Positions 1 through 64,000 of a stretch of 64,000 bases of DNA are shown one piece after another. Below the pieces are notes generated by a model. The model worked only from the letters and a program-made list of their open reading frames with translations, was not told where the DNA came from and made no database searches. Origin of the DNA: Octopus sinensis. Its lineage: Eukaryota. The DNA is taken from assembly GCF_006345805.1 (NCBI RefSeq), contig NC_043017.1, forward strand, positions 28,830,001-28,894,000, read 5' to 3'. The position numbers and the translations under genes were made by a program. Numbering within the stretch: position 1 is the first letter of the stretch; each line of letters starts with the position of its first letter.

Positions 1-3
1 TTT

Positions 4-69
<66 letters not shown>

Positions 70-98
70 GCGTGTGCGTTTGTGTGTGTGTATGTATA

Positions 99-146
<48 letters not shown>

Positions 147-156
147 TGTATGTGTG

Positions 157-187
<31 letters not shown>

Positions 188-190
188 ATA
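1..190. repeat. (CA)n/(TA)n/(TG)n compound microsatellite
   Basis: Directly visible dinucleotide runs; explains ORF 82..279. Confidence 0.95.
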
Positions 191-422
191 ATATTACGGC
201 CCAGGTATCTAGGTGCAGTAAGTTAGTAAGCTTCGTGCACTTTTTAATAGGTATCATAAATAACGTTCAAGAGCTATAAGAGTTTAATGGCGGAGAATGT
301 TGTAGATTTTTCCCGTATCGAAATTCGATAAGCAGGAAAAAAGTTATTTTATAGTTCGCGGTTAGCATCTAATGTTGCTATGAATTCGAATAAAAATGAG
401 AGAATGCAGTAGGTAAAATCCA

Positions 423-505
423 GGCTACACAGGTTTCCTAGCTAGCAGAAACTCAGAAGTAATAATTACTCAACCATCAGTCCTACAATTGCTACTCATC
501 AGACC
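423..505 (-). ncRNA. Degenerate type I hammerhead ribozyme motif
   Basis: Minus strand: GGT-CTGATGA-GTAGC...GCTAG-GAAA-CCTGTG-TA-GCC. Core intact; the stem II closing pair is mismatched and stem I is only 3 bp. Confidence 0.45.
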
Positions 506-555
506 GAAGATACCTTACCTAAATAAAATGTCCAGATATGCTCAATAAAGAGAAT

Positions 556-863
556 TCTTTTGCGCCCTTTCGAAGCTTAGCCAGGCTCATGGGCCCAGTC
601 TCCCGATTTCTATGGCGTATGTATTCCCCCAAGTTGGACGGGACGCCAGTCCATCGCAGCGTTACTCAAGAAACAGGATGAGAGAGTCAGAGAAAGTTGA
701 GACAAAAGAGTACAACAGGGGTCACCACCACCCCCTGCCGGAGCATCGTGGGGCTTTAGAGGTTTTCGCTTAATAAACACACACAACGCCCGGTCTGGGA
801 ATCGAAACCGCGATCCTCCAACCGCGAGTCCGCTGCTATTAACGCTAAGCCATTGCGCCTCCA
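556..863 (-). mobile_element. tRNA-derived SINE, family C head with alternative (V-domain-like) 3' part
   Basis: Head GGAGGCGCAATGGC..GTTTCGATTCCC matches 6905 and 62120; 13-bp TSD CAATAAAGAGAAT at 543-555 and 864-876. Confidence 0.85.
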
Positions 864-1031
864 CAATAAAGAGAATAGTGGCTCTCAAATGTTTTGAACT
901 TCGACTCTAATAACTTTACCATAGACCAAGTCCCCGGAGTAAGGTGTGGCAATAAGAGTTATCTAGGTGAAGAGTATGGAGACATTTATGTGACTACACC
1001 AAATAAAACTGCTTCAGTTCGTGATACAAAA

Positions 1032-1320
1032 TAGACATATATGTATACAGGTAAACAGACAGGAAGCAAAGACTGAAATTTTCAGACGATGAATATTCAA
1101 GTATAAACAGATAGATATTTATATATTAATGAGGCAAATTTACAGAGTACAAACGATAGAGAAAATTTCTCCCCTTTAATTTTCTGTCCTTTGTACTTTG
1201 CGTATGCTCCATTAATATATAAATATCTATATATTATATCTATATATTTTTAATAATTCTTTTTCATCGTCTGGAAACTTCGCTCTGCTTTCTCTCTATT
1301 TAAATCTATACATATATTTT
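1032..1320. repeat. Imperfect ~290-bp palindrome (foldback/MITE-like or inverted retro-fragment pair)
   Basis: CAGACGATGAA and ATAGATATTTATATATTAATG in the left half recur as reverse complements in the right half. Confidence 0.6.
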
Positions 1321-1342
1321 GTATGTATATATACTTATAGTA

Positions 1343-1343
1343 C

Positions 1344-1413
<70 letters not shown>

Positions 1414-1593
1414 ATATCTATCTATCTGTCTATCTATCTATCTATCTACCTACTTATATATATATATATATATATATGTAAATATCTATATACATATATA
1501 TATGTACATATATATATATATGTGTATGTATATATGCATTCTTGTGTGTGTGTATAAACTGCTGCATTAGTGTTGCATTAGTGGACTTGAACA

Positions 1594-1636
<43 letters not shown>
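1343..1636. repeat. (TCTA)n and (TA)n microsatellites
   Basis: Directly visible. Confidence 0.95.
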
Positions 1637-1638
<2 letters not shown>

Positions 1639-1835
1639 CGTTTTGGGATTCGGGTTGCAAGATTCTTTACATGAGTTCGTGTGCTGAAGCATATTCTATT
1701 GTGTCTGGGGAGAGTCATTCTCTTTTAGTGCCTTATTATTTAACACACTCACCGGTAACATTTCCACTTATTTCTTATTTTTATTTTCTAAAATTTTCGT
1801 TGCGTCTTACAAACTTTTCAATAATCTTGACTCTC
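1637..1835 (-). mobile_element. Short hammerhead-bearing repeat (Penelope pLTR/retrozyme-like), same family as 37615-37860
   Basis: High similarity to 37615-37860; degenerate hammerhead at 1788-1824 (TTGAAAA-GTTTGT-AAGAC-GCAAC-GAAAATTT-TAG). Confidence 0.6.
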
Positions 1836-1948
1836 TCTATATATATATTGATCAAAATGGGAAGACAAGAAAAGAATGAAAGAGGCTTCGATATTATGTT
1901 ACAATAGTGGAATTTATCTGTAAATATAATATTTGACAATTACTCGCT

Positions 1949-2124
1949 TGCCATGATACCACTCTGAGTTTCGGATGTCGGGGCGGAAACCTGCGCCGGC
2001 ATCTCTTCAGTTATCGAGGCAATCAAAATCATTTTCATAGCATATTTTGATTGTCTCGATAACTGAAATCATGCTGGTGCGAGTTTCCGCCCCGACATTC
2101 GAAACTCGGAGTTTTATCATGCCA
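1949..2124. mobile_element. Inverted pair of hammerhead-containing repeat fragments
   Basis: Arms ~1949-2029 and ~2044-2124 are reverse complements. Consensus folds as GATAA-CTGAAGA-stem II-GAAA-CTCGGAG-TT-TTATC (motifs 1955-2015 minus, 2058-2118 plus). Confidence 0.65.
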
Positions 2125-2164
2125 ACTGAATAAGTTTCGCATTATATATATATATATATATATA

Positions 2165-2540
2165 AGCGTAGGAGTGGTTATGTGGTAAGTAGCTTGCTTA
2201 CCAATCACATGGTTCCGGGGTTCGGTCCCACTGCGTGGCACCTTGGGCAAGTGTCTTCAAAGCTTTGTGAGTGAATTTGGTAGACGGAAACTGAAAGAAG
2301 CCCGCCGTATATATGTATATTTATGTGTATGCGTGTATATGTTTGTGTGTCTGTGTTTGTGCCACTAACATCGCTTGAGAACCAATGGTGGTGTGTTTAC
2401 TTCCCCGTAACCTAGCGGTTTGGCAACAGAGACGGATAGAATAAGTACTAGGCATCGAAAGAATAAGTCCTGGGGTGAATTTCCTCGACTAAAGGCGGTG
2501 CTACACCATGGTCACAATCAAATGACTGAAACAAGTAAAA
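2165..2540 (+). mobile_element. tRNA-derived SINE family A (CORE-like), internally deleted
   Basis: GGAGTGG..TGGTAAG A-box region, GGTTCGGTCCC B-box, CCTTGGGCAAGT, tail TGACTGAAACAAGTAAAAGA. Confidence 0.9.
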
Positions 2541-2559
2541 GAATATATATATATATATT

Positions 2560-2930
2560 TAGTGAGGGAAGAAATGGAGCTGAACGAAGATTTTACAAAA
2601 TTCCTTTTTATTATTTTCTACATATGTTTCAAAGGCTGCAAATTCCCTAATTCGGATTGAATAAGGAGACCATTTTGCAGCTTTCTCTTCAGGAAAATCC
2701 AGGAACTTAAATCTCCAAACAAATGCGCAGCAAGCTTTTCGACAAACGCTCTCTAGGAGCCCATGGTATGAATGGCACAAAACTAAAACTTCAATTATCC
2801 GCACCAAGGCACGGTTGCGATACCCCATGGTCGTAACCTCAACCGTGATTTTTCTGTTGTGATTTTTGCTACCCAGGTATCGGTTATAATTTGAATAATC
2901 CGTAACAAGATAATTCATTTATCCATTTCA
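2560..2930 (-). mobile_element. Hammerhead-bearing repeat, family shared with 26085-26400
   Basis: Shares AAATGGAG(C/T)TGAACGAAGAT, TTTTGCTACCC and terminal ATCCATTT blocks with 26085-26400; lies in (TA)n. Confidence 0.65.
2613..2698 (-). ncRNA. Type I hammerhead ribozyme, intact core, GUA cleavage triplet
   Basis: ATTTTC-CTGAAGA-GAAAGCTGCAAA...TTTGCAGCCTTT-GAAA-CATATG-TA-GAAAAT: 6-bp stem I, long stem II, palindromic stem III. Confidence 0.8.
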
Positions 2931-2936
2931 ATAAAT

Positions 2937-3008
<72 letters not shown>

Positions 3009-3427
3009 TATATAGGAGCACTTGTGATTATATAGAATATTAATTATTCCTTGATTCTTGTAATGCGAAACCTTGAAATGCATTTAGTATGCGAAAATTG
3101 ATTTGTATAGATTGACAGCTATAATAGAGAGGAGAAATGAAGGGAGAATGTGAATATCTGAGATGCTTAACAAGGGTAAAATTTGTTAGTAGATGTCTAT
3201 GGTTTAAAGCTAAATGAATACAGAAGAGATACATAGTAGAGAGTCCTAAGCCTGGAGATTGTGCTTCAAACATAATTTTAAAGAAGGACGCGTCGTAACG
3301 CGAAATAAAATGTGGTGCAATTGTGTCGTCAGATTTTTCTATTTTCATTTCCTTTCCATGTTTCCAGCGCGTATCGTAGGGAAAATAACAGAACCGCGTG
3401 ATGTTCTGAATATCTTTCCGTGCCAAT

Positions 3428-3650
3428 ATTCACACATACATTTACTGGTTTGTGTGAGGGAAGATCAAAGTATTTTACAGAAGTGAATTTTTAAGGTACA
3501 TAGATCCAAATCCCAAGGAAAGTAAGAAGAGAACAAATAAAGATTATATTTACAACAACGTCAAACCGCTGTAAGATTGGTAGATGAAAATTAAAGACGG
3601 GAAATATGAATAATGCGGAAATAAAATACGGCACATCTAAGAGAACATCA
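3428..3650. repeat. Dispersed repeat, second copy at 5472-5690
   Basis: TTCACACATACATTTACTGGTTTGTGT...CTAAGAGAAC shared by both copies. Confidence 0.75.
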
Positions 3651-4229
3651 AATATATATTTAACAATATTTTGAGAGATATAGAAATCTTGAGAACAGGA
3701 GATAAATATTACATGGCATAATACCATACATAAATACCTTGACATTTTCTGGGGCCAACAGTGATCTTCTGTGTACAGATTTCTGCCTAATACAACTCAT
3801 TTGTGATGCGAACATCATCCCTGTTGAGATTACCACTTAAAGACTTAATAAACAATAGCTAAAATAATTGTAAGACACGATTAGCTAATTCAATGGTGAT
3901 ATTTCTTGTAAAATTTCTTTATAGATATTACGAGTCATTCGGTTCATCCTCACGATTCTGTTTGCTTTATTTTAGACTCATATCAATGTGCGATCTCGAT
4001 TTTCCTCTACGGCTTTACAGTTAATGTTCAAATTTATCATTGCACATCACAAAATGCATCAGAATGTAAAAGTAAAATATCTCAACTAGAGAAGAATTAG
4101 GTACTAAGCTAATCTATGTATATGTGTGTGAGCGCGGGATTATGTGAGTATATGTGGTTTTGTGTCTGTGACACTTAAAGTTATACGTAACTAAATCAAA
4201 ATTAGCTTTAATTTCGAACCACAAAATTT

Positions 4230-4612
4230 TTGTGGAGGGTCCCAGTACGCAACTGGTACTTAATTTATAGACCCCGAATTTATAGATCCCGAAAGGATGA
4301 AAGGCATGGCTGACTTCGGCGGAATTTGAACTCAGAACGTAAAGACTGACAAATAACGCTAAGCATTTCGCCCGGCGCGTCAACTTTGCTTATTTCTTTA
4401 CTGCCCACAAGGAGCTATACACAGAGAAAACAAACAAGGACAGACAAACGGATTAAGTCAATTATATCGACCTCAGTGCGTAACTGGTACTTATTTAATC
4501 GACCCCGAAAGGATGAAAGGCAAAGTCAACCTCGGCGGAATTTGAACTCAGAACGTAAAGACAGACGAATAACGCAAAGCATTTCGGTCAGCGTGCCAAG
4601 GTTTCTGCCAGC
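4230..4612 (-). mobile_element. Two adjacent family B SINE copies (Meta-domain-like)
   Basis: Reverse complement of GAGTTCAAATTCCGCCGAGG..GCCTTTCATCCTTTCGGGGTCGAT..AAGTACCAGTT present twice. Confidence 0.85.
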
Positions 4613-4651
4613 TCAGAGCTTTAATAGTAGGACAAATATTGTGAAGCGTCT

Positions 4652-5440
4652 CTAGTTGTCGCCGGAGTTGAAATGAAGGTTTTTTTGCAGTGCTAAAAAC
4701 CGAATAGGCTGCATCGTCTCTGCAAGCAACGCCAAAGCATTTGCGGGATCCTTGTTCCAATATGAAGCGGGTGTCAGTTTCTGCACAATACGCAAAAAAA
4801 TGTGTGGTGCAAGGAGAATTTTGTCCCCTGACGTGGAAAACCATTCAGTGCCATGTCTGGGCCTTGAATCATGAGGATGATTTGCAGCATACTCGTTCGC
4901 TTCATCAACTATGCATTTAAACGGGAGTGGCTGTGTCGTAAGTAGCTTGCTAACCAACCACATGGTTCCGGGTTCAGTCCCACTGCGTGGCATCTTGGGC
5001 AAGTGTCTTCTGCTATAGCCCCGGGCCGACCAATGCCTTGTGAGTGGATTTGGTAGACGGAAACTGAAAGAAGCCTGTCGTATATATGTATATATATATG
5101 TATGTGTGTGTGTTTGTGTGTCTGTGTATCTCCCCCTAGCATTGCTTGACAACCGATGCTGGTGTGTTTGCGTCCCCGTCACTTATCGGTTCGGCAAAAG
5201 AGACCGATAGGATAAGTACTGGGCTTACAAAGAATAAGTCCCGGGGTCGATTTGCTCGACTAAAGGCGGTGCTCCAGCATGGCCGCAGTCAAATGACTGA
5301 AACAAGTAAAAGAGTAAAAGAGTAAAAAGAGTATTACCTCCTCGTGAATTCATGGAATACCTCCAATGGCGAACTGTGTTTTCTAAGGTCTGCTTTTATA
5401 TGAGGTGTACCAGAAATCCATACCGCGTCGAGTAAGTGTC
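4652..5440 (-). pseudogene. piggyBac-like transposase relic split by a SINE
   Basis: ISGTPHIKADLRKHSSPLEVFHEF (5335-5420), then IVDEANEYA..EW..T..SYWNKDP..M.PIRF..LQKNLHF..DN (4652-4920), typical piggyBac N-terminal catalytic-region motifs. May extend upstream to ~6365. Confidence 0.7.
4921..5332 (+). mobile_element. SINE family A, near full length
   Basis: A/B boxes, internal (TA)/(TG) tract, (AGTAAAAG)n tail. Confidence 0.92.
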
Positions 5441-6371
5441 CATCGCTCACCACACCGCATTCTGTTGGCCATTCACACATACATTTACTGGTTTGTGTAA
5501 GGCAAGATCAAAGAATTTACGGTACTGAATTTTTAAGGTAAATAGATCGAAAACCAAAGGAAAATAAGAGAAGTAATAAAGATCATATTTGCAACAACAT
5601 CAAGCTGCTGTGAGATTGATAAATGAAAAGTAGAGACGGAAAAGATGAATAATGAGCAAAGAAAACACGGCACAACTAAGAGAACTTGAAATCGCTCGCC
5701 ACACCACATTCTGTTGGTCATGTGATGCTCCTCTACTGCCGTCTTTGATGACAGGGATATTCGACAATGCTACCGAAACGAGAATCGCCCTATGTACTGA
5801 GCAAATAACCACTCTCGGAGCCTGAATATTCCCCTACCAGAATTAGCTACTGAGGCCTCATCACGTGGTGTTGAAGACGAGGTGCCTGGCGTAGATAGAC
5901 ATGACAACAAACGCGACGTGGGTATTAACTTCAACGAATCTCGCGTACATGGACACAATGAACCTGGAAATTAGCGCAGCTATATGTGACGATGAACACG
6001 AAGCTGGTGAAGCTCGACTTGAAGACCAACGCGAGGACTGTATATACAACTAACCTGGCGTGGTTGAATGCGGAGATTGTAAATTCCGTGAAGGACAAGA
6101 GGAATTGCTGAGCGTGTATGAATTTGATAGGAATCCATATTGAAGATCGTTGTTTAACCGCCAAAACTGCTGTTTTATACTGTTATGGTTGTGACGTTTC
6201 GGCCGGAGTTGGAAATATTTACATGAAAAATCTAACACTTATCAGATTCCTTGAAATTTGCATGGTAGCCTCTATTTTCGATTCCAGATAGGGCTTCGTA
6301 TATTGTCGTCATCTGATTCAAAGCGAGTACAGAGCGCACGCGAATTTACGTCAACCGATGTCATGGAGTGA

Positions 6372-6610
6372 AGGGCGGCGAGCTGGCAGAAACGTTAGCA
6401 CGCCGGGTGAAATGCGTAGCCGTATTTCGTCTGTCGTTACGTTCTGAGTTCAAATTCTGCCGAGGTCGAATTTGCCTTTCATCCTTTCGGAGTCGATAAA
6501 TTAAGTACCAGTTACGCACTGGGGTCGATATAATCGACTTAATCCGTCTGTCTGTCCTTGTTTGTTCCCTCTATGTTTAGCCCCTTGTGGGTAGTAAAGA
6601 AATAGGTATT
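6372..6610 (+). mobile_element. SINE family B, full length
   Basis: GGCGGCGAGCTGGCAGAAACGTTAGC head, GAGTTCAAATTC B-box, ends AAAGAAATAGGTATT. Confidence 0.92.
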
Positions 6611-6904
6611 GTAAAAAGCTTAAATGGAGCTCCAAACACCCGAGTTCTTTTACAGGGATTAGAAAAACGGATGGACCTCTGCCATAAGTGTATGAATATG
6701 AGACGAGAATATGTAGAATAAAATCATAATTAATTGATCTACCTGGATTTTCTTTTACCGAAAGGCAAAAACCATTCAGCACACTCTCGTACAAATACAG
6801 ACACACACTCATGCATTCACGCATACTCAAATATATATATATGAAGAAATCTTTCCTACACGAACACACACATATATACATATAGGGTTTATTTATAAAA
6901 AGTG

Positions 6905-7285
6905 AAGGCGCAATGGCCCAGTGGTTAGGGCAGCGGACTCGCGGTCGTAGACCGCGGTTTCGATTCTCAGACCGGGCGTTGTGAGTGTTTATTGAGCGAA
7001 ACAACTAAAGCTCCACGACGCGCTCCGGCAGGGATGGTGGTGATCCCTGCTGTACTCTTTCACCACAACTTTCTCTCACTCTTACTTCCTGTTTCTGTTG
7101 TACCTGTATTTCAAAGGGCCGGCCTTGTCACACTCTGTGTCACGCTGAATATCCCCGAGAACTGGGTTAAGGGTACACGTGTCTGTGGAGTACTCAGCCA
7201 CTTACACGTTAATTTCACGAGCAGGCTGTTCCGTTGATCGGATCAACCGGAGCCCTCGTCGTCGTAACCGACGGAGTGCTTCCAA
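6905..7285 (+). mobile_element. SINE family C, full length
   Basis: AGGCGCAATGGCCCAGTGG A-box, GTTTCGATTC B-box; near identical to 62120-62504. Confidence 0.9.
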
Positions 7286-7344
7286 ATTTATAAGAATCAC
7301 AAAGATATTCAAAGTCAGAAGTATATAAGCAGCTTTAAGGATGT

Positions 7345-7575
7345 GCATCATCATCATTATCATTGTTCGACCGTGGTCGAGACAATGGAATTTACCATGC
7401 TACACCAGACTTCACGGTCCATCATAGCATTACGGAGGTCCTGTAGCTGGATGCCTGTATCCCTGGCGATTACATCAAGGTAGGAAAGTGTACGCCCTCT
7501 GGCATCGCGAGTAGATGACTTCCAGAGGAGAAGAGGAGAAATTGCCTCGGTTTTTTTTGCTCTACAATAATGTTC
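7345..7575 (-). mobile_element. RTE-clade LINE 3' end
   Basis: RGRTLSYLDVIARDTG..LRNAMMDREVW, followed by a (TGA)n tail. Confidence 0.8.
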
Positions 7576-7771
7576 ATACTCACATATTTTGTTTAGACAA
7601 AATTTCAATTATCAATTCATTCTGAAGTTTCTTGCATTCAAGAAACATAATTTAAAATTACAAACGATTTCGAGGAACAAGGAGTGTGTAGGTGTCACGG
7701 TGAGTTTATGTTTTTTTTCTTTGTCTTTTGTTTGTTTGTTTTTTACTTTTTTATCCGCATACCCTTATACA

Positions 7772-7998
7772 TTTCTTTACTACCCACAAGGGGCTAAACA
7801 CAGAGGGGATAAACAAGGACAGACAAACGGATTAAGTCGATGACATCGACCCCAGTGCGTAACTGATACTTAATTTATCGACCCCGAAAGGATGAAATGC
7901 AAAGTCGACCTCGGCGGAATTTGAACTCAGAACGTAACGGCAGACGAAATACGGCTACGCATTTCGCCCGGTGTGCTAAAGTTTCTGCCAGCTCGTCG
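7772..7998 (-). mobile_element. SINE family B
   Basis: Reverse complement of the 6372-6610 consensus; ATACCCTTATA flanks both sides. Confidence 0.9.
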
Positions 7999-8852
7999 CA
8001 TACCCTTATAGTTTACATGAGCGGTGTGATATTTTTTTGTTATGATAAACGCTGTATCTTGTACGACTGCTTTGAAAGTTAATTTGTGCTTTGTGTATTT
8101 ATATTCCTTTCTTTAAGTATTCATGTTTACGTATTCACAGTTGCACTTGTATATTTGCTTTTATTTGCATCAACTTTATTTCTTTTATTTCAGAATAATA
8201 TCTTCTATTATAAGGTGATGTGTAAATGCCAAGAGGTTACCTAAAATATAAAAACATCTTTATATGCATGAATCTTGCATCAGCTCGGGAAATACTTGTC
8301 TTAGTTTTAAAGATCTTTCCTCGGTAAATTGTTGACATTTATCTTTAATATTTTACTTGTAGTTATTTCGATGCAGCTTAAAGCCTTTAGTCGAATAAAT
8401 CCGGCAATTCCAACACACTGCTTAACTCGAGATCTGAAATTTTTAGCAGATGTAGACACATGTGTAAATATGTTAGTGCGTGTGTGTGCGTGTGTGATGA
8501 CACGCACAAGATTTCTTTCGTTCGCTTTTCTCTCTTTATTATTCTTCTTATTTATTTATCTACGTTCTTGCTTATTGATCGACATAACGGGAAAACTGTT
8601 TGAATTATACACGAGACATTATTTTGATTCGTTCTTGGGCAATCCTCGAAGGAAATATATTTATTTATCAACAGTTATATAAACTTGTTTCGTAAATGCC
8701 AACACACAAAAAATATAGAATTTTGAGTCCTCAGTAACTTCTGCTAAATTTTAATAATAATACAGAGTTATATCTTGAGCTATTGTTTTCCACTTTGTAT
8801 CGACATACAAACATACATACATACGTATATACATATATACATACGTATATAT

Positions 8853-9215
8853 ACTTTTATTTGTTTCAGTCATTTGAGCACGGTCATGTTGAAGCACCAA
8901 CTTTCGTCGAACGAAGCAAGCCTACGACTTCCTCTTTGTAAACCTAGTACTTATTCTGTCGGTCATTTTGGCCGAAACGCTAGTTTACGGGGATGTAAAC
9001 ACACCAGCATCGGTTTTCAAGCGATGATGGGGTGACAAAGACAGACATACAAATATATACATTTATAAATATATCTGACGGATTTCTTTCTGTTTCCGTC
9101 TACCAAATCCACTGCCAGGGCTTTGGTTCACACGAGGCTATAGTAGACGACACTCGCAGTGGGACTGAACTCGGATCCATGTGAATGGGAAGCAAGCTTC
9201 TTACCACTCAGCCAT
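8853..9215 (-). mobile_element. SINE family A, diverged
   Basis: TTGTTTCAGTCATTTG tail to TTACCACTCAGCCA head, in reverse orientation. Confidence 0.85.
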
Positions 9216-9229
9216 GCAGCTGCTTTCTC

Positions 9230-9800
9230 GTATACGAGCAAAGCGTCACTGAAATGAGTCATTGATGATGCAATGGGAGGCCGTTCTATGACTCTTGAGC
9301 CCCGGTCAAATATTTGCTCATAGTATTGCATAATGCACAGTTGTGGTGTCTGGCAGAAGGAACCGGTGGCACAGTATGAACTCCAGCTAACAAAAATTAT
9401 CACAGACATACATTCCACCTTTCAAATTATAGAGTATGTCCCTAATCACGTCACGCCAAATTTGAGGAACCACTTCACAATGCCAAACCATCGGAATCAC
9501 ATCTGTTATAAATGAACAGAGATGTTTCACCACCATATTTTTCTATCCATACCAGTGGTCGTTCCATTGTTCTACACAGCCTAGAAAAGAAAATGCTGGA
9601 AGATGGCTGGGTAGCAACATGAATCCAATTACCCATCTTTGCACCCTAATTAATTTGTATACTCTTGTTTTAGGCCAATTACAGATGTTTTGTCCTGAAA
9701 TAATATCTCTTGTGGGCGTACATATACCGAAGAGTTGTTTTCTCAGGACACAAACTACCTTCACTGTACTATCAAATATGTATATCCAATAAAGACTATA
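9230..9800 (-). pseudogene. Possible Academ (XPG-like domain) transposon relic
   Basis: LPAFSFLGC...WYG and QYYEQIFDRGSRVIERPPIASSMTH resemble the FHAFTGCD..FYG.GK and RY.LF...E.LPPT..AL..H motifs; stops present. Confidence 0.4.
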
Positions 9801-11079
9801 CATTGACAGCTATTCTTATATAGTTTTGTCGCAAATAGTTACGCAAGATTAATATGAGATATTATTCTTCTTTTCTTATTTATATTTCTATATACATTAC
9901 TAATTCTCTAATGGAATACTAATTTTATTTTATGCATCCTAAACGCATGACTGTATTCTTAATTACAGTTACGGATAGTATAGTTTATAGTGAAATTTAA
10001 GCATTAGCTGCGTGTGATTATGGTTATTTAATTCAAAAAATATTAGTAAAATTTATCATTTAATAAATGAAATGCTAAAAAATGCATATTTAACATTTGA
10101 TAATTGAAATGCTAAAAAATGTAAATTTGAAATATGATCAACTTATTCACCAATTTAAAAGTAGTTAAGTTTAATCAGGATCAAATAACATAAAAAAAAA
10201 AGCAAATTTCTATACTGATACATGTATCAAAATATGTTTTGAAAATAAAAAAGTATTTATTAGTTGATATTTAAAATCTTACAAGTGTTTAGTTTAAAGA
10301 TCTGTCGCCTAATGACGTTGATAATTATTACGAAGAATTCTATATAATGGAATTTTTCTTCCATACACAATTATTTGTAGCAAAATATATGAAAGATAGT
10401 AGTAGTTAATGCTATAGTGAACGCTATAAAACTTCATTATTTTTTCATGAATTTGCTTATAGGTGAAGTTCAATGACAGAAATCCGTTTGATGTCATTAT
10501 GTGGATAGTCGACATTGTTGAGGTTAGCGAACTCGTTGGATTATACTTATTTAAACATTTTATACGTGCATGTGATAAGCAAAATATTACAAATTTCAAT
10601 GCTTAGAACTAGCTAACTAGCTATATAGCATTTCCATCACCAACCAATTTGCATACATTTATTTTGTTTATTGTCTGCTTCGCTTTCAGTATACCTACAA
10701 ATACAATTCAAATTAGTAAAGTTACTCTCATTTCCAACTTAATTTACAAGTATGTGTGCATGGCTTTGCGCGGCGCCCGTCTTTATATCTGCATTTGCAG
10801 GCAAATTTATGAATTCATATAGGAAAACAGAGACGTTTGATGAGTTTATATGCGCATATTTATGGGGATATACACATTTATATAATTAAATGTGTAATTA
10901 TACATGTGTGAACTTGAAAGCTGTACACATATATACATGTTCACTTCTGTATGCATTTGCATACATTTGAGAATATAATGGTGTATGTACAATCGTATTA
11001 AATCATTTATAATAATTGCTATGCATGTATGTGAGTAAAATGAAATACGTGCACGTACTTAAGGGCATTAATAACCTCG

Positions 11080-11463
11080 TAGGCGCAGGAGTGGCTGTGT
11101 GGTAAGTAGTTTGCTTACCAACCACATGGTTCCGGGTTCAGTCCCACTGCGCAGCACCTTGGGCAAGTGTCTTCTACTATAGCCTCGGGCCGACCAAAGC
11201 CTTGTGAGTAGATTTGGTAGAAGGAAACTGAAAGAAGCCCGTCGTATATATGTATATATATGTATATATATATGCGTGTGTTTGTTTGTGAGTCTGTGTT
11301 TGTCCCCCTAGCATTGCTTGACAACCGATGCTGGTGTGTTTATGTCCCCGTTACTTAGCGGTCCGGCAAAAGAATAAGTCCCGGGGTCGAGTTTCTCGAT
11401 TAAAGATGGTGCTCCAGCATGGCCTCAGTCAAATGACTGAAACAAGTAAAAGAGTAAAAGAGT
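11080..11463 (+). mobile_element. SINE family A
   Basis: Full head AGGCGCAGGAGTGGCTGTGTGGTAAG to AGTAAAAGAGT tail. Confidence 0.92.
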
Positions 11464-11569
11464 ATACATGTTGTTACAAAAATAAACATGTGTACTAATG
11501 TATACAAAGATGCATGAAGTATTGGTTAGGGTGTAGCTCTCACGATAGCGAGATCGGAGTTTTTTAGAA

Positions 11570-11800
11570 GTTTACAAAATTCTTTGAAGATGTAAAATTT
11601 TCAAAAATGATGATGACCTGAAAGCGGACCTGCTTCAGGTTTTGGCTGATTAGGACCAGGATTTCTATGAGTGCAGAATCATGAATCTGCCAGAAGGAGG
11701 GCAAAAGATCATCGAGAAAAATGGCAAAATATGTTGTTGATTAAAGTTTATTCTTTGTAAGAAAAAAATGACTTTTGTTTCACACTAAAAATTATGATGT
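11570..11800 (+). pseudogene. mariner transposase C-terminal relic
   Basis: F.NDDDLKADLLQVLAD*DQDFYECRIMNLPEGGQKIIEKNGK matches the mariner FY..GI..L.ERW..IE.NG.Y terminus. Confidence 0.75.
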
Positions 11801-12004
11801 TATATACCCATAATTTTTTTCATTTTATTTTATTTACATAATGTGTCCATGTACCCCCCTCAACATGCCCATTCTAACTATTACTGGTTTATGTTACTTG
11901 TCATTATACCCTATAATTACATATATTTTACTGCTGATATATGCACACATGTATGCATACATAGTACTTCCTGATGCCCTACGAGTTTACTATATATTTA
12001 CTAC

Positions 12005-12007
<3 letters not shown>

Positions 12008-12051
<44 letters not shown>

Positions 12052-12109
12052 GTATACATATATATATATATATGTATTATATGTATATATATATATGTAT
12101 ATATATATG

Positions 12110-12141
<32 letters not shown>

Positions 12142-12202
12142 TAATATATTATATATATATGTATATATATATATATGTATATATATATAGTATATATATA
12201 TA

Positions 12203-12280
<78 letters not shown>

Positions 12281-12482
12281 TTGATAAGCATAACAAATGC
12301 GCAACCGGTAAAAAGAACTTTCACCTAATTAAATTACTTAAATTACTTCAATTATTTGTCAGCATTTTCTTCATTTCCTTTTTTATATATCACCACTCGT
12401 GTTCGACATCTCCTTTCTTTAAATATATATATATATATATTATATATTATATATATATATTATATATATATGTATATATATG

Positions 12483-12534
<52 letters not shown>

Positions 12535-12535
12535 C
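12008..12535. repeat. Long interrupted (TA)n tracts
   Basis: Directly visible. Confidence 0.95.
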
Positions 12536-14504
12536 AGTAATCCAAACATGAAAACACAAAGAGAAAACACAATAACGCGCGGACGTGGAAGAAGTATAGT
12601 GTTATTGGACGCTCAGGAAAGGAAAGGAAGACGGGGAAAAAAATCGCCAACGGTACACACGGGATCACATATATATGAATGTATGTATACATGTCTACTA
12701 TATGTTTATTATATATTGGTACTAACATGTATTTCTAATATGGACGTGTATATCTGCCTATATATGTATGTTTCGCATATATAAATACACTACCCATTTT
12801 GTTTATGCGTGTGTATTTTATAACCATATGTGTGTGACTCCTCTCTCTTTGCACCGGTATGTTTATATATTTGTACTGTGTTCATTTTTTTATCTATACC
12901 ATAATGATTCAGCAACTAGAATCCCAATATTTATAGATACTAATGTGCACATATGCCTCTACTCGCGTATGAATAAATATGCAAAAACCTTTCTCCTTAT
13001 AAGATTATTCTTCTCCGACACGATGCATAAATTTTTGTACACTTAATGTGCACCCTATTACTCGTATATTTTCTTATATACATAACTGACAAAACTCTCC
13101 CATCACTAAAATATCACTACTTTCCTGGTACCATTTCATATTCCTCTCACCTAATACTAAGCGTTTTTCTTTTACCTCTTAATGATTTTTTGTTTATACT
13201 AAAACACATCTATACTCCGACGATGAATGACCCCAATTTTACAGCGAACATATTTCCATTTTGCCTTATTTTGGAAGATAGTCTATGTTTTTAACCATTC
13301 ATTCAAAGCATGAGTCTTTCGAATTTTATTTAACTATTTTATTCATACGAAATTTCGCAGCCTATAAACCGCTTGTAAAATGACTTCTCTTAATTTAATG
13401 CTACACAATTATTTTATAAATTTAATGTTTTTCGTCTGGCAGTTATATATAAGTGAGACATAAGGAGGTACATTAACACAAGTACTGGTAACTATAAGAA
13501 GCCGTTCTGCCAGGGCACTTCTACGAACGGATACATTTTTGAATCAAGAGCTTATAACACCAAACATCTCATAATACACTGGTGACCGATCAGTAATCCG
13601 GATTGATTAGTAAATACAGATATTATGTCACAAGACAATGATGGTTCTTATAACATGAATAAAACATTTCTTCATAGTCTTTAGGCATCCGCCGTGAAAG
13701 TGGTTTTATACGGCAGAGTGTTAGAATAATGTGTCATAAAACGTATCAGCCAGTAATGACTTGCGTTGAAATGAGACCTAGGAATCAAATGTTGATTCGG
13801 TTTAAAGCTTACATACGCATAAATTTTGCTTAAGACAACAATACATAATCTCGAGGCATAACTAATTCTAAATTCTTTTTCCATCTCAGAAAATCTATTT
13901 TCTTTTTTTCTGTACATACCTCTTGATATCTTGATGAAATGTTTGTTTGTTTCTTTTCTTTTTTTCAAAATCGAATTGAAGATTCACGCCAATTCCAAAT
14001 GATCTGCTTATTACGAATCATCTTCCCTTTATCTACTTCAACTATTTCAATTTTTGTTCAACTGTATTTGAATATCAGCGCTTCGAATTATTCATATTAC
14101 GGATAACCAAATTAGAGACAATTACATATAATTTGTGATGAACGACGAGTGTGTGAGAAGATTTCTGTTTTTTCTCACCACATTTATATGTCTCTAATCA
14201 CATTTACCAGGGTCGGATCACATAGCGCGGCACATTCCGGAGTTGTCTTCACCATAGACTTGTGTTTGCCCATCACTTAGGAGTGCAACACAGTTGGTGA
14301 AAATGTGTACGTAGATCCGTGGAATACAATCAACCTGTCTTCAAATATTAAAACTTGTCATATTACTATAATATTTCCATGGTGAATTAAATTAAGAATG
14401 CAAAATACAGAGGAGTACTCAGTCAAATATACGGCAACTGGATGAGACTTGAATTTCTAACTAGAACTCTTTTCCTCGCGTGTTCGCTACAGTCAACAGA
14501 ATGT

Positions 14505-14650
14505 GAGCTGTGGAAAGTGTACCGCTATCAAACTTAGTTCTTATTGGATACAAGGTGGAGCTTGATAAAACCTGGCTGGGTGAGAGTGTGTAACGTTGAA
14601 TGACCTCAAACACGTAAAAGCCCCAGTAAACATCAGTTATGGTGTCTGAA
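14505..14650. repeat. Locally duplicated segment (copy 1; copy 2 at 16163-16360)
   Basis: AGTGTACCGCTATCAAA...GATACAAGGTGGAGCTTGATAAAACCTGGCTGGGTGAGAGTGTGTAA...ATGGTGTCTGAAG shared; homology resumes at ~15007 after an insertion. Confidence 0.9.
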
Positions 14651-15000
14651 GAAATTGGAACAAGTTTCGTTAGAATATGTGGATTTCACAAGCGGTTCCC
14701 AACAGTCCCGCATGTAGAGACAACCTGTTTGCCGCAGATTGTCCGCAGACGCAGGGACAGAACAACCAAGGAGCCGCCGGTTGCCGAAACAGGCACTCTG
14801 AGGATTTTCACTCGGTGTCAGACCAATCCGCCTTGGGTGGCCCTAGCAGGAACCGAAGTTCCCGACGGCATAGCTCTGACACAACCCGTTGCCAGCGTCC
14901 CCACCACGGTGAGGTGGGGATGGACTTTGGGGACGGACTTAGTAGTAGGGATAAATATAAACGTGTAGTAATCGTAGGAGTGCCTCTTGAATTGGAGTAA
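14651..15000 (-). mobile_element. GC-rich insertion resembling an RTE/BovB-type LINE 5' region
   Basis: Minus-strand GAGCTATGCCG..TAGGGCCACCCAAGGCGGATTGGTC resembles the RTE-BovB 5' motif as I recall it; absent from the paralogous copy at ~16311-16330. Confidence 0.6.
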
Positions 15001-16162
15001 AGCATTATATGATACGTGAGTTTGTAAGAGGTTAACAAGCATTTTACAAAAATAGAAAATTACATACAGAAAATTACAAACAATATATTGCAGACTATGA
15101 TATACACAACAAAAGAAGTTTTACTCGCAGCTACTACGCCTCCTTTTATTCTGTCAAAGCATACAATGATTGTTACAAAGCAATGAAGTCATATAATTTC
15201 ACAAACGTTTAGGAAATCTATATTGAACTCATACCATTTTGGCTAGTTTTCCTGCCTGACATGTCATGAAGTTTTAATTCCAGAGAAACTTTTTTCCTGC
15301 ATTGAGAGAAATACTTCATTATATATAATTAATACGTCTGTATATAATAACATAATTTATATATTTGAATTTCAGTTTGTACTATGAGTATGTGAAGGAG
15401 AATTTGATAATTATTTATAAGTTCTTTTATATTCAAGACAAACATCAGAAGTTGGATTGTTTATTTAATAGACACCATGTTCTTTTTTTGTAACGTACAT
15501 TAGAAAATAAGACAAAGAAAATCAATGAATATGATTTAAATTGCCTTTCCAATGAATTAAATTTGGCATGAAAACAAAAACAAAAATTTAAATATATGGT
15601 GGCCTTTTCACATACGATATTATTTTGTTTTTTAAATAGATAATAAATTTCTTTTGATGTTGAAAGAAAAGTGAAATTTATAAATTAATGTGCTGAGAGC
15701 ATTATGAAAAATAACAACAAGGAGAACAAAACCCATAATATAATCAAATGAATAAATAAATAATAAATGGTAAACTAATGGGTGATATATGACAAATATT
15801 GTGAATAAATCACAAAATATGAACGGTAGGTGTCAAATACGAACGTTTTTAACAAACATTTTTACAAAAATAGAAAATTACATACAGAGAATAGAAAAAT
15901 GGCTTGATGTTGTTATTTATCCAGAGGTCAAACATGATCGGGGAGAGCCGTGATTGAAGACGTTCTATCCGTGAACACCTCGCCTGTGTGTATATATCTA
16001 GGTTTCCAAGTATTATATACGCAATCGTAACAGCATTAAGGAAAATATTTTAATGCTGTTTTGATTGAGGACAACGGTGATTAGAAGATGTCAATTAAAA
16101 GTTCAACACGTTTGCTGTGGTGCCAACAAAAGTTGACATAGGTTAGCTACAGTTATCAGGGT

Positions 16163-16360
16163 GTGAGCCGTGCACAGTGTACCGCTATCAAATTTAGTTC
16201 TTATTAGATACAAGGTGGAGCTTGATAAAACCTGGCTGGGTGAGAGTGTGTAATTTTGAAAGACCTCAAACCCGTAAAAGCCCCAGTAAACATCGGTGAT
16301 GGTGTCTGAAGTTGCATCATACAAAACATCATATGATACGTGAGTTTTTAAGAGGTTAAC
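16163..16360. repeat. Locally duplicated segment (copy 2, without insertion)
   Basis: Aligns to 14505-14650 plus 15007-15037. Confidence 0.9.
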
Positions 16361-16731
16361 CGATATACATCGGGTAAGCACGCAAGCGATCAATTCAACA
16401 ACTCAGATATCACAAATATGTACCCGCTCTAAAATTGTCACCAGAGATTATGACATTACATCCACTAAAAGTCACAAGTACAATATGATATCATAGTGTA
16501 GACTAAATTGCTCAAGAATAATTCCTTGTACATGATTATTCAGAATTGCTAGAATTAGATGGTAACCAACGATTAAAATCAGGGTGTAACATGTACGTGT
16601 ATATTAAATACTGGCTGAACAAAATGACATACTATAGGTGTAATATTTAGGTAACAATTTCAAGGGAGAGAGTAGCCGATAACATCGACCCCAGTGCTCA
16701 ACTGGTACATATATTATCGAGCTACATAAAG

Positions 16732-16960
16732 GGGGCGAGCTGGCAGAATCGTTAGCACGCCGGGCGAAATGCGTAGCCGTATTTCGTCTGCTTTTACGTG
16801 CTGAGTTCAAATTCCGCCGAGGTCGACTTTGCCTTTCATCCTTTCGAGGTCGATAAATTAAGTACCAATTACGCACTGGGGTCGATGTGATCGACTTAAT
16901 ACCTATATCTGTCCTTGTTTGTCCCCTCTATGTTTAGCCCCTCGTGGGTAATAAATAAAT
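16732..16960 (+). mobile_element. SINE family B inserted into an older minus-strand B copy (16670-17078)
   Basis: Full consensus; flanking pieces are reverse-oriented B fragments; TACATATATTATCGA occurs on both sides. Confidence 0.85.
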
Positions 16961-17406
16961 AAATAAATAGATACATATATTATCGACCCCGTAAAGATGA
17001 AAGTAAAAGTCGACGTCAGCGGAATTTGAACAGATGGACAAAATGCTTCTAAGTATATTTCCTGACTGCTCGCCGCCTTGAAAAAATGTCCTTATATTAA
17101 AGATAGGATTAGGACGCATTTCAGTAGGAAAGGAGCCAAAATGGTGATTATAGTAATTGATTCAGACTAAACTGCATCCCTACAGATTATTCATATATTC
17201 ATACATTAACATGTATTTCAGAACCAACGATTCAGCAGGTAACTCATTATATGCTCATTAACATATATTCATAAGCTTGGATCACCATCTCCTTGGCAGG
17301 ATGTAGAAATTGCATGCAAACCTTCATTAGCATTAGATGGCTAATAAAGTAAAAGGTATGCTTTCGATGATATCTTCAATGTTCATTTGGAAATTAAACA
17401 AAATAG

Positions 17407-17975
17407 AGGCGCAGGAGTGGCTGTGTGGTAAGTAGCTTGCTTACCAACCACATGGTTCTGGGTTCAGTCCCACTGCATGACATCTTGGGCAATTGTCTTC
17501 TACTATAGCCTCGGGCCGACCAAAGCCTTGTGAGTGGATTTGGTAGATGGAAACTGAAAGAAGCCTGTCGTATATATGTATATATATATATATATATATA
17601 TAGGAAAAAACAACTCAAGATAGAAAATGCTAAAATAATTTTATAAAGAACATTTCAGTACCGGTTTCAGTCATTTGTGACCTTTTCAACTGTAACGATT
17701 AAATAATTAAATTTAGAAAATTAAAAGAAAAGTTTTTCTAAAAGAATATTTGTATAGTGTTCAAATATAAGTGGCATTTTCCGTGTGTGCGTGTTTGTGT
17801 GTCTGTGTTTACGTCCCCGTAACCTAGCGGTTCGGCAAAATGGACCGATAGATTAAGTACTAGGCTTACAAAGAATAAGTTCTGGGGTCGATTTGCTCGA
17901 CTAAAGGTGGTGCTCCAGCATAGCCGCAGTCAAATGACTAAAACGAGTCAAAGAGTAAAAGAGTAAAAGAGAGTG
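17407..17975 (+). mobile_element. SINE family A interrupted in its microsatellite by a ~180-bp insert (17601-17780)
   Basis: 5' half 17407-17600 and 3' half 17783-17975 match the consensus. Confidence 0.9.
17656..17692 (-). ncRNA. Minimal type I hammerhead motif with U3-A8 core variant
   Basis: CAG-TTGAAAA-GGTCA-CAAA-TGACT-GAAA-CCGG-TA-CTG. Confidence 0.6.
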
Positions 17976-18170
17976 TATTCAAGCTTTAATTATGGGGAAC
18001 CTGAGTGTAAGACTCAGTCGATATCAATTATGAAAACGGTGTTGATAACAAACAGGTTGAGGGCATATACAGTTAAAAGCATGAGAGTGTGTGGGACTGA
18101 AGTAAATCACTGGATAATATGTAGTGGTTGGTTTCATCTTTCATTTGTTTGATATTATTAGACGCTATAT

Positions 18171-18584
18171 GGCGCAGGAGTGGCTGTGTGGTAAGTAGCT
18201 TGCTTACCAACCACAGGGTTCCGGGTTCAGGCCAACTGCGTGGCATCTTGGGCAAGTGTCTTCTGCTATAGCCCCGGGGCGACCAATGCTTTGTGAGTGG
18301 ATTTGGTAGACGGAAACTGAAAGAAGCCTGTCGTATATATGTATATATATATAAGTGTGTGTGTATGTGTTTGTGTGTCTATGTTCGTCCCCTTAGCATT
18401 GCTTGACAACCGATGCTGGTGTGTTTACGTCCCCGTAACTTAGCGGTTCGGCCAAAAAGACCGATAGAATAAGTACTGGGCTTACAAAGAATAAGTCCCG
18501 GGGTCGATTTGCTCGACTAAAGGCGGTGCTCCAGCATGGCCGCAGTCAAATGACTGAAACAAGTAAAAGAGTAAAGAGTAAGAG

Positions 18585-18585
<1 letters not shown>
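18171..18585 (+). mobile_element. SINE family A, full length
   Basis: Matches the consensus head to tail. Confidence 0.93.
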
Positions 18586-18615
<30 letters not shown>

Positions 18616-18727
18616 AATATAATATCTATAATGTTTAGCAACGTTTCATCTGTTATGTCTTGATTTCAAATTCCATTAATATCGAAATGGGCTTCCATTA
18701 ATTCGGACTTGGTTATAATCAACGTAT

Positions 18728-18942
18728 GCTCTTTTTACTCTTTTACTTGTTTCAGTCATTTTGACTGTGGCCATGCTAGGGCACCGCTTTAGTCGAGCAA
18801 ATCGACACCAGGACTTATTCTTTGCAAGCCTAGGGACTTATTCTATCGGTCTCTTTTGTCGAACTGCTTCGTTACGGGAACGTAAACACACCAGTATCGG
18901 TTGTCAAGCGATGTTGGGTGGGACACAGACGAAGAAACATAT

Positions 18943-18988
<46 letters not shown>

Positions 18989-19090
18989 GACGGGTTTCCT
19001 TCAGTTTCCGTCTAACAAATCCACTCACAAGGCTTTGGTCGACACGACGCTTTAGTAGAAGACGCTTACCGCGCAGCCACTCTCACGCCT
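18728..19090 (-). mobile_element. SINE family A, internally deleted
   Basis: CTCTTTTACTTGTTTCAGTCATTT tail to CAGCCACTCTCACGCCT head, in reverse orientation. Confidence 0.88.
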
Positions 19091-19102
19091 ATAATTGGTT
19101 TA

Positions 19103-19194
19103 CGCCCGCAGAGGGACTCGAACCCGCGACACTCATATTACTTCTAAGCTTGACCTATAAAAGTCTGATGCTCTACCGACTGAGCTATGCGGAA
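19103..19194 (-). tRNA. tRNA-Lys(TTT): tRNA-Lys(UUU) gene or pseudogene with a 19-nt intron (19139-19157)
   Basis: TTCCGCA TA GCTC AGTCGGTA GAGC A TCAGA CTTTTA [TAGGTCAAGCTTAGAAGTA] A TATGA GTGTC GCGGG TTCGAGT CCCTC TGCGGGC G. One mismatch each in the acceptor, anticodon and T stems. Confidence 0.85.
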
Positions 19195-19730
19195 TAGTTT
19201 CTACCTACAAACATTTAAAAATAGTGATAAATTTATAAAAATACAAAGACTAAGTCAAACATTTAAAAGTAATATTCAAATCCCGACGAATGCTGCCCAA
19301 ATCCAGCATTTACTGGAACTTTATTCAAACGTGCATAATCCTACTTTACCACAAATAAAATTTGCTCCTTTTACACGTTTCTTCATATCACCAGTTAAAC
19401 AGCAATCGACTTATGCATTTTACTCCTATTCAAGTTTTACTCTTACGATTACTACACATTTATATCTATCTCCACCACTAAGCAGGGCTTATATATTTGA
19501 TCAGATACAAGGACACTAGTCCATCTAATCTTCATGCATTAGCCACAAGTCTATTGGCAATCGGTCATAAATAATACTAATGCGAAACATTTATACACAA
19601 ATGTACTATCGCTGCATAATGGCTCGTGTTAAACAAAAGTATATGTGTAGTGGGGTGGATTCATTCAACTAAAAATTCGTCAGCTTTGTGCCCCAGCATG
19701 GCCGCAATCTAGTGACTGAAAGAAGTAAAA

Positions 19731-20192
19731 GATAGAAGATAAACATATCCCCATATATATATATATATATATATATAAATATATATACAACATGCATATA
19801 CATATGCATATAATTATATAGATATATATATAATGAATTAGGTGTATATACACACACATCAAAACACATAGATATCCACCTGTAAGATTATACAAAGATA
19901 ATATACGTGTACATATTATGCTTATATAGACATATGTACATGCGTGTATATATATATATATATATAAGATAAACATATATATATATTTATATAGAAGATA
20001 AACATACCCCCATATATATATATATATATATATATACAACATGCATATACATATGCATATAATTATATAGATGTATATAACGAATTAGGTGTATATACAC
20101 ACATACATCAAAAACCATAGATATCCCTATAAGAATATACAAAGTTAATATACGTGTATTTATTATGCTTATATAGACATGTACATGCGTGT

Positions 20193-20237
<45 letters not shown>

Positions 20238-20288
20238 AAGATAAACATATATAGATATATATAGAAGATAACCATACCCCCATATATG

Positions 20289-20323
<35 letters not shown>

Positions 20324-20375
20324 ACATGCATATACAATGCATATAATTATATAGATGTATATAACGAATTAGGGT
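19731..20375. repeat. Tandem repeat, ~260-270-bp unit, ~2.4 copies, with embedded (TA)n
   Basis: ATAGAAGATAA(A/C)CATA..CCCATATAT..CAACATGCATATACA..ATAATTATATAGAT recurs at ~19731, ~19991 and ~20261. Confidence 0.85.
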
Positions 20376-20380
20376 TATAG

Positions 20381-20412
<32 letters not shown>

Positions 20413-21449
20413 GTATGGCGTCACTTGGTGTACAACCTAGAATATTCGGATAAGTAAACGTTAATTATTTCATTTGTTTAACAACTTAATATCGAATCTA
20501 CAGATGACTGAAAGAGATATTCTATTCCTCTTTTCTTTATCATTTTCCTTTTTGTTTTGAAGATATACGTTTAACCAAAAACTTTTAATTAGCATCATGC
20601 AATTAAGTACAGTAATAATAAGGCGAGAAAAATAATCATTTAATTTAAGATCATTCTAGAAAAATATTTTAATTTTATTAATCAATAATGTACTCTAATT
20701 AAAGCAAGTTACAAATATCTGTTGGCTTATACCATGCTAAGATCTGTTGTTTTGGTTAAATGTAAAAGATACTTTAAAAAAGAGATTAAAGATTATAATC
20801 AATAATGAGATAAAGAAATTCCTGACTGCATCATCTAAAATGTATCTTTTGATGCGTGGAAACTGAGGATATATTGTTAGCATGCGAAAATCTTTATGAT
20901 TGAAAAAGTTTGGTATGGTTTTTTTTTTTCTTTAGCGAAAAAGTGGAAAGAGATAAAACATTAAGGAAACCTACTGAAAAAATCGATTGACAAATTTACC
21001 CATTTACCCGGTTGTCTAAAAGTGTTTCGACAAACCGTTAATTTCTATTAAAGAAGATATTGTCATTTTATTCCTATGCTAGAATTATAATGTCAAATCC
21101 TGGCCGATGTTATGTAGATTTCATAATGTACTTGATAAGTCATTTCTGTGAATGATAGACCTAAAAAATTAAAAGAAATATAACTGGCTAGGTAGACCTA
21201 AGTTAACATGACTATTGACAATGTTCGCTTGACGGATATGGATAAATATTTGTATATTAATATATAATTAAATGACACCGTGGACTAAGACATATAGATA
21301 AATAGACACATAATATTAGATACAAATATTTATACATGTATGTTTACAGTAACATTTATCCTATGTCAAAATATTGTATATTTTTAACCGTTTGTCTCAA
21401 CAAAAAATCTCATAATGTTAAGTGCAAAATATGTTCCTCAGGGAATCCA

Positions 21450-22400
21450 TCTTTGCCACTTATTATCTCTTTAATTAGAAACAAATTTCAATCAGAAGGA
21501 ACTCTTTAGAATTAAGGACACCTTTCGGAGGAAAGCGAATATCGACGAGCACAACAAACCAACAAAGGTAGCAAGAATTCTATTGCCAAAGGTAGAACAA
21601 AAATGATGTCAACGCAGCCATCGAGTTATGAGATCGGAATAGAAAAAATCAAAGGTCTTTCGCATTTTGAATAGTTTTCTTGAGAACAGTTTCATTTCAA
21701 GAATTCTCCATTTTCTCCATGAACATGATACGCGCCATACAGTGGGGTGTTTCAGAATCGTACTTGGCATAATGAGTTGAAAATGCAGTTTTGCAATAAA
21801 GATTATTTGGAATAAAGTGGTTTCATTTCAAATAAATGGTACGATAAACTGCCATATTTGCCCATACTGGGTACCTGAGAACCAGCATATTTCCGAAGAA
21901 TAGCATGTTAATTTACAATGAGCTAAAGTATGATGTGAATAATCGTTAAGATATCCATGAGTCACTTTGACATTGTATTTTGTTCTGATTTACTTCAGCC
22001 TGCTAGGACAACCTGTCATACCAAGCCTTCAAGTCTAATTGGATGATGTGGCATTTCATGTATAGCAAAATGTGCTCTGGTATACTGATATACGAAATTG
22101 CCATGAGATTTTACTAATCATGTAGATTGAGTGCATCACACACCGTTAGATTTTTAATAGTGATACTAAAAAGAGAAAGATTACAGCACAAAAATGGCAA
22201 CAGTTGGCAAATACAAGGCTGCCAGTGGACAAGTAAGCACACAGATAGTAAACCAACTACATCTTGAAGATTTTCGATTCCATTTCTTCGCGTTATCAGT
22301 TGTAACTGGACCGGACCAGCTCTCTGTTTGCTTATTAGCGTAACTAAATACTGTCTGTAGTCTCTAATAAATTGTGAAAATGAAATGTAATATAAATACT
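21450..22400 (+). pseudogene. Highly decayed Tc1/mariner-superfamily transposase
   Basis: INGTINCHICPYWVPENQH (~21832-21888) resembles the F.LNG.VN..NC.YW..ENP motif. Confidence 0.45.
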
Positions 22401-22420
22401 ATGTAATCATTCAAGAGGTG

Positions 22421-22421
22421 A

Positions 22422-22506
<85 letters not shown>

Positions 22507-22587
22507 GTCTGTCTGTCTATCTATCTATCAATCTATGTGTCTGTCTGTCTATCTATCTGTCTAACTAGCAACATGTATCCATGTATC

Positions 22588-22628
<41 letters not shown>

Positions 22629-22639
22629 ATATATATATA

Positions 22640-22682
<43 letters not shown>

Positions 22683-22700
22683 GCACACACACATATATAT
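22421..22700. repeat. (TCTA)n/(TA)n microsatellites
   Basis: Directly visible. Confidence 0.95.
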
Positions 22701-23499
22701 ATAGTTTCATTAAATAACTTTGACTGATTCGTACTCCATTTTCATTGTCAATATAAGCTAGTGCAACCACCAGTTTAATGAGGCTATTTCGTCTGTTATT
22801 ACGCAAAACAATTAATTCTGTTTCAGCTTAATGTTTTATAAGGTCCTCCTTTGAAAAAGTTTGCTACGCTCGACACTTTTCACACACTGAAGCAAATACA
22901 AGCTGCGGGGAAGATATGTGTAATTTTCCTGTGTATACATATGTGTTTGCATGTGTGTGTGTTGTCGGTGTGTGTGTATGTATTCATTAATTTATAAGTG
23001 TGTGTGGTGTATGTGAATATATGTATATCACATATATGAAAACATATTTATATATGTTTTTATCAAACACAGGTACCTTCGCACATCGCACACTCGTATA
23101 TTATAGAGAGCAAATATATATAAAGTAATTAAATAGGTAATTTAATAGATAAATGTTTGTTATATACATAAAATAAATAATTGAAACTCTGTAAGTATAA
23201 TAAATGAAATATATAATTGATTTAAAATATTAATGAAATGTTATGTGAGATATATTTACACACCTACACGCACATCTATATAAATTTACAAAGCAATAAA
23301 TTGAAGACGCAAACGAATACAAATTAGTTATGTGTATTTGTAGTAAACAGCACACCTTTGTTGAGGTGACAATTGTTTAAATTATATAGTATAATCAAAA
23401 GTTTTGGTTGAAATCAATTTAGGACACAAACGTAGTGTATTTAGTCGAAATACGTTTCATTTAATTCGTTTAATTTGTGTTTGTATGACTAGTTTCATT

Positions 23500-24067
23500 A
23501 AAAGCGACATATTTCAATATAAAATCATCCGATTTGGAGATTTGAAATTAAAAATTTAAAAACTAGTCGTTTGGACTTGGAAATTACACACCCATAATGA
23601 AAAATCGAGTAAATATTTTGAATCCTTACCTTTTATTTAAATTATATCTATTATTCTTTATTGTAAATGAATTCTTCATTGTCATATAATACAGAACAAT
23701 GAAAGTTAGTAAAGATGGTGGAGTTGAGTGTACTTAGGGATGGAAATATCGAAGTTTTTCTCAGGAAAGACAGATAGCAGGATGAATTTTTGGAACCCTG
23801 TGAAAACAATGGACGATAGACTACATTCGTTCCTGTTGAAGTAAATTTTATAGGACTTGTTGGAACTAATATGAAACAAACACTTCCTTGAAGCTTGCTT
23901 CTCATTATCAGCTAAAACTGGATCAGAGAAGCCATCTGTTTGCATATTACGTTTATATAATGTTGTGTGTAGTTTTTAATTAATTGTGAAAATGAAATAT
24001 CATAAAATAAATACTGACTACGTTATCTTTCAATATATATAATACATTTCTGAGGGACACCTTGTAT
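23500..24067 (+). mobile_element. Possible decayed Tc1/mariner element right end
   Basis: Ends GGGACACCTTGTA (TACA.GGTGTCC-type TIR); AATTGTGAAAATGAAAT shared with ~22370. Confidence 0.35.
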
Positions 24068-24450
24068 CTGACTGCGAAACAGACAAGGGCTTTTGCGTGA
24101 AAATTGTGGGGATTAGTGGTATACAAAATAAGAATTATGGATGATAAAATCATCAGAGTAACTACGTTTCAACAAACTTCATGTTGTTGTGTGAGAGGTT
24201 TGTCGCCTACATTAGTGGATGGCATCGATGCCATCGAAACAATTGTCTGCAATTTGCATTTAATATTATGTTAATAAATTTTAATTTTTGAATTAACAAT
24301 TGTACATCTTCATTTTCTTTTCATTTTTATAAATTTGATATATACCCCTGTGAACTATAAAGTTTTTCTCAACTAAATTTGATATTAGACAGTGAGTTAA
24401 GTCAGTGAAAAATGGGATGTTTTCATTCCTATAAGTAGAACCTATTGATC

Positions 24451-24496
<46 letters not shown>

Positions 24497-24672
24497 TGCC
24501 TTTTTAGCTATATTTGTCAATCAGTGTTTGTGTCTTTTCGACTAATACCCTTCAATGTACTGCCTTAGAGCGACCGCCTTCAAATAAATGGAACAAGTAA
24601 AATACAATATAAATATATATACAGAGAGAGAGAGAGAGAGAGAGAGATACATACATACATAGAAACATATCG

Positions 24673-24720
<48 letters not shown>

Positions 24721-25594
24721 ATATATATATACGCCTGTGTTTAAACACGCACACGTACATACAGAGACACAGAATTATATAAGGACGAAGGTTTTTCTAT
24801 AAGTAATAAGAGAAGAGGCTCGAGGTTAGAGACTTACGAACGATCTTCTGAACTCTCTACGATTAATCTTCAGAATGATAGTACAATATTACGATAAACT
24901 TCCAAAATTCATTAATCCTTCCTTAGAAGATTTAAGATGAATCATTAAAGAGTAAACATTATCAAAATTTTCTCCAAATAATATATTATGAAATATAGAA
25001 ACTAAAAATTTACCATACACATCTCCGCTTATTATCTAATGTATTCGATACGATTACAATAAAGCATAATGATATAGTAGACGCAATAAGCAAAATAGGT
25101 ATGTAAACAAGCATATAAACTCATGTAATTTTTATTTATAAAATTTAAGTAAATTTTAGTTGAAATATGCACTAAAATTGAGGCACCTTGTTAGGTCGGA
25201 ATAGTATACACGCACAAGACTATTATGTAAATAACAATCTTGTTACATAAGTGCTGGTCGAATGGTATTCAAGCAGTCTATGTACTTTATTAGACCCTGT
25301 TGAGTAAAGAAATCCGCTCGTAAACTACTGAGACATGTACATTATATTAAATATACAGTCCATAATGTTTAGGAAAGGCAGATTCTGAGAGAGCTGAATA
25401 AAATATGAGTAAAAGTAGAGGTAGAGGTATCAATCCATTCTGTCAACGGAAATAATAGCAGAATCGCTGAAAATGGTTTGATCCGTGGATTTTAAACTGT
25501 TAAATTGTTTTCAATGGCCATTTTGCAGTTCATGAATTCATCTGACGAAAACGCTATGTTTATAATGATGTAATGCTTTCATTAATCAATTAAA

Positions 25595-25775
25595 TAATTA
25601 TTATTATATCGAAAAATATCTTAGGAATGAGAATCCGGGTTCGAAATTTCCCTAAGAGACCTAATGAATGCCGGAGGGTATATCGGCCGAAACGTGATGT
25701 TAACAACAAGGTGAGGACAAATATCAGTCAAATGTATATAAGGTACGTAATTCGTTATATCTTAAATCTAGAAAT
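25595..25775 (+). mobile_element. Penelope pLTR fragment with degenerate hammerhead (25656-25701)
   Basis: TAGGAATGAGAA..GGTTCGAAAT..CTAATGA..GGAGGGTATATCGGCCGAAACG..GAGGACAAATATC, homologous to 32300-32398 and 34020-34140. Confidence 0.7.
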
Positions 25776-26005
25776 GTATGTGTGTATGCTTGTGTGTCTG
25801 TGTTTATTCCCCAACATCGCGTGACAACAGATGATGCTGGGTTTACGTCCCCGTCACATAGCAATTCGGCAAGAGAGACTGATAGAATAAGTACTAGGCT
25901 TACAAAGAATAAGTCCTGGGGTCGATTTTTCGACTAAAGGCAGTGCTCCAGCATGGCCGCAGTCAAATAACAGAAACATAAAAAATAACAAGAAAAGAAA
26001 GAGAA
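25776..26005 (+). mobile_element. SINE family A 3' half
   Basis: TTTACGTCCCCGT..AGAATAAGTACTAGG..CCAGCATGGCCGCAGTC. Confidence 0.85.
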
Positions 26006-26084
26006 TATATATGTATATATATATATATATTATATATAATATATATTATATATATATATATATATATATTTATGTATATATATA

Positions 26085-26400
26085 AGTAAATAAATGGAGT
26101 TGAACGAAGATGTAATTTAAAATTCTTTTACTTTCGACATATGTTTCGAAGACAACATGGTTTTATTCCAAAGGAATAAACGGTGTAAAATGCAATCTTC
26201 TCGTCAGGAAAGAAAGAGAGCCTATCTCAACTCCATTTATCTACTTATACTTGCACAAATTACGACCCATTAATCCGGAGTTTCTACCTTTGAATAGGTC
26301 GCTTCATCCGTGTTATTTGCGTGAATTTTGCTACCCTGGTAACTGTTTATTGAATTTTCCATGTTAACGGTAAACAAAGGATAATTCCTTCATCCATTTA
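26085..26400 (-). mobile_element. Hammerhead-bearing repeat with internal inversion
   Basis: Homologous to 2560-2930; ATAAATGGAGTTGA (~26090) is inverted at ~26228. Confidence 0.65.
26131..26212 (-). ncRNA. Type I hammerhead ribozyme, canonical core, GUC cleavage triplet
   Basis: CTTTC-CTGACGA-GAAGA...TCTTC-GAAA-CATATG-TC-GAAAG; extra hairpin TTTATTCC/GGAATAAA within loop II. Confidence 0.85.
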
Positions 26401-26879
26401 TATATATATATATATGTATATTTACACGATGTGTGTGTCTTTGTCTCTGCGTCTGTGCATGTGTTTGTATATGTATATATACGTGTTATACTACACGGAA
26501 GAAACTATGATGATCCCAAATACACTGGCAGATGAGGTGATGTCATTGGATAGTATTCTGCTTCTATCGTAACGTTTACGCCCACATAGTTTTTCTCGGT
26601 TTCCTCTAGATTTGAATTGTTCCCAGATTCGTTGTTATATCACTTTGTTGTTCTATTTCTAGCGTGCTTCGATTGTCTTCTAGCTGAAGTTTTAATTGTT
26701 TCTGTTATGTTTTGATTAATTTAATGTTTAAATGAATATAAGTGCAATATATCTAATAGGATTGCGATCAGGGTTTTAATTTGCTATTAATGTCAGTTCG
26801 CAGAAATTTACTGGTTACGGAATTAATTTATAGATGTTAGCAAGTAATTAATTAAGTTAAGTGGGTCAGAAACACATAC

Positions 26880-26901
26880 AGACATACAGATCTACATACA
26901 C

Positions 26902-26970
<69 letters not shown>

Positions 26971-27016
26971 TATATATATATTATATATATATATATGTAT
27001 ATGTAAATATATATAT

Positions 27017-27051
<35 letters not shown>

Positions 27052-27180
27052 GATATATATATATATATATAAATATATATATATATATTATATAATATAT
27101 ATAAATATATATATATACATACATATACATATACATATAATATATATATATATATATATACATATATATATACATATATT

Positions 27181-27229
<49 letters not shown>

Positions 27230-28129
27230 AATATAAATGTGTGTGTGTATATATATGTGTTTATGTGTCTGTGTCTGTGTATATATATATTCAAATCTTA
27301 ATTTATCTTTCCAAATCGATATATATATATATATACATGTGTGTATGTATGTAATTATGTATATATGTGAATGTATATTTGTTTGTGTGTGTGTGTTTGT
27401 GTGTGGATGTATGTGCGCGCGTGTGTGTGTGTGTACGTGTGAATTATCCATGATTTATACAACAGAAACGTGTAATTCGTTTTGACTCCGATATCACGTA
27501 TTGAGTACTGATTTTCTGTCTTTTTGTGTGGACAAATATTTGTGCCAAAACACACGCAAACACACACACACTCACACACACACACACGCACTCACACACA
27601 CACACACACCTGTGCACAGACACACACACACAGAGGCTCAAAGATACACACATACACACACACACAAACAAATAAACGAGTGTGTGCTCTATTCTACAAA
27701 CACATGAGTACATACGTGTTTCTGTGCGTCAATACGCTTTCGTGTATGCGCCTTTGTGTGCGTGTGTAGATCTGTGTGTATGTGTGTGTGTCTGTGTGTA
27801 TGTGTGTGTGTGTTTATACACTTTATTACCATTCTAACAACCGGGATGCGGTAATTTCTCAGTGGATAAAATTAATGTTGATTTATCGAAATATCTCCTA
27901 AATACTGTCAAATATTTCTCCCTTGTTGAGTTAAAGTATAAAGAAAGAGTCAGATTGTCTGGCTTTTCATTCTATGGAAGATTCATCGGCCTCGCTGCGA
28001 GAGGATAAATTGCAACTAAAATTGTCAACATTAACCGCATAAATAGCAAATATTATTCAATTATGAAACTTGAATCTTTTACTCACCCTCTCTTGTTCCT
28101 CCCCTTCTCTTTCATAGTCCTTATAGATC

Positions 28130-28166
<37 letters not shown>

Positions 28167-28442
28167 ACTCACACACGCAGTAACACACGCAGTCACACAC
28201 GCACTCACACACACACACACACACTCACACACACATATTTATAAATGCATATATGCATATATATATATATATATGTATACATATATATATGTGTGTGTGT
28301 GTATACACAAATATATCCTCACACACATACAAAAATATATTCATATTACGTATATATACGTATATATATCTTATATATATAATATATATATATATATATC
28401 TGTTTATATACATTTATACACACGCACACTTATGTGCATGTC

Positions 28443-28474
<32 letters not shown>

Positions 28475-28551
28475 CATACGTATATATATATGAATATATA
28501 TATATATGCATATATATATATTTATACATTATTATATGTATATAATATATA

Positions 28552-28586
<35 letters not shown>

Positions 28587-28910
28587 TCTATATATATATA
28601 TTATATATATATACATATATTCGTGTGTGTATATGTGTGTGCATGAGTTTTATGTCGGTTTGAGTTAATGTATTTGTGTGTGTGTCTGTGTGTCGATGCA
28701 TGCATGTATATCATTCAGTTTATCTCATTAGTTAAGTAATCACAGCCTCAAGCCATATCATTGGACGCTACTCTGTCAGATTCTTTAATTCTCTTCTCAG
28801 AGTTTTTTTTCTCCAATTGCATTATTACCTCTATTGATAAACTAATACATAATTAACTATATATTGTGTATCCGAATGTGCGAGTGCTTGAATGCTTGAT
28901 TGTAAGCATA

Positions 28911-28956
<46 letters not shown>

Positions 28957-29002
28957 GTATATATATATATATGATAATATAATATATATTATTATTATAT
29001 AT

Positions 29003-29054
<52 letters not shown>

Positions 29055-29105
29055 CATATATATATGTATATATATATATATATATAATATACATATATAT
29101 ATACA
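26880..29105. repeat. Field of (TA)n/(CA)n/(TG)n microsatellites
   Basis: Directly visible; accounts for the YI/HT-rich ORFs. Confidence 0.9.
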
Positions 29106-29513
29106 TCTCTATATATAAAAAACGCAGTTTGTCTGTCTGTGTGTCTGTGTGGCTGTCAGGTTGTACCCTCACCCTGACCACGGCTTTCAACCGATTCTGA
29201 TGAAACTTGACACACACATAGCCCAATGTCATATTCAAAACTAACGCAGCGAAAAGTTTGAAAAGTTCCCCCAGTTCTGGAAAAACATCGATAAATTCGA
29301 CATGGGTCGAGAATCTAAGCTTTTTATATGCAACACATTTTCTGTCGGGAGACCAGCTAGGAACATCGTATACATAGAAGTATTCGAGTGAAGAGAAGAC
29401 ATTGCATCCTACACATGCGCCTTCGTTCCCTAGATGGAAAGAACTAGATTGGGATTAGTCGTTGCCTACTAGGGGCTCTTACATACCCGGGCAACGCCGG
29501 GCTATGCTGCTAG
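29106..29513 (+). mobile_element. Non-autonomous Helitron
   Basis: A|TC start, subterminal hairpin CCCGG-GCAACG-CCGGG (29486-29501), CTAG|T end, no TSD. Confidence 0.8.
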
Positions 29514-29561
29514 TATATATATATACATATATATATACATACATATACATACCACAAACAC

Positions 29562-29618
<57 letters not shown>

Positions 29619-30169
29619 TATATATATGTCTATATGAGTACATTCTATTTTTGTTTAGTAGTTATCGTTTTGAATGTTGTGTTCGTATGTTTGTGTTATA
29701 ATGTTTTGAATACTGGACACCGAGGAGACAATTGCTCCATAATTTCAGTTTCTATGATAAGGATTGATTCACGTATTCCTTGATCGTGACCTTCGTACTT
29801 TTCTGGGGAAATAAGGAATATGGCTTTTGTTGCTTATTCCTAGTTACTAGCCGTAGAAGAAATGATAGTTCCATATTTACTTAACAGATTCATCAGAGAT
29901 TGCCTAAAGTGACATGTCACTTGTCCTCTTACATGTTAGAATCTTTGGGAAGAAATATGTCGGCGCGCTGGAAGAAGCGATAGCATGCTGGGCAAAATGT
30001 TTAGCGGCGTTTAAATTCCGCCGAATTCGAATTTGCTTTCCATCTGTGAGCGGTCGATGAAATATGTACCAGATGAACATTGGAGTCGACATGATTGACA
30101 TAGCCACTCCTCTGAAATTACTAGTATTATGCCAAACTTGAAACCAATCTCTACGGGGAAAACAGGGGC

Positions 30170-30510
30170 AGCGTATACGTTTCAGAGAATCCAGAATATT
30201 CTTAGATAGAAGTCTTGAAAAATTCGTATCAAAATGGCGAATGAAGACAATATTTTTGATCTGGGAGACCCGCATGGGATGGATGCAGATGTCTTTAAAA
30301 TAAAACTGGATCTCTTCCTGTCAGGTATCCCAGATGAACGATCTTCACGGCAGGAGGTGCATATGAGGGCAGCTGCATCGATCTCTCTCATGCACCAAAT
30401 GGCAATTGCTGAAACGCATTCGTGAAGTAAAATCATGTAGCAACACTGAATGGCGGTGCCCCAGCATGGCCACAGCTCGGGTGCTTAAACTGGATAAAAT
30501 ATAAATATAA
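30170..30510 (+). mobile_element. CR1/jockey-like LINE 3' end
   Basis: FKIKLDLFLSGIPDE....RAAASISLMHQ C-terminus, short 3' UTR, A/T-rich tail. Confidence 0.7.
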
Positions 30511-30964
30511 ATAAATATTTATATAAAAGATAAAATATTGTTCAAAACAATTTACAGCAGGTTTTAAAGATAGGTCAAGAGCCAATCAGAATTAACCATC
30601 ACTCACACACATAGACGCACGATAAACTGAATGACACAAAATACGTAGTCGTAAGTTCAAATCTTACCATCCGTTTCTCTCCTAGTCGATATTACATGTC
30701 TGATCTTGATAGCAGTCGACATGTTTTGATATAAGCTCTGATCGTCGCAACGTAGGGTTGTTGTTTCTTTATCATCAAACTGTTGCTTTCACCCGTTGAG
30801 GTTGACCCTACGTCGACTTTGCTTTGATGCTTTCCGGCTCGATAAAATAAGTACCATTTGAGTACATGGCTTCTTGTATCTTGTAATTGACTTACTCCAC
30901 TCCCCAAAATTAATGTCCTTGTGCCAAAATTTGAAACCAATTTGTGGCTAAATATATTTTCACC

Positions 30965-31400
30965 TGTTAAAAAAAAGTATGGAGCGCAAGTGTAATTTCA
31001 ATAAAGAACAAAATAAGAATTTTTAACACTAACGTACAAGCGGTGTTATTGTTTGGGGCTGAGACATGGCGAACAACAGTTAAGTCAAATAAGCAAATAC
31101 AATCATTCATCAATAGATGCTTGCGCAGTATACTTAAAATTAGATGGCCCGAACACATAAGAAATATGGAGCTATGGCAAAGAGCAAATGAAGTTTCGAT
31201 TAGGGAGAAAATATTTAAGAAAAAGTGGAAGTGGATTGGTAGCACAATTAGAAAAGACATACCAAATGTAGCGAAAAGTGATATGGTTATAGAAAGAGAG
31301 GTAGGCCTAAGATCTCGTGGCGGAGATCAACACAAAATTGACTAGAGAAAGGGGGACATTCATGGCAGAGTATAAGTACAGAAATTATGTGACATTGAAT
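30965..31400 (+). mobile_element. RTE-clade LINE 3' fragment
   Basis: LLFGAETW..QSFINRCLRSILKIRWP..N.ELW..WKWIG. Confidence 0.85.
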
Positions 31401-32247
31401 TTAACTATAAGTTGCCTATACTCCGGGTTGGATGCTTAAAGGCAGGAAAAAACTATTTTCTGGGATGGTATTCACTCAGTTTCCGTGAATCCCCAAAATA
31501 TTTTCATCCACATACATTTCATAAATAACAGCCTCTTATAGCTTAGATTTCTTATTTCTTGAGAGAATACGCATGGATGCAAACAAAGATTGTTTAGTTG
31601 AAGACAGCAGAAATTATGCATACTTCCTGTTAGTGTGGCATATAATGCACAGAAGTGTAGAACCTTCTATTAAAGATTTACTAGAATTGTGCTTCAAGTC
31701 TGATGTAAATTTTATCTGGATTGTAATGCGAAAAGCAAATTTTATCCAAGATCCATTAGAATTTTGATAGCATTTTGTACAGACCTTTGCTGGTTTGTCT
31801 GTTCGCTGCATACGTATCACAGAGTAATAAAGATTTTGAAGATTACCATTAAGTAATATTTATAAAGAGAAATACGTAGAAGTTGCCTAAATGGGAGAAC
31901 CCTCATTTAATTTCTCGGCTTATCAAAAGTAACCATCATATCTCTGTCTGACCTCATTTTAATAGAAAGCACTCGTATGATATTGGAATCTGAAAATTAA
32001 TTACGTCCAAATCGCCTGCATTGTCGAAGATAAAGTGTTTGTTCTTAAGTCTCTTCCATTACGAATGAAATGGGGTTAAACATCACCATGAATGACAACT
32101 ATATTATTAGAGAATTTATTTTATACATTACTTAACTATACATTACGTAACAATAAAGTTTATACTTTCATGATATATACGTGAAACTCTTCTAAGATCG
32201 TGACAGATATTAAGATAATTTCTTCTTATAATTTGAAGGCTTAATAT

Positions 32248-32398
32248 TCGTCCTCATCTTGTTTGTTATTAACACAACGTTTCAGCTGATGTACTCTGCA
32301 GGCAGTAACTTGAATAACAACATCGAAAACTACCTTAGGAATGAGAACCCAGGTTCGAAATTCCCCTGATGAAGGCTGGAGAGTACATCAGCTGAAAC
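32248..32398. mobile_element. Penelope pLTR fragments in inverted arrangement with split hammerhead
   Basis: Plus strand: CTGATGA-AGGCTG-GAGAGTACAT-CAGCT-GAAAC (32366-32398). Minus strand 32248-32300 carries GAGTACATCAGCTGAAACGTTGTGTT. Confidence 0.75.
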
Positions 32399-32544
32399 AA
32401 ACGATAGTAGGTTGTGATTATCACTTGCCTAAGGTTGTAACAAAACTATCGAAATTGATAATATTGCATGAAAATTATTTCGTATATATTCGTAATTTAG
32501 ATATTTAATCTTACTTAGATATGAACACATTTGTCTTTCACTGG

Positions 32545-33030
32545 AACATCTCTCTCTATCTGCTCAGTCGAAGTTTGCTCTCGGTCACTCGTTGGATCAG
32601 TGTCCTCCAGTCAGTTCTATCCTGGGCCGCTTCCTTCAGACTGGCCATGTCCATTCCGGTATCACTCTCGATGGGGTCAAGCCAGCGGGTTCTTGGTCGA
32701 CCTCTTCCTCTCTTGCCACTGACCATTCCGAGCATGATATCCTTCTCCAGGGATTCTCTCCACATAATATGACCGAAATATGCCAATCTACGCATGGTGA
32801 TCCTAGCTTCTGGCGACATTTTCGGCCTGATGTGCTTAAGAACTTCTCCATTGGTGAGCCTCGCTGTCCATAGAATCCGTAAAAGTCTTCTCCAACACCA
32901 AAGCTCGAATGCATTAATTCTCTTCTGGTCAGCTTTCTTTCGTGTCCAGGTCTCGCATCCATATGTTGCTATTGGGAAGACAATTGTGTTCACCAATCTG
33001 CATTTGGTAGCGAGTCTGATGTTTCTACTC
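32545..33030 (-). mobile_element. RTE-BovB-like LINE 3' end
   Basis: FPIATYGCETWT..RINAFELWCWRRLLRI.WTAR..YFGHIM..SLEKDIMLG..GKRGRGRP..RW. Confidence 0.92.
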
Positions 33031-33571
33031 TTCCAGGATAGTATTATATCATTTGTCTTTCATCACTGTACAATAAGGGCAATATGTATGCCCTTAGTCC
33101 GAATGACCACTTTGAATCCCGAAGAAAATTTGACTAATACGTAAAACGTAATACTAGAACCAAAGACATTTGAACATTCTGATATGCTATCTCGAATACC
33201 GAAAAATAATAATAATGCTAGTTTATAATAACTTTCTTATTGCTGCATTTCATTTAATAATAATATGTACAAAGCAAAATATTTAAATCGCATAAATCTT
33301 TCGTATCCACTCAGAAGATAGTTATAAAGTTTGCCGATTAAAAAATAGAATACAAGCAGAAAGAGAAAATAGTTTTAAAACTTATAAAAGGAACCAATAA
33401 TGAATTAAGAGCTTTCCATTGTCTGAATTAACAACTGACAATAGTATAAGTGTCATTGTTATTATTTATAGTCCTTATAGAAAATCTATTTCTAAGCTTA
33501 AATGAGATTTTGATTTTCATTAAGTATGAAAACTATAATTTTATAAATCATTCAGTGAATCATAGATGTCA

Positions 33572-33914
33572 ACAATGCAGGAACAGTAAACGGTGATATA
33601 TTTTTCACCTTTTGTCCACTCTAAGAATGAAAAAAGACCAAATTTCAATCAAATTTGAATGCTACAATCATTGTGTGTTAATAATGAATTCTGAGTTTGG
33701 CACAGAGCCAGGTATTGTTTTGGTGAAATGAATATGTCGATATATTTGTTACCCAAGTTTTTAACTGGTATCTCTTTCATACACCCAAACGGAAGTCTGC
33801 ATAATGCTATTAAAGTAAAATACAAAGCAGAGTGACTAAATTGAGACAGCAATTTACTGTATCCAGTACATTATAAGGTGAAAAATATATCACCGTTTAC
33901 TGTTCCTGCATTGT
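33572..33914. repeat. Perfect 40-bp inverted repeat (33572-33611 / 33875-33914)
   Basis: ACAATGCAGGAACAGTAAACGGTGATATATTTTTCACCTT and its exact reverse complement. Confidence 0.95.
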
Positions 33915-33959
33915 CCCCGCCAACATCACTTGATACATTTCATCTATAATAAATAATGT

Positions 33960-34672
33960 GTAATAAATATAACGAATACAGTTCTCTATTTATGAGATGA
34001 GGAATTATGTACCATACTTTCATTCGACGGATATTTGTCCTCATCTTGTTTGTTGTTAACACAACGTTACGGCTGATATACCCTCCAGCCTTTTTCAGGT
34101 GTCTTGGGGGAGTTTCGAACCTGGGTTATCATTCCTATGTTGTTATTGTTATTATTATTATTAATATTATTATTACTGTTGTTGTCGTTGTTCAAGAATC
34201 TTGGGGTTTGTAGCCCGCTATCTTAACCACTACGCCATATGCCCGTGGGCAATTATGGAGTGAATTTTAGGGCTTATAAATCTAATATTTTTTCTATCCT
34301 TCCTTGATACCAGTTCTCATATGCTGTTCATATCTGCATTCAGTCTACTTAGGAGGTTGTTGTGTCCTAGCATATGTGCTGCTTCTTTTAGTTTTCGCAT
34401 TTTCCTGTGGTATTCTCTGTCTATTAGTTTAACTTCGTCCCACAGGGGAAGTTGATCTCCATTTTTCCATACATGATCAGCTATACCCGATTTATCAATA
34501 TCTTCTCACGTCACACTTAGTTTGAGGGGGCAACATGTTTCGCCTTTGTATAACCTACCACAGTTGCATGGGATGTAGTACACGCAGTCTTTGCTCATAT
34601 TCTCTTTAATTGGTGGTTTTACTCGAAGGAGATATTTGCGAAGTGGTGTATTACTCTTGAATACTGTCCTTC
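33960..34672 (-). mobile_element. Penelope-like element 3' part: GIY-YIG endonuclease relic plus pLTR with tRNA-like head and hammerhead
   Basis: CVYYIPCNCGRLYKGET..PLK and KSGIADHVW..WDEVKLID.E...RKLKEAAH; then GGGCATATGGCGTAGTGGTTAAG (from 34244 down), an (AAT)n tract and a degenerate hammerhead at 34058-34103. Confidence 0.85.
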
Positions 34673-35849
34673 GCAAATACAACACTTCACAAATAGAAAT
34701 TGTGTGAAATTTACCTCCACACTGTATGACGTCATGACCGTTTGATACTTGAGTTTTTAAGGAGCTGGAGCACCCTGACACCTCTTCTGGTATAGTTTTG
34801 AGGAACGGGCTTGTTCTTTTAGGTGGAAGAGGACTTTACCGATTCATTCCTCTCGACGCAGATGGAATGGATCTCACTTATGTTGATTACTCTTCAGTCC
34901 TTGAGAGTTAGGTCGGTTATTTCCAGGCCAGGGATGGGCAGAGCATTTATGCCGCCTTTGAACTTCAACAAGCTGTGGAGAAGAAGTTGGTTATACAGAA
35001 GCGCGCTCCTCTTGACTGCGACCTTCTGCAACCCCTTCATTCGCTTTCCAAGTTAGCGATTCCATGGAAACCACGCTCAGTTAACTCACACTACTACACT
35101 TAAAATGATTGACTCGTTGACCAAGATTATCAGTTTCTTATCTCTAAAATTCTCGCCTCAGAAAGAGCGTTACTTGGCATTGAGATTTTCAGAGTCAGTA
35201 GCACTCAAAACATTATACAAATCCCTTCCGACCCCGAGACACCTATCAACAAATCCCAACATTGCAAACCGTCCACAGTGCTGTAACATCGTAGCCATAA
35301 GACGTCTGTCAATGACCAGCTTTATATTTTCTGGCCCACACATTTGCATAACACCGATAACGGGTCTGTATTTTAATATTTCAGCCTAATTTGAGAATGA
35401 TTTCTCGGTCTAAACTAACCGTATCATTCCGTATGGCTTAGCCAATCAACGGACGTATTTTCCTCCGCAATGCTATGCAGTACTTCCTGTTCTTGAATCT
35501 TTGATAGAAACGAGGATCTTCAAGATACGTGGATTACACTTGAAACCATTGCTGATATATTGTTATAACATCATCTGCCAAAATGTCGGATTAATATTAT
35601 TCTAATGTACTTTTTCACTTCAAACCTGTTAGGTTAGTAGAATCAATAAGGCGGTTGTAAATGGGTTACGCAAAATTCGTTCCTTCTTCCAGTGCTTTAG
35701 GCTCTGATTTCATGTAATGCAACATTTCAACGTGCATTAATCCAACCGTTGCATTCAATCCAAAGAAGTGCAAACCAAATACTGATTTAAATATAACTAG
35801 CAAAACCATGACAGAAACTAAAGTCTCTAAGTTTTTATTTTTTGTTTGT

Positions 35850-36220
35850 TTTTTGCTTGTTTCAGTCATTTGATTGCGGCCATGCTGGAGCACTGCCTTT
35901 AGTCGAGCACGTCGACCCGAGGACTTATTCTTTGTAAGCCTAGTACTTATTCTATCGGTCTCTTTTGCCGAACTGCTAAGTTACGGGGACGTAAACACAC
36001 CACCATCGGTTGTCAAGTGATGTTGGAGGGAGGACAAACACAGACACACAAACATATACACACGCATACATATATACATATATATATATACATATATAAG
36101 ACAAGTTTTTCTCCGTTTCCGTCTACCAATTCCACTCACAAGATGCCACGCAGTGGAACTGAACTCAGAACCATGTGGTTGGTAAGCGAGCTACTTTCCA
36201 AACAGCCACTCCTGCGCCTA
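35850..36220 (-). mobile_element. SINE family A
   Basis: Reverse-oriented consensus with an internal deletion. Confidence 0.9.
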
Positions 36221-37466
36221 GGAAAGTTTTATTATTTTATTTTGTTTCCACGGTGAGATAGCAAAATTGTTAGCACACGTGATGAAGTGCTTAGCGGCAT
36301 TTCAACTTTCTTCGCTTCGAATCGATAACAGAAGTACCACTTGAGCACTGGGTCGATATTATCGACTTATCTCATCCCCTAATATTGCCGGTCTTGTGAC
36401 AAAATTTAAAACCATTAAAAATGCAGCAAGCGGGCAAAATAATTAGAACGCCGGACGAAATGCTTAGCAGCATTTCATCCGTCTTTAGGTTCACAGATCA
36501 AATACTTCTGAGAACGACATTACCTTGCAATCTTTCAAAGTCAACAAAATAATTACTCTTTACGCCATGGGGTTATAGACAAGACCACCCCCTCGAAAAT
36601 TTCAGGCTTTGTGCCACAAGAGAAAGGATATTTAATATAAAGATTAATTCGATGCTAGTGATCCTGGGAACGAAAATATCGTGGGTAGTACCATAGAGAT
36701 GGCACTGCAGTCTTTACGTGCAGATAGTTCAAAGAATACAGCGAACGGAGACAATTACATCATAAAGTAATCAAGAGGCATGTGCGAATATAAAAGTGAC
36801 AGTGGAAATGAGATCATTTGGTTTTCTGAAATTTGAGAAATCGATAGTTAATTGTCTTGACATTTTCATAAAAAATTAGTCTTCTGCATTATGTAATATT
36901 TTTTTAATAGACATTTTAACCAATAAAAAAAACAAAGAACAAATGTACACACTCATATTTAACATATAAAAGATGCGTGTCGGTGTACGTGTGTGTGTGT
37001 GTGCGTATATGTGTGTTATATGGATGTATTCAAATACGCATATATATATATATATACATAATTATATAGAGAGAGATAGATAGATAGACAGATAGATAGT
37101 TAGATAGATATATATAGATAGATAGATAGATACATACATACATACATACATACATACGTACATATATACATACATACATAGACAGAAGGACATGCGGTTG
37201 CTTATTTGCACATACACCAAAGACATGCACACACAAACACACGCAGAAAACTCAACCTCCCACACTGGGTACATACACATATATACACTCTTGAATTTAA
37301 ACTTCTACTGAACATTTTAGATATATCCAACTTTCAGTCTTTTGACATTTTCACTAAACTAAAGAATATTTCATAGACAAGTATTTTATGCACATGAACA
37401 TCATAGTGCCAAAGCGATATACATTATATATATATATGTGCGTGTGTGAAAGTATGTATGTATATA

Positions 37467-37860
<394 letters not shown>

Positions 37861-37900
37861 TATATATATATGTATATGCATGTGTGTGTGTGTGTACATG

Positions 37901-37931
<31 letters not shown>

Positions 37932-37979
37932 ATGTTGTAGATATACATGCATATATACATACATACATACATACATACA

Positions 37980-38010
<31 letters not shown>

Positions 38011-38329
38011 GCACACAGGAAGACACAATTTTAAGTTACTATATATAGGTAATGAATAGTATTTTGCTAACAATATATTTTCGTAGAGTTATAGGCTGAA
38101 GTATATGTAATAAAGTAGATCAAAATTAATGGTTGAATTAACTGTGTATTATTTCATATATAATTTGTAGTTGCATATTGGGATGTGATTAACCCGTAGA
38201 TATAGATAAATAGAGTGGAGGGGTCAGACGTCATGAACAAAATAAGTTTATTTCACTCCGGAAATGTGAAAGACGTTCTTCGATTTTTCTAAAATCGAAT
38301 AAATTTCGTGGTTATATTTACTCCATCGC

Positions 38330-38505
38330 CCCCCTACTGTTTTATCGATTTAATACTCAACAGGTACATTTATATTTCGTTGCCCCCGAAAGGGATCAAA
38401 GGTAAAGTTGATATCGGCGAAATTTGAACTCAGAACTTCCACGTGGACGAAATGCTGCTAAGCTTTTGCCCGACGTGCTAATGATACTGCTAGCTCACTG
38501 CCATA
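38330..38505 (-). mobile_element. SINE family B, diverged
   Basis: CCCCGAAAGG..GGCGAAATTTGAACTCAGAAC..GCTAATGA..AGCTC. Confidence 0.7.
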
Positions 38506-39092
38506 TAAGCAAATTTAGACATTAATAAATCTGTCAGTGTGGGATGTATGTATAGAGCAGTCTGAGGAAGCGGTTAAGTATATTTATTGCCCGCTTCATA
38601 CTATATGGTTGATTGTAACATAAGATTTTCCACACTTGACATTTAGGGATTTAAGACGGCAAAAAGTTTTATAACCTCTTAAGTAGCTGATGTCCGTAGT
38701 GTGTTGTACGGGTTAGCTATACTGAATTGTCTTTCATTTGCGGATAGGTAGGGAAAACGTTTTATAATGTTATTTCTAATTAGTTTGATAATTGATATTA
38801 ATGTTTCTTCATTTGTCTGGCGAACGAGAAAGTATTTACCTATGCTAAATCTCATATCAATTTCTACATTATTGATCGATACTGGAATTGGCTGTAATTA
38901 TTATTTGTCATAACTTGTGCGAATGTTATAATTAATTATTTTTCTATGGGGTCGTCTGAGGCTGATGTATAAATTATTTTAATTGTTCAGTCATAGGAGT
39001 GCAGTTATGTTGGAAGATATGCAGGAACTATTTTCTGGTGTCTTACATGTTGACGTATATTTATTCTTAAGCAACACTTATGATATATATAT

Positions 39093-39326
39093 AGCTTCTT
39101 CACATGCAGCCACGCCTGCACCTATATGTATATATATGTATATAAATGTATGTATATATACATATAGGTGCAGGCGTGGCTGCATGTGAAGAAGCTTGCT
39201 TCGCACATGATTCAGGGCCCAGTCCATTCGCGTGGAAACTTAGACGAGTGCCTTCTACAATGTGTTAGGCCGACCAAATCCTTGTGAGTGGATTTATTAG
39301 ACAAAACTGAGGGAAGTATATATATG

Positions 39327-39330
<4 letters not shown>
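39093..39330 (+). mobile_element. SINE family A 5' half (from ~39167) with a 44-bp perfect inverted duplication of its head
   Basis: 39093-39136 is the exact reverse complement of 39153-39196. Confidence 0.85.
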
Positions 39331-39366
<36 letters not shown>

Positions 39367-39389
39367 CACACATATATATATATATATAC

Positions 39390-39438
<49 letters not shown>

Positions 39439-39464
39439 TATATACATATATAATATATATATAT

Positions 39465-40310
39465 ATCAGCCTTAAGAAGACCAACATCATGGGCCAGGCT
39501 ACATCGGACATCCCAAACATACATATTGGAGACCACAGATTACAAGAGGTGGAGAAGTTTACCTATCTGGGCTCTACCGTCACCTACAACCTATCCTTGA
39601 CGCTGAGCTCAATATACGCATTGGCAAGGCAGCTGCTGCGATGGCCCAACTCTCCAAACGGGCTTGGGACAACAATAAGCTGACCAAGACCACAAAAATG
39701 AATATCTACCAGGCATGTGTACTCAGCACTCTACTGTATGGAAGCGAGACCTGGACGCTATACACACGCCAAGAGCGTCGCCTAAACATCTTTCACCTGC
39801 GCTGCCTCCGAAAAATCCTCCACATCAAATGGCAGAATCATATCCCCAACAAAGATGTCCTCAGGCAAGCAGGAATACCAAGCATGTTTGCACTCCTCAC
39901 ACAAATACGTATGAGATGGCATGTTAGCCGTATGAAAGATGGCAGAATCCCCAAGGACATACTCTACGGAGAGCTTGCTAGGGGTACTAGGTCTGTGGGT
40001 AGACCGATCTTGCGTTACAAGGATGTTTGCAAAAGGGATATGAAGGCCTGCAACATCAACATTAGCGGTTGGGAGGCAGTCGCCGGCAACCGTGGAGAAT
40101 GGCGACGTACAGTAAAAGAGGGTATACAGAGGAGTGACAGAAAGAGAGAGGAGAAATGGAAAGAAAGGAAGAGACATAAACTAGAGACCATGGCACTACA
40201 ATCAGCCAGGAACAGTCTTCGCTACATTTGCAGTACCTGCCAGAGGGAGTGTTTGTCCAGGATAGGACTACACAGCCACAGCAAGAAATGTAACAGGAAA
40301 TAAAATATAA
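39465..40310 (+). mobile_element. RTE-clade LINE 3' fragment with C-terminal zinc finger
   Basis: VEKFTYLGS (frameshift) ..[54 protein letters not shown]. Confidence 0.93.
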
Positions 40311-40334
40311 CAGCCGGACTAGACCTAGAAAAAA

Positions 40335-40734
<400 letters not shown>

Positions 40735-41307
40735 TTCATCGTCATAACACGTGGAGATGGAGTAGTTGTTTCCTTCAAATAGCCGCTCTTCCCTTAATAT
40801 TTATTATTCGTAACAGTGACTTGGATTCCATACGGTAATCAAATACACGGCACGAACGAATCTATGGGGGATATGATAAATGAGAACATTTTCGTTTTCT
40901 GAGATTTGAAAAATCGATAAGTTAATTGTCGTGACATTTTTGAAAAAAAAAAAGAACTCTAAGAGTTCTTGTATTTGTTTTGGTTGAAATTTTAACTTCT
41001 TGAAATTTCGTAGTACGTATATACCTTCGCAGACAAACCAATATAATTCTTTTCATACGTCATATATGTGTATGTTTGCGTGTATAGGCCTGTTTCTCTC
41101 TTGATATGTGTATGTAGAAGTGTACTTTCCTAATTATATGCGGAGTGTGTAGGCGTGTGTGATTATTTCTCAGTTTACATGTGCTCGTACATATTTCATT
41201 AAGGTTCTGTGTAGGTTTTGGATACAGCGTTGACAAAATATATCGTATTTATCATATAGAACTTGCCACCATGTGTTATTAGCTGAAGAACTGATTATTA
41301 GTATCTG

Positions 41308-42060
41308 TTTCTTTATTACCCACAAGGGGCTAAAGATAGAGGGGACAAACAAGGACAGAGAAACGGATTAAGTCGATTTCATCGACTCCAGTGCGTAACT
41401 GGTACTTAATTTATCGACACCGAAAGGACGAAAGGAAAGTCGACCTCGTCGGAATTTGAACTCCAGCGTCGTAATGAGTTAGCACCACCACTTGACAACC
41501 TTACTGGGTTGGTTTGTTTACGTCCGCGTAATTTAGCCTTTTCGGCAAAAAAAATTAATAGAGTAAGAACCAGGCTTTAAAAAAATGCGTTGGAAGTCGA
41601 TTCATTCACCTAAAAGTCAATGATAGTGGTGTCCCGTTATGGCTGCAATCCAATGACTAAAACAAGTTAAAGACGAAAGATGAAAGATATAGAAATGCGA
41701 GTGTCGTTGACTAACATTAGGAAAGCGGTGATATAAAGCATGGGGACGAAAATTCTTCCAGGGATTACAAATCGGCAACATTCTGGTATATTCTTGTCCT
41801 CTGAGACAAGGAGATGGAATGTGTGATATGTAATATATGGAATGGTCTAAGGCGACGAGCTGGTAGAATCGTTAGCACGCCGGACAAAGAACTTAGCGAC
41901 ATTTCGTCTGTCCTTACGCTCTGAGTAAATTCTGCAGAGGTCGACTTTGCTTTTCATCCTTTCGAGGTTGATGAAACAAGTGCCAGTTACGCACTGGGGT
42001 CGATGTAATGGACTAGCCCCTTCCTCCACTACATCAACCCTTGTGCCCCTTGTATAAAGG
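41308..42060. mobile_element. SINE cluster: B minus (41308-41465), decayed A 3' half (41485-41690), B plus (41850-42060)
   Basis: Consensus blocks recognisable in each. Confidence 0.8.
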
Positions 42061-42510
42061 ATTATTTAGAATGTTCTCTGGGAAGTGAAGGTTCTGCTAA
42101 TCTAATTTTAAATTACAAATGAACAACGCGTGAAATCGAGAAATTATGTAAAAGATTTTGATACAAATTACCAGATTATAGGAACGTAAATTATACACGC
42201 TTGTTATAATGAAGGGATTTATGAATGATTACAAAGTCCAATATATAGTCAAAATATTTGAAAAATGTCTGCAGATCGTAAAATTATATAAGGGAAGTAT
42301 TTCTACCTGACCATCTACTAATGAATACCAAGTACCCATTTCAAATATAGATATTATGGATTCTTAACATTGAGACGGGGATCAAACATCTTTGGGAAAA
42401 ACAGAAGAAATGAAGATCGTAAATTCGGAATCTAGTAAATGAAATTAAATACTATAGGTAATTAACTTTGTCGATTTAAAGATTCTGCCATCCAGCGAAC
42501 ACAAATATAT

Positions 42511-42740
42511 TTCTTTATTGCTCACAAGGGGCTAAACATAGAGAGGACAAACAAGGACAGACAAACGGATTAATTCGATTACGTCGACTCCAGTGCGAAA
42601 CTGGTACTTTTATTTATCGACCCTGAAAGGATGAAAGGCAAAGTCGACCTCGGCGGAATTTGAACTCAGAGCGTAACGACAGACGAAATACCGTTAAGCA
42701 TTTCGCCCGGCGCGCTAACGTTTCTGCCAGCTAACCGCCT
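42511..42740 (-). mobile_element. SINE family B with 20-bp TSD
   Basis: TCCAGCGAACACAAATATAT at 42491-42510 and 42741-42760. Confidence 0.95.
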
Positions 42741-42941
42741 TCCAGCGAACACAAATATATTAAACAGAATAGTGCCATTTTGGCCAAATGAAAACATCTT
42801 GTTTGCTTTCGTGTACAATCCATTAAACACACACCTGTAGTTCATGTATCTGAATATTCCTGCTGCTAATCCGGATCGGATGACATTGTGACCAGCGATG
42901 TGTAGTAACATCTGATAGCCTGGTCGGTCACGGTGATCACA

Positions 42942-42984
<43 letters not shown>

Positions 42985-43796
42985 TTATGTATGTATGCAT
43001 GTATGTATGTAAACGAGCATAATTTTCTATGTATGCTTAGTATAATGTGTTAAGGTATTCGGAAGCAGCTGACTGCGTATCACCTCCACCCTGAGGCTAA
43101 ATTATGTATCTGCTATTCTTCATTGTTTCATTCCAGGTGTCTTAACACGTGATGAAAACCAAACCCGTTTGTTCAATCCCTGTTTCTTGTTCAAGTACTA
43201 AAACTCTTAATTCTTTCTTCACGTCAACCTGCTTGGTGAATTACAGCAACCATTTATCTCAACATTCTGGGAAGCCTTGCATTATCATTTAAAAATATAA
43301 TTACGCCTTGTATAAATAAATCCATAAACCCTTCTGACGTAGGTTCTATATAATTCTGTAATATTCAGCAAAACTATACTTGCGGTTAAAATGTTCGATG
43401 TAAAACGATTTCATTTTGCGTTCAGTCTTCAACAGCGGAAACGGTTGCAAGCCACATTCAGCATAACTTTGAGTGTGTTGGATGTGTAAGTTTTCCGTGT
43501 AAATGTAGGTTTTCCGTGTACAATGAAACTCTGCAGAACACCATCATTTCAGAGGAAGGTAAAAAACATATCCCTCGTCGTCTACTTTTCTCTCACACTA
43601 CATACATATATACATACAGGCATGCGTGTGTGTGTGTGTTCGAATTTAGGGAATGGAGCAGGTGAAATTCAAACTACATATGTTTCCTAGCTAACGTAAC
43701 TTCGAGAGTAGAAATTAACGAGTACTCCAAGTAGCTACTCATTAGGACGATGGTACTTTAGTTAAATGATGGTGCTGCATGAGCCGGTGTATACAT

Positions 43797-44210
43797 AAGG
43801 CTGTGTGGTAAGTAGCTTGCTTACCAACTACATGGTTCTGGGTTCAGTTCCACTGCGTGGCACCTTGGGCAGGTGTCTTTTACTATAGCCTCGGACCAAC
43901 CAAAGCCTTGTGAGTGGATTTGGTAGACGGAAACTGAAAGAAGCCCGTCGTATATATGCATATATATATATATGTGCGTGTATATGTTAGTGTGTGTGTT
44001 TGTCCCCCCAACATCGCTTAACAACCGATGCTGGTGTGTATACGTCCCTGAAACTTAGCGGTTCTGCAAAAGAGACCGTTAGACTAATCACTAGGCTTAC
44101 AAATAATAAGTCCTGAGGTCGATTTGCTCAGCTAAAGGCCGTGCTCCAGCATGACCACAGTCACATGACTAAAACAAGTGAAAAGAGTAAAAGAGTAAGA
44201 GTAAGGAGTA
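43797..44210 (+). mobile_element. SINE family A
   Basis: Consensus from GGCTGTGTGGTAAG to the AGAGTAA tail. Confidence 0.92.
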
Positions 44211-44687
44211 TATACGGGTGCCAAAATATATTTATTTACAGCTGACATCGTAAATGACCTCAACCTATATTCAAAGTCCTCCTATCCAGGTTCCACCTAT
44301 GATTTAAACAGCCACGTGACAAAAATGAGTTTTTTTTTTTTCTTTAGTCTTTGCTTGCAAAGCGAAAGGGCAGCGTTCTTAATATACGTGGTACGAAAGA
44401 CAAATTATTCGAATATAAATTTTCGTTCGTAAAAATACACATACTCTCACGCGCGCGCAAACACAGGTGCGCATTGCTTTTTAAGTTCTGCGTTCAAACA
44501 CACCGAGTTTCATTCTTGCTTCTATTTAGTTGCTCACCTATTACGAAATAGCAGCTATATCTCCATCATCTCCCTATTGCCCCACCTGCACACCCTTTAA
44601 TTTTCGTAATGAGTAATGTAATGCAAGATTGTCTCATAAGACAGATAAGAAGTGAAACGTCTGATTATAAAACCTTACCTGGTGACA

Positions 44688-45285
44688 TATTTCTTTACTG
44701 CCCACAAGGGGCTAAACATAGAGGTGACAAACAAGGACAGACAAACGGATTAAGTCGATTATATCGACCCCAGTGCGTAACTGGTACTTAATTTATCCAC
44801 CCCGAAAGGATGAATGGCAAAGTCGATCTCGGCAGAATTTGAATTCAGAACGTAACGACAGACGAAATGCCTATTTCTTTACTACCCAATAGGGGCTAGA
44901 CATAGAGGAGACAAACAAGGACAGACACATGGATTAAGTTAATTATATCGACCCTAGTGCGAAACCGGTACTTTATTTATCGACCCCGAAAGGATAAAAG
45001 CAAAGTCGACCTCGGCGGAATTTGAACTCAGAATGTAAAGACAGACGAAATACCTATTTCTTTACTACCCACAAGTGGCTAAGCAAAGAGAGGCCAAACA
45101 AGGACAGACAAACGAATTCAGTCGATTATATCGACCTCAGTGCGTAACTGGTACTTATTTAATTGTCCCCGAAAGGATGAAAGGCAAAGTCGACCTCGGT
45201 GGAATTTGTACTTAGAACGAAACGACAGACGAAATACCGCTAAGCATTTCGCCCGGCGCGCTAACGTTTCTGCCAGCTCATCGCT
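44688..45285 (-). mobile_element. SINE family B head-to-tail trimer
   Basis: Three units joined at GACGAAAT(A/G)CCTATTTC; TTATAAAACCTTAC at 44665-44678 and 45286-45299. Confidence 0.92.
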
Positions 45286-45894
45286 TTATAAAACCTTACA
45301 TGGTAATAACCAATAACTCGATGTACATTGTCACCTTCATCTATATATTTGTTATTAAGAAGTTCAAGTTTTTCACTATAAAATTATCAAATATATTATT
45401 TTTTCTGTATTGTATCTTCATCTAGACTACAATATTGTAACGTTACCCAAGTAATATGATACAACGACCAATTTCTTCCTTCGGCCGATAAACTAACGTT
45501 TCCTCGATTTGGCCAACGTTAATGCTTTGTCCCTGAGTAACAAGAAATCAATTGTAAATAACATTTGCTGTTTATCTCAATGTAGCATTTTATTATAGCT
45601 AATTGCTCCTTTAAGTATCGGATTATCCAAGCGTTAAGAATGGCTTTTGATTGACTTAGAAAGTGTGAACGTATAGAACTGTAGACACAACGCTAAAAGT
45701 TTAAGCAGTTTTTTTTTTATATTTCGCCCTATAAATCTAAAACCGAATTGAAACCGATTCGTAGACATATGTCGTTGAAGCATGTGGACCATAATTTCAG
45801 GTATAATTGAACGACCGAATGAACAAAAGAAAAAAATGCGTTTCTGCTAATCACTAATATATCGGAGCGAATATTCGTTGACGAGACATAGAAT

Positions 45895-45932
<38 letters not shown>

Positions 45933-46496
45933 CATACAGACATACTGACAGAGAGAGAGAGAGGTGAAGATATTTGCGGTTATAGTAAAATGAATAGAAA
46001 GAGTGTAACCTGTAATATCTGCTAACGGAAATCTAATTACGAAGGTTATATGCAAATAAATTATTCAAAGGATATGAATATTGATTTATTGGACCCCGAT
46101 TTATGATATTGCTTTTTTTTTTTTTTGTCTAGTTGATAAAAAAAAAAAGTTTAATAGACCTGAAAATCCACATGATGTCATCAAAGAACTTACTTGTTTT
46201 GCCATTGTTTTCATAGTTTTATGTTCTATGGAGAAATCAACATTATACATATTTATGTGGGGAGACAAAATACATGTCTGTGTATTATATAGAACAGAAA
46301 TGAAAGCTCTCTCGTAAATATGCTTGCTGAAATTCTGTATTCTCTGAAGTTTCAATATTGATACAAAGATTTTTATTATTATAATTTTTTTTTTTTGCCA
46401 CTGATGGTTTTTCATGAGAATTATTCTCCTGTATGCGTGAGATGTTTTCGGAATTATTTTATTGTCATAGTGGTTTAACTAGTAATTAGGCGTCGT

Positions 46497-46770
46497 GGTA
46501 TGCTGGTCGTTGTTACATTGACGCTTTTAATGTGATTTTATTATTATTGAAGAGTCAATAATAATGAACAGCATGTTACTCACATCGCGTTCTACGTTCA
46601 AATCCTGTTAGATCCTAGTTTTTGAATTATGTTAGTATGCTGGTCGTTGTTACGTTGAAACTTTCAATGTTATTTTTTATTATTATTGAAGAGTCAATAA
46701 TAATGAACATCATGTTACTAAGCTAGCGTTCTACGTTCAAATCCTGTTAGATTCTAGTTTGTTGAATTAC
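46497..46770. repeat. ~137-bp tandem duplication
   Basis: GTATGCTGGTCGTTGTTAC...GCGTTCTACGTTCAAATCCTGTTAGAT twice. Confidence 0.9.
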
Positions 46771-47093
46771 GCACAATTATGCACTGGTTTCGATTCAGTT
46801 TCGATTCAGTTTCGATTAACTTATTACCTCAAATTTTCACACTTGCCTCTACGTAAGGAAATCGTATTACAGTAAAGGATGGAGATTGAGAGAATCGTTT
46901 AAAAGTCTGACATAATGCTTTGGACTAATTCCTCCGGTTTATAACGTTCTGAGTTCAATCCAGCTGAAGTCAGTTTTGCAATCATTCCCCCCACCAGTGG
47001 TCCCTTAAATCAAACACAAGTCGTACATTGGGTTCCTTATACTGGACTACTCCGTTCCTCAAGTGTAGATTAGAAACAATCACTGCTGAAGTG

Positions 47094-47166
<73 letters not shown>

Positions 47167-47338
47167 TTACGCTACTCACCTTACGGTCATAATCCAGATT
47201 CTACCGTTCAGATTATTACTTTCATCGTGGGGCTTATATATCACCCTCTCCACACATGTACCGATATTTTTATGAACGATGTATGAACTATATGCCTTTT
47301 TGTGTGGGTATTCTTCAGCATTATCAGTAGAGTCCGGA

Positions 47339-48005
47339 AGGCAGCGAGCTGGCAGAAACGTTAGCACGCCGGCCGAAATGCGTAGCCATATTTCGTCTGC
47401 CGTTACGTGCAGAGTTCAAATTCCGCCGAGGTCGACTTTGCCTTTCATTCTTTCGGGGTCGATTAAATAAGTACCAGTTACGCACTGGGGGTCGATGTAA
47501 TAAACTTAATCAGTTTGTCTGTCTTTGATTGTCCCCTCTGTGTTTGGCCACTTGTGGGTAGTAAAGAAATAAGAATCGTCATTTTACTGATCGAAATACC
47601 AAACAGTATTTCGCCCGTCAATTGTTTCTGAGTTCAAATTCCGCCGATTTCGACATTACGATTCATCCTGCTGGATTCAATAAATAAAGTGCCAGTGACA
47701 CACTGGGTCGATATAATGGTCTAGTCCCCTCCCCTAGAATTTGAGGCCTTTTATTTCCAGTAGAAAGTATTATTGATAGAGTCGGGAGCTGGCGAAATCG
47801 TTAGCACGCTGAGTGAAATGCTTAGCGGCATTTCGTTCGTCTTTACGCTCTAAGTTCAAATTCCGCCGCGGTCAACTTTTCCTTTCATCACTTCGGGGGC
47901 TGTGAATTAAGTACCATTTGGGTACTGGGATCGATGAAATCGAATATCCTCCGTCCTCAACGTTCAGGCTTTGTACCTGTAGTAGAAAGGAGCATTAATA
48001 GAGTC
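47339..48005 (+). mobile_element. SINE family B copy (47339-47572) followed by two decayed copies
   Basis: GAGTTCAAATTCCGCCG or a close variant recurs three times. Confidence 0.85.
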
Positions 48006-48196
48006 GGGGAGAGACAAACGTGTGGGTGTCAAACAAATATTTCATGCAGAATTTTGGTAAGTTCTTTCTCATTCTGAGTCCCAATCCCGAATGACAACTT
48101 CCAATAGAATGAGTCTGTTTTTCTTTCTTCCTTTCTTTCTTTCTATCTTTCTTTCTTTCTTTTTTTTCTTTGATTGAAATCTTATAAGGTTAAATG

Positions 48197-48775
48197 TATC
48201 CTCTGTGTGAAAAGTCTGGCTACATATACGTTAGCATATGTGAGGTGCATACAACATACAATTGGCAACATAGTTAATTAAGATTTATTCAGTGAGTTCT
48301 ATTCAACACGTGTTGACACGCGGAATTAGCAGAATCATCATTAAATAAAGATGGGATTAACTTTGGATGGGATCCGCATATTGCAAATGGACAATGCGAG
48401 ACCACATATTGTCAACAATTTGGATGCTTCTATTGCCGAAGTAATAGCTCGTCACCCGACAGTGCAACTTTTATTGCAACCGCCTCAAAGCCCGGATTTA
48501 AATCCATTAGATGAAGGCATTTTCAAAGGTTGGGCCGATAAAGTTAAACTGAAAAACCCTACAACGAGGCATGAATTGCACGAAGCCGTCTTGCAGTTTT
48601 GGGAAGAGCTGTCTGAGCGGAAAATTCGTGGATGTATTCAACATCAAACTCGTGTTCGGCGTCAAATAGGTGACTGTCGTGGTGGTAACAGATTCGTGTA
48701 ATAAATTTTTGTGTTTATTTTTGTTTTATAATATATATTTTTTCGGATGCTGCCAGACTTTTCACACATTCTTCC
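48197..48775 (+). mobile_element. Internally deleted Tc1/mariner element of DD39D type
   Basis: ORF 48351-48701: DNARPH...QPPQSPDLNPLD with 39 residues between the last two catalytic Asp; 17-bp inverted repeats TGTGTGAAAAGTCTGGC (48204-48220, 48752-48768). Confidence 0.85.
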
Positions 48776-49559
48776 ACATTTTTCTAGTTTAATTAGTTGC
48801 ATCATGTATATTATATTGGTTTATAGTGGTTCCATATTATGGCAGGAGGTCAGCGATTTGAGGGGAAGAAAGGATGAGTCGATTACATCGACCCCAGTGC
48901 TCAACTGTTACTTATTTTATGGACCCCGAAGGCATAAAAGGCGACGTTGACCTAGTCAACTTTTTCTCGGCGAGCTTAACGATCATGCCAGCTCACCATC
49001 GTTATCATATATGTTATATTATCATTTCGATTGTGTTAGAAAATGAAAAGTATAATGTAAAAAGCATTCTGTTCTAGGAAGAAATATATTGATTATTGAA
49101 CTAAATAAATGCGAAGGGTATGATGATTAGTGGGTATCTTATCTTGAGAAAAATCTCTTTGCGTGAATATGTTACAGAGTGAAATATCTGGCTATTTTAC
49201 AAAGGAAATCGGAAATTTTGAGAAAACAAATTCTTGGCAGTATCAGACATAATCAATGTGAAAATTTTACTGAAGTTTGGTTACATACACGAGCTTCTCT
49301 CTGCGTGAGACTTCATTGAATATGAATGATGAACAGCTGATAAATAACTTTAAGTAAATTGACTTAAATATAACAGAAGTAAAACTAACAACGGATAGTG
49401 TGTACCAGACACACTCTGATAATATTGTTTCCCTCCGTTGATAAAAAAGATGTAGAATTTATGTTCATTGGGACACGGTGAAATACTGGTCTAAGAGAGG
49501 GGTTACTAACGTGAATAGCTAGTTTTACTACTTGGTAATAATTATATTCATACCGTATT

Positions 49560-50066
49560 TTGGTGTTCCTTTATTTCTGAGCAGAAACCTTACCGATGTT
49601 TGGAATCATTCCTGTAGGTATTATGTAGCATCCAGAACCGTTCCTTGGTATGATAAGAAAGGGATGTCAGAAATAGCTAGATAATATTCCAGGAGAACAT
49701 CCAAAAAATTGTGTTGAGAAGTACTGCCCACATTCTTAGAAAAAAAAAACCTATCAATTTAAATGCATGTGTTAATAATTGTTAAAGTGATCAACAACGA
49801 TAGCTAATGGTAGTGTCGGCGTGTAATTTAATGGGAGCTTCTTTGCCTCTTTGCTTGAGCTTGCCTCTTACGAAGGTTGCTTTAGCACACTAATCAACGC
49901 CAAAATCCATTCCGATGTCAATGTTGATATTTCGCTTGTGCCCCGGTCTCTTGCCCTCCCCAAGCTTTCAGTCATAATGTGAAATCTCTTACTATTCACT
50001 CACCTAAGGACACTGGGTGAGTCTCAGCGTGTGATTGTAACAAACAGGCAGATAAAAAGAATATAG

Positions 50067-50100
<34 letters not shown>

Positions 50101-50101
50101 A

Positions 50102-50152
<51 letters not shown>

Positions 50153-50160
50153 TAATAATA
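49560..50160 (+). mobile_element. R4/Dong-like LINE 3' end running into (TAA)n
   Basis: LGMIRKGCQK*LDNIPG / IQKIVLRSTAHILRK C-terminus; 3' UTR repeated at 52045-52263; (AAT)n tail. Confidence 0.65.
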
Positions 50161-52044
50161 GAAATAAAGTAATAAATAAAAAATATTAAGATTCACATAA
50201 AAAAAGGCTCCAAAAATCTTAACAGCAGATGCATACATGTTGAGACTCTTGAAAAAGCTTGAACGCGTGCTAGAATAACAATCAGAAAAACACAAAACAA
50301 CACCGTATACCAAACGAAGATAAATAAGGATTGTTGTACATCAGAAACAAAGCATAAATAAAACAATATTCAGTACAATTTACAGAATGAGATTTCTGAT
50401 AAAAGATTGGAGTAAAAACGAAGTAAAGATACGATGAAAATTGTAAACAAGATCTATTATGAAAAAGAATTACGTAATACCTTCAAAATAACTGATAGCT
50501 TGTGTCCCACTGGGTGTTGAATAAATTCCAAAGTCCTTGCTAAGATGCACAGCATATACAAAAGATTCGGTGGAATAAACATAGAGAAATTTAGTAGAAT
50601 ATCGGAGTCAATAAGTTTGCTAAAGCGACTCACGTACTTCACCTTTAAACATGCACAGCAGGAAGAAAATACAAGATGGAAGAATATTGAATGTGTTCTG
50701 TACATCTGGAAATCGATAACACCTTAAAAGGAAAGATGACATCGTGTCTATATTCGAGGCACGTAGTAAAACGGTATGTAGTAGCAATCCGGTGAAAATA
50801 ATCTGGATGTGAGGAATGCCTGTTTCGACTTCAAGACAATGGATGTCGGCACTCCAAATATACAATATTTATAAGAAGCAGTCTCCGTGATAAACTACGT
50901 ACTATATGTTTATCTGGTTATTTGTTGGTGGGGCGGTGTTACCATGACATACAGACGTAAAATGTCGAGGAAGAAGTATTTTAGAATAGAAATAAGCAAT
51001 GTGCGGAATACGAAAGAAAAAAAACACAAAAATTAAACAACAATTAGTATAGTATTAGCTATCTTTATGAACTTTGACATATGCAAAAAAGATAATCCTA
51101 AAATACAGCCAAAGTCTCGCCTAAAGCCTAGGTTTGGGCGTTGAATTCATAAACTCGACTCTGTAAGTAACATATTTGCACGCCTCTAACCACACGCCTG
51201 AATGATATCCGATAACATAGGAGGATCCACAGAGTCCATATTATCCCCATTCGCAACCTAATAAATTTATACATATTCTTTTAATAAGTGTCTTTGGGTA
51301 TTCAAATCCTTTGGTCTGTTATGAATTGCAACCAATTCATGTATAATTATACCGTCTAAAATAAAGAAGCCCACATGGTAAGCTATAACCTCTGATACTC
51401 CTAAATAGATGGAATGAAGATAGTTGGGATGCGTTTCAGTATATGTTTGCGGATGAATGCTAACCAGGATGTAAAAACATTGACATCAAACACACCAGAG
51501 CAACTCACACAACTCGCAGTTAGCGAACTTACTATCAAACTATAAAACACAACCCACACATGTAAGCTATTTCTATCATCGCCCATTTCATAATACAGCG
51601 CATACAATACCATAAAGCCATAAAGAGAAGTGATCCAAGATTAACACTGCATCTAATGATAGAAAAATAGCAATATAGTCAAATCAATGCAGCTTGAAAG
51701 CAAAACAATACAGCAAACACACGAGGAACTAAATAAGCAAGTTATGATGCAGTGGAATCCCATATGATCTTGTTGAAAATATTTACGGTTCCCTTAAGCC
51801 AGTGTTCATTCTATACATGATATTTTGTATTTAATATTTAACGTTAAAACAGTATTGGACTGCAGGAAGTGACGGTATTAATTGCTTCGATGCGAAATTT
51901 GGAGTTGAGTCTAGTTTTTAGAATGATTTGTATTCTTCTGTAATACTCCCTTCGTATTTTTTCCTTCATAGTAGCATGTTGTATAGCGTCTCCTTCGTTT
52001 ATCCCCAGGTATTAATAGCTTCCTTGTGGACCAAGCTCCCTTAT

Positions 52045-52450
52045 GGTAGTATCGGTATCTAATTTAATGGGAGCTCTTTGCTTGAGCTTGCCTCTTACAA
52101 AGGTTGCTTTAGCAATCTGATCAAGGCCAAAATCTATTCCGATGTCATTGCTGATATTTCGCTTGTGCCCCGGTCTCTTGCCCTGCCCAACCTTTCAGTC
52201 ACAATGTGAAATCTCTTACTATTCACTCACCTAAGGACACTGGGTGAGTCTCGGCGTGTGATTCCGATGTCATTGCTGATCTCTTTAACCGTTATTAACA
52301 TCCCTACTATATCTTCGTCATTTCTAGCAAACAGCTTCAGATCGTTCATGTAAAACAGATAATATTATACATTTTTAACCCATACTTGGTGTTATTCAGT
52401 TCGTTTGAGAACGGAGCCACTAGTGCTATGCAAAAGAATAATGGGAAACA
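52045..52450. mobile_element. Second copy of that 3' UTR (plus) joined to a reverse transcriptase fragment (minus)
   Basis: 52045-52263 is similar to 49810-50036; minus strand YMNDLKLFARN at ~52320-52352. Confidence 0.7.
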
Positions 52451-52529
52451 ACTAGCTTGATGTTGATGTTGTTAGATTGGCTCATCCCATTACTATGGTT
52501 GTGAAGGAGACGTATAATCCACTTGGCTA

Positions 52530-52539
52530 TGCTATTATT

Positions 52540-52574
<35 letters not shown>

Positions 52575-52576
52575 TA

Positions 52577-52608
<32 letters not shown>

Positions 52609-52988
52609 GTTGTTGTTGTTGTTGTTGTTGTTATTATTATTGTTGTTGTTGTTGTGTTGTTGTTGTTGTTGTTGTTATTATTGTTGTTGCTGTTGTTGTT
52701 GTTGTTGTTGTTATTAGTATTCAAATTTACTTCCATTTCTCGCCGAGTGTTTTCCGTAAACCTTGGGTAGAGAAGCTCATTGTATGCATTCCCAGATTAC
52801 ACACACAGGTAAATTATGTATTTGAAAACTTAATAAATAAACAAATTCATGAATTGATGTTGTTTTCACAGCGATAATTCTCTTCTCAGTACACTGTCAT
52901 TCCAGTTAACACGATTTTTTGCACTTCCTGCAGGAATTGTAAGCCAGATATCATTTTCAAATAGGTATTATTATTGTTGTTGTTGTTG

Positions 52989-53023
<35 letters not shown>

Positions 53024-53127
53024 GAGAAATAGAGAAATATTTTCTTTATTCTCAAACAAGTGATAATGTTAATAAATAGCGTGTTCGGGATAAATTATCC
53101 ATGCATTGCAGAAAAATACGTTACCGG

Positions 53128-53171
<44 letters not shown>

Positions 53172-53211
53172 TTATTATTATTATTATTATTAATTATTAT
53201 TATTATTATTA

Positions 53212-53282
<71 letters not shown>

Positions 53283-53293
53283 TATTATTGTTA

Positions 53294-53347
<54 letters not shown>

Positions 53348-54428
53348 TCATTTCCCCTTCTCGTTAAAGAGTTATTATATCTAAATTGATTAACGTGATT
53401 TTTCTATCCGTTGATGTTTTACAATATCATATATCATCGTCGGAACCTCATGGGATGGCGAAATGTTTCATTGACCCTATTTTTCTACGAAAAGTTGCAC
53501 AGGGTCCTTCAGTTCCTTCTTATTTATGAGCTTTGTTATGCTCTCAACTTTTCTCTACTCAATAATTTTATTGAACCACTACTAGATTCTCATTCCGGTT
53601 GATCTGGTGAAACATATGTTTCTTTATTGCTTATCGTTAGATATAATTATCGGTGAAATGTTCTAGTTGTGCCTCATTGGTTGGCTGAATATTTTATTAA
53701 TGAATTATTCGCTGGATTTTTTTTTATTCTTCTCTTTAGTCTGTCATAGTTTCTGCAATGTTCCTTGACGCCAAAATGTCCAGCAAGCTCCGCCGTAATA
53801 ACTTTGCTGATATCAGAGCATGTTTCTTCTGAACTTATCTGATGTGCTTCATTCTTTTGAGATGTCTTATGTGTTTTGTGTCTGCTAGTTCTATCATCAT
53901 GCTTTCATGGGTTTTTGACTATTTACACTATTTTCTAAGCAGCAGCTTCAAGGGATTTTCTTCTTACAGTGATCTTTCTTTGATAAGTTTTTCTATTATA
54001 CTATTTTTTATTAGGATTCTCTCTGCGTTGACAAATGTGTTTGCACATATTATATTTTTTGTCTTCCTTTGTTTCCAATTTTTCCTGCTCCATAAACTCC
54101 TACTTCTCTTTTTATGGAGCTCATGTTTGTTGGATATAGTATCGATGTATAATTTGAGGGTAACACTTCAATAACTTGGGCATTGATCCAACCTTCTCTA
54201 TAAATTATAGTTTTTTCTTGTTTTTCTTTAGTGGAAGCTACGAGTAGGAGGCCAGAGTTCTTGGTATTTTTTACTTTTAGAGTTGCAGCAACATTTATTA
54301 TTATTATCGTGATTATTATTATTATTATTATTATCATCATTATTATTATTATCATTATTATTATTATTATTATCATGATCATTATTATTATTATTATTAT
54401 TATTATTGTTATTATTATTTTTTATTAT

Positions 54429-54462
<34 letters not shown>

Positions 54463-54696
54463 TGTAATATCATCATCATCATTATCATAATCATTATAAT
54501 TATCCTTATTATTATTATTATTATTATTATTATCATTATTATCATCATCATTAACATTATTATTATTATTATTTTACCATCATCATCATTATCATTGTTA
54601 TTATTATTATTATCATCATCGTCATTATTATTATTATTATTATTATCATCATCGTCATTATTATTATTATTATTATCATCATCATCGTCATTATTA

Positions 54697-54785
<89 letters not shown>
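52530..54785. repeat. (ATT)n/(GTT)n/(ATC)n trinucleotide field enclosing decayed LINE-like sequence (53350-54290)
   Basis: Tracts at 52530-52715, 52965-53345 and 54295-54785. Confidence 0.9.
52718..52965 (-). mobile_element. R4/Dong-like LINE 3' end within (AAT/AAC)n
   Basis: YLKMISG / EVQKIVLTG / VLRRELSL* across frameshifts, short UTR, directly abutting trinucleotide tracts. Confidence 0.65.
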
Positions 54786-54786
<1 letters not shown>

Positions 54787-56228
54787 TACCGATGATGCCG
54801 ATTAATTCCATACTTTTTTATTGATTATTTTTCTTTACGTTATGAATATCATTGTAGCACATCATCGCTATTAGTATTTTATGTAGATATATATGTTTTT
54901 TTTTTATTGTACCAATCTATACTCTTATCTGCTAGGGTTTTATTGTTGAATGAATTGGTACCGTGTGGCTTTGTAGCCGCATTATATGCTTTTATTACTT
55001 AACATCTAGTGGTTGTCTTCAAATATAATACCATTTTGATATATATTTTTTTACATTGTTACTTCGCTGACTGACATCAATGTGTAATGAAAATGGTTAT
55101 TGCATTGAAATTGTGACACAGAAAGTTTGATCTACCTCGTAGTAATAGCAGTTTCGATGAAAATAAAAATAAAAAATGTCTGAACTTTTATTCGTCGAAC
55201 ACAATCATTCAGGGTACAGTGCCTAATGTATTATTGGTACTGTCAGAATTTCCTTGCCAGGTCTAATATTTATGACAATATTGAAGTATTTGCAATTTTA
55301 TTAATTTCCTTCTTACTTTTTTTACTGGCTATAATTCAACATAATGGTGTCGATATAAGAAATAAAATGTAAAATTACAAAATGTAAGAGACTATGCATG
55401 GTTCTTTTATTTATACAAAATATGTATTTGTTTATTAACTTTATATATATTACATTATGATATATATTTTTCCTTTCTCTCAGGAAACCTCACATATATC
55501 TACAATTTATTTGATATTCACTTACGCTTATAAATATGTCTTTCATTTTATCCTTTATAGACCTAATATTCTGCTTGGCTGTACTAGTGAACCACATTAA
55601 TATCTTTTTACTAAGATCTGCAAATCCACCGTCTGCTTTTGTGTTAGTATTCTAGTATTTTTAATTCTCTATTGTTATGGTAAAATCTAACAAAAGTTTA
55701 TAATTAACATCTTATTAGTAATTTTATTTTTCTTACTTTCATAGTTGTGATCCGTTGCCTTGCAAAGTTTTCTTTATCTGTGCTCCGCATTCTGTATTAT
55801 AGTTTGGTGAGTTTTGCAAATATTGAATTACAATTTATGTGTCTCATTAAGCGAGATTCTTACTCAAGGGGTCGAGACTTTTGCATTTATCATTTTTCTG
55901 TCATATTTATGGAATAGAAAGTTATTTTGAAAAATATTCTGCTCACTTGCTGTTGTTATTCAACGGGAAATGTTCACCCAAGCACGTCTCTCCACAAACA
56001 AAAACATTTTGAGAGTCTGCGCACAAAAAATAAAAAGAAACTAAAAGAAGATAATAAATGAAAATTGGAATATTATTTTTTTTAATGTATCTGGTGTTTC
56101 TGATGCAAAAACATATTTGCAGACTATCGGAAAAATACCAATCACAACGTAAAGAATAGCAACACGCACTTCCACATATCTCCCGCTAAAGAGGAAGTTT
56201 CTAGGAGGGAAAATTTATCTTTCTCTTC

Positions 56229-56259
<31 letters not shown>

Positions 56260-56749
56260 TCTCTGTTCAATCAAGAGGTTTTTACAAGATCAGGAAAGAA
56301 CAAAGCTTACGTAGATGGGGGCAGCACTTTGTCTATTTAACAAGGCAAAATCCAATAATACTTCTCATTCGAGACTGAAGACGAATAGAATACATAAACT
56401 TAAATGATATTTCATGTGTAAACACAATTTTGGGTACTGCTAAGGACATTAACACCTGACTTGTTCTTTCACAAGAAGCGCTATACATGTGGGATGAAAG
56501 AGCCGAATTGTGATGTAAGAGATGTGGCAGATAAGGATAATAAGGTATTTGCTTGTACTTGTGATTCTATAACAAAAAACAATACGAATGTTCTATACTT
56601 GTACATATTATGATGATACAGATATAAATAATGAGACCTACTGTTCCGCTCGAAAGGCCTAGATATTATTAAATATATAACAGTCAGAGCTTCTTGTGGA
56701 TATTCTGCCTCAAGGAGGTTCAGAAAAACGAAACTAGAGAACAGCAGTT

Positions 56750-56985
56750 CCCTATTTCTTTACTACCCACAAGGGACTAAACACAGAGAGGACAAACAAG
56801 GACAGACAAACGGATTAAGTCAATTATATCGACCCCAGTGCGTAACTGGTACTTATTTAATCGACCCCGAAAGGATGAAAGGCAAAGTCGACCTCGGCGG
56901 AATTTGAACTCAGAACGTAACGGCAGACGAAATACGGCTACGCATTTTGCCCGGCGTGCTAACGTTTCTGCCAGCTCGCCGCCTT
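56750..56985 (-). mobile_element. SINE family B, close to consensus
   Basis: Near-consensus sequence; AGAACAGCAG on both flanks. Confidence 0.93.
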
Positions 56986-57209
56986 TAAAGAACAGCAGAT
57001 ACCGATGACTGGTGTTCGCACCTGAGCCATTGTCGAAGGTTTCAAATTAGCGGGTGTTGCCACTTTGTCTTCATTATTTAATGCTGAAGGGGAAGATTAA
57101 AATGTATAAACAGCATTCTGAGTAAACCCCAGTCCGCACAATGTACCGCAACAGCAACGTTTCTCTATCGTCCGGTGACAAGGAGAAAGAGATGGATGGT
57201 CTTCATTTC

Positions 57210-57622
57210 TTACTCTTTTACTCTTTTACTCTTTTACTTCTTTCAGTCAATTGACTGCGGACATGCTGGAGCACCGCCTTTAGTCGAGCAAATCGACCCC
57301 GGGACTTATTCTTTGTAAGCCCAGTACTTATTATATCGGTCTCTTTTGCCGAACCGCTAGGTGACGGAGACGTAAACACACCAGCATCGGTTGTCAAGCA
57401 ATGCTAGTGGGACAAACACAGACACACAAACACACACATACATATATATACATATATACGACGGGCTTCTTTCAGTTTCCGTCTACCAAATCCACTCACA
57501 AGGCATTGGTCGGCCCGGGGCTATAGCAGAAGACACTTGCCCAAGGTGCTACGCAGTGGGACTGAACCCGTAACCATGTGGTTGGTTAGCAAGCTACTTA
57601 CAACACAGCCACTCCTGAGCCT
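57210..57622 (-). mobile_element. SINE family A, full length
   Basis: Reverse complement of the 4921-5332 type. Confidence 0.93.
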
Positions 57623-57899
57623 TGTCAAACCACTGAAGAGAATGTGATCGACATTGCAAGACGAAAAATATTTCTTAAATTTTGAAGCATAAGAAGACGT
57701 AAGTAGAAAGGTTGGAAAGAAAATTATGAGTTATGGTGGCACGTAACAGTAGTCCATATATTATAGCTTTCTTTCGTTAAGTAAGGTAGCCATTAAATGG
57801 AGAATTAATCCAGGAAGACGATCCCTCATCAAATGAGTCATACAAACGTGGAACAGACATATTATTTGTGAAGTACATACCAGGAAGGCATTAGATACC

Positions 57900-59150
57900 T
57901 TGACACTTAAATATGGAAAGTTAATGCTAAATTGCGGCTACTTCCTCACGGAGGCACGAAGCGCGTTACGGAAATCCTTGCGTTTGTGAACTGGGAAGAT
58001 GCTATGAAAAAAAGGTTTTAGTTTAAACAAAAAATGGGCTGAGAGTTAGATGACTGAAAAATCAGGTTTATGCAGCTTATGCCAACGTCACTTGAGAAGG
58101 ATTCTGGCATCTGGTAGTCATACATTTTCACAACAAAATTCTGATCAGATTGAAGGGCATATATTTCCGCAATCTTATAATGGTACTAGTTTCGCTGGCC
58201 TCTAAATTCATCTTCTTCAATTACATCTTCTGTAGACGTCTTGGGATAACTTAACTGAAGTCGTGTAGGCATGGACACAGGCTGACTCACCTGCAGAAAT
58301 ATTTTGTATACAGTGACTGTGAAAACTACGACTAAAATAAAGGTGACCAACCGCTGGTGTTATTCTTGCCACTAATTTTCACTGTGTATCTATTCGAAGA
58401 GACAAACACGAATCAAACTCAGACAGAGGATGGACATTTAGCACGCGGAATCTTTCCTGGCAATCACTGAACTCCACCAGCTTAAGAAATTTGTTGCCAC
58501 GAAACAATTCATGTGTTGTATTGTACGTTACTGCAGCGTATGAGTGACGATGGCGCTGATGTCGTCGACTACAGTTTGAGAAGGATCTTCAGGTAGTCTT
58601 TCTAGTAGAGGTATATGGACAACTTTTAAAGGGCACTTTTCTGGCTGTGCACCTGAATATATAGTATTACCTGTTAGAGACATACTAAAAATATACGGTA
58701 TTACCGACAGCCGAACCATATTGTAATGCAAATTTGCTTAATAAATCATGCTTCAGGATCTCTTCCAGTGTCCCTGCATGGATTATTTTAGACTTGCTAT
58801 CAAGAGAAGATCAGATCAAGCTAACGAAACCAATCGTTTGTCAGTAAAGACTGGTTTGGATTCCTGTGTCTGTAGGCTATGGCAAAACAAAATGTGGAGT
58901 AGGCTCGTCTGAATGTTTGAATACAGACAATTTCCTCCTTGTCAAAGTACTCATCAGCTTATTGATGTATCTTTGTGAGAAAAGTAGAAGTAGAAATAAG
59001 AGGGAGTGATTTCTTTTAGTCTGTTTCAAGAAAAGCAGGCGAGTGAGGTAAGACAATTGAGGATGAATGGGTCTGTCTTGAGTGACATTTTCAGAGAAAC
59101 AAAATAAAAGAGGAGCAAATTTGTTTGGATGTGACATAATATACAATGCG
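57900..59150 (-). pseudogene. Possible Academ-like transposon relic
   Basis: Ordered weak motifs VVDDISAIV, NRYTVKISGKNNT, PDARILL, IFPVH resemble IDGMA.., FDRY..SIK, HEEADTRI.LH, .IPVH; many stops. Confidence 0.35.
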
Positions 59151-60427
59151 TTTCATAGTGATCTCTCTAGGCAGATTAAGGCAGCTTTTCCTAAATTCTT
59201 ATATTTTCCTGCGTGTTTGATATAGTCGACATTTTTCGACTATTTTTGGCAGCGTTATTGTATTTGATGTTATGTTCTCTGGCATCACTTCTTGTCTTCC
59301 ACAAACAGTTCACATTCTCTTCCGTTAAACATTATCATCCATGTAATTTCTTGTAATCTACCACCAGTTTCCCTTTGCTAGCGTTCGTTTCTGACATAAA
59401 TACTTTATAATTTAACTTCGTTTATTATTCCTAGAAACCAGAAATTATTAACGGATACGTGAATATATAAATATATTTACAAAAATATTGATGTATATTG
59501 CAAGCCTAGCCGTCTTCTGAACTGAGCTAAGATGAAAAGAAATAAAAGCATGACTATCCCATCTTACTCGTGTTGCATGTCGTGTTTAAAGATCACATTA
59601 TTCAAATTCTCTTAATTTTCAAACATTATCAACTGTAGTGGAAAATACGGCCTGCTATTTATAGTAGATCAAGCAACACGTTAAATGCTGCTATATTTGA
59701 TCATAAGTTTTGTAGTGAACCAGATTAGAGCCGTCGAGTCTACATTAAATTTGCTAATGATTGGCGCGTCGTACATACGAACGGATATAACGCATCTCAC
59801 ACAGCTAATGGCATTTATTATCAATGGTATGATTAAACCATTCCTAGAAATTTACAGTAAAAATATCATGTAAACGACCGTATTATATTTATTGGACTGT
59901 ATAGGGGATAAACAAATATTTTCAATTTATAAAAGTAAACTAACTACAAATAGTTCATTTACAATTTGGTCAGTAAAGAAATATATATAAAAAATATTTT
60001 TTAAAAAAACCTTGTTTCTGGCACAAAGTGTACAGAGAATAACTAATTCCAGACTTATCTATTTACATGAAGTATATTCGATTTACTGAAATAACACAGC
60101 CGAAATTAATGTTGTTATAACTGTCGAGAGATATAGAAACGAATTCTTGATAAAGAGAAGAAAGAGCAATTACGTTGACCTGCTATTAAACAGAGTCGCT
60201 ATGATAATCATCGCAACCTGTCAGTCAGTATATATATCCATTCATTCACACATACACACATACATAATGCTTACGTACATAAGTATATACCTGCTTAAAT
60301 ACATATTTATACACATATGTATATAAGTGTGTTTATGTGTGTATGTTCATGTGTATGTGTTTGTGTATATGTAGGTATATATCTATATATACATATATAC
60401 GTATGTGTATATGTAAATACATATATG

Positions 60428-60485
<58 letters not shown>

Positions 60486-60993
60486 ATATATACACATCTA
60501 TTTATGTATATATCTATCTATCTATCTATATATATATATATATATATAATATATATATATAATAAATATGTATATATATTATTATATATATATGTATATT
60601 ATGTATATATATATATATATACACACACACACATGAATATATATGAAGATATATATGTGTGTGTGTGTCAGTGTGTATAATTATGTATGTGCATGTGTGT
60701 GTCTGTGCTCGACTGTGTAATTTGTCCTATGACCATTTCACTATAGTCGATTAATCTATCGCAGTACCTCTTGACCCTAGCTTGAACTCGTCTGAGATAA
60801 TCTTTGAAAAAAAAAACATCTCTTTGTATACGGCGGTTGATTATTTTGAGTTACATATCATTAGCGTGTCATAAACACTGTTTGGACGTCGTATCAAACT
60901 CTGATTGTGTTGCTTCGTTATGAATATTTGATGCAGTTACTCCGTGGATTCTTTCTCTTCTATCTAAATGCACGAATATATTTTGCTCTGTAA

Positions 60994-61594
60994 GGCGGCG
61001 GCGAGTTAGCAGAAACGTTAGCGCGACGGGCGAAATGCTTAGCGGTATTTCGTCTGACGTTACGTTCTGAGTTCAAATTCCGCCGAGGTCGATTTTGCCT
61101 TTCATACTTTCGGCGTCGATTAAATAAGTACGAAGTTACGCACTGGAGTCGATGTAATCGATTTGATCCCTTTGTCTGTTCATGTTTGTCCCCTCTGTGT
61201 TTACCCCTTGTGGGTAGTAAATAAATAGGTATTTCGTCTCTCGTTACGTTCTGAGTTCAAATTCCACCGAGGTCGACTTTGCCTTTCATCTTTTCGGGGT
61301 CGATTAAATAAGTACCAGTTACGCACTGGGGTCGATATAATCAACTTAATCCCTTTGTTTGTTCATGTTTGACCCCTCTGTGTTTAGCCCATCGTGGGTA
61401 GTAAAGAAATAGGTATTTTGTCTGCCGCTACGTTCTCAGTTCAAATTCTGCCGAGGTCGACTTTGCCTTTCATCCGTTCGGGGTCGAAAAATAAAGTACC
61501 AGTTACGCACTGGGGTCGATGTAATCGACTTAATCCCTTTGTCTGTCCTTGTTTGTCCTCTTTATGTTTGGTCCCTCGTGGGCTGTAAATAAAC
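60994..61594 (+). mobile_element. SINE family B head-to-tail trimer
   Basis: Junctions AAATAGGTATTT at ~61228 and ~61412; 18-bp TSD ATATATTTTGCTCTGTAA (60976-60993, 61595-61612). Confidence 0.95.
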
Positions 61595-62119
61595 ATATAT
61601 TTTGCTCTGTAAAAATCTGGAATGAATCAGGTATACCTCATGTCAAATGGTTTCATTTAAGTACTGTGCATAGTCTTTCACCGCATATAGACTGCTATTT
61701 AACTATGGCGTTTTACTTGTTATTCAGCTGTAAACTGCTCCTGATATTTACAAGTACAACATGCACATGCGCAAAGATATATGGTGTGATCCTCCTCACA
61801 TTCTCAGATATTTCTCGTTGCCTAAGTAAATAATTTTGTTCGTGTATCCGGGCGTGTACCCAGTGTTATATTCTACAGCGGCATGTTACTGCTCTTTGAT
61901 AGGTTTTCTGTCACACTTTACATCCACGACCTCCTTTACATCAGCGACCTCCTTCACATAGCACCAGACAGCGTTTTGTGATTAATATCTCCTTGTTGTA
62001 TAAGAGTGGTACTTGCCACTATTTTATCGTATTTGGTGGGTGAACATTCCCTCTTGAATAGAAGTTTCGGTAGTCACCGGGATGTTTATCTAATTCACAG
62101 TTGTGTATCTACTTCAACC

Positions 62120-62504
62120 TGGAGGCGCAATGGCCTAGTGGTTAGGGCAGCGGACTCGCAGTCGTAGGATCGCGGTTTCGATTCCCAGACCGGGCGTTGT
62201 GAGTGTTTATTGAGCGAAAACACCTAAAGCTCCACGAGGCTCCGGCAGGGCATGGTGGTGATCCCTGCTGTACTCTTTCACCACAACTTTCTCTCACTCT
62301 TACTTCCTGTTTCTGTTGTACCTGTATTTCAAAGGGCCGGTCTTATCACTCTCTGTGTCACGCTGAATATCCCCGAGAACTACGTTAAACGTACACGTGT
62401 CTGTGGAGTGTTCAGCCACTTACACGTTAATTTCACGAGCAGGCTGTTCCGTTGATCGGATCAACCGGAACCCTCGTCGTCGAACCGACGGAGTACTTCC
62501 ATCC
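62120..62504 (+). mobile_element. SINE family C, full length
   Basis: 13-bp TSD ATCTACTTCAACC (62107-62119, 62505-62517). Confidence 0.95.
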
Positions 62505-63451
62505 ATCTACTTCAACCATGAAGTAAAACACTGCTTATTTATTATCTACATGTCTTGTTGGAATCCTTCCGTTTTACAAACTTTAGAAACTAGAAATTCA
62601 AATTTCATTCAGTTCGAACTGTTGATTGGGTTTGCGTTGAAATTATCATGTTTATCAATAATTACATTATATTAAAACTTAGTCGTATTGACTATAGAAT
62701 AAACAGTTGTGATTTGTGCTTTGTCTATGCTAATAGATTTCTCTGCCCAGACAATCATATACATGATGAAAGCTTTGGATGAAATACATCAGCACTCAAT
62801 TACAATATCCTTACTAAGACATATTTCTCCAACCAAACGACGAAATAGCATCACATTTTCGGTTCAGTTTGTGTGATACAAATCTCGTAACCATGGTATT
62901 TTAAAGCTAATTATTAATGTATCAGAATAATTAGATTTCTCTTTGAGGTTTCTATTTTCAGGTTTCCCTTTCATGGAAGAACTTGAATTTCCAGTTTTAT
63001 CTACTAATTTGTTTCTTTTTACCGTTTACTTAGAATGTACTGCTTAAAAGTGTCTATACGCTTTTGGAAATATCTAATCGAGTTACGAGGTAGGTTTAAA
63101 TAAATATATTCATTAATCAACATCAGTGTATAAAAAAAGAGTATAATAGATGATATTTTGTATCATTTTATTTATACGAGAGAGCACACCCACATTTCTG
63201 TTTACAATTTTTGATTTGTAGGCCATGATCTATCGGTTAAAAAAGAGACAGAAGAAAAATATTGCAGCAAAGTTACATGATAGAATTGTCGGAGGTGGCA
63301 TGCAAACCATCATATAACTTATATTCTTTCCTTCCTTTTATTATGACATGCGCATTTCGTTTTTATACTTCTCCCGTTTTATGAACTGAGTGCGCGCATG
63401 TGCATTGCGTGTTCGTACTTTTCTTCCCGGGTCTTACACTAAACGTTTTAC

Positions 63452-63550
63452 AGATCACAACCATCTCACAAACGCTTATAGTTCACAGCCATCTCACAAC
63501 CATCTCACAAACCCTTATAGATCACAGCCATCTCACAAACGCTTATAAAT
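63452..63550. repeat. ~39-bp minisatellite, ~2.5 copies
   Basis: CACAACCATCTCACAAAC.CTTATAG.TCACAGCCATCT repeated. Confidence 0.8.
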
Positions 63551-64000
63551 CTCAACCATATCAAAAACGTGAGGAGCGCTTCGCACTCCAATGATTCTGA
63601 GAACAGAATGAGTTTTTCTCAAGAGAAGAATATTAAATTTTTTATCAGCACCTTCATTCTTTCATAAAACCTGACCGAGCACATGCATTCATATGTACGT
63701 ATATGTATGCCTACATAAATTAAAACGAGTACACATACACACATACATACGCATATATATGTGTATATAAGCCCATATGTCAACGTATTTAAATTATCAT
63801 GGCAAAAGCATTATACAATATTATACAAAATAAGAATTTTACCTCTAATCAAATGATCGCTTTTGCTTAATATTCTCAAATTTTGAGTGTTAGATGCACT
63901 TATATGTAGTTAATTAGTAATCAAGGAATTTTTCGATACAGGGTAGGTAAATCTCTAATTTTCAATAAGGATTTATATTTATTTCTAGCTTATTTATATC

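What the first reader, a model, noticed from the sequence alone, without database searches (positions are those of the whole stretch)
2613..26212. Two intact hammerheads of one family with compensatory changes
Copies at 2613-2698 and 26131-26212 have diverged strongly but keep the fold. Stem I is AUUUUC/GAAAAU versus CUUUC/GAAAG. The core is CUGAAGA versus CUGACGA, differing only at the free position 7. Stem II differs entirely, GAAACAUAUGU is identical, and the triplet is GUA versus GUC. Variation falls where a hammerhead tolerates it, which is the best internal evidence for selection on ribozyme function. The long, branched stem II is unusual for minimal Penelope hammerheads.
Basis: partly seen in the sequence, partly recalled or inferred. 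Interest (0 to 1): 0.75.

Follow-up and report, generated by a model that had tools for sequence, protein, structure and literature searches.

The report
Hammerheads of Hydra-clade Penelope retrotransposons
Both hammerhead-shaped motifs are real, but they are leftover ends of two related jumping-gene families with thousands of genomic copies; their ribozyme is predicted to cut only as a pair, and their enzyme lacks the zinc finger proposed to aim such elements at TA repeats although the copies still sit in TA repeats.

Summary
Both type I hammerhead motifs are present as described, with predicted cuts 3' of 2619 and 26136. They are the ends of two different families of one Penelope-like retrotransposon lineage. 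Walking upstream in the genome reaches a 3.67-kb RT + GIY-YIG element (intact 902-aa ORF) with Hydra-clade motifs. A strict motif pattern matches 8,218 times (control 0). Stem II is an unbranched, interrupted 53-55-nt hairpin, about half identical between the copies, and covaries across families. Loop III stays self-complementary (CAUAUG/CAUGUG/CACGUG), which favours a dimer-only ribozyme. Selection acted on the master elements: inserted copies lose core bases at the background rate, so these two are intact because they are young. Hammerheads in Hydra PLEs, including an octopus family, are published. Two features differ: stem II is twice as long as in any Hydra row listed there, and Rfam misses it; and the CxCX5C linker zinc finger, linked in print to (TA)n targeting, is absent while (TA)n flanks persist. 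Cleavage is untested. Earlier scan notes report other hammerhead repeats with this insertion footprint in this genome, but not this family.

The parts
2613..2698 (-). Type I hammerhead motif, family 1 (core CUGAAGA at 2692-2686, 55-nt stem II, loop III CAUAUG, GUA triplet, predicted cut 3' of 2619)
2558..2784 (-). 5'-truncated arm: 3' UTR end (pseudo-LTR) of a family-1 Hydra-clade PLE, ending about 60 nt after the predicted cut
   Evidence: 97-100% identical to many genomic copies; continues upstream into an RT + GIY-YIG ORF in other copies
2785..2935 (+). Opposite arm reduced to the ~150-nt 'tail' (the 5' leader that precedes the ORF in tandem copies), ending in AATAAA
   Evidence: the tail follows the hammerhead arm in direct orientation in other copies
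2543..2557 (.). (TA)n flank, left of insertion 1
2936..2978 (.). (TA)n flank, right of insertion 1
26131..26212 (-). Type I hammerhead motif, family 2 (core CUGACGA at 26207-26201, 53-nt stem II, loop III CAUAUG, GUC triplet, predicted cut 3' of 26136)
26084..26231 (-). 5'-truncated arm: 3' UTR end of a family-2 Hydra-clade PLE
   Evidence: 91-98% matches in the best other copies; preceded by a GIY-YIG coding end in longer copies
26227..26399 (+). Opposite arm: last bases of the 3' end plus the tail; joined to the other arm through a 5-nt overlap at 26227-26231
26005..26083 (.). (TA)n flank, left of insertion 2
26400..26421 (.). (TA)n flank, right of insertion 2

Best explanation
The two motifs are hammerheads in the 3' UTR (pseudo-LTR) of two families of a Hydra-clade Penelope-like retrotransposon, left behind as short head-to-head insertions in (TA)n, and they likely cut only when two copies pair through the palindromic loop III. 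Shown from sequence: the element structure, copy number, covariation, loop symmetry and neutral decay of inserted copies. Inferred: a transcript across a tandem pLTR-ORF-pLTR copy carries two motifs 3.67 kb apart; these would form a double hammerhead and release a unit-length RNA, possibly circularised. The RT would then start internally at two fixed sites (about 50-60 and about 215 nt past the cut position) on RNA whose hammerhead junction is intact, priming at TA-rich nicks. This would give the inverted arms and the optional tail. The single motifs in this window are likely inert passengers.
For: Intact 902-aa ORF flanked by two direct motifs and one inverted motif (L164); its model's best Foldseek matches are telomerase RTs. 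17 of 18 loci chosen by RT protein similarity carry an intact motif downstream of the ORF. Between families the motif is 78-85% identical and the upstream UTR 48-66%; in 14 such copies 15 of 19 core and stem III positions are invariant against 96 of 625 in the UTR. Across 28 motifs, 88% of cells pair and 11 of 26 pairs change on both sides; slid controls pair 36-51%. Loop III pairs with itself in 28 of 28 (U-A 16, U-G 10, C-G 2), and the mismatched loop CACAUG is 47 of 8,218 pattern hits. The double-hammerhead fold is -42 and -38 kcal/mol for the homodimers against about -15 and -13 per monomer. 3' ends fall at two fixed points followed by (TA)n: 28 of 28 and 32 of 34, background 8.5%. Internal RT initiation at two sites on uncut RNA was shown in vitro for an Anolis PLE (PMC11167929).
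Against: No cleavage data. No genomic trace of cutting: 0 of 26 mappable upstream pseudo-LTRs begin within 5 nt of the cut position (range -624 to +122; 4 of 30 loci not mappable), and 3' ends lie downstream of it, so the RT template spans the junction uncut or religated. In the Anolis PLE, hammerhead mutants did not affect insertion in vitro and cleavage needed the protein. Family 1 has a G10.1-U11.1 wobble; the long stem II leaves no obvious canonical loop I-loop II contact (inference). Only 9 pairs of helix I/III and the loop were tested beside stem II; the core in 20 of the 28 aligned rows was fixed by the search pattern, and the structure was drawn from these sequences, so leans in its favour. 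RNAalifold by itself recovered only basal stem II.
Confidence: 0.72

Rival explanations
1. The motif is kept as a structural signal (RT or RNP docking site, or a protein-assisted ribozyme) and cleavage is rare or dispensable for transposition.
For: No insertion boundary at the cut position; 3' ends require an uncut junction; in the Anolis PLE cleavage needed protein and was dispensable in vitro; low in vitro activity of metazoan PLE hammerheads (PMC4209133); apical stem II is conserved almost without two-sided change (3 of 4 pairs vary on one side only), as for a binding site.
Against: All catalytic positions and a cleavable NUH triplet are kept across families while N7 and H17 vary freely, which a pure docking site would not need; loop III symmetry is kept.
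Confidence: 0.2
2. These two loci are domesticated, host-selected ribozymes, for example a cross-family pair in one minus-strand transcript 23.5 kb apart.
For: Both are on the same strand with an identical loop III; a heterodimer fold can be drawn (6 + 4 bp helix I, -38 kcal/mol against a dimer minimum of -40.9).
Against: Both are ordinary young members of large families; core decay among copies is not lower than background (8/792 vs 153/10,328, p 0.35; 9/451 vs 133/5,002, p 0.54); no host gene or transcript was shown here.
Confidence: 0.04
3. The window copies are non-autonomous retrozyme or MITE-like units of 320-380 bp with their own terminal inverted motifs.
For: Both insertions are short, have similar AAATGGA...TCCATTT ends and lie in (TA)n; other hammerhead repeats in this genome are reported as retrozymes.
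Against: The internal junction differs from copy to copy and is an inversion breakpoint; the hammerhead arm continues into an RT-EN ORF; no tandem array of the short unit was seen in the loci mapped.
Confidence: 0.04

Closest known systems
Hydra-clade Penelope-like elements, including Hydra-1_Obim (Craig et al. 2021, PMC8557442; section 11, passages and supplementary Files S1-S2 read)
   Same: Single ORF with RT and C-terminal GIY-YIG; DKT; RW; CxxC and CxH either side of E/N; 3' hammerhead; (TA)n insertion; inverted 5'-truncated copies; present in an octopus.
   Different: Not Hydra-1_Obim (different protein start and hammerhead). Unit 3.67 kb against under 3 kb; linker CxCX5C absent, replaced by about 150 aa of Asn/Ser-rich sequence and a conserved Cys-free motif; RWL in place of RWK; 53-55 nt between the core halves against at most about 26 nt in the 26 Hydra rows of File S2; tail about 150 nt against 30-40.
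Minimal and small-helix-III type I hammerheads of metazoan PLEs (Cervera and de la Pena 2014, PMC4209133; parts 1-2 of 4 read)
   Same: Type I order, short helix I, 1-2 bp helix III with palindromic loop, predicted dimer mechanism, families with covariation, mostly single copies from truncated PLEs, opposite-strand pairs 100-700 bp apart.
   Different: Helix II there is 6-8 bp with an extra base after A9; here it is a long interrupted hairpin with no extra base, and one sub-lineage has G10.1-U11.1.
Poseidon element of Anolis carolinensis, PAc (Frangieh et al. 2024, PMC11167929; parts 1-2 of 4 read)
   Same: Two internal RT start sites giving an optional tail; AT-rich target; hammerhead near the pLTR-ORF junction; no reads or ends at the cut site.
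   Different: Different clade; there the hammerhead overlaps the start codon and the tail is short; here the motif lies about 270 nt upstream of the ATG in tandem copies.
Metazoan non-LTR retrozymes (bioRxiv 10.64898/2026.07.22.740005; parts 1-2 of 5 read; PMC7229834 seen only in a search listing)
   Same: Type I hammerhead in a PLE-related non-coding repeat.
   Different: Retrozymes are ORF-less tandem arrays; these two copies are truncated ends of coding elements.

Membership tests
Type I hammerhead ribozyme | Conserved core CUGANGA / GAAA / NUH in type I order with helices I-III | tested here: met
   helix III is only 2 bp in the monomer
Type I hammerhead ribozyme | Covariation of the helices | tested here: met
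   11 of 26 pairs change on both sides; 7 of 12 in basal stem II; 36 of 500 shuffles reach that pair count, 0 of 500 the covariation score
Type I hammerhead ribozyme | G10.1-C11.1 pair | tested here: inconclusive
   G-C in 20 of 28 motifs and in copy 2; G-U in 7, including copy 1 and 69 of 72 family-1 copies
Type I hammerhead ribozyme | Match to an Rfam hammerhead model | tested here: not met
   no hammerhead family at E up to 10 on either locus
Type I hammerhead ribozyme | Site-specific self-cleavage | not testable with these tools
   only assembled contigs were available
Penelope-like element (C-terminal EN+) | Single ORF with telomerase-like RT and C-terminal GIY-YIG | tested here: met
   for family 1; for family 2 only the EN end was recovered. 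Pfam gave no hit
Penelope-like element (C-terminal EN+) | Pseudo-LTR partial tandems, inverted 5'-truncated copy, optional tail | tested here: met
Hydra clade | DKT motif | tested here: met
   4 of 5 own ORFs, 63 of 63 database homologs by DK[TS]
Hydra clade | RWK motif | tested here: inconclusive
   RWL at the aligned place in the 4 ORFs that reach it; RWK in 41 of 63 homologs
Hydra clade | CxxC and CxH either side of conserved E and N in the EN | tested here: met
   5 of 5 own ORFs
Hydra clade | CxCX5C linker zinc finger | tested here: not met
   0 of 5 full ORFs and 0 of 2 family-2 fragments; 59 of 61 homologs with a recognisable EN have it and all 61 have 3 or more Cys there. Read as a secondary loss, so this is a derived variant and not a typical member
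Hydra clade | RT groups with CxCX5C-bearing elements | tested here: met
   quick tree, 98 rows, midpoint root, no outgroup: sister to P0004/P0005/P0011 (SH-aLRT 99), inside a group with a linker-bearing family of the same genome (96). The published Hydra sequences were compared by eye only
Hydra clade | (TA)n insertion preference | tested here: met
   3' ends 60 of 62 (20 of 28 under a narrower window); free 5' ends 6 of 19 against 2.9% background
Hydra clade | Length under 3 kb | tested here: not met
   direct motifs in L164 are 3,674 nt apart
Neptune clade | DKG motif and CX2-5CxxC linker | tested here: not met
   DKT and no linker Cys; my first reading as Neptune was withdrawn
Non-LTR retrozyme | ORF-less tandem units each with a hammerhead | tested here: not met
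   arms continue into coding elements

The most novel reading that the evidence does not exclude
A high-copy, recently active Hydra-derived lineage has replaced the CxCX5C linker zinc finger with a cysteine-free motif and still inserts into (TA)n, so that finger is not the targeting determinant it was proposed to be. The same lineage carries a long-stem-II hammerhead, invisible to Rfam, whose loop III has moved through U-A, U-G and C-G self-pairing, a natural record of selection for a dimer-gated ribozyme that processes only tandem transcripts. Intact 900-aa ORFs make both points directly testable.
Probability: 0.5. Interest if true: 0.55.

Novelty: new variant of a known kind. Interest (0 to 1): 0.36.

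Why it matters
Why PLEs keep hammerheads and what aims them at microsatellites are both open questions (PMC8557442, PMC11167929). This lineage offers intact enzymes, thousands of copies, natural loop III variants for a dimer test, and linker-bearing relatives in the same genome as a control for targeting. It also shows that thousands of hammerheads can be missed by Rfam models because of a long stem II. The two window copies themselves are ordinary transposon debris.

Tried and rejected
Rfam on the whole window returned 150 rows, nearly all microsatellite-driven microRNA matches, and no hammerhead; on each locus alone, none either. Pfam and PDB sequence search gave nothing useful for the ORF. 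A first reading as a fixed-end 0.9-kb non-autonomous element was dropped when copies continued upstream. A first reading as Neptune was dropped after reading the Hydra definition. A TIR/MITE reading was dropped because the similar ends are two RT start points on opposite arms. Sequencing runs: no RNA holder listed on record; four runs guessed to be RNA were contigs only and cannot show ends, strand or level, so expression and cleavage remain open. The first 5'-end count (6 of 33) was confounded by alignment breaks and was redone. One row in the first UTR alignment was mis-extracted, spoiled the invariant counts and was dropped. No RT was recovered for family 2 proper. The careful tree did not finish; the quick tree was used. 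Literature searches for this family or the linker loss returned no description, but Repbase and Dfam could not be searched, and the bioRxiv supplements were not seen, so the family may already be catalogued.
Full report
Observation. Both motifs are in the sequence as described, on the minus strand. My type I descriptor finds exactly these two in the window, with H17 at 2619 and 26136. Between them the motif is 53 of 86 positions identical and stem II 27 of 55. Three pairs change on both sides (A3 columns 8:96, 24:75, 30:69). Stem II is a single interrupted hairpin of 55 and 53 nt, not a branched one. Rfam finds no hammerhead at either locus at E up to 10.

What surrounds them. Each motif lies in a 320-380-bp insert flanked by (TA)n. 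Genome searches split each insert into two parts that elsewhere occur in the other relative orientation: a hammerhead-bearing arm and a ~150-nt tail. In other copies the order is arm, short TA-rich spacer, tail, (TA)n, often with an inverted 5'-truncated arm in front. So each window insert is a head-to-head insertion in which one arm kept the hammerhead and the other was cut down to the tail.

The parent element. Walking upstream from the family-1 arm reaches a GIY-YIG end and an RT with GLYRDD. L164 has an intact 902-aa ORF between two direct motifs 3,674 nt apart, plus an inverted one. The tail is the leader just before the ATG. An AlphaFold model (mean pLDDT 78.7) matches telomerase RTs best. 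Family 2 is also preceded by a GIY-YIG end, about 60% identical to family 1; its RT was not recovered. The RT query gave 8,690 candidates, of which 150 were scored. The motif pattern gave 8,218 exact matches against 0 for the control. The host is probably an octopus: this rests on recalled SINE sequences, a named Argonauta homolog and earlier scan notes.

Clade. I first read it as Neptune. The definition in Craig et al. 2021 (section 11) fits Hydra: DKT, RW, CxxC and CxH around E and N, 3' hammerhead, (TA)n insertion. That paper lists an octopus member, Hydra-1_Obim, whose protein start and hammerhead differ from these. One defining feature fails. The CxCX5C linker is in 59 of 61 database homologs with a recognisable EN, and in other families of this genome, but in none of 5 full ORFs and 2 family-2 fragments of this lineage. 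About 150 Asn/Ser-rich residues and a conserved cysteine-free motif stand in its place; the model is uncertain there (pLDDT 51-67). In a quick RT tree of 98 rows with a midpoint root and no outgroup, the lineage is sister to linker-bearing proteins (SH-aLRT 99), which I read as a secondary loss.

Where selection acted. Of 18 loci chosen by protein similarity, 17 have an intact motif after the ORF; one is degenerate. In 14 of them, 15 of 19 core and stem III positions and 27 of 55 stem II positions are invariant, against 96 of 625 in the upstream UTR. Across 28 motifs, 88% of cells pair, 11 of 26 pairs change on both sides, and slid controls pair 36-51%. Caveats: 20 rows were picked by a pattern that fixes the core, the rows are related, and the pair count itself is reached by 36 of 500 shuffles. 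RNAalifold alone recovers only basal stem II. Within families the picture differs. Core positions differ from the majority in 8 of 792 and 9 of 451 cells, against 153 of 10,328 and 133 of 5,002 elsewhere (p 0.35 and 0.54). Copy 1 equals its family majority throughout; copy 2 differs at three positions, among them C7. The ribozyme was conserved in the replicating masters, and these two copies are simply young.

Dimer logic. Helix III is 2 bp in the monomer and adds no stability. Loop III is CAUAUG, CAUGUG or CACGUG, self-complementary in 28 of 28. The mismatched CACAUG is 47 of 8,218 hits; 41 of them are scattered over the same families and 6 belong to an unrelated stem II. The pattern allowed only these four loop states. 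The double-hammerhead fold is within 1.4 and 0.1 kcal/mol of the dimer minimum for the two homodimers. This matches the dimer mechanism described for newt, viroid and PLE motifs (PMC4209133; PMC6155905 passages).

Against a role of cleavage in setting element ends. 3' ends sit about 50-60 and about 215 nt past the cut position. The template therefore spans the junction, either uncut or circularised. The Anolis PLE behaves this way in vitro: two internal start sites, uncut RNA as the main template, cleavage only with protein (PMC11167929). Sequencing runs gave no usable test.

Targeting. (TA)n follows 28 of 28 arm ends and 32 of 34 tail ends, background 8.5%; a narrower window gave 20 of 28. 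These 3' flanks could partly be templated by the element's own TA-rich spacers. Free 5' ends, which cannot be, have (TA)n in 6 of 19 against 2.9%. Craig et al. took Hydra's (TA)n bias as strengthening the link between linker and targeting; this lineage keeps the bias without the cysteines. The point is softened by the linker-less Poseidon enzyme also cutting AT-rich DNA and by the chance that the replacement motif does the same job.

Verdict. The feature is real and of a known kind: hammerheads in the pseudo-LTR of Penelope-like elements of the Hydra group. It is a new variant in its long stem II (53-55 nt against at most about 26 in the Hydra rows of File S2, though a spike-moss PLE there has a similar length), its long tail and its missing linker finger. 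Five paper searches found no description of this family, and look-ups by sequence in the scan's notes were blank; repeat libraries could not be checked. Interest 0.36.

Noticed in passing
L201-L209, L226-L228, L232, L233, L235 (G000): The same genome holds Hydra-type families that keep the CxCX5C linker; one has a 3' UTR full of TG/TA microsatellite. Their hammerheads were not searched. They are a natural control for the linker-less lineage.
   Followed up: partly
G000 C1:170906858, C2:88526511, C5:73886331, C5:103349431, C20:10834773, C11134:8184: Six of the 47 CACATG hits have an unrelated long stem II, so at least one more long-stem-II hammerhead family exists; whether that loop is its family state is unknown.
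   Followed up: no
L093 (G000:C24:2679500-2687500): A family-1 element runs through its tail straight into the ORF start of another subfamily (78% identical): a mixed tandem.
   Followed up: no
L104 (G000:C4:10052702-10055800): Two 5'-truncated family-2 copies, 99% identical, in tandem and separated by (TA)n.
   Followed up: no
window 34506-34835 (-): Frame with a GIY-YIG-like stretch, probably a fragment of another Penelope-like element (motif recalled).
   Followed up: no
window 48345-48701 (+): Tc1/mariner-like transposase fragment (motif recalled).
   Followed up: no
window 30971-31345 (+), 32556-33059 (-), 39476-40303 (+): Fragments resembling the C-terminal part of RTE-type LINE ORFs (recalled).
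   Followed up: no
window 39094-39195: Near-perfect palindrome with G+C-rich arms around a TA-rich centre.
   Followed up: no
window 44688-45238 and 61044-61593: Two three-copy tandem arrays of a 184-bp unit.
   Followed up: no
window 19103-19194 (-): tRNA-like match above the Rfam gathering score (34.2 vs 29 bits), probably a SINE head.
   Followed up: no
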